From the IMG/VR virus record IMGVR_UViG_3300011113_000581, positions 24,134-88,133 of that record: a stretch of 64,000 nucleotides of DNA. The stretch is one strand, 5' to 3'. The number at the start of each line of letters is the position of its first letter. The first letter of the stretch is position 1. Below the pieces are notes generated by a model, which was not told the DNA's origin, made no database searches, and saw only the letters and a program-made list of their open reading frames with translations. The translations under genes and the position numbers were made by a program. This document shows, one piece after another, positions 1-64,000 of the stretch. This stretch comes from a virus.

Positions 1-8487: not shown

Positions 8488-8733
8488 GTGCCATCCACCA
8501 AAAGCACACTTCAGAAAAATAAAAAAAAAATGCTGGAGTACAAAAAAACGTTGTGTTGCAAACGATGTGGAACAGATGATTATCGACTGTTAGATTTTCA
8601 TCACGAAAGAGAAAAGGATAACAAAGTATCAGCTCTTTTACATGGAGGATACGCTTGGCAGCGCATCCAAAAAGAAATTGATAAATGTATTCCTTTATGT
8701 GCTAACTGTCATAGGCTTGAGCACTGGCAATGA
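8488..8733 (+). CDS. small HNH endonuclease
   Basis: CKRCG...LDFHH...EIDKCIPLCANCHRLEH. Confidence 0.8.
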   Translation: MPSTKSTLQKNKKKMLEYKKTLCCKRCGTDDYRLLDFHHEREKDNKVSALLHGGYAWQRIQKEIDKCIPLCANCHRLEHWQ

Positions 8734-8762
8734 TAAAATATTCGTAGTTAAAATTTTTCGTA

Positions 8763-9218
8763 ATGTCAAAAAAAGTTTGCAGTGTCTGCAATGAACTAAA
8801 ACTACTTGAAGATTTTTACAAAGAATCAAGGGTAAAAGATGGACGAGCAAGACGTTGCAAGCTTTGTCATACAAAAATAACAAATGAATATCGCAAAAAA
8901 AATCCTGAAATATATCGCAAAGCAAGTTTAAAGCATTGGCATGGTCTAAATCAAAAGGAAAAACAAGAAAAATGGATAAAACGTTATGGGTTATCAGCTA
9001 AAGAATATTACAAAATGCTTGAAAAACAAAAAGAAGTATGTAAAATATGCAACAAAAAATGTTCAAGTAAACAAACTTTATCCGTAGATCATTGCCACAA
9101 AACAGGAAAAGTAAGAGGGTTATTGTGTATAAAATGTAATACTTCTTTAGGAATGCTTAATGATGATGTAAGTTTATTTTACTCAGCCATTAAGTATCTT
9201 AAGAGTTTCGAAGAGTAG
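8763..9218 (+). CDS. Endonuclease VII-family nuclease
   Basis: CSVC, CKLC, CKIC, VDHCHKTGKVRGLLCIKCN. Confidence 0.85.
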   Translation: MSKKVCSVCNELKLLEDFYKESRVKDGRARRCKLCHTKITNEYRKKNPEIYRKASLKHWHGLNQKEKQEKWIKRYGLSAKEYYKMLEKQKEVCKICNKKCSSKQTLSVDHCHKTGKVRGLLCIKCNTSLGMLNDDVSLFYSAIKYLKSFEE

Positions 9219-9750
9219 CTTTAATCATCCATGCCGCTTTAAACGCTTCCCCACACAGCTCAGCCATGTAATTCTGGATATCAATGGCACCTACCTTGGC
9301 AGCAATAGGCTCTAGTTTTTTAGTCTTCATGCCCAACTCCTCAAGATTTTTGTAGTACACACCTAGCATCTCAGTTGCTTTATAGCTGGTGCAGTGCTTG
9401 AACTCTGGGCTTGCTTCCATCAAACCGTTGTGGCAGGAAGGGAGCAGATAGTCCATGCTGCGAATAAATTCCCCAAGTTTATCAAACTGTTCGATGTGTG
9501 CTTCATATTGATCTTTTAAAAACTTGTGTACACCTAAAAAATTTGACCCTTCTATATTCAAATGAATCAAATGACTTTGCACCTGGAGCTGGTGCACATA
9601 AGCCATCAGTGAAATCAACTGCTGAATAAAAGAACCAACGTCCCCACCCTTAGATTTGCCAGGTGCTTTGGGTTTTTCTTGTGCCTGAGGAACCGCTTGA
9701 AGGGGAGGGGTTTGTGGTTCTTGCACCAGTTGAGGACCGGGGGTATACAT
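9199..9750 (-). CDS. dps: Dps/ferritin-like protein
   Basis: HLIHLNIEGSNFLGVHKFL..QYE...FDKLGEFIR ferroxidase pattern; C-terminal KAAWMI. Confidence 0.8.
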   Translation of the reverse strand: MYTPGPQLVQEPQTPPLQAVPQAQEKPKAPGKSKGGDVGSFIQQLISLMAYVHQLQVQSHLIHLNIEGSNFLGVHKFLKDQYEAHIEQFDKLGEFIRSMDYLLPSCHNGLMEASPEFKHCTSYKATEMLGVYYKNLEELGMKTKKLEPIAAKVGAIDIQNYMAELCGEAFKAAWMIKATLRNS

Positions 9751-9791
9751 AATCTTTAGTCGGTAGTTCCAGTTTATCAGCCGTTAACACC

Positions 9792-11111
9792 TCATCTTGA
9801 TATTTCCTCCCAATCCATAGATGCAAGAACATCAGCACCAGCAGAAGCACTGCTGCACACCAAGGTTAATTCTGTAGGAGTACTGGTAAGACCATTACGT
9901 TCCAGCTGGAATGCAAACAATGCTTCTTTCAAGATATCAATAACGGTTGAGCCTTGGTTAGAGCCAATAGCAAAACCACCAGCTAAAGAACGTCCTGTGC
10001 CAACAGCAAAGGATGTGCCAGTAATGTTGTATTCAACAGAAGAATTTGCAGAGGTGGTATCCCAAGATCCGCCAGTGGTTGTACCACCAACAATTACTTT
10101 CCAGTTGTAGTTTGCATTATTTGTAATACCCAAAATTGACAAAGCAGTTAAAATAACAATCGCATCAAGACGAGTTGACTTAAGACGAATCGAGATAACA
10201 GGATAATCAGTTGACGCGTTTGTTAAATCACGCGGAGATGCAACCGGAGTTCCAACTGTTGACTGGGCACCACGCAATTCATATCCACCTTCCGACAATA
10301 CGGTTGAGCAAACTTGCTTTAAGGTACTGCTACTTGCCGTAGTACCTACATTAGTAATTTCATAACGCAACGGCAAGGATGCCGTTGTAATGTAGGTGGA
10401 TGTGATTAAGTTGGCATGGTGAAATGAATGGCAGTGAATAAACGCACCATTAATTACAAATCCTGCACGCACAGTACCAAGGCCAAGCCATTCAATATCA
10501 AACCAAAGGATTTGAGCCTTAGTAATATCAAGCGTAAATCCTGATGGTCCACTGCCGTTTAATGTATCAATATTCCAATTAGTTTGTAGTACTCGTGTTT
10601 CGGCAAGGCTTCCACTTACTGAACTACGCTCAACAAAAGCTGGGCCCGTAGTTCCACTGACCTCCAGGTACATACCATTAGCAGCGCCGTAGTAACCAAC
10701 TCGCTGCCGCAGGTTGGCTTTTGCAGGATTCATTACAAAGGTTGACATAAACAACAAGGATTTTCCTGGTTGATATGAACAAACTTTGTTAGTTTCTCGG
10801 ATGATTTCAGATCCAGATGTAGTTGTTACATTAAGATCAACCAGGCCTTGGTTTGCATTAAATGCGTACGTAGCACCAGTGCCACTGGAAGTAGACCACA
10901 GACCATTATCGTTGTAACGATGGCTTGAATCAAATAAAGTTAAAGGTGCTGATACACGTGTCCTACCAAATGCATCACCCGCCATACCAGCAGGTTGACT
11001 ATACACAGTATTACCGCTTGAAGTTGTTACCTCAAGCGGCCTTCCACTGCACGTTTGTACTTTAATTACTTCATACAGATTGGTATCTGTCGGATCTCTA
11101 TATAACGGCAT
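9792..11111 (-). CDS. probable virion structural / beta-rich protein
   Basis: 439 aa, S/T/G-rich, DAFGRTRVS..TLFDS motif familiar from phage proteins. Confidence 0.55.
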   Translation of the reverse strand: MPLYRDPTDTNLYEVIKVQTCSGRPLEVTTSSGNTVYSQPAGMAGDAFGRTRVSAPLTLFDSSHRYNDNGLWSTSSGTGATYAFNANQGLVDLNVTTTSGSEIIRETNKVCSYQPGKSLLFMSTFVMNPAKANLRQRVGYYGAANGMYLEVSGTTGPAFVERSSVSGSLAETRVLQTNWNIDTLNGSGPSGFTLDITKAQILWFDIEWLGLGTVRAGFVINGAFIHCHSFHHANLITSTYITTASLPLRYEITNVGTTASSSTLKQVCSTVLSEGGYELRGAQSTVGTPVASPRDLTNASTDYPVISIRLKSTRLDAIVILTALSILGITNNANYNWKVIVGGTTTGGSWDTTSANSSVEYNITGTSFAVGTGRSLAGGFAIGSNQGSTVIDILKEALFAFQLERNGLTSTPTELTLVCSSASAGADVLASMDWEEISR

Positions 11112-11131
11112 GTAACTAAGTCAAGTTACAT

Positions 11132-11323
11132 TCATTCTATTTCAACTAAATAACCAAAGTCTCTTGGTTCAGTCACAGCTACATTTTTTGTACCGCATAC
11201 ATCACACGTATTCATGTGATAAGTAGCACAATGTGTTTTGGGAAATAACCCTCCAGGTTGGTACCACTTACCATACTTAACACCACAGTCGTTGCAGACC
11301 CAGTCAACTTGTTTACTTTTCAT
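11132..11323 (-). CDS. small zinc-finger protein
   Basis: CNDCG...CDVCG. Confidence 0.6.
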   Translation of the reverse strand: MKSKQVDWVCNDCGVKYGKWYQPGGLFPKTHCATYHMNTCDVCGTKNVAVTEPRDFGYLVEIE

Positions 11324-11669
11324 TAAGCTTAAACCGAAGAGTTGTTTTAAGGTTGTTGTAAAAATTTTCTTTGCTTTTGTAAAACTGACGTTGTTCTTCT
11401 AGTGATTCAATAAGTGCTTTAGCAATTTCTTCTTCAGTAAACATGTCTTCTGCAATAGCAAGCGTGTCACAAAAGCCATCCATCATTTGCTTGTAGCCAG
11501 TTGCTTTAAGATCCATTGATGTTAACTCTTGAATAGTTTGCATAACATTAGTTGTATCATGCATGTGTTCACGTAGATGTTTAGCATCCCCTGGAGCAGC
11601 CGTCGCAGGATTCCCCAATCGTTTTGTTGCGTTGTACTCTTGGATTAAATCCGAGTCTTTGAGTTTCAT
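11313..11669 (-). CDS. hypothetical protein
   Basis: ORF in the minus-strand operon. Confidence 0.55.
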   Translation of the reverse strand: MKLKDSDLIQEYNATKRLGNPATAAPGDAKHLREHMHDTTNVMQTIQELTSMDLKATGYKQMMDGFCDTLAIAEDMFTEEEIAKALIESLEEQRQFYKSKENFYNNLKTTLRFKLNEK

Positions 11670-11823
11670 TAATAAAATCCTCAATACATTTGTGGTATCC
11701 CTGAAGGAATTCTTCAGGATAAGGAACTTCGTCGTCAGGCGGATACCCTACGTACGAAAGAAAGTTAAGATCAAGAGTTTGTGTGATTCTTTTTAATACT
11801 TGTTCAGTAGTAAGTTCATTCAT
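11581..11823 (-). CDS. hypothetical protein
   Basis: ORF in the operon. Confidence 0.5.
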   Translation of the reverse strand: MNELTTEQVLKRITQTLDLNFLSYVGYPPDDEVPYPEEFLQGYHKCIEDFINETQRLGFNPRVQRNKTIGESCDGCSRGC

Positions 11824-11840
11824 AAGCCTGGTTCAAACTA

Positions 11841-11860
11841 GGCCCACCTTACGATGGGCC
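11841..11860 (-). promoter_or_regulatory. intergenic GNRA hairpin
   Basis: Minus strand GGCCCAUC-GUAA-GGUGGGCC; the G-U pair forms only on the minus strand. Confidence 0.5.
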
Positions 11861-11869
11861 ATTAATTTG

Positions 11870-12130
11870 TCAAGTAGTAATTGTTTCTTTTAATGATTGT
11901 TCATAAGCATCTACGGCAGCTTTAAATTCAAAGTACTGATCGCGCATAGCGGGACCAGCTTCTTGTATACAAAAGTCTTGCCAGAGCCCAGTGTATAAGC
12001 TGTGCATTGGATGGCTTTTGTTTTGCCGTCCAGAACAATTGTACATGTGCTCGAGGAAATCAGATCGTTGTTGTTCTTTTTCAACGCTCCAATTGTCGAG
12101 GATTACTTGATAGTCAAATGAGTTAGACAT
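11870..12130 (-). CDS. hypothetical protein
   Basis: ORF coupled to its neighbour. Confidence 0.6.
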   Translation of the reverse strand: MSNSFDYQVILDNWSVEKEQQRSDFLEHMYNCSGRQNKSHPMHSLYTGLWQDFCIQEAGPAMRDQYFEFKAAVDAYEQSLKETITT

Positions 12131-12318
12131 TAGCGCTCTTGAGTTTGCATACGGTAAATCTCTTGAACTTCTGGACGTGCATCTCGGATGGCATCATGAA
12201 TGTCATCTTCTACCATCTGAATGAATTGTTCCTTGGTACGCCCTTTAAAAGCGTCCCATTCAATCTCCAGATCAATAGTGAGCCTTAGATCCAAAAGGTT
12301 CTTAACAGGTGCTTCCAT
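12130..12318 (-). CDS. hypothetical protein
   Basis: ORF coupled to its neighbour. Confidence 0.55.
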   Translation of the reverse strand: MEAPVKNLLDLRLTIDLEIEWDAFKGRTKEQFIQMVEDDIHDAIRDARPEVQEIYRMQTQER

Positions 12319-12349
12319 TTCTAGAAGTGAGGTACCTGATTAGGCTACA

Positions 12350-12613
12350 TCATTTTTCTAGTAAACGCTCAAGTGAGTGCATTTGATTTTGCTGGTAGTA
12401 CCCAAGTCGTTCTTGGATTATGTGTGTGTAATTGATGGCTGCATCAACCATTTCTGTTGCATCCATAGAAGCAGCAAGGTTTTCATTGGCTAACATTGCA
12501 GCAGTTAATACTGTTGTTTGCCATTCCAACTTACTTCCAATTAGTGCGGGTAAAGGAGTACCACCTTGCGTAAACGATTCAATTAATCGCATTAATCCAT
12601 CGTCCGTAGCCAT
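12350..12613 (-). CDS. hypothetical protein
   Basis: AAGGAG Shine-Dalgarno upstream. Confidence 0.65.
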   Translation of the reverse strand: MATDDGLMRLIESFTQGGTPLPALIGSKLEWQTTVLTAAMLANENLAASMDATEMVDAAINYTHIIQERLGYYQQNQMHSLERLLEK

Positions 12614-12646
12614 GGTACTCCTTACTTTTTCTTTAGTTTACCGCGA

Positions 12647-13060
12647 TCAGTTTTTACCTTTCATCAAGTAATACCAATAAGCATTTCTTGAATTTTGGTG
12701 GAACCGTTTGCCGCTAAGCAACTTAAGCTTTCGTTCTTCCAGCTCTTGTGCTTTTGATTCGTTATACGGAAGTGTATCTCCGTTATCACAAAGCATTGCC
12801 AACTCCAAATCAACCATCTCAATCTGAAGCTGGAAGTCATCTACTGCTTGCTCATGACAGCGACACATGATGTGCGCATCCTCAAGATCAGTCGGTGGCG
12901 TCAGATTCTGATAAAAGCTCTTTTGGATATTCGGATGAAAGATCGTCCATTCCCTTGGTGTGGACAATTCGATTTCGTTTGATGTTGTAGTCCTGGTAGA
13001 TTTTGACGCCTTGGGGGAGGTTGATTCCTTCTTGGTAAGCACAGCAGAGTTTGTCGACAT
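12647..13060 (-). CDS. hypothetical protein (true start probably further downstream)
   Basis: Coiled-coil-like C-half; overlaps the end of the Gp157-like gene. Confidence 0.5.
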   Translation of the reverse strand: MSTNSAVLTKKESTSPKASKSTRTTTSNEIELSTPREWTIFHPNIQKSFYQNLTPPTDLEDAHIMCRCHEQAVDDFQLQIEMVDLELAMLCDNGDTLPYNESKAQELEERKLKLLSGKRFHQNSRNAYWYYLMKGKN

Positions 13061-13616
13061 TTAAAATAATTTCGGTTTTTGTGACAGGTTTAATAGTTTG
13101 TTCAACCATCTCCCCTTCCATAGAAGTTACCACAACTTCTTTCGTAGTTCTGATCGTTTGTTTTAAACAGTACTTAACCTGGTCCTGCTCGTCCCACTCC
13201 TCTACAGGAATGGACAGTTCAACGGTCAGCTCTTTCTTTTTACTTAACACAAACTCATAGTTTTTTCCAACAATACGATTTGAATCTAGTGGTGCAGAAC
13301 GACGTAACCAGTTAATCAAACCTTTGATTTGATTGACTTGAGACTCGTGATGTTTACGAGCAGCCATTAAAAGATCTTGCTCTTTCTTGGCACGCTCTAC
13401 TGCATCCTCGTGGTGCGCCCATGCATAGTACAGTCGATCTATTTTTTCAGATCGAAGATTCCTGCATTGCTCAAGCTCAGCCTGCACCAACTCCTGGGAC
13501 TCAAGAGATAGCAAAGGAGCAGAGCGTTCCAGGGTAACATGATGCTCGTACAGTTTTAATATGGATAGTTCATTTAGTTTAGTTTGTGTAACTTGTTTTT
13601 GTTGAGTTAAGTTCAT
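12888..13616 (-). CDS. Siphovirus Gp157-like coiled-coil protein
   Basis: EKIDRLYY...AKKEQDLL..ARK..ESQV..IK pattern. Confidence 0.5.
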   Translation of the reverse strand: MNLTQQKQVTQTKLNELSILKLYEHHVTLERSAPLLSLESQELVQAELEQCRNLRSEKIDRLYYAWAHHEDAVERAKKEQDLLMAARKHHESQVNQIKGLINWLRRSAPLDSNRIVGKNYEFVLSKKKELTVELSIPVEEWDEQDQVKYCLKQTIRTTKEVVVTSMEGEMVEQTIKPVTKTEIILNVDKLCCAYQEGINLPQGVKIYQDYNIKRNRIVHTKGMDDLSSEYPKELLSESDATD

Positions 13617-13620
13617 TGAT

Positions 13621-13734
13621 TTAAGCAAAATGATTTGTAAGTTTGTTCATTACATAGGCCAGCATTGCTCCGCATGCTGCCCAAAGAATGTCCTTGAGAA
13701 CAGGAATAACAATACCAAGAAGCGTTTCAAACAT
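13621..13734 (-). CDS. 37-aa hydrophobic membrane peptide
   Basis: Manual ORF MFETLLGIVIPVLKDILWAACGAMLAYVMNKLTNHFA, 23 nt after pseudoknot copy 1. Confidence 0.55.
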   Translation of the reverse strand: MFETLLGIVIPVLKDILWAACGAMLAYVMNKLTNHFA

Positions 13735-13757
13735 TAATCTGTGTTGTGTTAGTTGGA

Positions 13758-13788
13758 TAGGCAGTTTAACGTCATACCCAGGACGTTA
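13758..13788 (-). repeat. pseudoknot motif A, copy 1
   Basis: UAACGUC-C-UGGGUA-U-GACGUUA-AAC-UGCCUA. Confidence 0.8.
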
Positions 13789-13790
13789 GC

Positions 13791-14117
13791 TTACTCTTTA
13801 ATTTGCTTAGCTTCTTCTTCCATAGTTTCTTCAAAAGTATATCGACGCCGTTTAATAGCGTCAGGGTTCTTTTCTTTTTGAATTACACGTGCATCTTCTG
13901 ATGCAGCATACAACACCTCCTGGAAAGAATCCCAAACAAACTTAGGATCTTTTAAGTATCCAGTAAATCCAAAAGCATCTAATGTAATAACATGTTGTTT
14001 AAGTAGTTCACAAAGCAAATCAGATTTACTTTGAACCAAATGCTTAAACTGTTCTTCGGGTAAATCGTAAGTATCAAGATTCATAACTAAAATCCTCATC
14101 AGGAAAAGCTTTTTCAA
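13791..14117 (-). CDS. hypothetical protein
   Basis: ORF in the operon. Confidence 0.55.
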   Translation of the reverse strand: MKKLFLMRILVMNLDTYDLPEEQFKHLVQSKSDLLCELLKQHVITLDAFGFTGYLKDPKFVWDSFQEVLYAASEDARVIQKEKNPDAIKRRRYTFEETMEEEAKQIKE

Positions 14118-14331
14118 TAGCAGCAGTTAATGCATCTATCATGAATTGTTTTTGCAATTGTTCTCCAAGGTTTGTCCACCACTGAAGGTCTGCATCTGTT
14201 TCATCCCATTCAATTTGAATAGTACCAGATCCATCTTCTTCAGAAGTGTATTTAATATTGAGTTTAAAAATAGAGTTTGAATCTACGGTTGAGGCACAAA
14301 GTTCTGCTCTGTATTCTTTTTGGTTTTCCAT
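14074..14331 (-). CDS. hypothetical protein
   Basis: ORF in the operon. Confidence 0.55.
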   Translation of the reverse strand: MENQKEYRAELCASTVDSNSIFKLNIKYTSEEDGSGTIQIEWDETDADLQWWTNLGEQLQKQFMIDALTAAIEKAFPDEDFSYES

Positions 14332-15269
14332 GCATTAGATAGTTGAGGTAAGGCTGTCCCTGGGAAAGGAACAAAGCCATTGTCTAACATGTTATCAAAA
14401 AGATCCCATGCATTGTGTTGCGTAAATACTTCTTTAGGTTTGTAGGTTTTCCATGCAGGCAACGGAGCCATAGAACCATGTTTGGTATACAGAACAAGGA
14501 ATCGACCTTTATCTGATTTACCTTCTGGTGGTGCGTACCACCAAGCCGTAGCATCTCTTGGTGCTTGACCACGGCAATTGTTACGTACCTCAGTCCTTTT
14601 AACAAGAAGCTGACGATAACGTTTCATCCAAGTTAAGTGAATACACCAAGGTTGATACCCTTCAATCTCAGCCTGGAACTCAGACAAATTATTTAGTTGT
14701 CTTTGGAAAGAACCGCAAGAGCAGTATGGTGTTTTCTGAAGTTCTTTATTGCAATTAACTTCATTGCTTTCATTATCCTCACTTGGATCCAAATAGCTTT
14801 CATTAATGATGTGGAAACCGTCAGGGGCAACCAAATGTCCCAGGTCAGCCTGATCACTCTGTAAAAGTGTCTCAAGTTTAATCCGATCCGATATGTGAAT
14901 AAATTTATCTGCCCACGAACGCTGAGCTTGCGCCGCAAACGAGAGGTGCCCAAGTGCGTGGCTGTAGTGCCAACCCTTGAACATGATGTATGCATTGTTA
15001 TGCCAAATGGATGGACCACGGTAGTTAGGACCTAGGTAAGAGAAAAAGTCTTTAAGGCGAAAAGTAAATTGCTGGTATGCAGCCTTGACTAAGTTCCTGT
15101 CATAAGTTTGCTCAGTACCATCGTTACGCACCACGATAACAGAATCATCTCGCAAATAAATTGCGGAGATTTCCGTGTCATCAAATTCCGGAAACGCACG
15201 TCTGATGTTACTCCGTGTGTAAATAATTTGTTGAGCCTGGTTAAGTTCTTTGATGAGTTTAGTGGTCAT
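14283..15269 (-). CDS. SWIM zinc-finger domain protein
   Basis: YCSCGSF...WCIHL (CxC-n-CxH). Confidence 0.6.
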   Translation of the reverse strand: MTTKLIKELNQAQQIIYTRSNIRRAFPEFDDTEISAIYLRDDSVIVVRNDGTEQTYDRNLVKAAYQQFTFRLKDFFSYLGPNYRGPSIWHNNAYIMFKGWHYSHALGHLSFAAQAQRSWADKFIHISDRIKLETLLQSDQADLGHLVAPDGFHIINESYLDPSEDNESNEVNCNKELQKTPYCSCGSFQRQLNNLSEFQAEIEGYQPWCIHLTWMKRYRQLLVKRTEVRNNCRGQAPRDATAWWYAPPEGKSDKGRFLVLYTKHGSMAPLPAWKTYKPKEVFTQHNAWDLFDNMLDNGFVPFPGTALPQLSNAWKTKKNTEQNFVPQP

Positions 15270-15304
15270 AATTGAATTGAGTTTGTGTTGATTTCCTGAC
15301 ATGC

Positions 15305-15475
15305 TCAGGATTTGGATTTAAATTTTTCAGCCTGGTACACACCGGTAGTAATTTTGTATGTACCAAAGACTGCTGTTGCAAGGGCGATGGGCGTGCCAAT
15401 CATAGCAGCAATTCCACCTGCAATCAAACCAGTTGCAACTCCTGTAACAAACGCAACTTTTTCTTCATGTTTCAT
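15305..15475 (-). CDS. small membrane protein
   Basis: Gly/Ala-rich hydrophobic hairpin. Confidence 0.55.
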   Translation of the reverse strand: MKHEEKVAFVTGVATGLIAGGIAAMIGTPIALATAVFGTYKITTGVYQAEKFKSKS

Positions 15476-15518
15476 TTGATTATTGTGAGTAGAATTAATT
15501 ATCTTCAAATAAAAACTT

Positions 15519-15773
15519 ATGGAAGAAACTTACATTCCACTGCATAAGTTTGAAATAGATCCTTCAATGGATGATTTGTTTTGGGAAGAAAAAATTAAAC
15601 GTACAATTCAAGAGTGTAATTCGGTTAGTACTTTAAAAGAAATGGCAACCCTCTTGGCGAGGATTGCCACGCAACGTCAAGGTGTAATTCGTGGGTTAAT
15701 CAAAGACATTCACGTTTTTAACAATATGTTAATTGATGTAAATGAAATTGCTAACCCAGAAATTAAACCTTAG
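15519..15773 (+). CDS. NblA-like phycobilisome degradation protein (divergent)
   Basis: PSMDDLF...KIKRTIQECNSVSTLKEMATLL...QRQGVIRGLIK aligns by eye to the NblA helix-loop-helix. Confidence 0.5.
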   Translation: MEETYIPLHKFEIDPSMDDLFWEEKIKRTIQECNSVSTLKEMATLLARIATQRQGVIRGLIKDIHVFNNMLIDVNEIANPEIKP

Positions 15774-16897
15774 AAACTGTAGTTTTCACCAGTATCAGGA
15801 TCTTGTGCAGATGCAAGAGCTTTCACTTCGACATCTACATCTGCAGTTCTAGACACCGGAAGAATTTGTACACCTTCTTTGATTCCGTAAGCACCACCAA
15901 GACGTTGTGCATCTTGATATGCATGTTGGTTAATGTAGTCTACAAATATTTCTTGGCATTTCCAAGTTGATTCACGATCTTCATCAGGAATTGAAAGACG
16001 ATTCAGTGATTCAATTGCATTTTCTTGAGAACTGTAATCAGGAATTTCAAAAGATTCGATAGCGCAGATTTCAACATTATTAGCACCGCGCATTTCATTA
16101 GCAAGTACAGGTATAAACACCGTAGTAGCATAAAACTTTTCGTTAAATGCTAAAGGTACTTCAGCTCCTAACGCTTTACTTAAACACTTAGACATTTCTT
16201 TTTCATACAACTTAATTTTATCTGCTGCATCAGTACCATTCAAACCTTTGAGTGTTAGTACAATTGGAATCTTGTGCGCACGTTTGTTGTCCTGGGTCAG
16301 GATATAAACTAGATATTTAGTACGAACACTATACTTACGGCGGTACATTTCACCTTTGCTGTTAGCAAGATCAGATGCAACTTTATCTGCATCCCAAAGT
16401 TTTTTGATTTCAGGATCATCAAATGAACCAATTGTCTGTTTCATCCCTGTGGTTTCTTCTACCATCAAAGGAGAACGTAACAAAATTTGCATGCGTGGCT
16501 CAGTAAAATTCAAGCCTTCTTCAACAGAAGTATTAGGTGCTATACCAAAGGTTTGTTTGTAATTCCAGATAACTGAATCTTTAGCAAATTGATCTTCTGT
16601 TGCAGTCCATCCGCATGTATCTAAATCAATTTTGCGGACAAACCATCCACGTACTTTAGATTTGTTTAAAGGTTGAATTGTAACAATACCTTGATAGCCA
16701 GTAATAAACTCTTTAGATTGAAAAAGTTTAAAGGAATCAAGCCCTCTAGTTGCAATCGCAGATGTTTCCTTAGTAGCAAGTGCAGATGTTTTCTTAGTAG
16801 TCATAACTTTAGTCGGAAGTTTTTCAGAAATAGTTTCTTTGGTAGGCTCTTCAGTTGGATCAGGTTTTTTTAGTAGATCAAGGACTGATTCAGTCAT
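15770..16897 (-). CDS. DUF5895-like protein
   Basis: GWF...GW, EGL...PRMQILLRSPL, KYLVYIL..DNK..H.IPIVLT.KG; resembles cyanobacterial plasmid/phage proteins as recalled. Confidence 0.5.
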   Translation of the reverse strand: MTESVLDLLKKPDPTEEPTKETISEKLPTKVMTTKKTSALATKETSAIATRGLDSFKLFQSKEFITGYQGIVTIQPLNKSKVRGWFVRKIDLDTCGWTATEDQFAKDSVIWNYKQTFGIAPNTSVEEGLNFTEPRMQILLRSPLMVEETTGMKQTIGSFDDPEIKKLWDADKVASDLANSKGEMYRRKYSVRTKYLVYILTQDNKRAHKIPIVLTLKGLNGTDAADKIKLYEKEMSKCLSKALGAEVPLAFNEKFYATTVFIPVLANEMRGANNVEICAIESFEIPDYSSQENAIESLNRLSIPDEDRESTWKCQEIFVDYINQHAYQDAQRLGGAYGIKEGVQILPVSRTADVDVEVKALASAQDPDTGENYSF

Positions 16898-16917
16898 TGT
16901 GTTGTTGAGTTGGTGAG

Positions 16918-16946
16918 TGGGCAGTTTAACGTCGTACCTAGGACGT
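16918..16946 (-). repeat. pseudoknot motif A, copy 2
   Basis: ACGUC-C-UAGGUA-C-GACGU-UAAAC-UGCCCA. Confidence 0.75.
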
Positions 16947-16949
16947 GCC

Positions 16950-17225
16950 TCACTCTAGATCAAGGTCAAGGTTTGGCTTAGGAAGATTAAAGGTTTTTAA
17001 CAATTCATTGTTACGCTTTTCTTCTAAATCAAAATATTCTTCTGAGATAGAAGACATGTGTTCATAAATTGCTTTGTTGTAATGACCACAACCAAGAAGA
17101 AAACAAACAAATTGATCAATGACATCAGTAACATACATAGAAGTAAGTGTATGTATTGTTGATCTATCACCGTCAATATGTTTGAATTCAAAGTAATTAA
17201 ACTGTTCTGTTTCAGTCATAATCAA
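16950..17225 (-). CDS. hypothetical protein
   Basis: ORF; QFVCFLLGCG motif. Confidence 0.55.
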   Translation of the reverse strand: MIMTETEQFNYFEFKHIDGDRSTIHTLTSMYVTDVIDQFVCFLLGCGHYNKAIYEHMSSISEEYFDLEEKRNNELLKTFNLPKPNLDLDLE

Positions 17226-18037
17226 AAGGGAGGTTCGCCATCGTCATCTGTAGGAGAGTTTAGTGTATAGCCTGGGAGGTCAGGCAGGTTGGTTCCCGTT
17301 TGGGCACCCCAAGGTTCAGCAAGATCTTCAGCGACCTTACCGCCCCACAGGCTAGCTACTCCAGTGCCAGATGCAACAGTTGTTTGTGGTTGAATAGATT
17401 TATTTTCGCTATTGTCTTTAGGTGACAAAGTCATAGATACCAATTGAATCTTGGTAGCAACTTTGCGCTCTTTAGTTTCTTTATCAGTCCAAGCATCAGT
17501 TACCAATCTGCCCTGGATCGTAAGACCTACACCTTTACGCGTGAAGTTAACAAGAAGTTCAGCATTGTTTAACTTATCTTCTGCAGTATTAATTGCATAG
17601 AAGTTAAACAGATCTGACTGATTTCTACCCATATAAACACCAAGGGTTTGATTGCAAATCATTAACCCATCCGGTGTAGTTTTAAATGCACGTGCATCAT
17701 TTTGGTCGATGTCTTTAACACACCTTCCACTGAGAATGATTGTATTAAGGATTGGGAATGATGCGTCAACTTGTGTAACAATTCCTCCATGCAAGGAATA
17801 CGTTTTTGTATTGATGTCGTATCGCAGCTTGGCGCCGTGAATGTAGATTTGTGCATTTGCTGGTACACGGGCAAACCGTTCAGCAGCCTTGCCATAAACA
17901 TTTAGTTGAATTGGAGTTGGTGCTTTATTACCTACTGGAGGCAACAACACATTACATACAGTTGCAAAAGAGCTTTCGCTAATTGCTTTTTCTTTAGGTG
18001 CTTCAGTTGTCTGGGCACAAAGGAATGAAAGATTCAT
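17222..18037 (-). CDS. ssb: single-stranded DNA-binding protein with tandem OB folds
   Basis: NTIILSGRCVKD, RKG..LTIQGRL.TD.WTDKET.ERK, acidic tail DDDGEPPF; N-half repeats the pattern (VYGKAAERF...IYIHG). Confidence 0.8.
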   Translation of the reverse strand: MNLSFLCAQTTEAPKEKAISESSFATVCNVLLPPVGNKAPTPIQLNVYGKAAERFARVPANAQIYIHGAKLRYDINTKTYSLHGGIVTQVDASFPILNTIILSGRCVKDIDQNDARAFKTTPDGLMICNQTLGVYMGRNQSDLFNFYAINTAEDKLNNAELLVNFTRKGVGLTIQGRLVTDAWTDKETKERKVATKIQLVSMTLSPKDNSENKSIQPQTTVASGTGVASLWGGKVAEDLAEPWGAQTGTNLPDLPGYTLNSPTDDDGEPPF

Positions 18038-18057
18038 TAGATTAAACAGTTGGTGGT

Positions 18058-18085
18058 AAAACAGTTTAACGTCATACCTGGGACG
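18058..18085 (-). repeat. pseudoknot motif A, copy 3
   Basis: CGUC-C-CAGGUA-U-GACG-UUAAAC-UGUUUU (weak stem 2). Confidence 0.7.
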
Positions 18086-18090
18086 GTACA

Positions 18091-19956
18091 TCAGTGTGTA
18101 TCAAACCAGGTGTAGCCTACCTTAGCATCGCCATCGATAGGACAACGGAAGTTAAAGAAGTGTTGAGCTTTTGGAAAAGCTTCCAATGCTACAGACTTAA
18201 GTGTATCCGTTAGCTCTGGTTTGCAAGCCAACTGGACTTCATCATGGATCATAGCTGCTTGTTGCCAATCAATACCATGGACATAACCAAGTTCATCCAT
18301 ATCTGTATGAATGTTAATAACAACTTGTTTCATAATTAATGCACCTGCTGATTGCAATAAAACATTCAATGCTTTGAAATCAGACCTGCAATAAAGAATA
18401 CGTTTATCTAAACCACGCAACCAGTTATTTTGTTGTAGTGTTTTTGCAAGATGTTCTTTAAGTTTACGTAGTGCTGGGACACCATCCATGAATGAATTAA
18501 TTGCAGTACTACCTAGTTTGCGCAGTATTATTTCATTTTTTTCATTCGGATCAATAACAGTTCCTGCTTTAAGTGCACCGGCTCCATAGGCTACAGCGTA
18601 TAGAAGACGCTTTGAAATATCTCTGGTAGCTACACCAAAACGTTCTTGATTATAAACATGAATGTCGATTGATTCATCTGTTACTACACGTGCGTACTCA
18701 CCGTTATCCCAGTATGCAAGATAACCAGCAAGACACCTAAGTTCCAAAGCTTTGGCATCTACACCAATTAACTCCCAACCATCTGGTGCATGAAACAAAG
18801 ATCTACATTCTTTACCATAGGGTGAATATGCTGCTGGCACTTGAGCCATATTTGGATCACGATGGCTACAACGTCCAGTAATACAACCATTAGTTATTAC
18901 ATCACCATGTACACAACCAGTGTCATTATTAACTAACTTAAGCCAAGCATTTTTACCATCAGCAATTTGACCAAGACGTTTCTCAATCAACATATATTCA
19001 GCTAAAGGTTTGGCTTCTGGATACGGAAGCTTTTCAAGTACGTCATCATCAAGGACAGGGTTTCCTTTTTCAGTTGACTTACTTGGTTTCCATCCATATT
19101 TTTGTTGGAGCCGCTGAACAATTTGCTGTCTGGATCCAGGATTAAATTCTTCCAGTCGAACTTTTTCAAACGGAACTCCTTTTACATAACCACGTGCTTT
19201 GTTATTAACCTTTGGTATAAATACTTCTTTATGTTCAATAGGTGGAAAAATTTCTTTTAGATGTGTTTGTAGTTCTGTTTCTTTTGCTCTGAGACTATCC
19301 ACCAGATCAAGAGCTGCATCCACATCAAAAGGAAAACCTGCTCGCACTTGTGACTCAATACATCTAGCAAAGTCATGTTCAAGCTTAAGTGCTGGCTCTG
19401 GATAGTTTTGATTTTGAATTTTTTCAAATAATTTTGTAGTAACTGCAACGTCTTGCCTACAATACTCAGCCATTGCTTCCGAGTATTCTGAGAAGTCTTT
19501 GAAGTCAATCTTGTAATCAGCCAACCGATAGCCCCATGCCTTAAGTGAGGCTGAACCACGGAGATTCTTTGGAACCTCCGTATATTGTTCTTCATCAAGT
19601 TCATAAAGTTTTTCTTTGGGCCAAATGAGTCGAGTACAAATGAGTGTGTCAATAACTCGTGCAGCTTTAAACGTATAAAACGGATAGAGCTTACGAATTA
19701 CAGGCAAGTCGTAGAACAAGATGTTATGGCCAATGAGCACATGAGCCCGAGCCAAATGCTCGAGACCACTAGCAATATCATCAGGCCCATAAGTAAAAGT
19801 TTGTTTTCGCTGGACATCATACAGTACCAAGCAATGTATCTTTGTAACCTTGTCATAAAGATTATCAGTTTCTAAATCAAACACATACCAGTTCTCAACC
19901 TCTGAACTTGCCTTCAGCGGAAACTTCAAGGTTTTGACTAGCGAGGTCTGTGTCAT
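18091..19956 (-). CDS. polA: family A DNA polymerase (T7-like) with 3'-5' exonuclease
   Basis: ExoI FDLET, ExoII GHNILFYD, ExoIII YCRQD; motif A GVDAKALELR, B KRLLYAVAYG, C IHDEVQ. Confidence 0.95.
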   Translation of the reverse strand: MTQTSLVKTLKFPLKASSEVENWYVFDLETDNLYDKVTKIHCLVLYDVQRKQTFTYGPDDIASGLEHLARAHVLIGHNILFYDLPVIRKLYPFYTFKAARVIDTLICTRLIWPKEKLYELDEEQYTEVPKNLRGSASLKAWGYRLADYKIDFKDFSEYSEAMAEYCRQDVAVTTKLFEKIQNQNYPEPALKLEHDFARCIESQVRAGFPFDVDAALDLVDSLRAKETELQTHLKEIFPPIEHKEVFIPKVNNKARGYVKGVPFEKVRLEEFNPGSRQQIVQRLQQKYGWKPSKSTEKGNPVLDDDVLEKLPYPEAKPLAEYMLIEKRLGQIADGKNAWLKLVNNDTGCVHGDVITNGCITGRCSHRDPNMAQVPAAYSPYGKECRSLFHAPDGWELIGVDAKALELRCLAGYLAYWDNGEYARVVTDESIDIHVYNQERFGVATRDISKRLLYAVAYGAGALKAGTVIDPNEKNEIILRKLGSTAINSFMDGVPALRKLKEHLAKTLQQNNWLRGLDKRILYCRSDFKALNVLLQSAGALIMKQVVINIHTDMDELGYVHGIDWQQAAMIHDEVQLACKPELTDTLKSVALEAFPKAQHFFNFRCPIDGDAKVGYTWFDTH

Positions 19957-20128
19957 TTTCAAGAATCCATTGCAAGATCTGCGCTGCACCAACGCGATAC
20001 GGATGACAAAAAACTTTTGACAAATCCGAATCAGATTCTACAGGAATCAAAACAAATTTGTTTGTTTCTAAATCAGCACGTACACAGTAATTAACACCAT
20101 CTTTACATGTTGAAATAACGTACGACAT
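19895..20128 (-). CDS. hypothetical protein
   Basis: ORF upstream of the polymerase gene. Confidence 0.55.
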   Translation of the reverse strand: MSYVISTCKDGVNYCVRADLETNKFVLIPVESDSDLSKVFCHPYRVGAAQILQWILENDTDLASQNLEVSAEGKFRG

Positions 20129-20132
20129 AAAA

Positions 20133-20179
20133 ATTCCAAAAGAAAGAACAGTTAAATAATACTGTCTTTCTTTTGGAAT
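20133..20179. repeat. long inverted repeat
   Basis: ATTCCAAAAGAAAG(A)ACAGT-8 nt-ACTGTCTTTCTTTTGGAAT. Confidence 0.8.
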
Positions 20180-20204
20180 GCAAGAATGTCAGCCAATAAA
20201 TATT

Positions 20205-20975
20205 TTATTTTTTGTAACCAGTCCATTGACCATTCTTACGTCTAGCTGCCAATGCTTTGGATGCTTCGGAGCCAGCACGCTGAACATTATGAACAAGTAA
20301 AGCAAAAGAGCTGGGACCAAAGCAATGACTGTCATCGTGGTCAATCTCAAGTCCCATTTGCTCAGCTTGTTTTTCTGTGTATACAACATAAGCTACACGA
20401 TAAAAAACTTCTGGATACCTGGGAATTAAATAGTCAAGCGTACCGCCAACCGATGCAGTCAAATAAAAGTTATCCGGGATTACATGACGTGATTCATACC
20501 ACATACCCAAAGATTTTGTGTAGGCATAAAACTTGATATCAGGATTTTGCCTAGCAACCTGGAGCCAGGCACGGAAATACAATTCAGTATAAAAATCACC
20601 ACTCTCATGCACACGTACAAGATCACAAGGTTCACGTACAGGTTGTGCAGCTTGAATAGAGTCATGAATAAGTTGAGTTAGTAATGTAAGTTTTTCTTCT
20701 GGTCGATCAACAGAATACATTACTTCTTTAATCAGATCCCAGTTACTCCAACGTGATTCGCGTACGCCTGGCCTAGTTTCTGCCATTGCAGCAAAGCAAC
20801 GATAGTCTTGCCAGCTTGGCCCGTTCTCTTGTGGCAGATCAGTAATCTTCCCTGTGGTGCGATCAGCCATTGTCTTACACACACCAGCGTGTGGACAAGA
20901 ATAACCTGCTGGCAAACTAAAAATCAAACGTTTACCAAGTTTGGCATTACCTGTGGAAAAGTTAAGTAAGTTCAT
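20205..20975 (-). CDS. GP88-family protein
   Basis: GNAKL, FSLPAGYSCP..GVC, CFA, VRVHESGDFY, FYAYTKS. Confidence 0.75.
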   Translation of the reverse strand: MNLLNFSTGNAKLGKRLIFSLPAGYSCPHAGVCKTMADRTTGKITDLPQENGPSWQDYRCFAAMAETRPGVRESRWSNWDLIKEVMYSVDRPEEKLTLLTQLIHDSIQAAQPVREPCDLVRVHESGDFYTELYFRAWLQVARQNPDIKFYAYTKSLGMWYESRHVIPDNFYLTASVGGTLDYLIPRYPEVFYRVAYVVYTEKQAEQMGLEIDHDDSHCFGPSSFALLVHNVQRAGSEASKALAARRKNGQWTGYKK

Positions 20976-20996
20976 AGTTGTGTTGAGTTGAGTGAA

Positions 20997-21024
20997 CAGG
21001 TAGTTTAATGTCATACCCAGGACA
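20997..21024 (-). repeat. pseudoknot motif A, copy 4
   Basis: UGUC-C-UGGGUA-U-GACA-UUAAAC-UACCUG (compensatory U-A). Confidence 0.8.
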
Positions 21025-21046
21025 AGTCAATTAAATTTTATACAAC

Positions 21047-21394
21047 TTAAATATGTTTCCAAGCATCATATCTGAGTATGCGATTGATATGTGATTGAGA
21101 CATCCCAAAAACTTTTGCAAGTTCTGTAGATGTTGCACCTTGTTTAGACATTGTTCTTAATCGAATAACATCTTGTTCTTGTAATACAGCGGCATGGTTA
21201 CTAACACTCTGTTGCTTTTGTGTTACAACTTTATGTTTATTAAGTATGTCAGCTTTAACTAAATAATACTTTTCAATAGTTCTAAATTTAAATTTACAAT
21301 TGTTACAAACTAACCAACGATGAATTTCTGTTGGTGTTTGTTCTGTTGATTTAGTACGTGTCTTTTGTTGACACTTTGGACAAGTTAAGTTCAT
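21047..21394 (-). CDS. NrdR-like zinc ribbon + HTH protein
   Basis: CPKC...CNNCKFKFRTIE; C-terminal ELAKVFGMSQSHINRI. Confidence 0.65.
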   Translation of the reverse strand: MNLTCPKCQQKTRTKSTEQTPTEIHRWLVCNNCKFKFRTIEKYYLVKADILNKHKVVTQKQQSVSNHAAVLQEQDVIRLRTMSKQGATSTELAKVFGMSQSHINRILRYDAWKHI

Positions 21395-21666
21395 TAATTG
21401 CTCCGTCTACGAGGGCGGCCCCAGCGGGCTAAGACGGCGCGGGCGAAGGCAACGGCAGTCGCGTTCATGCTGTCGCCAGGCAGCTTTAGAAGTGCTCTCC
21501 CGAACTCTTCCTCTAGCTTCTCATCCGTCGGCCCCTCCGGCTCGGGCTCGGCCAAAGCAGCGCAGGCGCGGTCAATGGCACGTTGTACCCCTGGCGGCTT
21601 GTACTGATTTGCGTCAAGCACTTCCTCGACCAGATTCTCAAGCAGTGTACGGAAGTCAGTGGTCAT
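21394..21666 (-). CDS. hypothetical protein (GC-rich island)
   Basis: MTTDFR...ALAEPEPEGPTDE...FARAVLARWG. Confidence 0.6.
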   Translation of the reverse strand: MTTDFRTLLENLVEEVLDANQYKPPGVQRAIDRACAALAEPEPEGPTDEKLEEEFGRALLKLPGDSMNATAVAFARAVLARWGRPRRRSN

Positions 21667-21902
21667 TGCGCACCCTCCAGCTCGGCGGCGATGGCTTGCA
21701 GTTGGTGGTGAACGATTTGCTTGGCGTCTCTGAAGCCTTCCATGTATTCATTCATGGGGTAGCGCCCTGGGAAAGGCGCGACTTCATGCGCAGCAGCACG
21801 CAGGGCGGCGGCGGCAATCTCGTCAGCGGGGGCTGGGCAGATTTCAGTGACTACATCCAACACCGCCTGCGCGGCGGGACTCAGTGGGGTGGGGTTAGTC
21901 AT
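21663..21902 (-). CDS. hypothetical protein (GC-rich island)
   Basis: LSPAAQAVLD...IAAAALRAAA...AIAAELEG. Confidence 0.6.
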   Translation of the reverse strand: MTNPTPLSPAAQAVLDVVTEICPAPADEIAAAALRAAAHEVAPFPGRYPMNEYMEGFRDAKQIVHHQLQAIAAELEGAQ

Positions 21903-22272
21903 CAAGTTGCTCCAGGGCACAGAGAATAATTTTGTACTTGGCTCTTAAATCAGCGTTGACATTGATGCCTTCAATCAATACAGGATCAATGCGCATTGAT
22001 TGTAACGCTTCCAGCGCCTGCTCTTTCAAGCTCAACGGCTTCGGGCGGCGGGCGGCGCGGAGATGCTTAGCGGCCTCTTGAGAGTCGTCAACGTCTGTGT
22101 TGTCCAACCACTCACAGCAAGCCTCCAGCTCCTGGTCGGCGCCAGTGCAAAAACCATCCCTCCAGGCGCAGTCCAACACATGATCAACGTTGTCTCGTTC
22201 GTTGAGGATGTTGTCTTCCCACTGCTTGAACAGCTCCGGCGGTGGGATGATCGAATGTTGTTGGTTAGTCAT
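21895..22272 (-). CDS. hypothetical protein (GC-rich island)
   Basis: PPPEL..QW, GADQELEACCEWL, LRAARRPKP.SLKEQAL. Confidence 0.6.
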   Translation of the reverse strand: MTNQQHSIIPPPELFKQWEDNILNERDNVDHVLDCAWRDGFCTGADQELEACCEWLDNTDVDDSQEAAKHLRAARRPKPLSLKEQALEALQSMRIDPVLIEGINVNADLRAKYKIILCALEQLDD

Positions 22273-22529
22273 CGGTCGAAGTCCTTTCCACTTGTGGGTT
22301 TAGGAAGGTTGTCAAAACCATTAGGATTGATTGGATCAGGTAAGCCATCCTGGGGAAAGTTAAAAAACTTTTCTACCCTGTAAACTTCATACTCAAAACA
22401 TTCAGCAACCGCAAACGAATCTAGTTCATACTTGAAAGCTAATTCGTGTAGATCAAATGCTGTTATGTCTCGCATTTTGTTAAGCATGAATGTGCGAACA
22501 ATTTGTTTTCCTTGATTTGATAAGGCCAT
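22269..22529 (-). CDS. hypothetical protein
   Basis: ORF in the operon. Confidence 0.55.
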   Translation of the reverse strand: MALSNQGKQIVRTFMLNKMRDITAFDLHELAFKYELDSFAVAECFEYEVYRVEKFFNFPQDGLPDPINPNGFDNLPKPTSGKDFDR

Positions 22530-22559
22530 TAGTCGCTTTCTCTTGTGTGTGTGGTTAAG

Positions 22560-22859
22560 TTACTCAATTGCATTGCGGTAATCCTGGAGCACACCAGCTA
22601 GTTCATGTTCGTGGCACAAACGGAATTGTGCATGTGTTGATGACCTGCCATTGTCCCAAGCTACATCGTAGTAAGTGTAGGTGTGCTTGCGTGCATCTTT
22701 CTTTTCAAATACATTGGTTACAACACCAATGCGTTGAGTTGAATTATGCAATACAACAATTGCTTTCTCTGGTCTAATTGTTGGAATGTAATTGTCTTTT
22801 GGTTTTTCGGCAACGCGATCACCAACTTTGAATCGAATAATCTTGACGTGTTTAGACAT
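22560..22859 (-). CDS. SH3/KOW-like hypothetical protein
   Basis: RFKVGDRV...GVV...YDVAWD. Confidence 0.55.
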   Translation of the reverse strand: MSKHVKIIRFKVGDRVAEKPKDNYIPTIRPEKAIVVLHNSTQRIGVVTNVFEKKDARKHTYTYYDVAWDNGRSSTHAQFRLCHEHELAGVLQDYRNAIE

Positions 22860-23190
22860 GAGCCCAGACTTTGTGGTTGACAATTCGTGATACATGACCA
22901 CGGTTGATTCCATAAATTACAGAGATTGCAAAGTTTGATTTGCCTTCTGTTTTTAATTTACGGATATCTAAAATGTTTTGTTCAGTTAAAACTGCATTAC
23001 CATTTTTAGATCCTTGTGTGTCAGCTAGGTTACCACCACGTTTAGGACCACGGTGGTACTTGACGTAACGCTCAATAGTTTGAAACTTTTGATTGCAATC
23101 AAGGCATCGGCAATAACGTTTAGTGTTTGTTTCTGAATGAACAGTGCAAGTAACACGGGTGTTTTTACTGTCACACTTCAGACATTTCAT
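22852..23190 (-). CDS. NrdR-like zinc ribbon + HTH protein (paralogue of 21047..21394)
   Basis: MKCLKCDSKNTRV...RYCRCLDCNQKFQTIE; NAVLTEQ...YGINRGHVSRIV...W.HV. Confidence 0.7.
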   Translation of the reverse strand: MKCLKCDSKNTRVTCTVHSETNTKRYCRCLDCNQKFQTIERYVKYHRGPKRGGNLADTQGSKNGNAVLTEQNILDIRKLKTEGKSNFAISVIYGINRGHVSRIVNHKVWAHV

Positions 23191-23461
23191 TAGTAGTTAC
23201 AGGAACTTTGTTGAGTTGAAGTGAATCTAATGTGTGTACTGCTATGTCAATACCAACGAATGAAACAAGATCTTGAATGATCTCATCTTTGTGCTCGTGG
23301 TAGTACTCAGACAGTGACAGCTCTGCAAGCTTAAACAAAGTATTGAGATCCATTAGATCTACAATCTGTGCAATAGCTGCATCTCTTACTAGATCCCATG
23401 TGTGCTCAGGAATGTTGTCATTGATTTGTTGAATGAGTTGTTGTAGTTCTTCAGGTTGCAT
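23171..23461 (-). CDS. hypothetical protein
   Basis: ATG at 23461. Confidence 0.55.
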   Translation of the reverse strand: MQPEELQQLIQQINDNIPEHTWDLVRDAAIAQIVDLMDLNTLFKLAELSLSEYYHEHKDEIIQDLVSFVGIDIAVHTLDSLQLNKVPVTTNEMSEV

Positions 23462-23490
23462 AAAAGAAAGACCCCCGTTTACACGGGGGC
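23462..23490 (-). terminator. intrinsic terminator/attenuator
   Basis: CCCCCGU-4 nt-ACGGGGG followed by UCUUUCUUUU on the minus strand. Confidence 0.65.
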
Positions 23491-23513
23491 TGGCTTGCAC
23501 TTCGTTAGTTAGT

Positions 23514-23870
23514 TTAAGCTGCTTGAGCACTGGTGTCAATGATGTTATCCATCATGCCAGCCTCACGCATTTTATCTAGCATTGCGCACATAACAGTTGC
23601 ATGCTCATGTGTTTTATCCATAAAAGCTTTGGCACGTTCAGCAGTAATGGTATGAACGGTACCATTAGCTTCAATGTATTGCCAGCTACCATCAGGCATT
23701 GGCTGCCCTTGGAGCGCAAGACGTTCTGAGTTACGTACGTACCTGAACTCAAGATTGTGACAATCAGTAAGACCGTCTACATCAGTCCAAGTTAGGCCAA
23801 GATTGTAACGCTTATCCTCATCCATGTAACCATGGGGCTGAGGAATAAGATGTTTGAAGTAGGAAAGCAT
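23514..23870 (-). CDS. hypothetical protein
   Basis: ORF downstream of motif B copy 1. Confidence 0.6.
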   Translation of the reverse strand: MLSYFKHLIPQPHGYMDEDKRYNLGLTWTDVDGLTDCHNLEFRYVRNSERLALQGQPMPDGSWQYIEANGTVHTITAERAKAFMDKTHEHATVMCAMLDKMREAGMMDNIIDTSAQAA

Positions 23871-23898
23871 GGTTTTAAATTAAGTGTGGATTGGTACC

Positions 23899-23926
23899 CT
23901 GGGACTTATACCTTACGGATGCCCAG
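23899..23926 (-). repeat. RNA motif B, copy 1
   Basis: CUGGG-CAU-CC-GUAA-GG-UAUAAGU-CCCAG. Confidence 0.75.
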
Positions 23927-23929
23927 TTT

Positions 23930-24430
23930 TTATGTTACATATTTATTATTAAGAATATAATGCAATGTTCCTTTAGAACTAATATTAAATTTTTCCATTA
24001 AAGCTTTATATCCTAAACCATTTGAATGATCGTTTTTAATCTGATTAATTTGATCTTTTGTGTATTTGCGTATACAACTTGATGCTTTAATTGCATGATT
24101 CAATCGTTGTTTTGAACATCTGTCTAACATGTTTTCTGTTTGAGTTCCAATGCAAATATTGTCAAACGAATTATCTTTACTATTTCCATTTAAATGTCTA
24201 ACAACTATGCCAACTTCAAATAATTTTTCTTGATATTTTTCATACGCAACTAAACGATGCAGAAATACTTTATGTGTTTTTGTACTTATTTTTAAATTAA
24301 AAAATAAATAGCCAGACTGAGAGCAACTTAATTTTAAAGGTTCTTTCTTGCGAATACCATAAACAATATTATTTTTTACTCGATAGCCTTTTCGATAAGC
24401 ACATATTAAAGCGGTTTGAGCTTGATTCAT
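23930..24430 (-). CDS. HNH homing endonuclease (HNH_3 type)
   Basis: GYL...LHRLVA...VVRHLNGNSKDN...NI...T..EN; AT-rich; start moved to 24430, after the tRNA. Confidence 0.8.
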   Translation of the reverse strand: MNQAQTALICAYRKGYRVKNNIVYGIRKKEPLKLSCSQSGYLFFNLKISTKTHKVFLHRLVAYEKYQEKLFEVGIVVRHLNGNSKDNSFDNICIGTQTENMLDRCSKQRLNHAIKASSCIRKYTKDQINQIKNDHSNGLGYKALMEKFNISSKGTLHYILNNKYVT

Positions 24431-24445
24431 AAATAATAAAAAGAC

Positions 24446-24520
24446 TGCCGACGACAGGATTCGAACCTGCACTTGAGTGATTTTAAGTCACTTACCTTCT
24501 TCCAATTGGGTTACGTCGGC
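24446..24520 (-). tRNA. trnL: tRNA-Leu(UAA)
   Basis: GCCGACG/CGUCGGC-A acceptor, AGUGA-CUUAAAA-UCACU anticodon arm, GCAGG-UUCGAAU-CCUGU T arm; no encoded CCA. Confidence 0.9.
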
Positions 24521-24727
24521 ATTACTTGGATTTACACTCACATCTATTGATGTGTGATACCAAGTGTGATCATGAGGTAATGGTTCACAGCCGTAGTCCC
24601 ACGTATCGTAATCATCTTCGTTACGTGGATCCTCAATCAATATGTATTGAGGTGAATGATCATGGATGTATTCACCAAGGTTTGCCATGGCCATGGCAAG
24701 TAATTGTTCGTCTGTGTAGTTAGTCAT
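24488..24727 (-). CDS. hypothetical acidic protein
   Basis: ORF whose last 33 nt lie inside the tRNA. Confidence 0.5.
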   Translation of the reverse strand: MTNYTDEQLLAMAMANLGEYIHDHSPQYILIEDPRNEDDYDTWDYGCEPLPHDHTWYHTSIDVSVNPSNADVTQLEEGK

Positions 24728-24733
24728 TGGGTG

Positions 24734-24767
24734 TGACCCGCCCTATTGTCGAGGATAGGACGGGTCA
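24734..24767 (-). promoter_or_regulatory. 13-bp intergenic hairpin (processing/stability site?)
   Basis: UGACCCGUCCUAU-8 nt-AUAGGGCGGGUCA; fully paired only on the minus strand. Confidence 0.55.
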
Positions 24768-24778
24768 GCCTGTGGGGG

Positions 24779-26533
24779 CTATGCAGATGCTAGCGCAGAT
24801 TCGCGTTTGGTCAACGCTTTACTGAAAGCAGTTGTGTAAAGCTCACGTTCCTCATCCGTAAGCCTGGCATTACCAATACCAGCGATCTGTTTGACAGACA
24901 TCATACCCATGTTTACTTCTAGTTGAATGGTAAACATTGGTTTGCCATCAATCATGCACAACACAATGAAGTGTTTCTTTTTACGAACACCATCTGCATA
25001 ACCACTGGCACTACCGACGCAATTACGTACGGCTTGTCCCCAAGCAGCTAGTTGATGCGTGTCAACTGGCTGGAAGAATGTCCACTTGCTGGAACCAAGT
25101 TCAAGTTTGACTGGTTCAGGAAACAAATCTTGGGGTAGTGATTCATTTTTGTTCTTAACTTTCCAGGCAACAGATTGGATGTGATCATGGAACTCCATAA
25201 GTCTCCAACGTTTTGGAACGTCAAGAGTCAATGGTTCTGTTGCGCACTCGTTGTGTGCAAGTACAGTATCTAACATTGAAATAGTATCACCCCAGTTGGA
25301 ATAATAAAAACGTGGATGCTGCAATTCTTCATCGTAAGTAAAACGAGTACGTGTGCTATTCATTTCTTTATCATATTCTTTTTCAAGGATAGAAAAGAAA
25401 GAAGCAACAGGCATATGTTTGTTTAACCAAGCTTGTGTTAGAAGTGAGCCATAACGTGTTGATTGAAAACTCAACAATTGATTAATGTGAGATTGATAAT
25501 AATCAATAGGGCAGTTAGGCCAAACTTCATACACCCAATTAATCGTATTAAACAAAACATGGATTTGAGACCATGGTGCACGAATAGATTTAAGCAGTTG
25601 ATTTTTAGAATTATAAAAGCTTGCATTAACTTCATCACATTTTGCTTGAATCCATTTTTTGAAGAATGGAGTAGCAATAATGTGTAGTAGTTTATTTAGC
25701 CTTCGATAAATATCACCGTCATAACCACTACCGTGTGCATAGTGAGTAATAAGTTTGAACAATAAGTCATATGAAATTACAGCTTTAGTAATGTCATGTT
25801 GCTGCCAATAATCTTTGCATTGGTGTCCGTAACGATAGTCATTAGTAAAGATTACGCAAGCTGGATTGATTGCCTGGAGCCGAGCAAAGGTTGATCGACT
25901 ATCAGACCACATAGGAATAGTGTTAAACAGTTGATCTTCAAATCCTTTTAGTTGTTGAGACAAGTTGCCAGACTTTTTATAATAGCTTTGAACACTTGGA
26001 ATGTTCCAGTTTTTAGCATCGTGACCATCAATAATATCTTGTTTAGTTACTAGTTCGTTGTATGTAAAATATTGAACTCGACCAACATGATATGTAAATA
26101 GTTTGTTTGGATTGTCAATATTTAAATGTTGACGAATCTTATGTGGAAGCATCCTGTGTGCAGATGCATTGTCTTTGAATGCATATGAGTAGCCATAAAC
26201 ATATTGATTTTCTTGTCCTTTGGGTGGTAACCATGCTGCATACCACACTTGCTCAAAGTGATACAAGATTGCGTACGGTGTTACTACACGATCAATAATT
26301 CGTGTGAACAGTTGATAACGATCAGGTGCTGCCTGTGAGTTAATATTGTCAATAGCATCGTTATACAATGATGCTGGCAATACTTCAGTTGGAATAAGTT
26401 GATTAGGTTTACCTAGTGGATGTGTAGCTTTCTTAGTTTTGTTAGTTGTTTTCTGCTGTTTAGCCAATGCTTTAAGAGCTGGGTCATACGCCATCAACTC
26501 TTGTTGCAGTTGAGCAGGAAGACGGAATTGCAT
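24779..26533 (-). CDS. PcfJ-like domain protein
   Basis: C-terminal EFHD...LAAWGQAVRNCVG...YAD...FTIQL...VKQIAG.GN. Confidence 0.7.
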   Translation of the reverse strand: MQFRLPAQLQQELMAYDPALKALAKQQKTTNKTKKATHPLGKPNQLIPTEVLPASLYNDAIDNINSQAAPDRYQLFTRIIDRVVTPYAILYHFEQVWYAAWLPPKGQENQYVYGYSYAFKDNASAHRMLPHKIRQHLNIDNPNKLFTYHVGRVQYFTYNELVTKQDIIDGHDAKNWNIPSVQSYYKKSGNLSQQLKGFEDQLFNTIPMWSDSRSTFARLQAINPACVIFTNDYRYGHQCKDYWQQHDITKAVISYDLLFKLITHYAHGSGYDGDIYRRLNKLLHIIATPFFKKWIQAKCDEVNASFYNSKNQLLKSIRAPWSQIHVLFNTINWVYEVWPNCPIDYYQSHINQLLSFQSTRYGSLLTQAWLNKHMPVASFFSILEKEYDKEMNSTRTRFTYDEELQHPRFYYSNWGDTISMLDTVLAHNECATEPLTLDVPKRWRLMEFHDHIQSVAWKVKNKNESLPQDLFPEPVKLELGSSKWTFFQPVDTHQLAAWGQAVRNCVGSASGYADGVRKKKHFIVLCMIDGKPMFTIQLEVNMGMMSVKQIAGIGNARLTDEERELYTTAFSKALTKRESALASA

Positions 26534-26560
26534 AGTGAGTTCGGAGTGAGTGTGTGGTGT

Positions 26561-26590
26561 TGAGCAGTTTAACGTCATGCTCAGGACGTT
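26561..26590 (-). repeat. pseudoknot motif A, copy 5
   Basis: AACGUC-C-UGAGCA-U-GACGUU-AAAC-UGCUCA; both stems perfect. Confidence 0.85.
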
Positions 26591-26593
26591 GGA

Positions 26594-26794
26594 TCAGATG
26601 CGCATTATTTCTTCACCATTACGGGTAAAGACAATGGCATCATCATAATCATCCATGTACTCTTGCAAAGTCATGGTCTTGTCTGGTGTAAAGACAGGCA
26701 TCTGGTTTGCAAACCCAAATGCACTATATACACGACCTTTAGGACCACGGATAACAAGGTACCAACGTTTAAATTCAATAGAGAAACCAATCAT
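26594..26794 (-). CDS. hypothetical protein
   Basis: Early-region ORF. Confidence 0.55.
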   Translation of the reverse strand: MIGFSIEFKRWYLVIRGPKGRVYSAFGFANQMPVFTPDKTMTLQEYMDDYDDAIVFTRNGEEIMRI

Positions 26795-26796
26795 GA

Positions 26797-27054
26797 TTAA
26801 TAGTAATCAGAGTTGTCTACAACGATAGGATGCCACTGGAGACCCAAGCTGTTAAGGTAGTCAATAAAGCTGCCTTCGTTAGTTGGAATAGTTTGGTCAG
26901 CATCAACATAGAAAGATGCTTGACATAATCCAGGAACATATTCAGGTGGATCAATATGCGTTGCTTGATATTTGAGATGTGCATCTTCAACCATTGCAGT
27001 AACTGTGACATGATCATCTTTGATGGTTGTTTCTTCAATTGAAATAATTGACAT
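26797..27054 (-). CDS. hypothetical protein
   Basis: Early-region ORF. Confidence 0.55.
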   Translation of the reverse strand: MSIISIEETTIKDDHVTVTAMVEDAHLKYQATHIDPPEYVPGLCQASFYVDADQTIPTNEGSFIDYLNSLGLQWHPIVVDNSDYY

Positions 27055-27134
27055 GAGTAGTGTGAATAGATGAAGTGTTGTTGTTACTAATAGTATCTAC
27101 GTGGTACAGGTTTTGAGGGGGGTCCTAGGGGGGA

Positions 27135-27338
27135 TTATTTGTTTGCAGTAGTTAGTTGCTCTGTTTTAGCAAACATTCCATTAGGACCATACTTCTCAAC
27201 AACATCAGGAAATGTGTCGAGTAAACGCTGACGGTTTTTAGGATCTGCATATCGGAGAGCAAGTCCCAATGCAGAGATGAATGAACCACCCATAGTTTCC
27301 ATACGGGTGACAAGTTCAGTGAATTGAATTGGTGTCAT
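27135..27338 (-). CDS. conserved phage hypothetical protein
   Basis: GGSF..AL..A...AD..N..RL...FP. Confidence 0.65.
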   Translation of the reverse strand: MTPIQFTELVTRMETMGGSFISALGLALRYADPKNRQRLLDTFPDVVEKYGPNGMFAKTEQLTTANK

Positions 27339-27361
27339 AGTTGTTAAGGTTGAGGTGAATG

Positions 27362-27400
27362 CTGGGACTTACACACTATACTTACGTTAGTGATGCCCAG
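27362..27400 (-). repeat. RNA motif B, copy 2
   Basis: CUGGG-CAU-CACUA...UAGUG-UGUAAGU-CCCAG. Confidence 0.8.
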
Positions 27401-27407
27401 TGTTTCT

Positions 27408-27605
27408 TTAAAATAATTTAATATTTCGTTTACTCAATCCTGTGCCTGGGATACTAATAGATCCAAGGACACCAGATTTGCGAGCGTTAAGTGTTAGCTG
27501 GAATGGACCAAGTTTGAATGATTTGGTATACGATTTGATACCATGTTCAGTTAAGTTAAAGCCAGCGATAGTGCGGTCAAAGTTAATAGGTGATTTCTTT
27601 GTCAT
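27408..27605 (-). CDS. DUF4236-like small protein
   Basis: KSFKLGPF.L.LN..KSG...SISIPGTGLS. Confidence 0.55.
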   Translation of the reverse strand: MTKKSPINFDRTIAGFNLTEHGIKSYTKSFKLGPFQLTLNARKSGVLGSISIPGTGLSKRNIKLF

Positions 27606-27928
27606 TACCAATCTCCATTACTAAAAGATTGAGTTACAACAAATGAAAGACTAAAAGCTTCTTCTTCAATTTCATTATCATCTGGTGTATAGTATCGAGC
27701 TTCAAAGCCACCAGATCCTGTTGTCTTACATTCAATAGCTCGATATAAAAGATTACGACATGAATTTTTCATGCGATTAATAGTTGGTACAGAGTGACCA
27801 GGCTCACCAATTGTATTAACCCATTTCCAATCCAAGGCATGCATTGTAATCAAAACTTTCTCAAAGTTAAAACGTTCGAGAAGATCTTCGATGAGTTCGG
27901 ATTGATGATCAGTAATTGTGAAAGTCAT
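27605..27928 (-). CDS. hypothetical protein
   Basis: FNFEKV...M.ALDWKW...PT...TGSGGFEA. Confidence 0.6.
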   Translation of the reverse strand: MTFTITDHQSELIEDLLERFNFEKVLITMHALDWKWVNTIGEPGHSVPTINRMKNSCRNLLYRAIECKTTGSGGFEARYYTPDDNEIEEEAFSLSFVVTQSFSNGDW

Positions 27929-28004
27929 ACTGATTTAATGAATTGAATGATTAAGTATGTGCCACATATAAAGAATGTGCACAATACAAATGCTTCAGGC
28001 CAGC

Positions 28005-28286
28005 TCATGGTTTGTTGTAGATAGTTCCTTTACGTTTGTAAAGGTCAAACCCTTCCATTGTCTTGGTGTCAAGAAATGTCCAAGGCCCAATGTTGGCACA
28101 GCCAATTAAGTAGTAGAACCGATAGAAGCCTGGGTTTTCATCCCACTCTTCATCGGTACACATGAGTTTAGATCCAACGCCAAGACTATTCTTGCGTTGG
28201 GTAACCCATATGTCACCTGGCTGAGCAGGCAGGTGACGTGTATTAGGTTGAGTCTTTGTTTGAGTCTTTGGTTTAGTTATGGTCAT
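28005..28286 (-). CDS. hypothetical protein
   Basis: Early-region ORF. Confidence 0.5.
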   Translation of the reverse strand: MTITKPKTQTKTQPNTRHLPAQPGDIWVTQRKNSLGVGSKLMCTDEEWDENPGFYRFYYLIGCANIGPWTFLDTKTMEGFDLYKRKGTIYNKP

Positions 28287-28501
28287 TGCAGATCTCCAGG
28301 TATGAGTGCATTGGTGTCTTCATCAGACATATTTGTCATAACAAATTTATTTCCATCGGCGTCTACAAAGCCGCCGACAAAACCAATACCATGTCGATCA
28401 GCAGATTCTTTCATCTTGGCAACGATTGACATAGCTTGCAATCGCTGACTATCAATTGCATCAGGGATGCGTGGTTTAGGTGCGTCGTTAAGTGCGGTCA
28501 T
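28283..28501 (-). CDS. hypothetical protein
   Basis: ORF downstream of motif B copy 3. Confidence 0.6.
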   Translation of the reverse strand: MTALNDAPKPRIPDAIDSQRLQAMSIVAKMKESADRHGIGFVGGFVDADGNKFVMTNMSDEDTNALIPGDLQ

Positions 28502-28527
28502 AGTGAATTAAGTGTGGAATAGTTGAG

Positions 28528-28572
28528 CAAGCTGGGACTTACACGCTTTCTGTCAGAACGATGCCCAGCTTG
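28528..28572 (-). repeat. RNA motif B, copy 3
   Basis: CAAGCUGGG-CAU-CG...CG-UGUAAGU-CCCAGCUUG. Confidence 0.8.
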
Positions 28573-28670
28573 TGTTCATAAGCTTACTACTCTCTGTCAA
28601 GGGTAAGCACCCCGTTCATGAGTTGTAACACTCACGTTGAGGGTGAAAGCTTATTGAGAATAGTTCGCAA

Positions 28671-28994
28671 TTACCGATGCATCTCTTGATGTTCTTTCCA
28701 TGCAGCGGCATGCATCTCAGCCATGGTAATAGGTGGTTCACCATAAGAATCTTCTGGCTCACCAGGCCATTCAATTGCTTTCTCTAGGTAGCCAATAGCT
28801 TCCAATAGATATTCATCTGAACCATACGGAAGATCGTTGTATCCCATAGGACGTTTCTCTTCTCGTTGGTAGATAGCTTTAAGTTCTTCGATGATTAGCG
28901 TGATGCGCATATCATCGTTGAGGCGTGGGGTGTATTCACTGCCATCGTGACGAGTATACGTCTGGCTAGTGAAGTAAAGTTCGTGTTTGCCCAT
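28671..28994 (-). CDS. hypothetical protein
   Basis: ORF downstream of motif B copy 4. Confidence 0.6.
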   Translation of the reverse strand: MGKHELYFTSQTYTRHDGSEYTPRLNDDMRITLIIEELKAIYQREEKRPMGYNDLPYGSDEYLLEAIGYLEKAIEWPGEPEDSYGEPPITMAEMHAAAWKEHQEMHR

Positions 28995-29022
28995 AGTGTG
29001 ATTGCTGTAGGTTTGGGTTGAT

Positions 29023-29063
29023 GCTGGGACTTACACCACGTACTTATGTAGTGGATGCCCAGC
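29023..29063 (-). repeat. RNA motif B, copy 4
   Basis: GCUGGG-CAU-CCAC...GUGG-UGUAAGU-CCCAGC. Confidence 0.8.
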
Positions 29064-29128
29064 TTGTAGTATTGGCACTATTACCAATACATGGGTAGTA
29101 TTGGCAAATCTTACGTGCTATTCAATAT

Positions 29129-29482
29129 TTAAATTAGACCAAGCAATGAGAGCCAGGAGTCTGGATGGTCGGGTTCTACTTCGTCATCACCTGGGGTGAA
29201 ACAGACTGAGTCGAACGCCCACTCCTCAATGTCCTCGTTGCTTGGGATTTCGTACCAACCCTGGAGGTCTTCGTCAGCGTACTTGGGTTTCCAGTAGAGC
29301 TGGAGTACGCCATGCTTGTCGCGGTAAACGCTGCCGTTTTTGGGGTAGGTGCTGAGGTCTCCAAGCTTGATTCCCTTTGGATCAAAGGTGATGTCAGCTT
29401 GGAACTGCTCTGTTCCTTCTTCTTCTGAGAAGGGAACATAACCGAAGGACTCAGCGATTTGTTGGGTGACGGGGTGAAGCAT
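29129..29482 (-). CDS. hypothetical protein
   Basis: Ends DSVCFTP..DEVEPDHPDSWLSLLGLI. Confidence 0.6.
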   Translation of the reverse strand: MLHPVTQQIAESFGYVPFSEEEGTEQFQADITFDPKGIKLGDLSTYPKNGSVYRDKHGVLQLYWKPKYADEDLQGWYEIPSNEDIEEWAFDSVCFTPGDDEVEPDHPDSWLSLLGLI

Positions 29483-29563
29483 AAGATTAGTTCTGTGATA
29501 AGGATGGAAATGATTGCGATGATGTGAATAAACACATCGTCTTCATGTTGTGTAATTGGTTGA

Positions 29564-29758
29564 TTAGTCATAGTTAGAAATTACGTAACGTTCGTTGTAA
29601 TAATCACAAGCATTGCGTTCGGCACTAGAGATTTCATCAATGCCATCCCATTCGCTTTGCTCGGATTCACGCATAGCTTGCTCTTGCTGGTACGCAAAAT
29701 CAGCCCATGCATCTAGAAAATCTGCATTGTAGTTCTCATCAAATGGTTGAGTTGTCAT
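29564..29758 (-). CDS. hypothetical acidic protein
   Basis: ATG 20 nt after pseudoknot copy 6. Confidence 0.55.
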   Translation of the reverse strand: MTTQPFDENYNADFLDAWADFAYQQEQAMRESEQSEWDGIDEISSAERNACDYYNERYVISNYD

Positions 29759-29778
29759 GCAATGAATTGACAAAGGAC

Positions 29779-29806
29779 TAAGCAGTTTAACGTCATACTC
29801 AGGACG
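29779..29806 (-). repeat. pseudoknot motif A, copy 6
   Basis: CGUC-C-UGAGUA-U-GACG-UUAAAC-UGCUUA. Confidence 0.8.
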
Positions 29807-29855
29807 AGTATCAGGAACATGAATAAATGACGTTTATCAGGATTACAAGTAATAG

Positions 29856-30221
29856 TTAATCAAATGGCACAAAATCTGTATCTTCTATAAGTTTTGAAAT
29901 GTGGATACAATCTTCTTTAATAGCTTCTTCATCACCATCCCATTCGCTAGTCTGGTTCTCAATTACTTCGCATCCAATATCTTCCAGTTGATCAGTAAAT
30001 GATTTCCAACTGTTTGAGTTGCCGTAAACATGAGCGTAGCGCCCAGTTTGATCAGCAACAAGTGCTACGTATGTCATAGGTTGAGTTTCTGGTAGTGTGA
30101 ATGGTCTTTGTTCAAAGGCCATTAACTTTGCAGTGATGGCTCGTAGATCATGATCAGATAGTTCTCCGTTAGATCTCCATTTCAACGAGGTGTTGTTGCA
30201 TTGTGTCGTTGTGTTGACCAC
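29856..30221 (-). CDS. hypothetical protein (start uncertain; ATG at 30077 possible)
   Basis: Early-region ORF. Confidence 0.5.
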   Translation of the reverse strand: MVNTTTQCNNTSLKWRSNGELSDHDLRAITAKLMAFEQRPFTLPETQPMTYVALVADQTGRYAHVYGNSNSWKSFTDQLEDIGCEVIENQTSEWDGDEEAIKEDCIHISKLIEDTDFVPFD

Positions 30222-30403
30222 TGGAGTAACGGTTTGGTGAAATCGGTACCAAGCATAGCGCCCGTTAATACAAACACAATGCCAGTAACAATGGTCACAG
30301 ATAAGAAGTTACAAAAGTAACGACTTAGTCTGTGCTGCTGGTACTCAGGGTACATATCAGTGTGAATGAATTGTTTGGGTCCAAGTTTAGTAATCTGTTT
30401 CAT
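30182..30403 (-). CDS. small membrane protein
   Basis: One hydrophobic segment. Confidence 0.5.
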   Translation of the reverse strand: MKQITKLGPKQFIHTDMYPEYQQHRLSRYFCNFLSVTIVTGIVFVLTGAMLGTDFTKPLLQWSTQRHNATTPR

Positions 30404-30549
30404 AATAGTTGTGTCAATGTAAAGGGAATCAACCTGACGGTTGATGGGGGGACTAGTACTACTGTACTACGTTGCGGTAGGCAGGAGGGGAGGGGAGATC
30501 TCCTGCAGAAAACCCACTCATCATTGATGAGAAGGGTTAAGTGCAGGAA

Positions 30550-30789
30550 TCAATCGTCAAGATGCTCTTGTTCCCATTTAATAAGAGCGTGGTTTAATCT
30601 CACCTTTCGTTCAAGTACCACGCAAAAAGGAACAATATCTTGAAATTCTGTTAGGCCATCTTGCCATTTATAAAAGATCTCTAATGCAGCTTGGCGCTGC
30701 TGTTCAATCTCCTGGTCAATAACATTGTCTCTACGTGCAAGAAGACGAGCTTCTTGGGTGAGGAGACGTTCAACAGCTTTAGGAGTCAT
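30550..30789 (-). CDS. hypothetical protein
   Basis: Early-region ORF. Confidence 0.55.
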   Translation of the reverse strand: MTPKAVERLLTQEARLLARRDNVIDQEIEQQRQAALEIFYKWQDGLTEFQDIVPFCVVLERKVRLNHALIKWEQEHLDD

Positions 30790-30879
30790 GATGAATCCAG
30801 GTGGAGTTGCGTTAAGTTGTGCAGATGTAAAGTCTGCAGAAACCCATCTTGTTACAGATGGGAAATTGCAGACATTGTG

Positions 30880-31116
30880 TTAGTCGGCCATTGCTTGACG
30901 CCGTTCACACTCCATAGTTTGGCAATAGTTGTAGTAATCCACCATCGCAGCATGCATCTCTGACATGCCACTGGGAATACCACTGCCAAGAGTCTGAACA
31001 GCTCGATCCCACCAATGTCCATCAATGCATTGTTGCTCGTAATGAAGCTGAGTTGATTCACCACCATACCAGACGACACGATCGCTGGAATTAACAAGAG
31101 GTTGATAGATAAACAT
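30880..31116 (-). CDS. hypothetical protein
   Basis: MFIYQPLV start after an A/C-rich leader. Confidence 0.55.
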   Translation of the reverse strand: MFIYQPLVNSSDRVVWYGGESTQLHYEQQCIDGHWWDRAVQTLGSGIPSGMSEMHAAMVDYYNYCQTMECERRQAMAD

Positions 31117-31132
31117 GAGTTGAGTAAGTAAA

Positions 31133-31288
31133 TTAACGATGAACAGGGGGGACTTTCGGCATAATCGCATTAGCAAGTGCAAAGCGAACAGCCTTGATTG
31201 TTGTTCCCACCTTCTCTTTGCTTTGGTCACGCTCCAGCCTATTAGCTGTAGCTACCAGTAATGACGCAATTGATTTGCGAATAGCCAT
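31133..31288 (-). CDS. 51-aa basic hypothetical protein
   Basis: Manual ORF MAIRKSIASLLVATANRLERD...PPVHR. Confidence 0.55.
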   Translation of the reverse strand: MAIRKSIASLLVATANRLERDQSKEKVGTTIKAVRFALANAIMPKVPPVHR

Positions 31289-31321
31289 GAGTAACATAAG
31301 CCACTCTTAGTGAGTGGCAAT

Positions 31322-31368
31322 AACTGCCAGGGGAGTTGAACCCCTGGTACGGCCTAGAACCGTCAGTT
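31322..31368 (-). ncRNA. tRNA-elbow mimic (t-element) C1
   Basis: AACUG-ACGG(UUCUAGG)CCGU-A-CCAGGGG(UUCAACU)CCCCUGG-CAGUU. Confidence 0.7.
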
Positions 31369-31533
31369 TGTGCGATAGCCATTAGCTGCGCACCAAGCCA
31401 TATGGACTTGATGCTTATCAGCAGGCCATGCATGTGTGCTGCATTGTTGTGCAGTAGCTTTGTCAAGCTGGTGCACGGTTACTTGTGATGCAATACCAAA
31501 GATTGCAAGTGTAATAGCAATTGACTTGATCAT
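31363..31533 (-). CDS. small cassette ORF with N-terminal hydrophobic segment
   Basis: MIKSIAITLAIFGIAS...C..H.WP...WC..NGY. Confidence 0.6.
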   Translation of the reverse strand: MIKSIAITLAIFGIASQVTVHQLDKATAQQCSTHAWPADKHQVHMAWCAANGYRTN

Positions 31534-31568
31534 TGAGTTGAAGTAAGCCACACTCAGTGTGTAGCAAT

Positions 31569-31615
31569 AACTGTGGGAGGGTTTGCACCTCCCAACCCGC
31601 TTTAACGGATCAGTT
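31569..31615 (-). ncRNA. t-element C2
   Basis: AACUG-A-UCCG(UUAAAG)CGGG-U-UGGGAGG(UGCAAAC)CCUCCCA-CAGUU. Confidence 0.7.
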
Positions 31616-31762
31616 GCGAACTAATTCCTCACTAACGAGGAACCGTTCACCTTCCCCTGGTTCTTGGGATTGAACATATTTGTCAGCCGCTTCACGGCTA
31701 GCAAATACACCCAAGAAGTGATCCTGGTACAGATCACAGAGGATAACAACGTAAACCGACAT
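31610..31762 (-). CDS. 50-aa cassette ORF
   Basis: Manual ORF MSVYVVILCDLYQDHFLGVFASREAADKY...ELVRN with an AGGAG SD. Confidence 0.65.
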   Translation of the reverse strand: MSVYVVILCDLYQDHFLGVFASREAADKYVQSQEPGEGERFLVSEELVRN

Positions 31763-31768
31763 GGTTTA

Positions 31769-31805
31769 CTCCTGTTATGCGGTACCCATCTCCGCTGGGG
31801 GTAAT
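31769..31805 (-). repeat. 37-nt direct repeat containing the SD (copy 1)
   Basis: One mismatch to 32027..32063. Confidence 0.9.
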
Positions 31806-31852
31806 AACTGGGACAGGGTTTGCACCTGTCCACCCGCTTTAACGGATCAGTT
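31806..31852 (-). ncRNA. t-element C3
   Basis: AACUG-A-UCCG(UUAAAG)CGGG-U-GGACAGG(UGCAAAC)CCUGUCC-CAGUU. Confidence 0.7.
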
Positions 31853-32020
31853 GCTACGCACAATGCGCAGCTTTGGGTCTTGCTTACAAGCAAAAGATAT
31901 TTGCTGAGGCGTTGCCGCCTCGCAAATGTAGTTGGGGTCACCCCCAAAAAACTTGTTGGTGACGCATGTCACCTTCATGTCATCCATACGGATGACAAAG
32001 TAAAGATTGTTAAGGTTCAC
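31847..32020 (-). CDS. 57-aa cassette ORF
   Basis: GTG start 6 nt after AGGAG; ends AAC TGA. Confidence 0.6.
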   Translation of the reverse strand: MNLNNLYFVIRMDDMKVTCVTNKFFGGDPNYICEAATPQQISFACKQDPKLRIVRSN

Positions 32021-32026
32021 AGGAAT

Positions 32027-32063
32027 CTCCTGTTGTGCGGTACCCATCTCCGCTGGGGGTAAT
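32027..32063 (-). repeat. 37-nt direct repeat containing the SD (copy 2)
   Basis: AUUACCCCCAGCGGAGAUGGGUACCGCAYAACAGGAG. Confidence 0.9.
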
Positions 32064-32102
32064 GCCTGGGGCTGGAGTCGAACCAGCCCTACACCTTCAG
32101 GC
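32064..32102 (-). ncRNA. t-element C4
   Basis: GCCUG-AAGGUGUA-GGGCUGG(UUCGACU)CCAGCCC-CAGGC. Confidence 0.7.
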
Positions 32103-32324
32103 GGGATCAAATGGAGAAACCCATACCAAATCTTGAGGATCCAGTAAATACAAACTGCACATAGCGCAGTAGATCTTGTGTTCATCCCACTGCGCAGCAG
32201 TTGGATCTAGTTTCACCAATTCCATGAACTGATCAACAAACCACTGAGCAGTAACTCCATACACAGGTGCATCACCAATGGTGTCGCACCCAATAACCTT
32301 GTTAGCAATGTTGAGAAGAGTCAT
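32097..32324 (-). CDS. 75-aa cassette ORF
   Basis: Follows pseudoknot copy 7; stop codon lies in the C4 stem. Confidence 0.6.
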   Translation of the reverse strand: MTLLNIANKVIGCDTIGDAPVYGVTAQWFVDQFMELVKLDPTAAQWDEHKIYCAMCSLYLLDPQDLVWVSPFDPA

Positions 32325-32352
32325 GATGTTGATAAGTAATTAGAATGAACTT

Positions 32353-32382
32353 GCTACGGTTTAACGTCCATCAGCTAGACGT
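32353..32382 (-). repeat. pseudoknot motif A, copy 7 (divergent)
   Basis: ACGUC-UA-GCUGAUG-GACGU-UAAAC-CGUAGC. Confidence 0.65.
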
Positions 32383-32472
32383 GAATCGCTGAAAACCCTT
32401 GCGGCGCAATGGATCTCAACGATTAAACAACGACAGTCATCTCTGAACCGCGGTGTAGCGGGGAGATTTCCT

Positions 32473-32505
32473 GTATCCACACACTTTTCCACAGGCTGTG
32501 GAGAA
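32473..32505. promoter_or_regulatory. DnaA-box-like cluster
   Basis: GTATCCACA, TTTTCCACA and inverted TGTGGAGAA; another TGTGGAGAA at 32986. Confidence 0.5.
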
Positions 32506-32599
32506 CGTAGTCAGATGTGTGGGTTTGCTGACATACGCGTGCAGGTTGAGTGCTGCATGAACCCCTGCGTCACAAGGACGACAGGGGAAAAGGCAATAG

Positions 32600-32872
32600 T
32601 CAGTCCATATAGTTAACGGAGCCAAACTTCCAATCTGGGTAAAAGTGTTTCTCCCACAGATCAGGGGTTATAGTTCCCTTAGCAAGGACTTGCTGAACAA
32701 GTAACTTCGCTCGCTCCGGATTCCTTCCGTCGATTGATAAGCCAAGCTTATCGCTCCAACGGATGTAAACCCTGGAGCCGAAGCTCCACACCTTTGCGTA
32801 ATCCTTCAGCCGCCATACGCGGCTAGTGTTGCTGGCGTAAGTTGTTGCTGTTGTCACGGTTGCTGTTGTCAT
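32600..32872 (-). CDS. hypothetical protein, near the start of the early arm
   Basis: MTTATVTT... start. Confidence 0.55.
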   Translation of the reverse strand: MTTATVTTATTYASNTSRVWRLKDYAKVWSFGSRVYIRWSDKLGLSIDGRNPERAKLLVQQVLAKGTITPDLWEKHFYPDWKFGSVNYMD

Positions 32873-33127
32873 TGAACTAACTTGCAATGGAATTCCTGCG
32901 TTGCACGGATGCGCAGCCCCCGTTACACTTATATACCTACCCACCTATTCTTTTTTTTCTACCCACAATTCACTACGTATAGGTGTGTGGAGAACAGTCA
33001 GATAATTATTTCCCCAAACAGGTCAAAAAGTTGGCACCCTCATTTGAAATAATAGGTATTTATACTCAAAAAATATATAAAATACCCATTTGTATGTTAA
33101 AAGTCCACTTAGTCCAAATTTTGAGAC

Positions 33128-33158
33128 AAAAATGCCGGGGTTGTTTATGCCCCGGCGT
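33128..33158 (-). terminator. intrinsic terminator
   Basis: GCCGGGG/CCCCGGC stem with a U run on the minus strand. Confidence 0.6.
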
Positions 33159-33180
33159 GTTTAATAAGTTTTAATTATGT

Positions 33181-33393
33181 TTACTTTTGTTTTTTACTCA
33201 TGTAAGCCTTGGTTACATTCACTGCTTTTTTAAATGCATCTTCATCTGGAAGCTCATATGCCAATTCTTTCTTTGCTTCTGTTACAAAATCACGTACTTC
33301 AAAGGAATCTCGTCCCTCTTTAGCCATATTTAAAGCCCTATTTTTAATTTTTTCCAGGGCTTCGACTCGTTTTTGGCGCACTCCTGCGTCCAT
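33181..33393 (-). CDS. hypothetical protein
   Basis: 70-aa charged helical ORF followed by a terminator. Confidence 0.6.
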   Translation of the reverse strand: MDAGVRQKRVEALEKIKNRALNMAKEGRDSFEVRDFVTEAKKELAYELPDEDAFKKAVNVTKAYMSKKQK

Positions 33394-33495
33394 TTCACAT
33401 ATTTACTTCTGTATTTACATAATATACCGTACGTACATTCCAGATTTCTAAACAATAGAATGTAAAAAGATTAAAAGCTGGTTTAAAAGTAATAA

Positions 33496-36400
33496 ATGGC
33501 GCTCTCTCAAGCTGATTTTTACGCTTATAGCCGTGCCACTGGTGCCCCAGTCCCCGAAGATCCCAGGGAACGGGCTGAAATGGCGCCTGAAGTACTTGCA
33601 TTTCGCCGTAATCAGCTTAAAGCTCCTGAACAACAGGGTCCAGACCCCCTTTCTGTAGGTATTGGGGTAGGTTTGGCTCTTGCGGGAGCTGGTGGAGCCT
33701 TATTTGGCGCACGTCGTTTGATGCGTGGGAAAACTGTTGTTCCATCTCAAGCAGAATTTGATAGAGCAAAAGCTGCAACAGAAGAAAGAGTAAAAAGAGC
33801 AGCACCAACTACTACTGGTCCGGTTGGAAATGTACTTCGTGATTTGTCGTCTGTTTCCGCTCCACCTCCTTCTCGAATTGCCACTGCAGATACTCCAGTT
33901 AGTCGCCAGCAAGTTCCTTCTGGACAATTTAGTAATGTACCAACACGTGCAAATCAGCCCGGTTCTTTTAAAGATTTAACAGATATTCAAAGTGAAATTA
34001 CGGCAGAAGCAAAAACAGATGACTTTTTAAATGCTTATTTAAAAGAACAACAGGAAGAACAGCAGGCAATTGATAAAGAAAACCGTTTTCAATCACGTAT
34101 TGTTCAAGGTATCGAAAGCAAAGAAAAAGCTTTAGCTAAAAATATTCTTGCTGATTTGCGTCGAGAAGAACAAGAAGCTAAACAATTTACACCACGTTCT
34201 TATATTGAAGAAACAGGTGCTGTTGAAGCGCGTCCAACAACTACTCCATCAGCCTGGGACGATACAGAAGATTATCCTGAATTTGTTATTCCTGAAGGAT
34301 CTAAACCTCCGTTAAGGTCTTCTGATCCTTCTAAGTTTTCTTTATCAAGTCTTGGTCAAGATCCCTGGTCGGATTTAACAGGTAAACAGCAAAATCAACA
34401 AAGTTCTGTTGTGCGTCAACAACAAGAAGCTGTTGACACAGGCTTAGATCAAACAATTCAAAATCTTAATTCTATTTCTCAACGTGACGTAGCCTCTGTT
34501 AAAGCAGGTGGATTTGTTTCTGCATCTGAAAGCCCTGCCAACCCTACACTAACTAGCTTAACAGTTAATCCAAATGAATCTGTTGTTGCTCAATTAAACA
34601 AACGAAAAGCATTACGCCAACAAGTTTTAAATCAAACACGCACTTCTTTAGATCTTGAAGCAGGAGATGCACCTCTTCCTGAAGGATTTGAGTTTCAAAC
34701 AACTCAAGCTGAAGGACTTCAAGTTGATCCTGGGGCGGTAGGAAAATTAGCTGAACAAAAACTTGAAGAAGCTAAACAACGACGTCAAACTCCTCCTCCT
34801 GCTCCTATTTCTGAAAGTTATCGCCAAGCTTTATTTGATGATAAAGGTTTATTAAAGCCAGAAATTATTGCTTTACATTTAGGAGATGAAAATGTATTTC
34901 CTGGTGCACTTGGGCAGGAGTTACGTGATTCTCTTACTACTGTTTCAACAATAGAAGCTAGAAAAACAGGTAAGTTAGATAAAATTGTTATTGCAAATCC
35001 AGGTGCACATTTAAGAGCTACTCAACATGTTCGTAATAATTTGTTAGCGCAAGATAACGCTAATACCATTAAAGAGTATTTGATTTCTGGTGGTGAACTT
35101 CAAACACCACGTACTAAAGGATTTGGCTATACAGGTACTCGTTCTATGAATACTGAAGTAGTCACAATTACAAATAATCAAGGACAACAAAAAATTCTTG
35201 TGTCAGGTCCAAAAGCAGCGGCTCGTTATGATCGCAGTGACTTAGAACCTATTTATTATGATCCTGCAACTAAATCGTATGTACGTAAATCAGATATTGG
35301 CGCCACTCAGTCGGTAGAAGGAGAGGCTGGTAGTGGTATTGGTGAAGAGATAGGCCAGGCTATTGGATTTGTCCCAAGAGAGCAAGTTGAAAAATTTACC
35401 ACGCTTCCTGGCACATCGGCATCAGGTAAATATTTAGGAGAAGATCAACCTAAAACCACGTGGTCTGATGACTTATTTGAAAATGCAATTAATGAAGAAT
35501 TAGAAATACAAAATAAAAAACAAGGCGTAGACTATGCTATTGGTGGTGTTAAAGAATTTGGAAGTGGTAAAGAATCTACCAGTTTAGAAATACAGCCTCG
35601 TCCGTTGTTCAATACTCATTACGAAGCTCTTGATGCTAATAAAATTAAAATTACTAACAATGGTAATGCATATTTAAAAGTTGACAAGTTAACCTTATTG
35701 GCTAACCCTGGTACAGAAAGGTACATTGATCCTCAATATGGAACTCTATTTGTAAATCCTTATACAGGCCGTCAATTTTCAAGTCCTCAAGAAGCAACAG
35801 ACACGTATAATCGTTTAACTAACAATTTAAATGTAAAACTAATTGAACGCGCTGAAAAACGAATCAGTGGTTTAGAGCGTGGTGAAAATTTAAATCTTGA
35901 ATTAAGTAAGAGTAAAACAGGTCAAAAAAATGTTGTTACTCGATTAAATCCAAATCTTGTTGTTGAACAAGTTGTAACACGAGGTCCATCTGGTGAAACA
36001 AAAACCAGTAACGTAACTCTTTCTCAGGCTTTACGCAATGAACTTTTAAATGAAGGGTTGCTTCAAGAACATCGTATTATTAATGAGGATGGATCTGAAG
36101 GTGCTCGTTTCTTCAAGCAAACACGATATCAAGTTCCCCAAGATCGCACATATACTGATAAAACTACAGGACAACAGAAAGCTTCAGTTCTTAGTTTTAA
36201 AGATGCCAATTTACCACCAGTTGATGTTAATAAAAGTGATGAAATTCTTTCGGCAAAAAACAATTATTTATTCTTGCAAGGCGTAAATAATGCTCTTGAA
36301 AAAATTACGGGGCAACGCGTTAAAGTTATTGACCAAGCAATTACTTTAGGTCAAGATCCAGAAGTAGAGTTCCTTGGTGGCCCTGGAAAAAACCCTATAC

Positions 36401-37167
36401 TTCGTGAAGCCTTAACGGTTGCAAATACCTTGGCTAATACTTCAGAAACTTCTCGCATCCGCATGCAAGAGCCTGGAGTTGATGCTGGGCTTGGAGAACG
36501 TTATGGATTAGGTGCACAAGAATCGCGTAGAGCACAGCCGAGTGTACCAAGCAGGGTACAGTCTGTTGAGTTTCCTGTTGCAAAAGTTGTAACTAGTACA
36601 ATAAAAGATCCAGTTACAGAAGAACTTGAAGAAGTAAGTTCATTTATTTCAACAGGACAAACAAAATCTGTTTCTAACGCTCCCGAAACAATTGGTGCTA
36701 AACGTTTAGTTAGTGCACTTAACGATTACAAACAAAGAACAGGTAAAGCTTTAAATAAAGCAAATGTTTTGCAATTTGCTTCAAGCATTGCTCAACAAGA
36801 ACAAGCTGATGTTGACGAATTGTTAATACAAGCTTCAATTCTTGCTAAAGGTTCTGGTAAACAAGCAACTGTTGGTAGGCAAATGAAGCAAGGGCGTCAA
36901 GCCCTTGGTTTAATGGATGTAATTTCTCCTGAAGAAGAAATTGCTCAAACAGTTTTAGAATATGATTTTGGCGAGACTGTTGGATCAGATTTAGCAGAAG
37001 CTTTAGCTGCCACTGAGTCTCAGTCGCCTAGGGCTACAATGACAGAAGCACAACAAAGACGAGCGCAAGTTGAACCTCCAGGTTTAAGTGCTGAAACTTT
37101 AGGTAATGTAATGGAACAATTAAGAGCACAAGCAAGTCGCCGCTCTGGTAAGCGCAGGAGTCGTTAA
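33496..37167 (+). CDS. large protein, possible internal virion/ejection protein
   Basis: 1223 aa, N-terminal Gly-rich TM segment, first gene of the late arm. Confidence 0.5.
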   Translation: MALSQADFYAYSRATGAPVPEDPRERAEMAPEVLAFRRNQLKAPEQQGPDPLSVGIGVGLALAGAGGALFGARRLMRGKTVVPSQAEFDRAKAATEERVKRAAPTTTGPVGNVLRDLSSVSAPPPSRIATADTPVSRQQVPSGQFSNVPTRANQPGSFKDLTDIQSEITAEAKTDDFLNAYLKEQQEEQQAIDKENRFQSRIVQGIESKEKALAKNILADLRREEQEAKQFTPRSYIEETGAVEARPTTTPSAWDDTEDYPEFVIPEGSKPPLRSSDPSKFSLSSLGQDPWSDLTGKQQNQQSSVVRQQQEAVDTGLDQTIQNLNSISQRDVASVKAGGFVSASESPANPTLTSLTVNPNESVVAQLNKRKALRQQVLNQTRTSLDLEAGDAPLPEGFEFQTTQAEGLQVDPGAVGKLAEQKLEEAKQRRQTPPPAPISESYRQALFDDKGLLKPEIIALHLGDENVFPGALGQELRDSLTTVSTIEARKTGKLDKIVIANPGAHLRATQHVRNNLLAQDNANTIKEYLISGGELQTPRTKGFGYTGTRSMNTEVVTITNNQGQQKILVSGPKAAARYDRSDLEPIYYDPATKSYVRKSDIGATQSVEGEAGSGIGEEIGQAIGFVPREQVEKFTTLPGTSASGKYLGEDQPKTTWSDDLFENAINEELEIQNKKQGVDYAIGGVKEFGSGKESTSLEIQPRPLFNTHYEALDANKIKITNNGNAYLKVDKLTLLANPGTERYIDPQYGTLFVNPYTGRQFSSPQEATDTYNRLTNNLNVKLIERAEKRISGLERGENLNLELSKSKTGQKNVVTRLNPNLVVEQVVTRGPSGETKTSNVTLSQALRNELLNEGLLQEHRIINEDGSEGARFFKQTRYQVPQDRTYTDKTTGQQKASVLSFKDANLPPVDVNKSDEILSAKNNYLFLQGVNNALEKITGQRVKVIDQAITLGQDPEVEFLGGPGKNPILREALTVANTLANTSETSRIRMQEPGVDAGLGERYGLGAQESRRAQPSVPSRVQSVEFPVAKVVTSTIKDPVTEELEEVSSFISTGQTKSVSNAPETIGAKRLVSALNDYKQRTGKALNKANVLQFASSIAQQEQADVDELLIQASILAKGSGKQATVGRQMKQGRQALGLMDVISPEEEIAQTVLEYDFGETVGSDLAEALAATESQSPRATMTEAQQRRAQVEPPGLSAETLGNVMEQLRAQASRRSGKRRSR

Positions 37168-37169
37168 TT

Positions 37170-37391
37170 ATGACCGAAGAAAAAAAGAAAAAAGAAAAGA
37201 AGTGGATTCAAGGGATGGAGATGAAGGAGGGTGCCTTCACTGCCAAAGCTAAAAAGAAAGGTATTACTTCTGCTCAGCTCCAGGAGAATGTCCTTTCTAA
37301 TCCTGAGAAGTATGATGAACGCACAGTAAAACAAGCACGCTTGCGTAAAACTCTTGTAGGATTACACGGTAAAAAGAAAAATAAAGAATGA
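37170..37391 (+). CDS. small basic protein
   Basis: KKWIQ..MKEGAFTAKA...KQARLRKTL. Confidence 0.65.
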   Translation: MTEEKKKKEKKWIQGMEMKEGAFTAKAKKKGITSAQLQENVLSNPEKYDERTVKQARLRKTLVGLHGKKKNKE

Positions 37392-38035
37392 AAGATGCAC
37401 GCCTGGAATTAGGTCGATATATTTCTAATCCTTTTGATAAAAAAGGAAGACGTATACCGTCTCAGTTAAGTTTTCGTGAATTATTTAGTAATCAATATGC
37501 TATTGAACACGGTGGTTCCCCCTGGGTACCATCTCGATATACTTTTGAAGATTTAACTAAAGCTATTCAAAACCGTAAAATAACTCATAACCCACGTCTT
37601 AATTACGTACCTAATTCTCCTTTCTGGGATGACAACAATGAGTTGCCTCCTGAAAAGTATGAGATGTTTGAGGGCCTGGGACGGTTTAAAAGAGAAGATT
37701 ATAACTTTGATGAGGGTCGCGCTTTAACACGTGTCCGCCCAGAAGATCAACCAGATTTTGATCCTAGTTGGGTGGAAGCATATAAGTTAAGTCCTACGGT
37801 GCGTCCCGATAAGCGTGCTAAAAATCCTATGCCGCGTACCAGGAATCCAGATCCAAACGGGTTTATTATGCAAATGGCAGAAAATCGTGCAGAAAATGAA
37901 TTTAAAGATAATGTATCTGTTGCACAACTTCTTGCGGATAAAAAATTAAACCCGACAGAAGAGCGTGTTGGTCAAGAAAAAATTACGGAAGAAGAACAGA
38001 ACATTTCGCCAGGCAAGACGATTACAACAACGTAA
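37388..38035 (+). CDS. hypothetical protein
   Basis: 215-aa ORF. Confidence 0.65.
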   Translation: MKDARLELGRYISNPFDKKGRRIPSQLSFRELFSNQYAIEHGGSPWVPSRYTFEDLTKAIQNRKITHNPRLNYVPNSPFWDDNNELPPEKYEMFEGLGRFKREDYNFDEGRALTRVRPEDQPDFDPSWVEAYKLSPTVRPDKRAKNPMPRTRNPDPNGFIMQMAENRAENEFKDNVSVAQLLADKKLNPTEERVGQEKITEEEQNISPGKTITTT

Positions 38036-38065
38036 AATAAATAAAGAATTATAAGTTAGATATTT

Positions 38066-38674
38066 GTGGCTAACCCGCAAGCTATGAAAGGGTTACTTGG
38101 TTTTTTAGCAAAACCAAGTTCTGTTGCGGCAGCTAAAGCAGCTCTCCCTGGTGCGGGACTGAACGCGCTTATGGGCATGGTGACAGACGGTCCCATGGGG
38201 GCGCTTGCATATGGCTTGGGTGACTTTGCTTTGAATTACCCGGCCATTCGTGGCGCACGTCGAGTGTTCCCTGGTAGAGAAGTAGAAATTAAAAATTTAA
38301 AAACCGGAGAAATTGCTAAAGATTATCAACCTTCTTTTGGAGAAAATGCAATTAACTTTGGAGCTTCTATTGGTTCTAACTATGCAATTTCTAGTTTGAT
38401 GCCACCGAGGGCACCTTCTGTTCAACCTGATGCTCAACAATTTTTAGCGCAACAAGCTCAACAAGTTGTTCCTCAAGTTGAATCACAAGTTGCTCAAAAC
38501 GCTCAACAACTGGCTCAACGTTCTTATGTTAATGAACTACCTCAGGGGCAGTTAAATTTATCTCCTAATACCATGTATCAAATGCAAGGTATTGAACATA
38601 CAGCTTTTCATTATCCAGGTGTAACTCTTCCTCCTGAATTACTTGCACAGTTGAAGGAACAGGGGATTATGTAA
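38066..38674 (+). CDS. hypothetical, possible internal virion protein
   Basis: Gly/Ala hydrophobic segments, Gln-rich C-half. Confidence 0.6.
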   Translation: MANPQAMKGLLGFLAKPSSVAAAKAALPGAGLNALMGMVTDGPMGALAYGLGDFALNYPAIRGARRVFPGREVEIKNLKTGEIAKDYQPSFGENAINFGASIGSNYAISSLMPPRAPSVQPDAQQFLAQQAQQVVPQVESQVAQNAQQLAQRSYVNELPQGQLNLSPNTMYQMQGIEHTAFHYPGVTLPPELLAQLKEQGIM

Positions 38675-38676
38675 CT

Positions 38677-39639
38677 ATGGCTCAACAATATCGTGGTTTT
38701 GGTGGTGGTGTTGAAGCTGCTAAACAATCTTTAAAACAATTAGGAACAGGTAAGTCTTATCGTCCAAAACGTAATATTTTTTACGATCCAGAATTTCGTA
38801 AAGATATTAAAGAAGCTGGTATTACAAGGGAAACACCTTTGGCTTTTCTTGGTGCATATGCAACAAGACTAGGTGCTGATTTAACTACGGATGAATCACG
38901 TTCTTTGTATTGGCAATTTAGCCATCCGCTTGAGATGGCTGATCAAGCAATGCGTAAAATAGTTGATCCAAATAAACAGCTTGGTTATGGACGAGGTTTA
39001 ATTGCGTTAACTGCAGTTGCTCCAGCAGTTGCTCTTACCGGTGCATACAATCCATTAAACATTGGTGAGTTAGGCAGACCTACCGGATACAAGCAAAACG
39101 TTCCCGATTCAGAAGATCCTACAAAAACAGCCGAGCCTGGCACTGAACTATTTCAACGTTTTTTCCAGGGGAGAACAGGTCGTCCTTTGGCTTTTGAAAA
39201 AGCTCGAGAAGAGATTCCTGATCTCACAAAGCAACGGTATGCAAACTATATGAATTTTCTTTATAACGATCCAGGTCCTATTGGTAAGGCAACCATGGGT
39301 ATTGTTAAGGTCACACCAGAGAACCTTCAGGGAGATCCAGAGGCTCGTATTCTCGGTTACCCAGTCAGTATCCCTTCTGTTACTGCGTTAGCTGGTGGTC
39401 TTGCTGGTGCACGCATGGGAGTCCTTTCTTCTCCTACTGTTCAGACAACTATTCAACCAAGCTTACTTAAGGGTGAAAAAACAATTACTACTCGAACAAT
39501 GGGAAGAAAAACCCCAGCTATTGTACGTGGCTTAGCAGGTGGAGCACTTGGTTCCGCCGCTGGTGCAATTGCAGGTGTTCTTGCCAACCAAGCCATTGCT
39601 GCCGCTGGTAATACACAAGATAAACTACCAATGCAATAA
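38677..39639 (+). CDS. hypothetical, possible internal virion protein
   Basis: Several GxxxG hydrophobic segments. Confidence 0.6.
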   Translation: MAQQYRGFGGGVEAAKQSLKQLGTGKSYRPKRNIFYDPEFRKDIKEAGITRETPLAFLGAYATRLGADLTTDESRSLYWQFSHPLEMADQAMRKIVDPNKQLGYGRGLIALTAVAPAVALTGAYNPLNIGELGRPTGYKQNVPDSEDPTKTAEPGTELFQRFFQGRTGRPLAFEKAREEIPDLTKQRYANYMNFLYNDPGPIGKATMGIVKVTPENLQGDPEARILGYPVSIPSVTALAGGLAGARMGVLSSPTVQTTIQPSLLKGEKTITTRTMGRKTPAIVRGLAGGALGSAAGAIAGVLANQAIAAAGNTQDKLPMQ

Positions 39640-39685
39640 ATGTTGCTTCTGGTAGAATTTAAACATCTCAAGAAATATTATTAAT

Positions 39686-40513
39686 ATGGACGACGGGTCC
39701 TCTTTTGGAAGTTTAAGAAATCTTATAGCATCGCGTGAACGCGGTGGCTTAGGTGTGGATCCACGTTTAGTGCGTGCTTTGGGTCCAGAAAGGGCAGCAC
39801 GATTTCAACAGGGCGTTGAAAATATAGGTCCACAAGCAGAAGCAATACGTAAAGGATATATGAAGCAGCCTGGTAAATACGGTACCGGACTTGCCGCAGT
39901 AGGAGTGACCAGCTTGCAAGCATTAGGAGGGGATCCTCTTGGTGCAGTTACTAGTATTCCAGGATCTTTAGCAGGTGGTGGACTTGGTTCGCTTGCTGCA
40001 AATCTTATGCCAGGGGCTTTAAAACCTGTTGCAAAAGCTGTTTTCCCTTTAGTAGGTGGTTTAATTGGCGGTTCTGCCAGTGAACAAGCTGCACGCGCGG
40101 GCCTTAACTACCTTGGAGCTAAAATCCCAGGGGCAGAAGAAGTTGCCGCAAAGAGCCAAGAAGAGCGTACTCGTGATTTTGATCGCGAGCAAGCAAGGAA
40201 AGATTTTGAAACACAAACACGAGCTGAGCTTGCGCGTGATTTAGAGTATGCAAAGGCAATGATGCCTTTAACTGTTGAACAAGAAAAAGCATTAATGCCT
40301 CTTCGGGAGCAATTAATGCGTACACAACTTGTTAATCAACAGGCTCTTAATGCAAGTAACGCGGCTCTTTATCAGCAAATGGGGCGCAGCGCCACGATGG
40401 GCAAATATGTTTTAGCTTCCCAAGCAGAAGCTGGCGCTACAACCCGTACACTGCTATCGCAAAATCCATACGCCGGTTCTGTTCTTCAAGCCCCTCAAAT
40501 TAGCTTTGGTTGA
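39686..40513 (+). CDS. hypothetical, possible internal virion protein
   Basis: Gly-rich hydrophobic core plus coiled coil. Confidence 0.6.
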   Translation: MDDGSSFGSLRNLIASRERGGLGVDPRLVRALGPERAARFQQGVENIGPQAEAIRKGYMKQPGKYGTGLAAVGVTSLQALGGDPLGAVTSIPGSLAGGGLGSLAANLMPGALKPVAKAVFPLVGGLIGGSASEQAARAGLNYLGAKIPGAEEVAAKSQEERTRDFDREQARKDFETQTRAELARDLEYAKAMMPLTVEQEKALMPLREQLMRTQLVNQQALNASNAALYQQMGRSATMGKYVLASQAEAGATTRTLLSQNPYAGSVLQAPQISFG

Positions 40514-40953
40514 TTATGGCTTTTTCTGATACTGTTTCCAAAGGTACTCAAATAGGTATGTTTGGCTGGAATCCTCTTGCCAATATTCGTTCTCAAGAAG
40601 ATTACAACAAATTACCTGACGGTCTTAAAAATGTTTATAATGAAGCTCTTGGCTATAGGAATATTATTGGAGGTTTAAATGAATCTCCGGAACAACGTAA
40701 ACAAAGATTGCAAGTTGAGCTTGATGCACAAAAAGAGATGCTTAATTTTGCACAAGGCCTGGGCAAAGAGTCAGTAGAAACTGCTTATAAATATAAAACA
40801 CTTGCCGATATTCCTAAAACAATTGCTCAAGGATTTGGCAATATTGCCGCAACTAATTTATATGGTGGTCAAGCCTTGGCAGCTCCTTACAATTATCCAA
40901 GATTGCAACCTATTGCCTACAATCCTAGGCCTGAAATAGATTATTTTAGCTAG
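40510..40953 (+). CDS. hypothetical protein
   Basis: Late-arm ORF. Confidence 0.6.
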   Translation: MIMAFSDTVSKGTQIGMFGWNPLANIRSQEDYNKLPDGLKNVYNEALGYRNIIGGLNESPEQRKQRLQVELDAQKEMLNFAQGLGKESVETAYKYKTLADIPKTIAQGFGNIAATNLYGGQALAAPYNYPRLQPIAYNPRPEIDYFS

Positions 40954-40959
40954 AATAAA

Positions 40960-41508
40960 ATGACCTACAGTTTCCCGTCTCAATTTACAACTTTTGATCC
41001 GTCAAAAGCTTTCTCTGGTGGGTATGGGAATTTTTCTAATCCTGGCGCTTTAAAAAGTGGTAGTGGAGGCAACATGTTAGGCTTAGTCGGTACTCTAGGT
41101 AGCAGTTTAATTGGTGCTATTTCCGGTTTTGGTCAAGTACAGACTGCTGCAAGTATTGCACAAGCACAAGCTGATCAAGCTAGAGATCGACAGATTTACG
41201 AAAGAGAGGTAAATAAAGGCGCTCTTGCTCAAGGCATACATCAAATGGTGTATGGATCAACTACGGCACCTGAACTTGCCCTTGGTTTTCAAGAACGAGC
41301 TAAAAAACTTGAGCTGGGTCCTTTTGCTGAACGACAACTTGGACTCAGTTCAGAAGCGTCTAAGCGGGAACGGTTTGGACGTATTTCACCTGAATCCAAA
41401 GAAGCGGCTAGATTTGAAAATAAACTTGCTATTGATCGGGCTATTGCAGAACGTCGCGCCATAACTGACGCAATGTTTGGTCGTACATCTTCTAGTTATT
41501 TTACATAA
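40960..41508 (+). CDS. hypothetical, ejection-protein-like
   Basis: GLVGTLGSSLIGAISGFGQ...AQAQA architecture. Confidence 0.55.
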   Translation: MTYSFPSQFTTFDPSKAFSGGYGNFSNPGALKSGSGGNMLGLVGTLGSSLIGAISGFGQVQTAASIAQAQADQARDRQIYEREVNKGALAQGIHQMVYGSTTAPELALGFQERAKKLELGPFAERQLGLSSEASKRERFGRISPESKEAARFENKLAIDRAIAERRAITDAMFGRTSSSYFT

Positions 41509-41517
41509 GGAGGGAAT

Positions 41518-42531
41518 ATGGGAGGAGGACCTACGGTTACTTATAATCCGCCACCGCCGGACGATACTTTTGCAAAATATTTGCAATACACTAAAGAAAA
41601 AGAAGCTGCCGCTGAAGAACGCGCTGCAACGGAGCGAAAAGAAGCTGCGGCGGCGGCACGAGCGCGAACACTGGCTGGTTCTTCTGCTTATAGTGGATTA
41701 AAACAAGCTACCAAACAGCAGCTTTCTCAAGGTTTAATTAGTTACGAAAATGCTGCTAATCAGTTACGTGATTATGCGGCTAAATATAATTTAAATGAAT
41801 ATGATTGGAGCGATTACATAAATCGATACGAAGATTTAAAAACTGCCTTTGGCGGGGATGTATCTAAAGCCGCAGAACATTATGAAACCTATGGAAGGAA
41901 AGAAGGCAGACAAGTAAACTTACTAGCAAATACAGAAGCAGATATTAATGAATTAACTCAACAATACATAGAAACTCTCCCCGGTAAACGAGCGGCAGGA
42001 ATTAAGGCTTCCTATGAAGAATTGCTTGGTCGCCAGGCTTCAGAGGAGGAAATTTCTAAAGCGCAGGAAAGGTTTACCCAAGGTGTTTATGGGTCGATGG
42101 AAGACTTTAAGTCTTCTCTTAGTAAAAGTTCTGAGTATCAAGAAAAGTTCAATCAAAGCTATCTTGATAATTATTATGATACGCAGTTTGGTAAACAAAC
42201 CCTTACTGCAGAAGGTAAGAAGACAGGTAAGCGTACTTTTAAATTTGATGCAAGTCTCCTTCCTCAGTATTCAGGAGATCTTCAGGCAAGTACTAAGATC
42301 ACGACACCTGACTTCAGTAAAGAGTTTGTAGGAACTCCTGCTGAGCTGGAAGCACAACAGCAAAACATCCGTGATACAAGGCAATTCTTGTACAGTGCAG
42401 GTTTAACAAACTTACAAGGTGATATCGATAAAGAGACTCAGAAACTCAAGAATGAAGGGAGTAAAGCGGTAGCTAAAATCTCTGCAGAAGGAAGTGTGTA
42501 TTCAAATCTTGTTTCTGGTTTCTGGAGTTAA
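41518..42531 (+). CDS. hypothetical virion protein with a surface-protein-type module
   Basis: MGGG start with AGGAGG SD; DYINRYEDLKTAFG.D...A.EHYETYGRKEGR. Confidence 0.6.
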   Translation: MGGGPTVTYNPPPPDDTFAKYLQYTKEKEAAAEERAATERKEAAAAARARTLAGSSAYSGLKQATKQQLSQGLISYENAANQLRDYAAKYNLNEYDWSDYINRYEDLKTAFGGDVSKAAEHYETYGRKEGRQVNLLANTEADINELTQQYIETLPGKRAAGIKASYEELLGRQASEEEISKAQERFTQGVYGSMEDFKSSLSKSSEYQEKFNQSYLDNYYDTQFGKQTLTAEGKKTGKRTFKFDASLLPQYSGDLQASTKITTPDFSKEFVGTPAELEAQQQNIRDTRQFLYSAGLTNLQGDIDKETQKLKNEGSKAVAKISAEGSVYSNLVSGFWS

Positions 42532-42573
42532 ATATATATTGTATAATTAATCAAGAGTCAACATTCATAACTA

Positions 42574-42753
42574 ATGACTAGCTCTGTTCCTACCGGTCAA
42601 ACTACCGCTGACGACTACTTTGATATTGCAAAGTTTGAACAACTTTTAGAGCGTCTTGAAGGTTCTAAAGGTCGTCAGAAGCGTCAGGAATCTCTCGAAG
42701 GCCGTCGCAATATTTATGCCCAAGGTCTTGCTTCGATGATGTCTAATTTCTGA
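42574..42753 (+). CDS. 59-aa protein, paralogue 1
   Basis: Manual ORF MTSSVPTGQTTADDYFDIAKFEQLLERLEGSK... Confidence 0.7.
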   Translation: MTSSVPTGQTTADDYFDIAKFEQLLERLEGSKGRQKRQESLEGRRNIYAQGLASMMSNF

Positions 42754-42758
42754 TTTAA

Positions 42759-42905
42759 ATGGAAAATCAAGCAGGTCAAAATTTTAATCAAGAGTTTAAT
42801 CTTGATTCTTACAGAGACCTGCTTGAGCGCCTGGAAGCCTCTAAACGTAATCAACAACGTTTGGAAAAACAAGTACCAGGGGCTGTTCAACAGCAACCCG
42901 TATAA
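42759..42905 (+). CDS. 48-aa protein, paralogue 2
   Basis: Manual ORF ...EFNLDSYRDLLERLEASKRNQQR... Confidence 0.6.
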   Translation: MENQAGQNFNQEFNLDSYRDLLERLEASKRNQQRLEKQVPGAVQQQPV

Positions 42906-42914
42906 TTTGTTATC

Positions 42915-43163
42915 ATGACTAGCAGTGTTCCAACTGGACAAACTGATGTTGACGATTGGTTTGATCTAGATAAATATCGTCAAGCTGCTGGCGTGGCTTA
43001 CGAATTTTCCAAAAAGAAAATGGAGACTGCTGGTGAACAAGAGCGAGAAACTATCGGTAAGGGTGCAGAAGAACAAAGAACTTCTTCTGAACAGTCCCAG
43101 CGATTTAAACAGGCCGACGAAGAGCGGGACTATGGACAGTCCCAACGAGCATATCGATATTAA
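42915..43163 (+). CDS. 82-aa protein, paralogue 3
   Basis: MTSSVPTGQTDVDDWFDLDKYR... Confidence 0.7.
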   Translation: MTSSVPTGQTDVDDWFDLDKYRQAAGVAYEFSKKKMETAGEQERETIGKGAEEQRTSSEQSQRFKQADEERDYGQSQRAYRY

Positions 43164-43650
43164 AGTTTTTGAACATTGGTTAGACAACTTAGATTCACCA
43201 ACCAAGGAAAGTTTTATTGCTTTTGCTGAGAGCAATAATTCGATTATTGAAATTTATCTTTACTCCCGTTTCCTTGGTTATAACGGTGCCATTACTTGTT
43301 GTGACTTTTGGATAAAAAAATATTATTCAAAGCCTGATCACAGAAGTGTTCTTCTTGCTGAGATTCTTGAAATGCAAGAAGACATTAGAAAGCTTAGGGA
43401 AGATATTGAAAATCTCGTTGTAAAACGTGATGCTGGTGTTGCACGTATTGCTGGCATGCAAAAAGAATTACGTGGCACTATCGCTCAGGTAGAAAATTAT
43501 ACAGCTAATAAAGATCGCAAAGGGTTGCTGATGGCTGGTGCTGACCAAGCCATTCGTGAGTTGCTGATGATTTTTAAAGATGATCCAATTGAAGGACCTC
43601 TTCAAGAAGCATCAATGTCAGTATGGGCTAAAATGCAATTAAGTGAATAG
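43132..43650 (+). CDS. hypothetical protein (terminase small subunit candidate)
   Basis: Helical, upstream of terL; functional call from position only. Confidence 0.45.
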   Translation: MDSPNEHIDIKVFEHWLDNLDSPTKESFIAFAESNNSIIEIYLYSRFLGYNGAITCCDFWIKKYYSKPDHRSVLLAEILEMQEDIRKLREDIENLVVKRDAGVARIAGMQKELRGTIAQVENYTANKDRKGLLMAGADQAIRELLMIFKDDPIEGPLQEASMSVWAKMQLSE

Positions 43651-43655
43651 TAGTA

Positions 43656-43817
43656 ATGCAACAACCGTCTAGTTATCAGCACTCTATTCCAGAGTCTCAA
43701 CTGCGTACTGGGATTGTGTTTGGTCCTGGTAGGGCTACACGTCTCCCCGAAAAAGGTACTCCTGAGTATCAAGAGCTTGTCTATCGTATTCGTAAAGGAT
43801 TAGATCAGAATCAATGA
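43656..43817 (+). CDS. 53-aa hypothetical protein
   Basis: Manual ORF; ATGA overlap with the next ORF. Confidence 0.5.
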   Translation: MQQPSSYQHSIPESQLRTGIVFGPGRATRLPEKGTPEYQELVYRIRKGLDQNQ

Positions 43818-43975
43818 GTAAGAATAAGATGCCTCCCGAGCTTCTTGAGCATTTCAAGAAGAAAGAAGCCAAAAAGGAAGATGGCACTGAGATGTCAGAC
43901 AAGGAAAAGCGTAAAGCTGCCCTTGATAAAGCACGTAAATATCAAGAACAAAAACGCAATAAAAAAGAAGAATAG
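43814..43975 (+). CDS. 53-aa Lys/Glu-rich protein
   Basis: Manual ORF MSKNKMPPELLEHFKKK... Confidence 0.6.
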   Translation: MSKNKMPPELLEHFKKKEAKKEDGTEMSDKEKRKAALDKARKYQEQKRNKKEE

Positions 43976-44006
43976 GCTAGTATCAAGTTAATTACTGGTC
44001 TTTTTT

Positions 44007-45533
44007 GTGCCTGCATATCTTCATCAAGCTTATCGACGCAACGCACAGGCTGCTGCAAAGAATCACCGGGTGCGCAAGAAAGATAATGAAGATCTTTTGG
44101 AACTGGCACGAGAAGACTTTGGTTACTTTTGTGATTACGTAGCAGATAAACCACCTGCTAAACATCATCAAGATTGGCATCGGCAATTAGTTACCAACCA
44201 AGACAGCTCTTGCCTGCTGAAAATTGCTGGTCCAAATATTGACCTGTTAGCTCCACGAGGATCAGCCAAAAGTACGGTTGCAGGTTTGTTTGCAGCATGG
44301 GCTATTGGTGTACACACTGCAGCCAAACGCCCTTTACAGATTCTTTATCTTTCTTATACGGTTGATATCGCTCGTTCCAAGTCAGCAACAATTAAACGAC
44401 TTATTGAAAGTAAAAAATATCAAGACGTTTTTCCAACAGTAAAACTTCTTAAGAACGTTACAAGCAATGAGTACTGGTCTATTGACCATCGTTTTGCTGG
44501 TATTGATATTGCTGGTGAAGAACAGTTCACACTCTGCGCTGCTGGCCTAAAAGGTTCAGTGACTTCCAAACGCAGTCAATTGGTAATTATTGATGACGCC
44601 ATTAAGAGCTCATCAGATATTGCCAACCCTGACATCCGAAAGATGATGCAGGATAATTGGAATGCAGTGATTGCACCAACCATGTTTGAAGGTGGACGTG
44701 CTATCTGCCTTGGTACCAGATTTAGACATGATGACATTCATGCAACTACTTTTAATGAACAGAACAATTGGATGCAAATTGTTCTTTCTGCAATTCAAAA
44801 CAATGAAATTACCGGAGAGGAAGAATCCTATTGGCCTGAAATGTGGTCATTGGATTATTTAAAAGAAAAGAAAAGGCAAGCACCTATTGCCTTCTCTTTC
44901 CAGTACATGAATCAGATCGTCAGGCAGAATGAACTGTCATTGGCGCCTGAACTATTGGTTAAAGCAGAGATTGCTACAGAGTTTGATTCACTGGCTGTTG
45001 GGGTTGACCTCTCCGCTGGTACAAAAGAAAAGAATGATTACACAGTGTTTACTCTTGGCGGAAAACTTGGAGATCAGATTCATATAATTGATTACCGTCG
45101 AATGCGTGTGATGGGCAACCTAGAAAAATTAGATGCTCTTAAAGAATTGCTTAATGATTGGTCTATTCTTGGACGCGACGAGAACGGTAATTACTTTCCT
45201 ACGTATAACACTTGTGATGTTTACTCAGAAGCTGTCGCGTACCAGGCATCTCTTGAAGCTGATTTCAAGCGTATCTGCTTAAGAAACGAAAACCTTTATA
45301 ACATCAACTGGCATGCTGTTAAAGGTTTTAGGGCAGATAAACTTGCTCGCTTCCGTGGTTGTATGGGTCTTTTTGAAGATCGTAAGATTATCTTCAATCG
45401 TTATCGAAACTTTACGGCAATGTTTGAAGAACTTACTAATTTTGGTGTAAGTAGTCACGACGACTGTGTTGATTCGTTGGTCTGGCTCATTAATGGATTA
45501 ACACGGAAGGGTACTCTTCAGGTTGATTACTAA
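44007..45533 (+). CDS. terL: terminase large subunit
   Basis: Walker A APRGSAKST, Walker B LVIIDD, coupling motif GTR, nuclease GVD...HDDCVD. Confidence 0.92.
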   Translation: MPAYLHQAYRRNAQAAAKNHRVRKKDNEDLLELAREDFGYFCDYVADKPPAKHHQDWHRQLVTNQDSSCLLKIAGPNIDLLAPRGSAKSTVAGLFAAWAIGVHTAAKRPLQILYLSYTVDIARSKSATIKRLIESKKYQDVFPTVKLLKNVTSNEYWSIDHRFAGIDIAGEEQFTLCAAGLKGSVTSKRSQLVIIDDAIKSSSDIANPDIRKMMQDNWNAVIAPTMFEGGRAICLGTRFRHDDIHATTFNEQNNWMQIVLSAIQNNEITGEEESYWPEMWSLDYLKEKKRQAPIAFSFQYMNQIVRQNELSLAPELLVKAEIATEFDSLAVGVDLSAGTKEKNDYTVFTLGGKLGDQIHIIDYRRMRVMGNLEKLDALKELLNDWSILGRDENGNYFPTYNTCDVYSEAVAYQASLEADFKRICLRNENLYNINWHAVKGFRADKLARFRGCMGLFEDRKIIFNRYRNFTAMFEELTNFGVSSHDDCVDSLVWLINGLTRKGTLQVDY

Positions 45534-45562
45534 CTCTTAGAATAAGAAAAAATGCTTTTGCC

Positions 45563-45853
45563 ATGGGACCCGAATACCTGGCGATTGTGATTACAACTTG
45601 TCTAGCTGGAGTTTCAGGAGGTACCTGGGCAGCCAATAAGTTGTTATCTAGATCGCACGAACGTATTAAACAACTTTCTGAACGCGTGGCAAACCAAGAA
45701 AAAAAGGTTGAACACTTAGACGAAAGTTTCAATCGCATGCCATTGGAATACGTATTGAAAGTTGATTTTCTTCGTGAAATTCAACAGATGCACGACACCT
45801 TCAAGGAAATTAATAGTAAGCTAGACAGGATGATGGATCGACTTTTGAAATGA
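45563..45853 (+). CDS. N-terminal TM + coiled-coil protein (holin/spanin-like candidate)
   Basis: Hydrophobic N-terminus followed by heptad repeats. Confidence 0.5.
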   Translation: MGPEYLAIVITTCLAGVSGGTWAANKLLSRSHERIKQLSERVANQEKKVEHLDESFNRMPLEYVLKVDFLREIQQMHDTFKEINSKLDRMMDRLLK

Positions 45854-46035
45854 CCAGCTACATTATTGAAGTTCAAGAAGATCAGGACGGAGAACTTTTT
45901 ATTGAGTTCCCCGAAGAAATCATTGAAGAACTTGGTTGGCAAGAAGGGGATATTCTTTCGTGGGACTTAAAAGGTGAAGGTATTGTTCTTTCTAAACTCA
46001 ATGATGAATCTGGTTACGAGGTTATAGAAGAGTAA
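45850..46035 (+). CDS. AbrB/MazE-like swapped-hairpin protein
   Basis: DGELFIEFPEEIIEELGWQEGDIL.W. Confidence 0.7.
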   Translation: MTSYIIEVQEDQDGELFIEFPEEIIEELGWQEGDILSWDLKGEGIVLSKLNDESGYEVIEE

Positions 46036-46061
46036 GATAGAAACAAGATAACAATAGGGAA

Positions 46062-46235
46062 ATGCTTAGATACAGCGGAATGAGTTCGGTTCCTGGGGCA
46101 CCAGGTAACTTGATGGCAGGACTGGACCTTCCCTTTGGAGGCGGACAACAATATAGACAAATTCAACAAGAGAATCGCCCCTCAATTTTATATGGGGCCT
46201 CAGTTAGGACAGATCTCTCCCGGATTTCAAAATAA
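46062..46235 (+). CDS. 57-aa hypothetical protein
   Basis: Manual ORF with a -10 box 29 nt upstream. Confidence 0.4.
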   Translation: MLRYSGMSSVPGAPGNLMAGLDLPFGGGQQYRQIQQENRPSILYGASVRTDLSRISK

Positions 46236-46293
46236 ATATGTCTCTTAATTTTTAAAAACTGTTAAACTAATTCCAGCGGGTTGAAAATAGTTA

Positions 46294-48642
46294 ATGGCTG
46301 CAGACGCTAAATCCAGACTCAAGGAAATTGTTGATTCCTATCTTGAAAAAGATGGTGGAATTGGCGTTGATACCGGCGTCGTAGCAGCACACTTGGCACA
46401 AATGAAACTCTTTGGTATTCGCCAAGGGGTAGAATTTTTTCCAGCTCAGGACAACTTTGGTAATCAACGCAAAGATTTTATTGATCGTGTAGTCAAATAC
46501 AACCAGATTGACACAAGGCTTGATTCCATTTGGGATTACTTCTTGTGCGATGGGCAAGGTTTGTTTTATATCCGACCTACTACCAACAACTATCGTCTTT
46601 ACTTTTTTAGGAAGCACGAGTACCGTACCTATTACAACGTAGACGGTGAGCTTGATGAAGTTGTCATTATCTACAGTTATAAAGTTAAAAATGGTTTTGG
46701 CGTTAATCAAGATATTCAGCAAACTTCAATCACAGGGATGGAAACCCTTGGCGGACAAGGGCACAAAAGATATATAAAACTATCTATTAAACGTAAAACT
46801 ATTGAAGAGACACATTCGGAAGGTGAACTTTCTTTTGATCAACCTGTTGCAGTAGTACCAGGTAAAACACAAACCTATCGCAACACACTTGGATTTATTC
46901 CCTGTGTAGAAATCTTTAACAACCCCAAGGGATTCTCTACCGAAGGTATTGGTGAGTTTGATGCACTTGCTAATCACATCGTTACGCATGATGAGATGGT
47001 TCGCACCATGCGTAAGAACGTTCAATTCTTCGGTAATCCAACTCTTCTCTCGTCTCGTCCCAAGACCGACCTAATTGAATCAGGTGGAGAAGGCGTGGTA
47101 CAGCGCCCATCAATCGCTGCCAACTCAGGGTTTGCTAGCCCATCTTCCCTTAGTCGCTCCATGTTCAAGGCTGATCCAATCAGCCGTGGAATGGATGGTC
47201 AGATTCGAGTACCAAGGATTATTGCCAACCTGGAACCAAACGATCGAGTTGGTTACATTGTCCCAGATGCTATCACTGGTGACCAGAATGCATTTGCCCG
47301 TCAGTATCGAGAAGAGATCCGTACAGCCCTTGGTGGTGTTGATGAACTTTCTATCTCTGCTGGTGTGACCGCAACTGAGTACAAATCTCTGTTTGGTCGT
47401 GTTGCTGCTACATCTAAGAAAAAGTCAAACGCTATTTACACTTATGGTATTTGTCGTTGTTTAGAACTGATTATCTTTCAAGAAGAACGCTTATTCCGTG
47501 AAACACTGGCTGCCGCCGCAGGATTAGAAAAGCCTGTGGAGCCAGATGAAGATGCGGATGAATCTGTTATTCAGATGTATAAAGATGCATTAGTTGGATT
47601 TGAAGATCGAATTAAACAACTAATGATGGCTTGTGTCCGTACACAACAGATTCCTCCTGGTGTTCTTGGTTTAATTCCTGATGGGGATTTAACGATCCAA
47701 TGGCGCTGGCTGGGACCAGTGTACGAAGATTCAACGCAAGATATTCTTAACAACTCAATTGTTGTTAGAAACTTGCAAGAATTAGGTGTTGATAGCATTG
47801 AAGCACTGAAATACCTCTTTCCGTCAAAAACGGATGAGGAACGGGCCGAGATGTTATCTGGGTTCCCGTTCAGGATGGTGGGTGAACTACAGAATGCATA
47901 TTCTTCGTTCGCACGCCTGGTGGGGGGCATGATGCAGACTCCCCATCCGCAATCACCGGACTTACCGATGGCTGCAGATCCCAGGTTGGATTTAACCCCA
48001 TATCTGTATCGAACTCTTGAAGCATTACAAAAGGAGATGAGTTATGCAGGACGCTACCGTCCAGTCGATCCCACAGACGAGCCAAGTACCGGCGGCAGTC
48101 GCTCCCAGCAGCTACGTGGCACCGGCTCCGTCCAGCCAACCGGTCAGCTACCAAGTGGCACCGCAGGCTTATCAGGTGGGTACCAGTTACCCCCAAGCGG
48201 TACCTCAGGCAGCCCCCAGCTACCAATCAGCCCCTACTCAGTACGCCCCCCAATCCCAACCGGAAGCAGCGGGCAATCCCTGGGAATCGGCGTTCAACAA
48301 GGTAGTGAACCTGCTGAGCGCACCAGTCCAATCCCCGTTCCAGGGTCAACCCTCAGCGCCGACTCCGCAGTACGCCCCGGCGAACTTCGGTCAACCCAGC
48401 CAAGCTACGCAACAATCGGTTCCGCAGACTTGGTCAGCCAACCAGGCATACTCGCCCAGCTCTTCCCAAACCTCCTCGACAGTCTCCTTGGAGCAGGTGG
48501 CCGACCTGGTGGGAATGAGCCAGGAAAGCCGTCAGGTGATGGACGCGTTCGGAATCGAAGCACCGGCAATTCTGAACAACTACGCCCTGAATCTGGAAGG
48601 GATGCTGGACAGCGCCGTCGCGTGGGGAAATCGCGCCGCTAA
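46294..48642 (+). CDS. probable portal protein
   Basis: Size and position between terL and capsid; LGFIPCVEIFNNP...G.GEF and SIEALKYLFP patterns. Confidence 0.7.
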   Translation: MAADAKSRLKEIVDSYLEKDGGIGVDTGVVAAHLAQMKLFGIRQGVEFFPAQDNFGNQRKDFIDRVVKYNQIDTRLDSIWDYFLCDGQGLFYIRPTTNNYRLYFFRKHEYRTYYNVDGELDEVVIIYSYKVKNGFGVNQDIQQTSITGMETLGGQGHKRYIKLSIKRKTIEETHSEGELSFDQPVAVVPGKTQTYRNTLGFIPCVEIFNNPKGFSTEGIGEFDALANHIVTHDEMVRTMRKNVQFFGNPTLLSSRPKTDLIESGGEGVVQRPSIAANSGFASPSSLSRSMFKADPISRGMDGQIRVPRIIANLEPNDRVGYIVPDAITGDQNAFARQYREEIRTALGGVDELSISAGVTATEYKSLFGRVAATSKKKSNAIYTYGICRCLELIIFQEERLFRETLAAAAGLEKPVEPDEDADESVIQMYKDALVGFEDRIKQLMMACVRTQQIPPGVLGLIPDGDLTIQWRWLGPVYEDSTQDILNNSIVVRNLQELGVDSIEALKYLFPSKTDEERAEMLSGFPFRMVGELQNAYSSFARLVGGMMQTPHPQSPDLPMAADPRLDLTPYLYRTLEALQKEMSYAGRYRPVDPTDEPSTGGSRSQQLRGTGSVQPTGQLPSGTAGLSGGYQLPPSGTSGSPQLPISPYSVRPPIPTGSSGQSLGIGVQQGSEPAERTSPIPVPGSTLSADSAVRPGELRSTQPSYATIGSADLVSQPGILAQLFPNLLDSLLGAGGRPGGNEPGKPSGDGRVRNRSTGNSEQLRPESGRDAGQRRRVGKSRR

Positions 48643-49006
48643 TACCATTCAGGGTTACGCCAACTTCGCCGTTAATGAGCACCAGGAGAACCTGGCTTAT
48701 AACGAGATCTTGACTAATCCCGATGTTCTTAGCGATTACACGCTGAAGTTCTTTGGTCCTGAAGGTCCGTACCCTGTGTACGAAAACGAGCAACAGCTTG
48801 AGACGCCTGGTTACCGCACTGAACCTGTTAATCCGCAGTATGGTGCTCAGTTCCCCGCGCCTCCTTCTGCTGCTGCTCCTCAGCAACCTGAAAACTTCTG
48901 GGGTTCGTTTAATGAAGTGATGGCACGTGATCCCCAGAATGCTTGGCGCATCATCAACCAAGCTCAGCCTCAAGTCTTGGCAAACAAACTGTTTGTGATG
49001 GAGTGA
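48044..49006 (+). CDS. probable capsid scaffolding protein
   Basis: AAGGAG SD, Q/P/A-rich, upstream of the major capsid gene. Confidence 0.6.
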   Translation: MQDATVQSIPQTSQVPAAVAPSSYVAPAPSSQPVSYQVAPQAYQVGTSYPQAVPQAAPSYQSAPTQYAPQSQPEAAGNPWESAFNKVVNLLSAPVQSPFQGQPSAPTPQYAPANFGQPSQATQQSVPQTWSANQAYSPSSSQTSSTVSLEQVADLVGMSQESRQVMDAFGIEAPAILNNYALNLEGMLDSAVAWGNRAANTIQGYANFAVNEHQENLAYNEILTNPDVLSDYTLKFFGPEGPYPVYENEQQLETPGYRTEPVNPQYGAQFPAPPSAAAPQQPENFWGSFNEVMARDPQNAWRIINQAQPQVLANKLFVME

Positions 49007-49009
49007 GGA

Positions 49010-49630
49010 ATGTTAAAACTTGCTGGTAGATATGCAAACGCAATCAGCAGGAATCCAGTAGCATCTGCAGTGGCTGGCGGCCTTGGTGCCGCTGGCCTTG
49101 CTACTTTGGGAAATATTGTTTCCGGTCAAGCTGCTGAAGAAGGACCTGCAAGAATGGGCCTGGAGGCTTTAGGAGCTGGCGCTTTAGGTGCCGCCCTAGG
49201 AACTCAAATTCCGGGTCTCCGTGGCAAAGCTGCAAGAGCAATGCAAGGTATTGGAGCTGTTAGCCTTGAAAATCCAGGTGCAGTTGCACGTCGAGCAAAA
49301 ATGTCACCCATTGAAATTCAACAAGCTGAACTTGCTCGTGATTTATTAAATACCGCAGTTCGTGAAGGTGTCAACCCTGCTGAATTAAGGCGCGATCTCA
49401 AAACAAGTGCACGTCGTGGTCAAACACTTATCAATACTGCTGGAATTCCGATTGCGTTAACAGCTGCAGGCGGTCTTGGCGGCATGATTGGCGGCGGCGC
49501 GGCCAATGTTGGCCAGTTTGTTGGAGCCCCTGGTCTTCAACAAAATACAATCTCTGATCCTGAACGAGCTACTTCTAGTAATACACAAATGGCTAGAAGT
49601 TATACTCCTACCCTTAAATATCTTGGTTGA
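49010..49630 (+). CDS. Gly/Ala-rich hypothetical protein
   Basis: ORF between the scaffold and major capsid genes. Confidence 0.6.
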   Translation: MLKLAGRYANAISRNPVASAVAGGLGAAGLATLGNIVSGQAAEEGPARMGLEALGAGALGAALGTQIPGLRGKAARAMQGIGAVSLENPGAVARRAKMSPIEIQQAELARDLLNTAVREGVNPAELRRDLKTSARRGQTLINTAGIPIALTAAGGLGGMIGGGAANVGQFVGAPGLQQNTISDPERATSSNTQMARSYTPTLKYLG

Positions 49631-49728
49631 TAAATTATCAACTGTTAAAATTTGTTTTAGATAAGACAATATTTATTGTCTGAATCTTTCACCAAATAAT
49701 CGTCCTGTGTACTGGAGGATAAACTAAA

Positions 49729-50892
49729 GTGTTCCTTGATAACGACTTTCCTAAGATTCTTGGTGCGGAGCTTTATCGCCCCCACCCTGCTTATATCTGT
49801 GAAATGGCGGTAGAGCCCGTGGTTGTCCACGACTTTACTCGTCAACCTGGTCAAACTGTTCAGCTCGATCGCTATAAGTTCTGGGGTAACCCTGGAACCA
49901 AGGACAGCCGTGCTCGTGTGGCTGACCAAACCATTGGTACCGCCAACAGCCGTAACATCACCAAAGAAAAAGTTCTGGTGGTGCTTAACGAATATACCGG
50001 CCCTGCTGATCCTGGCGATCCGACTCAGCCTTCGACCTTTAAGATTGCTCGTGAAACTCTGATTACCGCTCAGCGCCTTCTGCTGGACACTGGTAATCTC
50101 AACATGTTCCACCAGTCGATCGGTAGCCTCACCCTGCTGGATGACTATCGCCGGTGGCGTGATCGCGTCTTCATCGACGAACTGTCCAAAGCTGAAGCTA
50201 ACGGCGCTGCTTCCAGCACTCAAGGTGGCTACTACTTCCCTGGTGGTAAAACCAAAAACTCTTCTGGTCAAATCGCTTACACGGCTACTGAGTACACTGC
50301 TGATCTCCAACAGTTCTCGGTTCGCACTGACCTTCTGACCGTTGTTAAGGACCTGCGCAAGCGTAACGTTCCCACCTTTGCTGACGGTCTGTATCGTTGC
50401 ATCTGCGATCCCGTGTTCATGATGCACCTGCGTCGTGACCCCGACTTCCGTGAGATCGCTCGTTACTCCGGTAACCCTGGCCAAGGCATGTACATGGGCA
50501 ACCCCATGATGCCTAACAATGCCAGCTTCTACATGGGTCCCCAAGCTGGTCAAGGTTACTTCCTGGCTGGTGAACCCGTCATGCCGACTGGTGTTCAGTT
50601 TGAAGGCGTGAAGTTCTTCGAGTCGACCAACTTCCCCTCCAAGCAAATCTCGGCTAGCTTCGCTACTCCCGTCTCTTACTCCAACCAAGACGTTGCTCAA
50701 GGCTTCTTCTTCGGTCCTCAGGCCGTTGGTGTTGGTATCGGTGGTCCGAACGCGCAAGTGCTCATCAATAACAACGATGACTTCAGCCGCTTCATCATCC
50801 TGATCTGGCAACTGTACGCTGGTTTCGAAGTTCTTAACAAAGACTTCATCACCACTGCATACAGCTTTGTGTCTGATGACGGTAATGTTTGA
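49729..50892 (+). CDS. major capsid protein
   Basis: GGAGGA SD, strongly biased codons, 387 aa, PGQTVQL, G..FEGVKFFES, DDFSR patterns. Confidence 0.85.
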   Translation: MFLDNDFPKILGAELYRPHPAYICEMAVEPVVVHDFTRQPGQTVQLDRYKFWGNPGTKDSRARVADQTIGTANSRNITKEKVLVVLNEYTGPADPGDPTQPSTFKIARETLITAQRLLLDTGNLNMFHQSIGSLTLLDDYRRWRDRVFIDELSKAEANGAASSTQGGYYFPGGKTKNSSGQIAYTATEYTADLQQFSVRTDLLTVVKDLRKRNVPTFADGLYRCICDPVFMMHLRRDPDFREIARYSGNPGQGMYMGNPMMPNNASFYMGPQAGQGYFLAGEPVMPTGVQFEGVKFFESTNFPSKQISASFATPVSYSNQDVAQGFFFGPQAVGVGIGGPNAQVLINNNDDFSRFIILIWQLYAGFEVLNKDFITTAYSFVSDDGNV

Positions 50893-50924
50893 TCTGTAAC
50901 ATAAACATACATAAGGAGGAATAA

Positions 50925-51719
50925 ATGTCTTATCTCTCGTCTAAGAAAATCTATCCCGGTAACTGGGTTAATGCCCTGAACGGTTGGTACAAAAACATTG
51001 ATACCGACTACAGCGGCAGCAATGATGCAACTGAAGGTGGTCCCACCTCGGTTCTTGCTATCCCTGGTTATCGTTACTTCCAGCAGCGTGGTTACGTTCC
51101 CGTTAGCACTGCTTCCGGTGATGGTGCTACTGCTTCTGGTAGCGTTATCGTTCCTTCGCCTTATCGCCAGGACGACACCCGTACCGATATTACGGGCATG
51201 GTGATCAGTGGTTCGACCACTCTCCCTGCTTACGTTTATCGTGCTTCCATGTCGGTTGCTTCTGGCTGGGGTGACGGTCGTGTTGCCTCTGGTATCTATG
51301 CAGCCACCGGTAACGTTGTTACTTTTGGTATCGGTCTTACTTCTACCGGTACTGTTGGTGAAGCTGTTGCCCAGGCTAACCTGACCTCGACTACCTCTGG
51401 TTCGCAAGAAGGTGAAATCTTCTTCGCCGGTGGTACCGCTGGCTATAGCACCCAACCCTTCCTCACCGCCACTGGTGCTGCAGGTGTTACCGTCAGCAAC
51501 GTGTATAAGCAAGTCACCACGGCTTCCACTTACACCGTCCAGGCTCGCGGTTCGCAAACTGCTACGTCCACTTCGGGTGGTTGGTATATTTCCGCCGCTG
51601 ATAAAGCTGCTGGCCGTACCGGTTACTTCGTTGTTGAGGTGTGCTACCTGCAACCCGACAACGCTCCTGGTTACGAAGATATTGAATCGTATCTGATCAA
51701 CCGTACGGTGAGTAACTGA
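50925..51719 (+). CDS. abundant structural protein (capsid decoration candidate)
   Basis: AAGGAGG SD, capsid-like codon bias, T/G/S-rich. Confidence 0.55.
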   Translation: MSYLSSKKIYPGNWVNALNGWYKNIDTDYSGSNDATEGGPTSVLAIPGYRYFQQRGYVPVSTASGDGATASGSVIVPSPYRQDDTRTDITGMVISGSTTLPAYVYRASMSVASGWGDGRVASGIYAATGNVVTFGIGLTSTGTVGEAVAQANLTSTTSGSQEGEIFFAGGTAGYSTQPFLTATGAAGVTVSNVYKQVTTASTYTVQARGSQTATSTSGGWYISAADKAAGRTGYFVVEVCYLQPDNAPGYEDIESYLINRTVSN

Positions 51720-51751
51720 GTTAAACTAGGACCAGGTATTTACTTGGTCCT

Positions 51752-52183
51752 ATGTCTGTTGCCATGGAACAACTTTTGCATCGTCATAAAAAGACTGGTG
51801 CTCGAGTTCGAATCATTAGTGAGTGGGACGAAGGCGATTGGTTCATGGTCGAAGATCAGGACGGTCGCCTTTACACTGCTTACAAAACCGAACTTGAACC
51901 TGATGAGGCTGCAACAAAAAAAGTTAAAACTCTTCAGGTAAAAGATAAAGCGGCAAACGACGAACCTCGTAATTTCCCACCTGATACTCGTCTTAATATC
52001 AACGGTGCAACTGCACAAATGATTGCAGACCATATCAAAGGAATTGGTCTGAAGACTGCCCGAGAAATCAAGGACCTTCAGTTGTCCCTGTCTGGTGAAA
52101 GATTTAATAACCTTGAGCAGTTACGTCAGATCAAAAGAGTTGATTGGGATGCAGTTTTTGCTGCTGATTTAATCCGAGTGTAA
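51752..52183 (+). CDS. helix-hairpin-helix (ComEA-like) DNA-binding protein
   Basis: LNINGATAQMI..IKGIGLKTAREI...FNNLEQL..IKRV. Confidence 0.75.
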   Translation: MSVAMEQLLHRHKKTGARVRIISEWDEGDWFMVEDQDGRLYTAYKTELEPDEAATKKVKTLQVKDKAANDEPRNFPPDTRLNINGATAQMIADHIKGIGLKTAREIKDLQLSLSGERFNNLEQLRQIKRVDWDAVFAADLIRV

Positions 52184-52200
52184 CTTTCATCTCCAAATAC

Positions 52201-52228
52201 AAGCCCCTGATTATTCAGGGGTTTTTTA
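52201..52228 (+). terminator. intrinsic terminator
   Basis: AAGCCCCTGA-TTAT-TCAGGGGTTTTTT. Confidence 0.85.
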
Positions 52229-52253
52229 GTTTTAAAATAAAAAGAAAAGAATA

Positions 52254-53006
52254 ATGGCATATTACACGGAACGATCTGGTTTTACTGCTCCAAAGGGTAA
52301 AGGGGGGGTTGGTGCTGAATATCATATTGATTTAAAACTCTTAGCTTCTTTACCAATTGCTGAAAGAGTAAAAAAATTTGATGCTTTAGCTCAACAATAT
52401 CAAACTATTGGAAGAGAAATTGAGTTTTCTAATCCCGCAGTATCGGGTCGCCGCTGGAATCCCAATGCAAAACTTGATGAAAAAGTAGATTTATTAGAAC
52501 GTGCTGCAGGTGCACATAGTCATAGCCAGCATTCTGGTTGGCAATCTTTTGATTACTATGTTCCCTTTAAAGGAAAAAGTAGATTTGATAAAGGAGCGGT
52601 AGAAGACGCTTCTATTTACATTCCTGCTGTTGCAGGTGGAAAAGTACGCAGGGGATCTGGTGGTGGATATGGTTATTTTTCTGAATCTTTAGACCCAAGT
52701 GGAAAAGTTATTGCACGTGTTGGACACGGTAATATCGACAGACCAGAAGCAGGTGATGTAAATGTTTTGGGCTCTGCTCCGGAAGCCCCACAGCTTCCTG
52801 GTAGTACAACACAAGCAAGTAATGAAGATAGTGTTAATAAACTACTGGAAGCTCTTGGTATTGGTAAACAACCTACATTAAAAGATATGCTTGTATCGCA
52901 AGCATTAAATCAAGCTTTACAACGTAAACAAGAGATGTCAAGCTTCGCTAGTCTTCCTCAAGCAGGGTATATCTCCCCTCAACAAACAATGGAAATGTTT
53001 AGTTGA
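52254..53006 (+). CDS. possible M23-like peptidase
   Basis: GGGYGY...RVGH and upstream H/D residues; motifs degenerate. Confidence 0.35.
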   Translation: MAYYTERSGFTAPKGKGGVGAEYHIDLKLLASLPIAERVKKFDALAQQYQTIGREIEFSNPAVSGRRWNPNAKLDEKVDLLERAAGAHSHSQHSGWQSFDYYVPFKGKSRFDKGAVEDASIYIPAVAGGKVRRGSGGGYGYFSESLDPSGKVIARVGHGNIDRPEAGDVNVLGSAPEAPQLPGSTTQASNEDSVNKLLEALGIGKQPTLKDMLVSQALNQALQRKQEMSSFASLPQAGYISPQQTMEMFS

Positions 53007-53045
53007 TTGTTTGAATTTATAATGATAAGTAAATAGGTGTAGTTC

Positions 53046-53507
53046 GTGAAACTCAGTGACTTCGATAAAAGTAGAGTCAGGTACCACTTAGGTTACTATG
53101 TGGTATCCATTCCGGCGGGTGACTATGCCCGTTTGGAAGAAGCCATGAACACGGTTCCTGATTCATATTTTTACGACAAGATTATTATTCAAATCGGTCG
53201 TTGTGATACGGCTGAAAAGAAAACTGAAGTTGCAACCACACCTTCTACAAGGGTTGAAAACATTGCTGGTGACGTGGATCGTACTATTCGATCCAGCAAT
53301 GCCAAAGAAGCACTAAAGACTTGGGATGAGATTTATCTTTATGAGACAAATCGACTTGCCCATATTCTTTACGTTCCTAACTACAAAGATCCTTTCCAGG
53401 CTCGTTATCGTTACGAACGCTCTGGTGCTGAATTTATTCAGGCCATGCCTGGACCTGCTGACGTATCTGTTGGCTCAAATATTTTCTTAGCGGAGAACTA
53501 TCGGTAA
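53046..53507 (+). CDS. probable head-completion/adaptor protein
   Basis: Position and L..DK.RVRYHLGY N-terminus. Confidence 0.45.
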   Translation: MKLSDFDKSRVRYHLGYYVVSIPAGDYARLEEAMNTVPDSYFYDKIIIQIGRCDTAEKKTEVATTPSTRVENIAGDVDRTIRSSNAKEALKTWDEIYLYETNRLAHILYVPNYKDPFQARYRYERSGAEFIQAMPGPADVSVGSNIFLAENYR

Positions 53508-54316
53508 TGTGGCCTTTTCTTTCTGGATTAGCGGGTTCGGCTGTACTTCCAGCAATCGATTTTATTACTAGCAACGCTGTTTTAAGCGATCGTGGGATCA
53601 TTAACGCATCTAAACGCAGTTTAAAAGATCGTCCAATTATTAACCCTTCTTTTAACCGACCTGATTATTCTGGTGCTGGTGAGCGGGCTCGTCGATTTCA
53701 AGAATACCGTTTAGGTACTGAGATCCCTGGGTCACAAGCAGGCTATGCTAAACGTTTAGTGCAAGAGCCGACAACTTTTGCTTCTGTTGATACACCAATT
53801 CAACGTGCAGAAAGACAAGAACGTTCACGTATTGCTCAGTTAACAGAACAAGATCCTCTATTTAAAAAGTATCGTGTTGCTGAATTAACTAAAGCGTACA
53901 ACACTGCTAGTCCAGAAGGTAAAGAAAAGATTGGTCTAGAGATCTGGGCCACTACTAACCCACAGTTGGCACAAAAACTGAAACCCGGTCAGCTTGGTTA
54001 TACACAAGCAACTTCTGCTGTTATGTCCCAAAGTCCCTTGGGGCAATTCCAGGCTCAGACTGGTGACATGCAGTATGCCAATAAAATGGATCAAGTACCA
54101 GCAGCAATGGCTGGATTCCAACCGCAAACTCCGCTTACTGGTATCCCAACTCCAGCAGCCCCTCAGATTGGTGTTTCTGAAGCCTTTGCCAAATCAACTC
54201 CAATCCCTGGCGCAACAGAGATGTTCACCGATCCACGTAAGTTTCTTAGTCAAGAAGAACTTAGTCAGACTCAACTTGCTCTTCTCAAGAAAGCGTTTGA
54301 AAGTCGCCTTAAATAG
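53507..54316 (+). CDS. hypothetical protein
   Basis: Coupled ORF. Confidence 0.6.
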   Translation: MWPFLSGLAGSAVLPAIDFITSNAVLSDRGIINASKRSLKDRPIINPSFNRPDYSGAGERARRFQEYRLGTEIPGSQAGYAKRLVQEPTTFASVDTPIQRAERQERSRIAQLTEQDPLFKKYRVAELTKAYNTASPEGKEKIGLEIWATTNPQLAQKLKPGQLGYTQATSAVMSQSPLGQFQAQTGDMQYANKMDQVPAAMAGFQPQTPLTGIPTPAAPQIGVSEAFAKSTPIPGATEMFTDPRKFLSQEELSQTQLALLKKAFESRLK

Positions 54317-54551
54317 CCCTTTGGTAAACTAGGGTTACTTGGCACCACACCTGTGGGTAAGTCCACCAACTGGATAACGGATCCTTGGATCTACGGAGGC
54401 CAGTGTTGTTGCATTAACCTAATGATTCTCTGCCGTAATTTCGTCCGTCGACTGACTGCCAAACTGAGTTTAATTGCAGCTCTTCAAACAGTCTTTGTTC
54501 CCGGTCTCAAGGCAGATTCAAATTGGGTAGGAGAATAAGGTAAAAACTGAA

Positions 54552-55262
54552 ATGGCACCCTTTACTGTTCAACAACGTTTTGGACTTAAGCCAGAAGAAC
54601 TTAACGCTCTGACAGTTCTATCTGGACTTGAAGGATATCGCGGTCCAGGGAGTACTGATCCCGCTGCTGTTACCGCAAGCACTCTTCAACGTCGATTGAG
54701 CGGTAAGTGGGGTGGAAAAGATATTCGCAATATTGCTACAGCACCAGGGCAATTTGCTGCGATTTTGGATCGTGGCATCAATATGCAACAACTTGGCGAC
54801 CCTGCTTTTGGCGCCAAAATCTTAGGAGGTAAATCAGAGTTTGATCGTATTCAGGCAATGATTAACAACCCTGATATTGTGCGATCTCACATGGGAAAAG
54901 TGGGCGAATCTTTCCGCGCACTTTCGGCAGGTCCTAAAAAAGGAGACTATATTCCTGTCCCTGGTCGTAGTAATTTTTATTTTAATCAAGATCCCGCTAT
55001 TGCCAAACGAGGCAATCAATTATTAGAAGGCGCTCCATCAGCACCTCCTCTTCCTCCCACTACAACTGCATCCAAACCCGTTGAAAAAGGTAATGGGCTT
55101 GGTGCCAGCATTTTAAATCTGATTAAGAATACAGGTCTTGGTACCATGTTTCGTCCACAAAGTGCTCTCCCTGGTTACGACGAAATTCTAGGTATTACCT
55201 CTGATCCTCAGGCTTATCTTCAAGCGTTTGCAAATCGTCTAATGGAAGGGGAAGAAGTCTGA
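54552..55262 (+). CDS. cell-wall hydrolase (SleB/Hydrolase_2-like)
   Basis: L...SGLEG..G...AAV....R..SGKWG..I..I...PGQF. Confidence 0.6.
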   Translation: MAPFTVQQRFGLKPEELNALTVLSGLEGYRGPGSTDPAAVTASTLQRRLSGKWGGKDIRNIATAPGQFAAILDRGINMQQLGDPAFGAKILGGKSEFDRIQAMINNPDIVRSHMGKVGESFRALSAGPKKGDYIPVPGRSNFYFNQDPAIAKRGNQLLEGAPSAPPLPPTTTASKPVEKGNGLGASILNLIKNTGLGTMFRPQSALPGYDEILGITSDPQAYLQAFANRLMEGEEV

Positions 55263-55519
55263 TGGCTAGGTTTTCTGAATACGTTGATTCTGCTTATTTG
55301 CCTGGAGAAATTCGATCTTCTGGCTTGAGTGATTACCAATTGTATCCTCAGCTAAGAAGCGATTACATGGAGAAAAAACTGTGGAAGTTTCAACCTAAAG
55401 AAGATAATACAGGTGATCTTTTCCAGCAGTTTTTAGCATTACAAAACAACCCAGAGGCTTTAATGCCTAAATTACCAAACACGCCTTTTGGCAATTTAAG
55501 TTCTTACATGGGTGCTTAA
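55262..55519 (+). CDS. hypothetical protein
   Basis: Coupled ORF. Confidence 0.55.
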   Translation: MARFSEYVDSAYLPGEIRSSGLSDYQLYPQLRSDYMEKKLWKFQPKEDNTGDLFQQFLALQNNPEALMPKLPNTPFGNLSSYMGA

Positions 55520-55555
55520 TTCGCCTATAATTAAAAATAAAAGTTAAGCAAGTAA

Positions 55556-56338
55556 ATGTCCTCTACAAGTTCAAACAAGTCCCCCGTCTTCGTAGACCGC
55601 CCGCTTTACGATTCGGTTCGCGTAACTACTCAAATTGCTGGTAGCGCAACTGCAAATACTTTATTTGTACAGGGTGGTCAGGTCCCAGCAATTCTTGTGG
55701 ACATGGACGCCACTCTTAGCGAAGACAATAACAGTGGTGGTGTTATTGACTCTGTAAAAATTGTCCGTAATGATTTTTATCGTGCCGCTGACTACACCGT
55801 TAGTGCTGCTACTTCGGGAACCGTTATCTCATTTGTAAGTGGACAAGTCGTTAATATTTCTGCTACAGGTGTACTCACTGGTAGTGGTGCTGCAAGTGGG
55901 GTTGGTTATTACACTTATACTGGCGCAACCACTCTTACAGGGGTGAACACAGCTCTCCACTATTCAGGTGGACTGGCTAATGGTTTTACATATAACGGTG
56001 TTAACTACGGTAATCAACCATCAGTAACTTTTGTGTTTTACCACACTCGTGGCACAACGCAACCAGTTCCCGCTTCTGGTGATTACAAGGTCGTGTTCGC
56101 CAAAACTGTCCCTGGTAATACACAAGAAGTTGATTGCTCCGATGTAATGCCCGTCATTGCCACTCCTGCGATGTCCGCAGGCAACACTACAGGGCTCGGC
56201 AACACGGCTCCGCTACGCAATAAGGGTGTGTACCTGGAACGAGGCGACAGGCTGTATGTAGGCGTCTTCCCGGACGGTCCCAACATCTCTGGCTACATCC
56301 CTGGTGCACACATTATTGCTCAAGGTGGTTTCTTCTAA
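55556..56338 (+). CDS. probable tail/virion structural protein
   Basis: T/G/V-rich beta-type composition. Confidence 0.55.
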   Translation: MSSTSSNKSPVFVDRPLYDSVRVTTQIAGSATANTLFVQGGQVPAILVDMDATLSEDNNSGGVIDSVKIVRNDFYRAADYTVSAATSGTVISFVSGQVVNISATGVLTGSGAASGVGYYTYTGATTLTGVNTALHYSGGLANGFTYNGVNYGNQPSVTFVFYHTRGTTQPVPASGDYKVVFAKTVPGNTQEVDCSDVMPVIATPAMSAGNTTGLGNTAPLRNKGVYLERGDRLYVGVFPDGPNISGYIPGAHIIAQGGFF

Positions 56339-56341
56339 GTT

Positions 56342-58009
56342 ATGGCAGCAAAAAGTGGTAGTAGCTTTGGTACCTTTGGAGATGAAAAACGATTTAATGT
56401 TAAAGGTGTTCAACCAATAACAACAGAATTCTCCAGGGGTTCTGTTCCTTATTCCATCTATACAGCAAACAGAGAATCTGCTTGGACTAGATGGAGAAAA
56501 GGTTACGAGCTAGCTACTGCAACATCGTATACAAATAATTTTTCTTACCGTTTCAAGTATACAGTTCCTTTCCCAGAAGGATTTTTGCCCCCTGGAACTG
56601 AGTACCCAGATATCCTTGGTTATTTTCAAGGCTTTCCAACAAGAAATAAAGAGTTCCGAGTCCATTGGGCAGCAAAGAAAACACCTGGCAGCGTACGGTT
56701 TGATCAACTCAAGGCATACGTTGCACTGCTTAATGTTTATTCTTTTGATCGACCATCTTTTAGCGAATTAAACGTCGGTCAATTTTTTGATGACGATACA
56801 AATGTTGAATCGATAGATGCATATATTGCCTCCATAACAGAAGATGCTGATTACTGGTATGTAAAACTAAACGGCCTCTGGAGCACGGCAAACAAACTTC
56901 CTCCTCCGTTATATGTAAATTTAGGATCTGGGTTAGAAGGATTAAAAGCATTAAACGGAGAAGTTTTAGAAGATCGTATCCTTGTAAAAAATGGAACAAT
57001 AATTGATCGTGACAGCATTAACCCTGAAACTCAAACAAGATATGGCTATGTTCAGGCTGTAGTTGTAGACACCGATGAAGACACGGGCATAATTAAATTA
57101 AAAAAAGCTGGATCAGTAGAAGCAACTCCTGATCGTATATTAGTTAGCCCTGCAACTAGGCCGCCTTCTATTGGTAGATATTTTATTACCGGCCCAAGAT
57201 ACTGCTGCACGTGCCAAGACTTTACGCATCGTGATTACAGCTATTTACTTAATCTAGGCGCCGGAAACAAACGTGCTTTCCCCAGGTCAACAGTATCTAA
57301 CGTAAAGCCTGGACGCCATGAGCTGTTAAAAAATCTTGGCATTATTGATAACGCCATGATGACAGATGCAGATGTTAACCGTATTTTGCAGATTATTGCC
57401 CCTGGTGAAGACTATACACTTGCCGATACTATTACTACAGAGAACATTGTTGATTTACTTTCAGCCAGAGATAGTCCTGGCGTGTTCAAAGAATTTGGCT
57501 CTACTTATTTAAGGTCTACTTCAGATCCAGGGCTCACTGGATCCAAGGCTGAAGGCATGCCTGGATACAATGACTATTCTTCTGTAACTGTTCAAACCGA
57601 TGGAAACTCTATTCCTCAGATTGAAATAACATCATTAACTGATATTTGGACTCCCGTGTTAGATGAGATGCGTTACTGCAAACACATTTATGCAATGCGT
57701 TTTCAAGACGATGTGTTCCCGCCAGAGCCATCAGATTTTCCTGTTGAAAACGGTAGCATGACAAGGTGGGAACAAGATCTTGTTGAATCAACAGAAAAAG
57801 ATCAAAGGAAAAAATTACGCAAGCTTTCAGAAGAGACCTTGACTTACATGGATGTACCGCCATATAACAGTCAAGCGCAAAACATGCAACCAATGCTTCA
57901 GCGTCTTTTTAACATCCCGCTAACTTATATAAAAATTGATGGTTTTACCATGTACGATAAAAATGGAAATACGTACAATCCATCTGCAGGCGAAAGACCG
58001 GCAACCTAA
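56342..58009 (+). CDS. hypothetical protein with a split SWIM-like Zn motif
   Basis: YCCTCQDF ... YCKHIYA. Confidence 0.55.
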   Translation: MAAKSGSSFGTFGDEKRFNVKGVQPITTEFSRGSVPYSIYTANRESAWTRWRKGYELATATSYTNNFSYRFKYTVPFPEGFLPPGTEYPDILGYFQGFPTRNKEFRVHWAAKKTPGSVRFDQLKAYVALLNVYSFDRPSFSELNVGQFFDDDTNVESIDAYIASITEDADYWYVKLNGLWSTANKLPPPLYVNLGSGLEGLKALNGEVLEDRILVKNGTIIDRDSINPETQTRYGYVQAVVVDTDEDTGIIKLKKAGSVEATPDRILVSPATRPPSIGRYFITGPRYCCTCQDFTHRDYSYLLNLGAGNKRAFPRSTVSNVKPGRHELLKNLGIIDNAMMTDADVNRILQIIAPGEDYTLADTITTENIVDLLSARDSPGVFKEFGSTYLRSTSDPGLTGSKAEGMPGYNDYSSVTVQTDGNSIPQIEITSLTDIWTPVLDEMRYCKHIYAMRFQDDVFPPEPSDFPVENGSMTRWEQDLVESTEKDQRKKLRKLSEETLTYMDVPPYNSQAQNMQPMLQRLFNIPLTYIKIDGFTMYDKNGNTYNPSAGERPAT

Positions 58010-58048
58010 AGCAAGCTATTTTAAAATAAAACTAAAGAGTGAAAAAAA

Positions 58049-60292
58049 GTGTTAATCCTTGGTTCAACTTCTGATTTAATTCAAGTTGTTACTTCAAGTG
58101 CAACTTTGATTGAAGTGCATGCTTCATATGTTGATAACAATAGTGGCGTTATTGGACCGCAAAGAAAAAACACACTTATTGTATCGGCAACAACAACAAC
58201 AATTGTTAGTCCGCCCGCCGAAAATATTCAACGAAACGTAAGGACTCTTTATTTTAAGAATGAGTCTGGATCAACAACAAACATTCTGGACGTTCAACAT
58301 ACAGATGGTGTTAATACCAGTACTATCTGGGAAGGACCCCTGGAACCTGGTGAAGAACTTGTATTAGATCAGGAAGGAAATTGGAGCGTTCATGCTTCAA
58401 ATGGATTAGAAAAAGTTTATGCCATGATCGGTCCAACGGGACCAACCGGCCCTAGTGGTGGACCAACAGGTGCAACCGGACCTCAAGGTACAACCGGTCC
58501 TACAGGTGCTACAGGTCCACAGGGATCCACTGGCGCCACTGGTGTACAAGGTGCTACTGGGCCGCAGGGATCTACAGGTATTCAAGGATCCACAGGGGCT
58601 ATTGGTATCACTGGCGCTACAGGGCCACAGGGCTCGACTGGGATACAAGGTGCTACAGGAGCAGCTGGCCCCACTGGGGCAACAGGAGTTGTTGGTGCTA
58701 CAGGCATTCAAGGCCCCACTGGAGCACAAGGAACTACTGGAGCAACAGGAGCAACGGGTGTTGGCATTACAGGAGCAACCGGAGTCTCTGGCGCCACAGG
58801 GGCCACTGGACCACAGGGGTATTCGTCTAGTTTGTTTAAGTACACAACCAATACAGGAGCAACAAGCGGCAACCCAGGTGCGGGTTATTTGCTGTGGAAC
58901 AACTTAACACAAACAAGTTCTACGCAAATTATTATTAACCACCTTACAAATGACAATGTTGACATCGATATTTTTCTTGCACAGATAGCAAACACTGAAG
59001 TCATTACTATTCAAGATCAAAGCAATAGCTCTAATTATCAAACTTGGACTGTTAATGGCACTCCAACAAATACTAATCCGGGAACAGTAAACAGTTACTG
59101 GACATACCCGGTTACTCTTTCTGGTTCCGGTGGTACCGGCGCAACTAATTTTTCAAATAACCAGGCAGTTTTTCTAGCTATTATTAGCGGTCCACAAGGA
59201 GCGACTGGCCCTACTGGTGCAAGTGGGGTAACTGGCCCTACAGGTGCTACGGGAACTCAAGGTCCCACTGGAGCAAATGGATCTCAAGGTGCCACGGGAG
59301 TACAAGGCGCTACTGGAGTACAAGGCGCTACTGGCCCTACTGGCGTCAATGGGGCAACAGGCATACAGGGACCTACTGGTACACAAGGTGCTACAGGTGC
59401 CACTGGTGTTAATGGAGCTACAGGCATTCAAGGCCCCACTGGAGCTACCGGCGTTGATGGCGCCACAGGGATACAAGGGGCTACTGGAGCAACTGGTGTA
59501 CAAGGTTCTACAGGTATTCAAGGACCTACTGGAGCAACCGGTGTACAAGGAGCAACCGGTGTGCAAGGTGCTACTGGAGCAACAGGCCCCCAGGGAGCCA
59601 CTGGTGTAGGAAGCGCATTCACTGGTGGAACACTAACAAGTAATTTGACATTAGCGGCGGGGACTACATCACTCTCGCCGTTGACATTTCAGTCAGGCAC
59701 TAACTTAACAACTGCAACTGCCGGAGTTTTTGAATACGACGGCAAGGTTTTTTACAGCACACCCGCAGGCCGTGGCGTGTCGCCATCGATGATGGTCTAC
59801 CGTTTGAACAGTACACGTACAGGCACTAATAATACCGCCCTTACTTCAATCTTTGGAGTTGGTGTAAGCCTACAAGCATCTACTGTTTATGCATTTGAAA
59901 TGCGTTTAGTAATGCGAAAAACTGTCGGTACAACTAGTCATGATATACGATTGCAAATGAGCAGCAGTTCCGCCCTTGGAACTATTTGGTATACGGGAGT
60001 TTCTTCAACGTTTGCTTCTCCCAGCACTTCTGGCAATAGCAGCACTACAGTTTCTTTCTATGGTGCAACCGAAGGTAACGTTACAATTTTGTCTGGTATT
60101 ACTACGGCCAATATACAAGTTCAATGCTCACTTCAAGGTAATTTTGATACCGGTTCGGCTACAACGTTCACACCGTCTTACACTTTGTCTGCCGCCCCCG
60201 GTGGTGCATATACTACTCAAGTTGGCACTTATTTTGCCATCTGGCCCATCGGTGCTGCTGGCGCCAACACTTCCGTCGGACCCTGGGCATAA
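58049..60292 (+). CDS. collagen-like tail fibre/spike
   Basis: Two long (Gly-X-Y)n blocks dominated by GAT/GPT/GxQ. Confidence 0.85.
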
Positions 60293-60332
60293 CTTAATTT
60301 AGTTGCTATAGTCAAGCAACTGGCCAAAAGTT

Positions 60333-61946
60333 ATGCGGCTCCATTTGCTTGGCTTGTTTCATACCAAAACAAGCATTGCCTATTCTCACTGTGCTTTCAC
60401 AGGTAAAGTCTTGCGTTTTTCCAAGATGATGCAAGCCTATGGTTATGAGGTAATTGAGTACTCCAATGAAGGAAGTGAATCGTCAGCAGATAAACATGTC
60501 GCAATGCTGACAAACGGTGAATTCAATTCACTGTACGGCAAAAGAAAAGAAGTGGATTTTCACGGTGATGATGCCACGGTAGGGAGCAAAGGTCACACTT
60601 TGTTTGAAGAACGCTTAATACCTGCCTTAAAAGAAAATTTAGAAAAAGAAGATATAATCTGTCATCCATTTGGCCATGCACATAGCCGTTTGCTGACTGA
60701 ATTTCCTGAGCACCAACACGTTGAAACAGGCATTGGTTATCCAACGCTGATGCCAAATAGCTTTCGCATTTTTGAAAGTTATGCCTGGATGCATTACCAC
60801 CAAGGTAAAGAAAACAGGCAAGGTAAAAACTATGAATGGGTTGTTCCTAATTACTTTGATTTAGATGATTGGGAACCATCTTACGAGCCTGGTAAGTACC
60901 TTGCTTTTCTCGGTCGCATCTGTTCTGCCAAAGGATTAGACACAATCAAAGAAATTGCCAACTACAGCCCCTGGCCAATCATCTTACATGGACAAGGAGA
61001 TCCAACCCCCTGGAGCCACCCAAACATTGAATACCGTGGGCCTATTACCGGCAAAGCACGTTCTGAATTTCTACGCAACGCACGTGCAGCACTAATGCCA
61101 ACAAACTTTACCGAACCATTTGGCGGCAGTGGTGTGGAAGCCATGCTGTGCGGTACACCGTTAATCGCAGTTGACTACGGTGCGTTCACAGAAACAGTTA
61201 TTGATGGTGTCACGGGATTTCGTTGTCATACACTCCAGGATTGGGTTGATGCAATCCATCGTGTTGATAATCTTAGCCGAGAAGTGATTACTAATACCGC
61301 ACGCTCTAAGTACAGTTTGGAAGCTTGCGGTAAAAAATACAACAAAATTTTTAAAGATATTAATAATTTATGGAAAAAAGGCTGGTACGAGATGCCAGAG
61401 AGTGACAAATTAAATTTTACTTACATTCATAATGAAGAGCAGCCGTTTGCCAAGCGGTTAAGTAAGTGGATTTCTGATGTTCTTAAGCCGAGCAAGATTC
61501 TTGATATTGGCTGCGGTCCTGGGACTTATGTAGAGGAAATGCGGAAACAAGGACTAGAGGCATTTGGTTATGACATAGATGAACGTGTCAATGGTAAGAG
61601 ATATCTTACTCAGCAAAACTTATTTGAAATCACAGACACTGGTGATGCTGCCATTTGTTTAGAAGTGGCTGAACACATTGAACAGTCAAAAAGTAAAGGA
61701 ATTACAGAGGCGTTAATCAATTGCTTGACTCCAGGGGGCATTTTAATTTGGAGTGCGGCTGCCCCTGGCCAAGGAGGCGTTGGGCATATAAATTGCCAAC
61801 CAAAAGAGTACTGGGAGAAATTATTTTTAAAACTATCTGTTACGCGGCTATTTGAAATGGAAGAAATTTTACTGGCATACATTAAAAATGGCTACCACAT
61901 GGGTTGGTTTGCAAAAAATTTCATGATATTTAAAAAAGCAGCTTGA
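60333..61946 (+). CDS. GT4 glycosyltransferase fused to a class I SAM methyltransferase
   Basis: FLGRI..KG, EPFG...VEAMLCGTPLI; C-terminal ILDIGCGPG, CLEVAEHI. Confidence 0.85.
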   Translation: MRLHLLGLFHTKTSIAYSHCAFTGKVLRFSKMMQAYGYEVIEYSNEGSESSADKHVAMLTNGEFNSLYGKRKEVDFHGDDATVGSKGHTLFEERLIPALKENLEKEDIICHPFGHAHSRLLTEFPEHQHVETGIGYPTLMPNSFRIFESYAWMHYHQGKENRQGKNYEWVVPNYFDLDDWEPSYEPGKYLAFLGRICSAKGLDTIKEIANYSPWPIILHGQGDPTPWSHPNIEYRGPITGKARSEFLRNARAALMPTNFTEPFGGSGVEAMLCGTPLIAVDYGAFTETVIDGVTGFRCHTLQDWVDAIHRVDNLSREVITNTARSKYSLEACGKKYNKIFKDINNLWKKGWYEMPESDKLNFTYIHNEEQPFAKRLSKWISDVLKPSKILDIGCGPGTYVEEMRKQGLEAFGYDIDERVNGKRYLTQQNLFEITDTGDAAICLEVAEHIEQSKSKGITEALINCLTPGGILIWSAAAPGQGGVGHINCQPKEYWEKLFLKLSVTRLFEMEEILLAYIKNGYHMGWFAKNFMIFKKAA

Positions 61947-61985
61947 TACCACACTTGGTAAACTGATAGCAATGGACGTTTTGAA

Positions 61986-62330
61986 ATGAGTTTTTTTGAA
62001 GGTTATCAGCAAACGCTGTTTTTCTACCCAGATACTTTATGCATTCCTGGCGTGACTAAGGCGTATGACGTTTATACAATCAACTATTTATCTACAAGAA
62101 ATTACACTTTAATGGTAACCGTTCAAGATATTGATACCAGTGTTGTAGTGAGACTGGAAGGAAGTATGGACGGTGTTAATTATGGAGCCATGATCTCCAA
62201 CACCATTACAGCTAATGGTGTGTATGCGTACAATGTTTATGGATTTCCTGTTAAAAAAATTCGAGCAAATTTTTTAAAAGAAACGGGTGGCAACAATGCA
62301 CGAGTTACCTTTCAAATTGCAGCTAACTAA
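61986..62330 (+). CDS. hypothetical beta-sandwich virion protein
   Basis: VVVRLEGSMDGVNY motif. Confidence 0.55.
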   Translation: MSFFEGYQQTLFFYPDTLCIPGVTKAYDVYTINYLSTRNYTLMVTVQDIDTSVVVRLEGSMDGVNYGAMISNTITANGVYAYNVYGFPVKKIRANFLKETGGNNARVTFQIAAN

Positions 62331-63121
62331 ATCAAGCTCCAGCTTCGCCACCATTTGGTAATCACATACTTATTCCCACTTACTGGGGGGTATGCTTCGT
62401 GCATTGTTTTTAAGTTAGGGAGACCATTTTTATAAAGGTTGTTCCACGCCAATAAAAATCCTTTTTGCGGCTTAACCTTCAATTTTAAATGTTTAAAAAA
62501 GGTTTCTCCCCCGGTTTCAACATCATTTAAGTAAACCATGGTGCTCCAGGTTCGTTGACCCATCCATTCGCAATAGATGCGATTTTCTGGTGTACCTGGC
62601 ATGAAGAAATCCCAATGCTCTCTGTAGTATTGCCCTGGCTCATAACGTTGAGCTTGCATGGTTTCACCTAAAAATGGCTCCAACCCCATGTAATCGGATA
62701 TTTTTCGATCAACGTTTAAAAATAAAGGAGAATCAAAATAGTGAAGGTCAGCTGTCTTGCTTGTTCGATAATCGGAGACTACGCAAGAATCTGCAGGATC
62801 AGAAACGGTAGAAGGTCTGGCCTTGTCATCAATATATTCAATAAGTTGATTGCATTCTGCAGAAGATAAAAAATCTTTACAAATGTAAATTTGCGTAAAT
62901 GGGTAGTAAATTTGTTCCGCTTTTTTTGTAATAGGTAGCTTATGGAAATATCTATAATCGATTTGTTTAGGCTTTGCTTTGAATGCACATATGTTCATTA
63001 TATATTTAATTTGGCCATCGTCAAACCCATATTGCTCGCGAAACGACCTTATAGTTTGCGCTTTACTGACGCCCCCTACCGCCGCTTTCATGAAATCTTT
63101 CACGTGGTCTGTGGTAACCAT
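62327..63121 (-). CDS. prolyl 4-hydroxylase-like 2OG-Fe(II) oxygenase
   Basis: QRYEPGQYYREHWDF (HxD), YLNDVETGGET, MHEA.P..SGNKYVITKW. Confidence 0.88.
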   Translation of the reverse strand: MVTTDHVKDFMKAAVGGVSKAQTIRSFREQYGFDDGQIKYIMNICAFKAKPKQIDYRYFHKLPITKKAEQIYYPFTQIYICKDFLSSAECNQLIEYIDDKARPSTVSDPADSCVVSDYRTSKTADLHYFDSPLFLNVDRKISDYMGLEPFLGETMQAQRYEPGQYYREHWDFFMPGTPENRIYCEWMGQRTWSTMVYLNDVETGGETFFKHLKLKVKPQKGFLLAWNNLYKNGLPNLKTMHEAYPPVSGNKYVITKWWRSWSLI

Positions 63122-63261
63122 TTTTATAGCTGTATTGTTAGTACAATGTATTAGTTCTGCAGAAAAAACACAAGTGGAAATCTTGGTTTTAACATTTGCT
63201 GTTGTTTTCGGCGGCATTTACGGCATCAGCTCTGCTTTTCTGGCACATACCTGTACATACC

Positions 63262-63417
63262 ATGACAACCAGCCCGGCAAACGATCATTTAAAACAATAC
63301 ATCACAGAACGTCTGCCTGACTTAGTGCCCGGGTTAATCGAAGGCATCGAAGATCAACCTAGTTTTACGGTTGATCAGCAGTACAGACCACTTTTTGACC
63401 CTGTTTACAGGGCTTAA
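63262..63417 (+). CDS. small hypothetical protein
   Basis: MTTSPAND... start. Confidence 0.4.
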   Translation: MTTSPANDHLKQYITERLPDLVPGLIEGIEDQPSFTVDQQYRPLFDPVYRA

Positions 63418-63467
63418 TTGACTGTTCATTCAGCGCTGTTAGGATATCCATAAGGTTTAGATCAACC

Positions 63468-63683
63468 ATGGACGCAATCGATCTTCCAATGAACGTGGAG
63501 TTTTCCATCCACGCAGCAGCCTTAGCTATTCAGAGGTTGGATCGCGATGAACTAGAAGAAGCGTTCATTGAGATGCTCCACCAAAAGGCTCTGGAACGCC
63601 AGATGTTCTTAGGTATTCTCAAAGATCACGGTATTGACGCCGACATCAATTTTAACCTTTCTACGATAGGGCAAATCTCTTAA
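63468..63683 (+). CDS. nblA: NblA phycobilisome degradation protein
   Basis: LPMNVEFSI....IQRLDRDELEEAFIEMLHQ...RQMFLGILK matches the NblA pattern LSLEQQFSI...VQ.MS.EQA...L..LY.Q......Y..LLK. Confidence 0.7.
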   Translation: MDAIDLPMNVEFSIHAAALAIQRLDRDELEEAFIEMLHQKALERQMFLGILKDHGIDADINFNLSTIGQIS

Positions 63684-63687
63684 TCCC

Positions 63688-64000
63688 ATGGCCACCCGCA
63701 CTGTTCAAGGTACTCTGGACACCTTCACCGTTAATTCTGGGTCTGAAATTACTTATCTTGGTAACACGACTGCTGGCTCTAGTGGTGGATTGGACATCCG
63801 CGCATTCCGTGTCAACCCTTCCACTACTGGTGACATTATTGTCAACATGGTGAATACTGTCGGCATCGTCACTCTGGAGATCTTTCAAGAAGATGCCTAC
63901 ACTGCATCAAATGCTCCCACCGGCTATTCAAAATTTGCTAATATTGCAAAAAACGGCAAAAGCAAGGGAGTAGTTGGTGTGACCGTTACGGATGCCACTA
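63688..64000 (+). CDS. probable structural protein, partial
   Basis: Manual ORF MATRTVQGTLDTFTVNSGSEITY..., open to the window end. Confidence 0.6.
   Translation, partial: MATRTVQGTLDTFTVNSGSEITYLGNTTAGSSGGLDIRAFRVNPSTTGDIIVNMVNTVGIVTLEIFQEDAYTASNAPTGYSKFANIAKNGKSKGVVGVTVTDAT

Follow-up and report, generated by a model that had tools for sequence, protein, structure and literature searches.

Coremin, or xrRNA-C, is an RNA element of beny-, cucumo- and many other eukaryotic RNA viruses that halts both Xrn1 and scanning ribosomes (PMC10520033). In reticulocyte lysate it also promotes -1 frameshifting, and a screen of coremin variants by means of a frameshift reporter has succeeded in E. coli colonies. 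Mutagenesis of coremin has shown that positions G2-C5 and G9-U19, which are those matched by the phage core described below, are essential and that the pair closing the loop must be C-G, with G-C abolishing function (PMC6546385). The loop has the consensus YGAD/YGNNAD, that is, Y at the first position, a required G at the second, A at the penultimate, and any base but C at the last, and resistance to Xrn1 needs a second hairpin directly after the spacer (PMC10520033). In xrRNA-WCC, a Watson-Crick variant of coremin, the loop pairs with the spacer (PMC10321173).

The window analyzed here, a 64,000-nt stretch of lake cyanophage DNA, carries seven copies of a pseudoknot, six canonical and one divergent, all encoded on the minus strand in gaps between early/replication genes and all where a first-pass annotation had placed them. 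With a covariance model, the six canonical copies score 38.8–51.6 bits (E = 2e-11 to 5e-8). Copy 1 (13758–13785; 50.9 bits) reads CGUC-C-UGGGUA-U-GACG-UUAAAC-UGCCUA and lies between a TAA stop codon and a hydrophobic ORF of 37 aa whose ATG is at 13734. In copy 2 (16918–16945; 42.8 bits), located between a TGA stop and the ATG (16897) of a DUF5895-like gene, stem 2 is UAGGUA/UGCCCA, with five of six pairs formed. Copy 3 (18058–18085; 40.0 bits) separates the DNA polymerase A gene, which ends in TGA, from the ATG (18037) of ssb, and its stem 2, CAGGUA/UGUUUU, has five pairs, three of them G·U. Copy 4 (20997–21024; 38.8 bits), with UGUC/GACA as stem 1 and UGGGUA/UACCUG as stem 2, follows a TAA stop and precedes the GP88 gene, whose ATG is at 20975. 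Stem 2 of copy 5 (26561–26588; 51.6 bits) consists of six Watson-Crick pairs, UGAGCA/UGCUCA, and the copy is flanked by a TGA stop and the ATG (26533) of a PcfJ-like gene. Copy 6 (29779–29806; 48.8 bits), with stem 2 UGAGUA/UGCUUA, precedes the ATG (29758) of a 64-aa ORF, and copy 7 (32353–32381) that of a 75-aa ORF (32324). Copy 7, a local match at 10.8 bits, retains stem 1 and UUAAAC within a fold that has a 9-nt loop; we class it as a divergent member because it has a 2-nt loop 1, a stem 2 of only 4 bp (GCUG/UAGC, not the 6–7 bp GCUGAUG/CGUAGC originally proposed), and no invariant A-U pair. The identities proposed for the downstream genes were confirmed for SSB (PF00436), GP88, and the PcfJ-like and DUF5895-like proteins. 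Allowing at most one mismatch, GTTTAACGTC occurs at 12 sites in the window compared with 3.8 ± 2.1 in shuffled sequences (12 was reached in 0 of 100 shuffles), and a search of the rest of the 88-kb virus record (24 kb) yielded zero extra copies.

The element is 28 nt long and is composed of stem 1 (4 bp), loop 1 (1 nt, C), stem 2 (5–6 bp), a single junction nucleotide (U), and loop 3 (6 nt, UUAAAC); the loop lengths are fixed, and the fold is therefore a single compact H-type pseudoknot. Covariation had been noted in both stems, and it became strong in both once relatives were added. In stem 2, where positions 10–14 pair with 26–30, there are 83 double-change cells compared with 30 ± 7 in shuffles (0 of 500 as high), and the pairing frequency of 96.5% in register falls to 19–52% when the register is slid. 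With stem 2 held fixed, stem 1 occurs in dozens of complementary variants (e.g., CGCC/GGCG, ACAC/GUGU, and AAAG/CUUU), and at orthologous sites in phage S-EIV1 there are compensatory changes in both stems. Among the matches listed, 204 TTAAAC sites have 4/4 stem 1 pairs together with 5–6/6 stem 2 pairs, far in excess of neighboring classes. The strand specificity of the G-U pairs also holds: members selected strand-symmetrically contain, among the matches listed, 115 G·U pairs versus 22 A·C, and the fold therefore exists in the sense-strand RNA. Covariation and G·U bias thus uphold the original structural reading, in which RNA of the sense (minus) strand folds into a compact H-type pseudoknot. 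A triplex presumably forms, with loop 3 occupying the minor groove of stem 1.

Judged by sequence, the conserved core of the phage element is the coremin/xrRNA-C core. The window copies agree with coremin at 15 of its 21 positions, phage GUC-C corresponding to coremin G2-C5 and phage GACG-UUAAAC-U to G9-U19. Common to both elements are a stem 1 of 3–4 bp (GUC/GAC) with a closing C-G pair, a loop that starts with C, has A as its penultimate base and does not end in C, and the spacer G-UUAAAC-U. The closing C-G pair is found in all seven window copies and, among the matches listed, in 213 of 218 family members; the loop, again among the matches listed, has C as its first base in 200/204, A as its penultimate base in 199/204, and U or A as its last base in 193/204. 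UUAAAC-U is present in all seven window copies, and the linker of relatives varies mostly at the tolerant positions U13/U14 (AAAAAC, CAAAAC, UAAAAC). For both elements an H-type knot has been proposed in which adenines of the spacer occupy the minor groove of stem 1, and both are located in intergenic or untranslated RNA.

The two elements differ in several respects. The phage loop is 8 nt long, C-UGNNCA-U, and departs from the YG..AD rule in having U rather than the required G at the second position (190/204 among the matches listed). Phage stem 2 has 5–6 canonical pairs where coremin has a short non-canonical contact, and the bases after U19, AC in coremin, are variable in the phage motif. 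Relative to the coremin spacer UUAAACUAC, in which A16-A20 are essential, phage positions 20–21 are G/A plus a variable base rather than AC because they pair in stem 2. The phage element resembles xrRNA-WCC in its loop-spacer pairing: its stem 2 is Watson-Crick with compensatory changes, the antiparallel loop-spacer pairing is canonical and in identical register, and the invariant phage A-U pair corresponds to pair 7-19. However, xrRNA-WCC has a 3-bp stem 2, a bridging G, and an essential G8-C18 pair and retains the second hairpin, whereas the phage knot has 5–6 bp, a bridging C, and an unpaired U opposite C18. The second hairpin is absent from all seven window copies, and Xrn1 resistance is therefore not simply transferable from coremin. 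The phage element resides in the mRNA of a dsDNA phage in a cell without Xrn1, and coremin in eukaryotic RNA viruses. Some distant members of the family do carry a hairpin immediately 3′ of stem 2. A covariance search of Rfam 15 returned no family matching the motif at the gathering score, with none at E ≤ 10 in four window-derived loci and none at E ≤ 5 in 12 distant loci; GP20-b (RF03003) gave nothing at E ≤ 10 across the whole virus record.

The first-pass annotation took the element to be peculiar to this phage, but it is found in many unrelated phages. Two scans of viral contigs each gave >100 loci among the matches listed, and members in isolated phages come from Synechococcus (S-EIV1, next to orthologous genes), Staphylococcus (in a head operon), Mycobacterium (before a tRNA), Vibrio, and Paracoccus (a T7-like phage). 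This spread over phages with no obvious common protein favors a protein-free or host-universal mechanism.

The placement of the knot relative to the flanking genes is constrained on both sides. For copies 1–7, stem 1 begins 5, 4, 5, 22, 5, 49, and 55 nt after the upstream stop, so that four copies lie within ∼5 nt of it (at 4–5 nt), and the pseudoknot ends 23, 20, 20, 21, 27, 20, and 28 nt before the ATG, reproducing for all seven the 20–28 nt reported initially. Among the matches listed, the stop-to-stem 1 distance has a sharp onset at 5 nt (37 copies at 5 nt, 15 at 6 nt, and 9 at ≤4 nt), the distance from the pseudoknot end to the start has its onset and peak at 19–22 nt, flanking frames lie on the same strand in 108–112 cases and on the opposite strand in 14–19, identifying the orientation as sense, and 14 of 184 family copies fall within a long frame. 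These spacing limits appear to keep the knot just beyond the footprints of terminating and initiating ribosomes. The minus-strand leader between pseudoknot and start codon is exemplified by that after copy 2 (16898–16917), which is unstructured, free of G, and without a Shine-Dalgarno (SD) sequence; the equivalent leaders are at 13735–13757, 18038–18057, 20976–20996, 26534–26560, 29759–29778, and 32325–32352. All seven fold with a minimum free energy of 0.0, are poor in G, and lack an SD sequence (leaders of the CGUC clade contain 5.9% G, versus 21% in the window). The leaders are thus unstructured and SD-less, as initially described, but an A/C-rich composition does not extend to copies 6 and 7, whose leaders are U-rich.

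The reading that we prefer, at slightly less than even confidence and by analogy with coremin, is that the knot may act, without any protein, as a 5′-to-3′ roadblock, insulating and protecting the SD-less leader downstream of it. Located at cistron boundaries inside polycistronic early/replication mRNAs, it would act as a mechanically stable, direction-dependent obstacle to machines arriving from the 5′ side. We infer both the roadblock activity and the identity of the enzymes that would be blocked: candidates are an RNase J-type 5′-3′ exonuclease or a 5′-end-dependent RNase E acting after an upstream cut. Ribosomes exiting the upstream ORF would be blocked as well. That leader, together with the cistron that follows, would then form a stable unit with independent initiation. 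The motif is present in a Vibrio phage, whose host group is not known to possess RNase J, which would therefore not be the sole target. Of the two functions suggested in the first-pass annotation, the 5′ roadblock is the one that is indirectly supported, by the coremin core and by a flaviviral xrRNA, of a different xrRNA class, that blocks bacterial RNase J1 in vitro (PMC5760640). Ordinary frameshifting pseudoknots fail to stop Xrn1, and compactness is therefore not sufficient by itself.

An unlikely alternative is that the knot, at -21 to -48, raises initiation on the downstream gene, either by offering the 30S subunit or protein S1 a standby or docking site or simply by preventing the SD-less leader from pairing with upstream sequence. 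The distance of 20–28 nt to the ATG is kept in all seven copies, even where the stop is 22–55 nt away, and both the family-wide start distance and the unstructured, G-poor, SD-less leaders fit such a role. Elsewhere, however, the knot lies ahead of ordinary SD leaders (AGGAG) in other phages, or is followed by U-runs, hairpins, or a tRNA where there is no start nearby, and coremin hinders the passage of ribosomes rather than recruiting them (PMC10520033).

The sharp 5–6-nt peak in the distance to the stop among the matches listed could instead indicate a module tied to the gene end, in which the knot guards the upstream cistron at its 3′ end against 3′-5′ exonucleases or forms a terminator or attenuator stem. 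In keeping with a 3′-end or termination role, a U-run follows the knot in 22 of 87 non-CGUC (non-cyanophage) members among the matches listed, sometimes with a TATAAT-like box after it; no U-run follows stem 2 in any of the seven window copies, as it would in an intrinsic terminator. Although 24 of 184 copies among the matches listed are near a stop but not a start, many of the 24 are ORF-calling artifacts, and 53 are near a start only; of the seven window copies, three lie 22–55 nt beyond the stop and still 20–28 nt from the start. We consider this possibility distinctly unlikely.

The pseudoknot upstream of T2/T4 gene 32, an autoregulatory element, is likewise a compact H-type knot whose loop 1 is a single nucleotide, and it too borders an unstructured leader on the 5′ side. 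The first-pass annotation, pointing to this precedent and to the copy preceding ssb, suggested a protein-binding translational operator. In such a reading the phage SSB would nucleate on the knot and spread along the leader to control a seven-gene regulon. Six of the seven copies, however, precede other genes, and the same motif occurs in the Staphylococcus head operon, the T7-like Paracoccus phage, the mycobacteriophage, and the Vibrio phage, with no shared phage protein evident among the carriers. The gene 32 pseudoknot has no sequence similarity to the phage motif, which is found before seven different genes, across phages, and independently of any SSB gene. The phage SSB is a bacterial-type OB-fold protein, with no gp32-type match in Pfam and PHROGs searches, and the conserved loop bases are accounted for by the coremin fold. 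An SSB operator is accordingly disfavored and, in our estimation, highly improbable.

There is a very slight chance that the knot, 5 nt past the stop, stimulates readthrough or frameshifting of the upstream ORF. Luteovirus-type frameshifting knots (BWYV, PLRV; PMC10321173) are similarly small H-type folds in which loop 1 is short, one base forms the junction, and a loop 3 rich in A spans a short stem 1, and they too lie 5–6 nt downstream of the A-site codon. The spacing of the phage knot matches that of both frameshift and readthrough stimulators; a stimulatory role would also fit the frameshifting promoted by coremin, and the ORF upstream of copy 5 is in frame with the PcfJ-like gene without an intervening stop. 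Unlike those knots, the phage element is intergenic and follows a stop codon rather than a slippery heptamer, with no consistent downstream frame: for the four stop-proximal copies, the downstream gene is in frame 0, +1, -1, or none, as by chance, and slippery heptamers 5–9 nt upstream are not enriched (6/184 over three positions, versus 1–2 per position elsewhere). Scarcely credible, finally, is a DNA promoter in which an RNA polymerase of the host or the phage would use TAAACT as its -10 box and start the transcript downstream of the motif, for although TAAACT matches TAnnnT and copy 4 reads TTGACT-17-TAAACT, a -35 box (sigma-70 hexamers at 16–18-bp spacing) is found in copy 4 alone of the seven, the region holds 36 promoter-like sites compared with 49.7 ± 8.4 in shuffles, and two covarying stems with strand-specific G·U pairs are inexplicable in duplex DNA.

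If the roadblock reading holds, the pseudoknot would, we tentatively suggest, represent a class of RNA that resists exoribonucleases and ribosomes, the first in prokaryotic viruses, serving as a universal, protein-free 28-nt cistron punctuation for phages in many bacterial phyla, and its three-dimensional core may be common to the coremin of plant, fungal, and insect RNA viruses, whether by convergence or by very old descent.

When one mismatch is allowed, the 10-mer GTTTAACGTC is found at 12 sites in the window, compared with 3.8 ± 2.1 in shuffled sequences. The seven minus-strand pseudoknots proposed in the first-pass annotation, at 13758, 16918, 18058, 20997, 26561, 29779, and 32353 (copies 1–7), are borne out at these positions and all lie on one strand. 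Six of the seven sites have the minus-strand form (C/U)GUC-C-N6-(U/C)-GAC(G/A)-UUAAAC-N6, and copy 7 has a loop of 9 nt. Against a covariance model made from relatives, six copies reach 38.8–51.6 bits and copy 7 gives a local match only, at 10.8 bits, so that six are counted as canonical and copy 7 as divergent. The window covers bases 24134–88133 of an 88-kb IMG/VR virus record, and no extra copies were found in the other 24 kb. From the upstream stop codon to stem 1, the distances for copies 1–7 are 5, 4, 5, 22, 5, 49, and 55 nt, and from the end of the knot to the ATG they are 23, 20, 20, 21, 27, 20, and 28 nt; across all seven copies, the spacing to the start (20–28 nt) is more constrained than that to the stop (4–55 nt). 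The leaders are, as had been proposed, unstructured and devoid of a Shine-Dalgarno (SD) sequence (minimum free energy of 0.0 and no SD in each of the seven). The genes 3′ of the copies encode a 37-residue hydrophobic ORF, a DUF5895-like protein, ssb, GP88, a PcfJ-like protein, and two small ORFs, with the DNA polymerase A gene directly 5′ of the ssb copy. Copy 4 is the only one that also reads as a σ70-like promoter (TTGACT-17-TAAACT; 21002–21030, minus strand) and the only one in the window with stem 1 as UGUC/GACA. The 66-residue ORF 5′ of copy 5 shares its reading frame with the PcfJ-like gene, and the intervening 60 nt (region 26533–26596, minus strand) are stop-free, such that UGA readthrough would fuse the two, an arrangement compatible with chance.

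Several lines of evidence identify the element as an RNA pseudoknot. With stem 1 and the linker kept constant, a viral-contig scan returned at least 117 loci; among the matches listed, 100 of 148 have five or six of six possible stem 2 pairs (chance expectation, ∼3%), and their stem 2 sequences are numerous and different. In an alignment of 81 sequences, stem 2 covaries, with 83 double-change cells compared with 30 ± 7 in shuffles (0 of 500); 96.5% of its stem 2 cells are paired in register compared with 19%–52% in slid registers, but because this alignment was pre-selected for pairing, only its covariation measures count. The outermost stem 2 pair (columns 9–31) is weak. The converse viral-contig scan, which kept stem 2 and the linker constant and let stem 1 vary, returned at least 119 loci, in which stem 1 appears in dozens of complementary forms. 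When every TTAAAC site in the 2 Mb of retrieved loci is classed by its pairing, 204 have four of four stem 1 pairs together with five or six of six stem 2 pairs, far above the neighboring classes. When members are chosen by Watson-Crick pairs only, a choice that treats both strands alike, there are 115 G·U pairs and 22 A·C mismatches, and this excess places the pairing in the sense strand, as RNA, upholding the earlier strand argument. The flanking frames agree in orientation (108–112 on the same strand versus 14–19 on the opposite one): the knots are intergenic and in sense orientation, and only 14 of 184 members lie inside a long same-strand frame. The loop lengths are constant (1, 1, and 6 nt) and the two stems have no bases in common, which makes one compact H-type fold likelier than two alternative hairpins. 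The structural interpretation in the first-pass annotation, a compact H-type RNA pseudoknot, is right.

Searches of the window and 16 loci against Rfam 15 gave no family at the motif at either gathering or E-value thresholds, and RF03003 (GP20-b) gave no match. Resemblances to the preQ1-I riboswitch and the pistol ribozyme were rejected (no Rfam hit, a loop 2 of only 1 nt, and no P2/P3); a riboswitch is also at odds with seven copies preceding unrelated genes. Literature searches that paired coremin or xrRNA with either phage or RNase J yielded no account of the motif in phages, and the motif is absent from a genome-language-model preprint on non-coding elements. The closest likeness is to coremin, the xrRNA-C of eukaryotic RNA viruses, which has a 3–4 bp hairpin (G2 U3 C4 and A10 C11 G12) whose closing pair is sequence-specific and whose loop is YGAD or YGNNAD, a spacer (U13 U14 A15 A16 A17 C18 U19 A20 C21) in which A16–A20 are essential and U13 and U14 tolerant, and a required second hairpin (PMC6546385, PMC10520033). 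The window copies match coremin at G2–C5 and G9–U19 (15 of 21 positions), and the invariants of the phage family (C-G as the closing pair, C in loop 1, A as the penultimate loop base, and UUAAAC-U) coincide with the coremin positions found essential by mutagenesis. In xrRNA-WCC, the Watson-Crick variant of coremin, both engineered and natural, the loop pairs with the spacer in the same register as in the phage knot (PMC10321173). The phage knot differs in that the second loop base is U rather than G, stem 2 has five to six canonical pairs, positions 20–21 belong to stem 2, and a second hairpin is lacking in the window copies; possibly, the stacking that coremin, with its very short stem 2, gains from the second hairpin is provided here by the longer stem 2. 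The element belongs to a large phage RNA family that is still uncatalogued, and a variant of the coremin-type knot is the best description of it.

Synechococcus phage S-EIV1, of Arctic lake origin, has a polymerase with 74% identity to that of the window phage. The DNA runs that contain this stretch are freshwater, river, estuary, and sediment metagenomes, and the listing includes no RNA run with it. The homologous arm of S-EIV1 carries six knots, which precede ssb, the positional counterparts of the GP88, PcfJ-like, DUF5895-like, and small hydrophobic ORF genes, and, in the sixth case, one further ORF; the annotated intergenic gaps at these sites are 54–60 nt, equal to ∼5 + 28 + ∼21–27 nt. 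In phage records, Megablast with the 20-kb arm as query matched 48 bp and nothing more, and the relationship to S-EIV1 is visible at the protein level only. Elsewhere in the window, 7032–7144 (plus strand) matches the abiF RNA (RF03085) at 49.7 bits, which exceeds the gathering score, and 5 nt beyond it lies a tRNA-like gene left unassigned by ARAGORN (anticodon “ca”). Within the early arm, a tRNA-Leu(UAA) gene (24445–24521, minus strand) overlaps the 5′ end of an HNH endonuclease ORF call (23930–24472), whose true start is therefore probably further downstream, and two strong terminator-like hairpins with U-runs on the gene strand (23471–23490 and 15642–15670, minus strand) suggest that the arm comprises more than one transcription unit.

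Beyond this group, knots checked by eye are found in Staphylococcus phage StauST398-3 (between head genes; loop 3 UUAAAC), Vibrio phage D456 (intergenic; UUAAAC), the T7-like Paracoccus phage ParMal1 (before an SD leader; CAAAAC), and Mycobacterium phage Labelle (before a tRNA; AAAAAC). In the Labelle locus, the knot (1495–1530) lies 6 nt after a stop codon, and the next annotated feature, ∼190 nt downstream, is tRNA-Gln (1714–1788) rather than a protein gene. Staphylococcus phietaviruses have the knot, BLAST matches are also found in Nostoc, Microcystis, Bacillus, Lactobacillus, Streptococcus, Arthrobacter, and crAss-like phages, and one exact stem 2 variant is present in 30 bacterial or MAG contigs of many phyla. 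A 13-base skeleton pattern stays at the level of its backwards control in 702 genomes of two classes (351 each from the Methylococcus-MAG and Planomicrobium classes), and the motif is accordingly rare in the sampled bacterial chromosomes and mainly phage-borne. BLAST with copy 5 found none in E. coli genomes, a weak test with a 38-nt query in 28 Gb.

Among 184 non-redundant members, the distance from stop codon to stem 1 has a sharp onset at 5 nt (5 nt, 37 members; 6 nt, 15; 7 nt, 8; ≤4 nt, 9), and distances to the start codon begin at 19–22 nt. Such packing would place the knot as tightly as possible outside the mRNA channel of a stop-codon ribosome and outside the initiation footprint, where it would stay folded. 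Leaders in the cyanophage clade contain 5.9% G; outside this clade, the knot is followed by an SD leader, a hairpin, or a U-run, so that it is a module combinable with different neighbors. In three loci from AT-rich phages (L146, L148, and L200), the knot is followed directly by a U-run and two TATAAT-like boxes, resembling a terminator-plus-promoter cassette; it lies 6 nt after the stop in L148 and L200, and L146 is cut at its upstream end. A near-identical module of ∼70 nt is repeated across many contigs (L009, L036, L045, L057, L066, L080, L084, L092, L100, L104, and L107), where a knot whose stem 2 reads UUGAUA/UGUCAG is combined with the small hairpin CCGC-AGACAGA-GCGG and with TATATAA, ∼53 nt upstream of a 203-residue ORF. 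Another viral locus (L058, 362–420, plus strand) has a tandem, in which a canonical knot is followed after 3 nt by a divergent CGUC-CUGAUAC-GACG-UUAAAA-GAUCAG.

In reticulocyte lysate, coremin promotes −1 frameshifting, and its variants could be screened with a frameshift reporter in E. coli colonies. It also stalls Xrn1 and scanning ribosomes (PMC10520033), and bacterial RNase J1 is stopped by a flaviviral xrRNA (PMC5760640). By analogy, the roadblock idea of the first-pass annotation is plausible, and the reading that we tentatively favor, at a little short of an even chance, is that machines arriving from the 5′ side would be blocked by the knot without any protein, such that the downstream leader and cistron would be shielded and insulated. 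That the knot instead aids initiation on SD-less leaders is unlikely, given that the same knot also precedes SD leaders and is found at sites without a start. A role in stabilizing gene ends or as part of a terminator would account for the U-runs after the knot in other phages but has no such U-run support in the window, and we consider it rather improbable. The earlier analogy to a gene 32-type operator is weakened by the pan-phage spread, which makes an SSB operator quite improbable. Recoding, for which we see very little chance, was rejected, as downstream frames are random and slippery sites are not enriched; a promoter, the least credible reading, was rejected because a −35 box is present at copy 4 only.

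The abundance of the knot (at least 117 and at least 119 viral loci in the two scans), its strong covariation, its absence from Rfam 15, and literature searches that yielded no phage paper on it mark a clear gap in RNA catalogues. The question of a protein-free block is directly testable, since cultured S-EIV1 with its host Synechococcus PCCC-A2c carries the knot at the same genes as the window, and Staphylococcus phietaviruses carry it as well. If the knot blocks bacterial 5′–3′ decay enzymes or ribosomes, 28 nt would constitute a very small portable insulator or stabilizer for synthetic operons, programmed exoribonuclease resistance would extend from eukaryotic RNA viruses to DNA phages, and it would be explained how single cistrons in long phage operons can have a stability and initiation of their own.

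Follow-up and report, generated by a model that had tools for sequence, protein, structure and literature searches.

A small hairpin with a conserved CA / RUAAGY internal loop precedes genes and tRNAs in cyanophages and may protect RNA 5' ends

Results

A conserved hairpin occurs four times in an S-EIV1-like cyanophage

The window analysed here, a stretch of 64,000 nucleotides from the complete 88-kb genome of an S-EIV1-like cyanophage, carries four copies of a hairpin which we confirm as a genuine conserved structured element, located on the sense strand and preceding genes. We propose, with a probability of roughly 0.45, that it is a cis-acting RNA module defining and protecting the 5' ends of the downstream RNA.

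The four copies had been noticed in a first-pass annotation made from the letters of the sequence, and both an exact search pattern, CTGGGCAT-N(4-34)-TRTAAGTCCCAG, and a covariance model (R1, built from 43 copies of the window and other loci) recovered them (Table 1). The exact pattern matched four times in the window, always on the minus strand, and 0 of 100 shuffles gave any match. R1 scored the four copies at 33.6-48.9 bits, the next best match in the window reaching 13.5 bits, and found no further copies elsewhere in the 88-kb genome. The starts first noted for copies 3 and 4 (28528 and 29023) include flanking pairs; the outer helix of copy 3 is extendable to AAGCUGGG/CCCAGCUU (28529-28571). 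A fifth, 'minimal variant' suggested at 32896-32916 on the minus strand had to be dropped: it gave no R1 match at E <= 10, is devoid of UAAG, and the hairpin is absent from its minimum-free-energy fold.

In all four copies the outer helix is CUGGG/CCCAG. The loop strands read CAU and U-GUAAGU in three copies and CAU and U-AUAAGU in one. Inner stems of 2-5 bp are each different and all paired, and the copies and their folds bear out the earlier observation that these helices keep pairing despite divergent sequences and lengths. Copy 2 has a CACUA/UAGUG inner stem with a 9-nt apical loop containing a second GUAAGU, and copy 4 an inner stem CCAC(U)/(A)GUGG whose apical loop includes AUAAGU. A second RUAAG is found within the inner stem-loop of three of the four copies; in copies 2 and 4 the apical loop displays it. 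The predicted folds are only moderately stable, with -9 kcal/mol for copy 1, and most of their z-scores fall short of significance. Neither the terminator scan nor the sequence revealed a U tract or an intrinsic terminator after the four window copies.

Table 1. Hairpin copies, leaders and downstream ORFs in the window (all positions are those of the window).
Feature	Position	Strand	Remarks
Hairpin copy 1	23899..23926	-	minimal form, CUGGG-CA-U-[CC GUAA GG]-U-AUAAGU-CCCAG; exact pattern; R1 48.9 bits
Leader of copy 1	23871..23898	-	28 nt; G-poor, without Shine-Dalgarno site
ORF after copy 1	23514..23870	-	118 aa; hairpin also precedes orthologues in four other phages
Hairpin copy 2	27362..27400	-	exact pattern; R1 33.6 bits
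Leader of copy 2	27339..27361	-	23 nt; G-less
ORF after copy 2	27135..27338	-	67 aa; L049 orthologue has coremin-like module instead
Hairpin copy 3	28532..28568	-	exact pattern; R1 37.0 bits; fold prediction
Leader of copy 3	28502..28531	-	30 nt
ORF after copy 3	28283..28501	-	72 aa
Hairpin copy 4	29024..29062	-	exact pattern; R1 36.7 bits; fold z-score -2.6
Leader of copy 4	28995..29023	-	29 nt
ORF after copy 4	28671..28994	-	107 aa

Structure and covariation of the motif

The motif consists of two helices. The outer one has the consensus N-U-R-G-G / C-C-Y-A-N; between it and the inner stem-loop, which is variable, lie CA on the 5' side and R-U-A-A-G-Y on the 3' side, with an N.N' pair closing the internal loop and the last 3' position being U or C. 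Covariation was seen over 43 and 24 sequences. For the outer helix in alignment A1 the observed level was reached by 0 of 500 shuffles; when no helix sequence was imposed, pair 2 was GC 20, AU 3 and GU 1 times, and pair 3 was UA 19, AU 2, CG 1 and GC 1 times. The inner helices of different copies are unrelated in sequence and pairing is always kept. Both helices vary freely, whereas the loop and its flanking G-C pairs are almost invariant; an A-to-G change at the second 5' position was seen twice, in S-EIV1 copy 2 and in L258. The GGGCA and GUAAG-Y blocks lie about 10 to 40 nt apart.

The loop had originally been described as CAU / U(G/A)UAAGU. Its conservation holds, its extent needs correction: the third 5' nucleotide is paired with the first 3' nucleotide (U.U 108, G-C 5, G.U 4, A-U 1 and U-A 1 times), leaving CA / R-U-A-A-G-Y as the loop proper. 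The same covariation across the loop, which involves the first U of the 3' strand, speaks against the T-loop proposed earlier, as a T-loop needs 1-5 pairing (U.A reverse Hoogsteen) within a five-nucleotide loop. Two other known folds were considered and rejected. A kink-turn needs a three-nucleotide bulge with tandem sheared G.A / A.G pairs, and CA / RUAAGY permits no GA/GA arrangement. The 11-nt GAAA tetraloop receptor consists of CCUAAG opposite UAUGG; of this the hairpin has UAAG, with only CA facing it. A U.A / AA-platform-like core is a possible arrangement.

Inner tetraloops of the GNRA or UNCG type on the sense strand number 18, compared to 5 of the antisense-type classes, and all copies with a near downstream gene or tRNA have the same orientation as that gene or tRNA. 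Tetraloop classes and co-orientation together indicate that the hairpin acts as RNA on the sense strand; counts of G.U versus A.C showed no preference for this strand, and among RNA runs none contained the sequence.

Distribution among viruses

A scan with fixed helices and unconstrained loops gave 44 viral matches, of which 38 contained the CA / RUAAGY loop. The same scan of 596 Gb of prokaryote genomes yielded 0 of 113 matches with the conserved loop, showing that the hairpin is restricted to viruses. It is present in many uncultured cyanophages and in at least four cyanophage lineages. The loop nucleotides are kept in related and unrelated phages alike, so that the motif withstands the refutation test set for it in the first-pass annotation. 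S-EIV1 (KJ410740) holds two copies (41434-41480 and 40724-40789), and up to five are found on one related contig. The hairpin lies upstream of small early genes and, in other phages, of a major capsid gene, a tail-tube gene and tRNA genes, and it also adjoins a T7-type RNA polymerase gene. With its sub-regulon of early genes the first-pass annotation drew this range too narrowly. No protein family common to the flanks of different carrier lineages was found. In Rfam 15 no family, ribozymes included, matches the hairpin even at E <= 10, the only Rfam matches within 23700-29300 being a tRNA and a chance snoRNA.

Position relative to neighboring genes

We determined the position of 77 unique hairpin copies from S-EIV1-like phages. 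In 61 of these the helix starts at most 11 nt (0-11) after the upstream stop codon, and in 65 an ATG follows 19-34 nt beyond the hairpin. In the window the upstream stop codon is separated by 3 nt from copy 1 and by 7 nt from copy 2. Between CCCAG and the ATG lie 28, 23, 30 and 29 nt in copies 1-4 (25-32 nt if counted from CCC); the 23-28 nt given previously apply to copies 1 and 2 and are slightly exceeded by copies 3 and 4. Gene pairs free of any module overlap or abut. The hairpin was located upstream of 20 of 20 distinct members of the 107-aa ORF family in S-EIV1-like loci.

Leaders between hairpin and ATG in S-EIV1-like phages are G-poor (5.9% G family-wide versus 21.7% in coding sequence) and without a Shine-Dalgarno site. 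Complementarity of at least 6 nt between the GUAAG loop and the leader was observed 17 times, with 6.6 expected; variation in the loop is not matched by changes in this complementarity, and many of the instances are orthologous.

In contigs of T4-like cyanophages the hairpin is placed 4-8 nt upstream of tRNA genes, which indicates that its job is not specific to translation. Candidate promoters close to the consensus TTGACA-N16-18-TATNAT end 8 nt (L050), 9 nt (L055) and 24 nt (L020/L102) before the hairpin and indicate that in some phages it is probably transcribed from such putative sigma-70-type promoters upstream. Some T7-like contigs have a U run (U8) after the hairpin, and there the hairpin may serve as a terminator.

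Exchange with a coremin-like module

A second element of S-EIV1-like phages, GUC..GAC-GUUAAACU or more fully GUC-loop-GAC-GUUAAACUG, resembles the coremin of plant viruses (GUCCGAAGACGUUAAACUAC) and equals it at 15 of 16 stem-and-spacer positions. In many copies its loop is CUGGGCAU, the same eight letters as in the 5' strand of the hairpin; the variants CUGAG/CUGGGUAU occur as well, in the window too. For six orthologous families of downstream proteins, the slot before the gene is occupied by the hairpin in some phages and by the coremin-like module in others, as in the case of a PcfJ-like protein of the window and its 39% identical counterpart in L056. The two elements are therefore interchangeable at orthologous gene junctions.

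Coremin stalls Xrn1 and scanning ribosomes (PMC10520033, PMC6546385). From the likeness of the sequences we infer that the coremin-like module would work in cyanobacteria as coremin does against Xrn1, and that the hairpin would do the same job; the chain from coremin-like module to roadblock to hairpin likewise draws on sequence likeness and slot-sharing.

Discussion

Because its slot is shared with the coremin-like module, the most likely role of the hairpin is to mark where each downstream RNA begins and to shield this end. We envisage a portable cis module, carried within phage sense transcripts, which would form the 5' border of functional RNA units. Such a unit may be a single cistron of an early polycistronic mRNA, the mRNA for a capsid protein or the precursor of a tRNA. 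Outer helix, CA / R-U-A-A-G-Y loop and inner helix would form a compact fold able to stall 5'-to-3' decay, in cyanobacteria by RNase J, and to bar RNase E from 5'-end-dependent entry, one or the other being the enzyme presumably concerned. The product would be a hairpin-capped RNA with an unstructured, G-poor leader of 20-35 nt, onto which ribosomes would load without a Shine-Dalgarno site. The nuclease link drawn in the first-pass annotation is plausible in this form, that is as a block to decay; a cleavage site is less likely.

It is further conceivable, though on balance doubtful, that dsDNA cyanophages use exoribonuclease-resistant roadblocks to split polycistronic transcripts into units that are stable independently of each other, and possess two interchangeable classes of them, the coremin-like pseudoknot and the 28-nt CA/RUAAGY hairpin. 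Against a roadblock stands the nested structure of the hairpin, which shows neither the ring nor the pseudoknot topology found in known exonuclease-resistant RNAs. If true, the hairpin would add to these RNAs a structural class that is new and very small, and would link the RNA biology of plant RNA viruses with that of phages. To our knowledge it would be the first exoribonuclease-resistant roadblock in bacterial viruses, and a literature search by sequence strings found no earlier report.

A near-invariant loop would be expected of a tertiary fold and of a protein partner alike. Protein binding, also raised in the first-pass annotation, is a live but rather unlikely alternative: the hairpin would be an operator for a phage or host RNA-binding protein recognizing GG-CA / RUAAGY-CC and co-regulating translation, localisation or stability. 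Loop and flanking pairs that hardly change between freely varying helices, the second RUAAG in three of the four window copies (apically exposed in copies 2 and 4) and the fixed distance to the ATG would all be expected of such an operator. It accounts less well for hairpins before tRNA genes, which leave nothing for translational control to act on, and for the absence of the motif from host genomes (0/113); the flanks of the carrier lineages share no protein family, and a sequence-specific binder would have to rely on the CUGGGCAU stretch shared with an interchangeable module of otherwise quite different sequence. The location between cistrons or just upstream of tRNAs would also fit a processing signal at which RNase E or another endonuclease cuts in or near the loop, separating cistrons and releasing tRNA precursors, and the RNase III sites of phage T7 are a precedent for intergenic hairpins with conserved internal loops. 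We regard this as improbable, since in L050 and L055, with a promoter 8-9 nt upstream, transcripts would begin at the hairpin anyway and require no cleavage, and since the minimal form comprises no more than about 9 base pairs (5 + 1 + 2 in copy 1). This is too short for RNase III, as a site of the T7 R1.1 type needs about two turns of stacked dsRNA. An upstream cut followed by protection through a 5' hairpin would yield the same products as the boundary module, and to this extent the two readings overlap.

An action in cis on host RNA polymerase by antitermination or pausing, similar to HK022 put RNA or nut, would agree with the promoter-proximal position in T4-like and T7-like contexts, with the untranslated tRNA operons downstream and with portability among phages of one host group. 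We consider it very improbable: four copies here and up to five on the related contig occupy successive cistron junctions of an apparent single operon, and so many copies fit a per-cistron job better than a per-operon job. Moreover, the constrained ATG spacing would be unexplained, and no terminators follow the window copies. A self-cleaving ribozyme of very small size, cutting polycistronic RNA at cistron borders, seems hardly credible. The invariant internal loop, the intercistronic or pre-tRNA position and the phage-only distribution, which is typical of many small ribozymes, would suit it; yet no Rfam family was matched, and a 28-nt minimal form with about 12 conserved nucleotides, a 1x4 or 2x6 loop and no second conserved element nearby across lineages is far below the size of any known natural class. 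The earlier idea of self-cleavage thus finds no backing. Equally remote is a DNA-level promoter for a phage single-subunit RNA polymerase, although the Syn5 promoter ATTGGGCACCCGTAA followed by GC (PMC3950665; twice in the Syn5 genome) holds both blocks, GGGCA and GTAAG-Y, in the same order, and although the motif precedes genes and tRNAs, shares their orientation and is absent from host genomes. No PF00940 polymerase was detected in the complete genome of the window or in four other carriers, with Syn5 as detected positive control; block spacing varies from about 10 to 40 nt (inner parts of 4-34 nt), a duplex promoter does not explain covariation of the flanking helices, and canonical sigma-70-type candidate promoters precede the motif in several phages. 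Contigs encoding a T7-type polymerase hold one copy and no hairpin-less versions, and Syn5 itself is without the hairpin. The promoter reading is not supported.

Compared with known systems, coremin or xrRNA-C (PMC6546385, PMC10520033) is likewise a small conserved structured RNA and has the roadblock role proposed here for the hairpin. It is characterized by a YGAD or YGNNAD loop, an GUUAAACUAC spacer and a second 3' hairpin, all three of which the cyanophage hairpin lacks; GU.AA are the only shared letters, whereas the neighboring coremin-like module has stem and spacer. The carriers differ as well, being plant RNA viruses in the case of coremin and dsDNA phages of bacteria, whose hosts are without Xrn1, in the case of the hairpin. 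The Syn5 promoter ATTGGGCACCCGTAA (PMC3950665), also from a cyanophage, has GGGCA and then GTAAG(C) as in the hairpin but is a fixed 15-bp duplex without hairpin or flanking complementarity, and hairpin carriers mostly do not encode such a polymerase. Lambda boxB/nut and HK022 put are small cis-acting phage RNA hairpins near the transcript start too; boxB depends on its loop sequence and put on a two-stem fold, and an operon has just one or two of them. The cyanophage hairpin, by contrast, has many copies per operon, which sit at cistron junctions with fixed spacing to the ATG. The RNase III sites between cistrons of T7 (R1.1 and others) are similarly repeated, in early as well as late operons, have a conserved internal loop and lie about 20-60 nt before start codons; their two stacked stems comprise about 20 base pairs, compared to about 9 pairs in the minimal hairpin.

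Stem-loops of the ompA leader and the T7 gene 10 leader are known as 5'-terminal stabilisers of bacterial and phage mRNAs. These need only a stem, whereas the cyanophage hairpin keeps a specific internal loop across lineages, and most of its copies lie inside operons, unlike stabilisers at primary 5' ends. The arrangement of a hairpin, located at the 5' end of the RNA or only a few nucleotides from it, an open leader and a start codon is common to both, and the promoter-proximal copies of L050 and L055 fit it exactly.

The hairpin in the window genome

The IMG/VR virus record, of which the window forms the last 64 kb, comprises 88,133 bp and is rated complete. Its virion protein shares 85% identity with the counterpart in Synechococcus phage S-EIV1, and the virus also codes for a family A DNA polymerase, a terminase and tail fibres. 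The first-pass annotation had described four copies of a hairpin with a conserved internal loop ahead of early genes, and these proved to be real: the pattern CTGGGCAT-N(4-34)-TRTAAGTCCCAG occurs at four places in the window, on the minus strand only, while 0 of 100 shuffles contained a match. The covariance search that had been suggested there recovered all four copies, numbered by rising coordinate, with scores of 33.6–48.9 bits for our covariance model R1 and a clear gap to the next-best window match at 13.5 bits. A "minimal variant" proposed at 32896-32916 had to be given up, as R1 does not match it at E <= 10 and its minimum-free-energy fold lacks the proposed hairpin. The model found no fifth copy across the whole 88,133-bp genome, and Rfam 15 showed no match to the hairpin at the gathering threshold and none at E <= 10.

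Coordinates of hairpins, coremin-like modules and promoters (window positions unless a contig is named)
Feature	Location	Strand	Remark
Hairpin copy 1	23899-23926	-	exact pattern
Hairpin copy 2	27362-27400	-	exact pattern
Hairpin copy 3	28532-28568	-	exact pattern
Hairpin copy 4	29024-29062	-	exact pattern
Coremin-like module, exact	13762-13773, 16922-16933, 18062-18073, 26565-26576, 29783-29794	-	GACGTTAAACTG
Coremin-like module, 1 mismatch	32357-32368	-	GACGTTAAACTG
Promoter TTGACA-17-TATATT or TATGAT	L102 and L020		end 24 nt ahead of hairpin
Promoter TTGACA-18-TATGAT	L050		end 8 nt ahead of hairpin
Promoter TTGACA-16-TATCAT	L055		end 9 nt ahead of hairpin
Syn5 RNA polymerase promoter ATTGGGCACCCGTAA|GC	L246 (Syn5 genome) 4929-4946 and 44797-44814		

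Structure of the hairpin

When only the loops were specified and the helices left free, viral contigs yielded at least 120 loci, a count that does not represent independent events because many copies are orthologous. Both helices were paired in 78 of 138 cases among the matches listed. The same scan of 596 Gb of prokaryote genomes returned 121 matches, 3 of them paired, corresponding to chance level. Conversely, with helices and GNRA cap fixed and the loops left free, the loop was present in 38 of 44 unique viral matches among those listed, mostly as CAT/TGTAAGT (15), CAT/TGTAAGC (8) or CAG/CGTAAGT (5), with CAA/TGT.., CAT/AGT.. and CGT/TAT.. among the rarer types; in the prokaryote genomes (596 Gb) it was found in 0 of 113 matches. 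The loop variants show position 3 on the 5' side to be paired with position 1 on the 3' side, which leaves CA against R-U-A-A-G-Y as the loop proper. The T-loop pattern noted here in the first-pass annotation does not hold.

Holding one G-C pair of the outer helix fixed and leaving the rest free, we observed compensatory changes at pair 2 (GC 20, AU 3, GU 1) and pair 3 (UA 19, AU 2, CG 1, GC 1), and in a gap-free alignment of 43 hairpin copies the observed covariation was reached by 0 of 500 shuffles. In two of the four window copies (1 and 4) ViennaRNA predicts a pair between the C and the G of the loop, with the Y bulged out and A facing RUAA; since C and G are both invariant this pairing remains a model only. 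Three window copies carry a second RUAAG within the inner stem-loop, and in copies 2 and 4 the apical loop exposes it. Tetraloop types (18 sense-type versus 5 antisense-type) provide moderate evidence that the hairpin acts as a sense-strand RNA, whereas counts of G.U versus A.C give no strand information, given the high A and C content of the flanks. Complementarity between the GUAAG loop and the leader is enriched but shows no covariation, and a pseudoknot between them was rejected. A riboswitch and a CRISPR-repeat mimic were dropped from the sequence, the former for want of an expression platform, the latter because the inner stem varies within one genome.

Distribution among cyanophages

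Clustering of the hairpin-bearing loci by shared proteins resulted in several unrelated groups. At least four unrelated cyanophage lineages carry the hairpin, which is absent from Rfam and 596 Gb of cellular genomes. In S-EIV1-like phages (53 loci) it lies ahead of small early genes. A second group has a capsid protein 67% identical to that of cyanomyovirus S-CBWM1; here the hairpin separates the major capsid gene from the structural gene upstream of it, and another hairpin and a GGAG site come after the first one. T7-like contigs encoding a single-subunit RNA polymerase possess one copy adjoining that gene, T4-like cyanophage contigs carry the hairpin 4–8 nt ahead of tRNA genes with a wcaG RNA nearby, and high-G+C contigs form a further carrier group. 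S-EIV1, a cultured phage with two copies, was the sole named phage with the motif among those examined; it was not found in Syn5, S-CBWM1 and three cultured T4-like cyanophages (S-H38, S-SCSM2R, Sf-CH11). Searches of 50,697 phage records with the hairpin region and copy 1 (megablast and blastn) gave no match, and a literature search by sequence strings retrieved unrelated primers only. When the 4,459 ORFs of 115 motif-bearing loci were compared all against all, no protein family common to the carrier lineages emerged, a weak result because only the flanks were compared.

Some carriers show additional features next to the hairpin. In the S-CBWM1-like contig L052 a group I intron that contains an ORF of 222 aa (4542-5457, minus strand) splits the major capsid gene a few codons past its start. 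A link between this intron, whose Rfam match adjoins the motif, and the hairpin was discarded: the intron lies inside the capsid gene and relatives without it retain the same leader, therefore the two are unrelated. In the high-G+C contigs L010, L032, L063, L105, L272 and L279 an ATG does not come next; the hairpin instead precedes a stretch of 50–130 nt made up of repeated GGCA/GGCG-rich units, for example ggcaggcuacggcagggcg, which may represent a non-coding RNA capped by the hairpin at its 5' end. The T7-like contigs L281 (4057-4100) and L288 (7732-7775) have a run of eight U directly 3' of the hairpin, so that it looks like an intrinsic terminator; in L281 about 450 nt separate it from the RNA polymerase gene downstream.

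Position, leaders and promoters

Among the 77 unique S-EIV1-like copies the helix starts within 11 nt of the upstream ORF's stop codon in 61, and in 65 an ATG that begins an ORF of 35 codons or more lies 19–34 nt downstream of the CCC. The leaders, those in window 23871-29023 as well as 63 in S-EIV1-like loci, are nearly G-free from -20 to -1. In the S-EIV1-like loci their G content is 5.9% versus 21.7% in coding sequence, a Shine-Dalgarno-like tetramer occurs in 1 of 63, and A-C-C is favoured ahead of the ATG; translation in these phages therefore appears to initiate without relying on a Shine-Dalgarno site. Where no structured module intervenes, neighbouring window genes overlap or directly adjoin each other (-8 to +2 nt between them), whereas junctions with a hairpin or a coremin-like module, a second element described below, have gaps of 52–181 nt. 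Hairpin and open leader therefore mark a fresh ribosome entry point inside the operon.

In lineages outside the S-EIV1-like group a near-consensus sigma-70-type promoter is located directly upstream of the hairpin. Judging from these promoter sequences, the hairpin in L102, L020, L050 and L055 is probably transcribed and situated at or near the primary 5' end. Such a position downstream of the promoter and within the transcript argues against the hairpin itself being a promoter. Sigma-70-type promoters were found upstream of 0 of the 77 S-EIV1-like copies, and none ahead of the four window copies was convincing.

A coremin-like module in the same slot

The early arm of the window contains GACGTTAAACTG in five exact copies and one with a single mismatch, in the context GUC-(8-nt loop)-GAC-GUUAAACUG. 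This element, listed as pseudoknot family A in the first-pass annotation, matches the plant-virus coremin or xrRNA-C motif, printed as GUCCGAAGACGUUAAACUAC (PMC10520033), in stem and spacer. Coremin stalls Xrn1 and scanning ribosomes, and variants with a large loop are still active (PMC10520033, PMC6546385). S-EIV1-like loci contain 34 unique copies. Each has an ATG 23–38 nt beyond its 12-nt core, and in only one of them is the distance greater than 32 nt. The loop reads CUGGGCAU in many copies, letter for letter like the 5' strand of the hairpin, with CUGAG/CUGGGUAU variants elsewhere, window included. It pairs with a downstream CCUA to form a pseudoknot that covaries (UGGG/CCUA, UGAG/CUCA, UAAG/CUUA).

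Six downstream protein families in S-EIV1-like loci are preceded by the hairpin in some phages and by the coremin-like module in others: PcfJ-like proteins (hairpin 2, coremin-like 15) and families of 61 aa (16, 1), about 64 aa (8, 2), about 255 aa (1, 4), about 370 aa (1, 2) and about 66 aa (1, 1). One PcfJ-like pair, with one member behind each module, shares 39% identity over 511 residues. The two modules therefore replace one another in a single slot, the strongest functional clue found. A coremin-like element in a dsDNA phage deserves a separate report.

Possible function

In our reading, held with a probability of roughly 45%, the hairpin works in cis as an RNA module that would set the 5' end of the RNA unit following it and shield that end. 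Structure, distribution, position and swap rest on direct observation here, the enzyme and the roadblock action on inference. RNase J is a 5'-to-3' decay enzyme in cyanobacteria, and stalling of such decay would be the most likely mode of shielding. The hairpin would also deny entry to a 5'-end-dependent endonuclease, while the G-poor leader would remain open for ribosome loading without a Shine-Dalgarno site. Such a module fits intercistronic as well as promoter-proximal positions, the use before tRNAs and ORFs alike, several copies per operon, the restriction to viruses and the swap with the coremin-like module.

An operator for an RNA-binding protein would suit the invariant loop and the second RUAAG of three window copies, yet neither the tRNA contexts nor the module swap fits it, and no protein is common to the carrier lineages in the flanks compared; we regard it as unlikely, though worth keeping in mind. 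That the hairpin is an endonuclease site is improbable, and this idea overlaps with that of a 5'-end module. Action on RNA polymerase would agree with the promoter-proximal copies but not with many copies per operon, and is quite improbable. The motif does bear a real likeness to the promoter of the Syn5 polymerase, ATTGGGCACCCGTAA|GC, which contains both conserved blocks of the motif, GGGCA and GTAAG-Y, in the same order but lacks the hairpin; this may be either chance or common origin. Absence of the polymerase, variable spacing, helix covariation and the single copy in polymerase-encoding contigs nevertheless make a Syn5-type promoter very hard to credit, and a ribozyme, with nothing in its support, is equally so.

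A nearly invariant loop in an element of 28–60 nt, found across at least four unrelated lineages, points to a shared and unstudied step of phage gene expression in cyanobacteria. If the hairpin blocks 5'-to-3' decay, exonuclease-resistant RNAs would extend from eukaryotic RNA viruses to phages. In that case the hairpin would also account for the survival of phage messages that lack a Shine-Dalgarno site during turnover of the host's RNA, and would offer a very compact part for RNA stabilisation in cyanobacteria. With its two copies, cultured S-EIV1 makes the question directly testable.

Additional observations in the window

A tRNA-Leu(UAA) gene (24445-24521, minus strand) lies within the early arm, 520 nt upstream of copy 1. 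Upstream of copy 4 (29066-29120, minus strand) GCCAAUACUAC is present twice as a direct repeat, the first copy belonging to an inverted repeat CCAAUAC-N7-GUAUUGG that could be an operator or another hairpin. Two near-identical elements after a UGA stop (31847-31762 and 31610-31560, minus strand; family C of the first-pass annotation) have the layout UGAUCCGUUAAAGCGGGU-(7-bp stem)-GUGCAAAC-(stem)-CAGUUAUU, and their stems differ by compensatory changes (GGACAGG/CCUGUCC versus UGGGAGG/CCUCCCA). The rightward structural arm opens with a protein of 1223 aa (33496-37167, plus strand) that is of low complexity and enriched in Q, S, T and P; it was rejected as a hidden polymerase given its composition and the lack of any Pfam, PHROG or PDB match. 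An Rfam abiF RNA (7032-7068, plus strand, 49.7 bits) is located directly upstream of a tRNA-like gene (7073-7144, plus strand), which ARAGORN called with an odd two-base anticodon.
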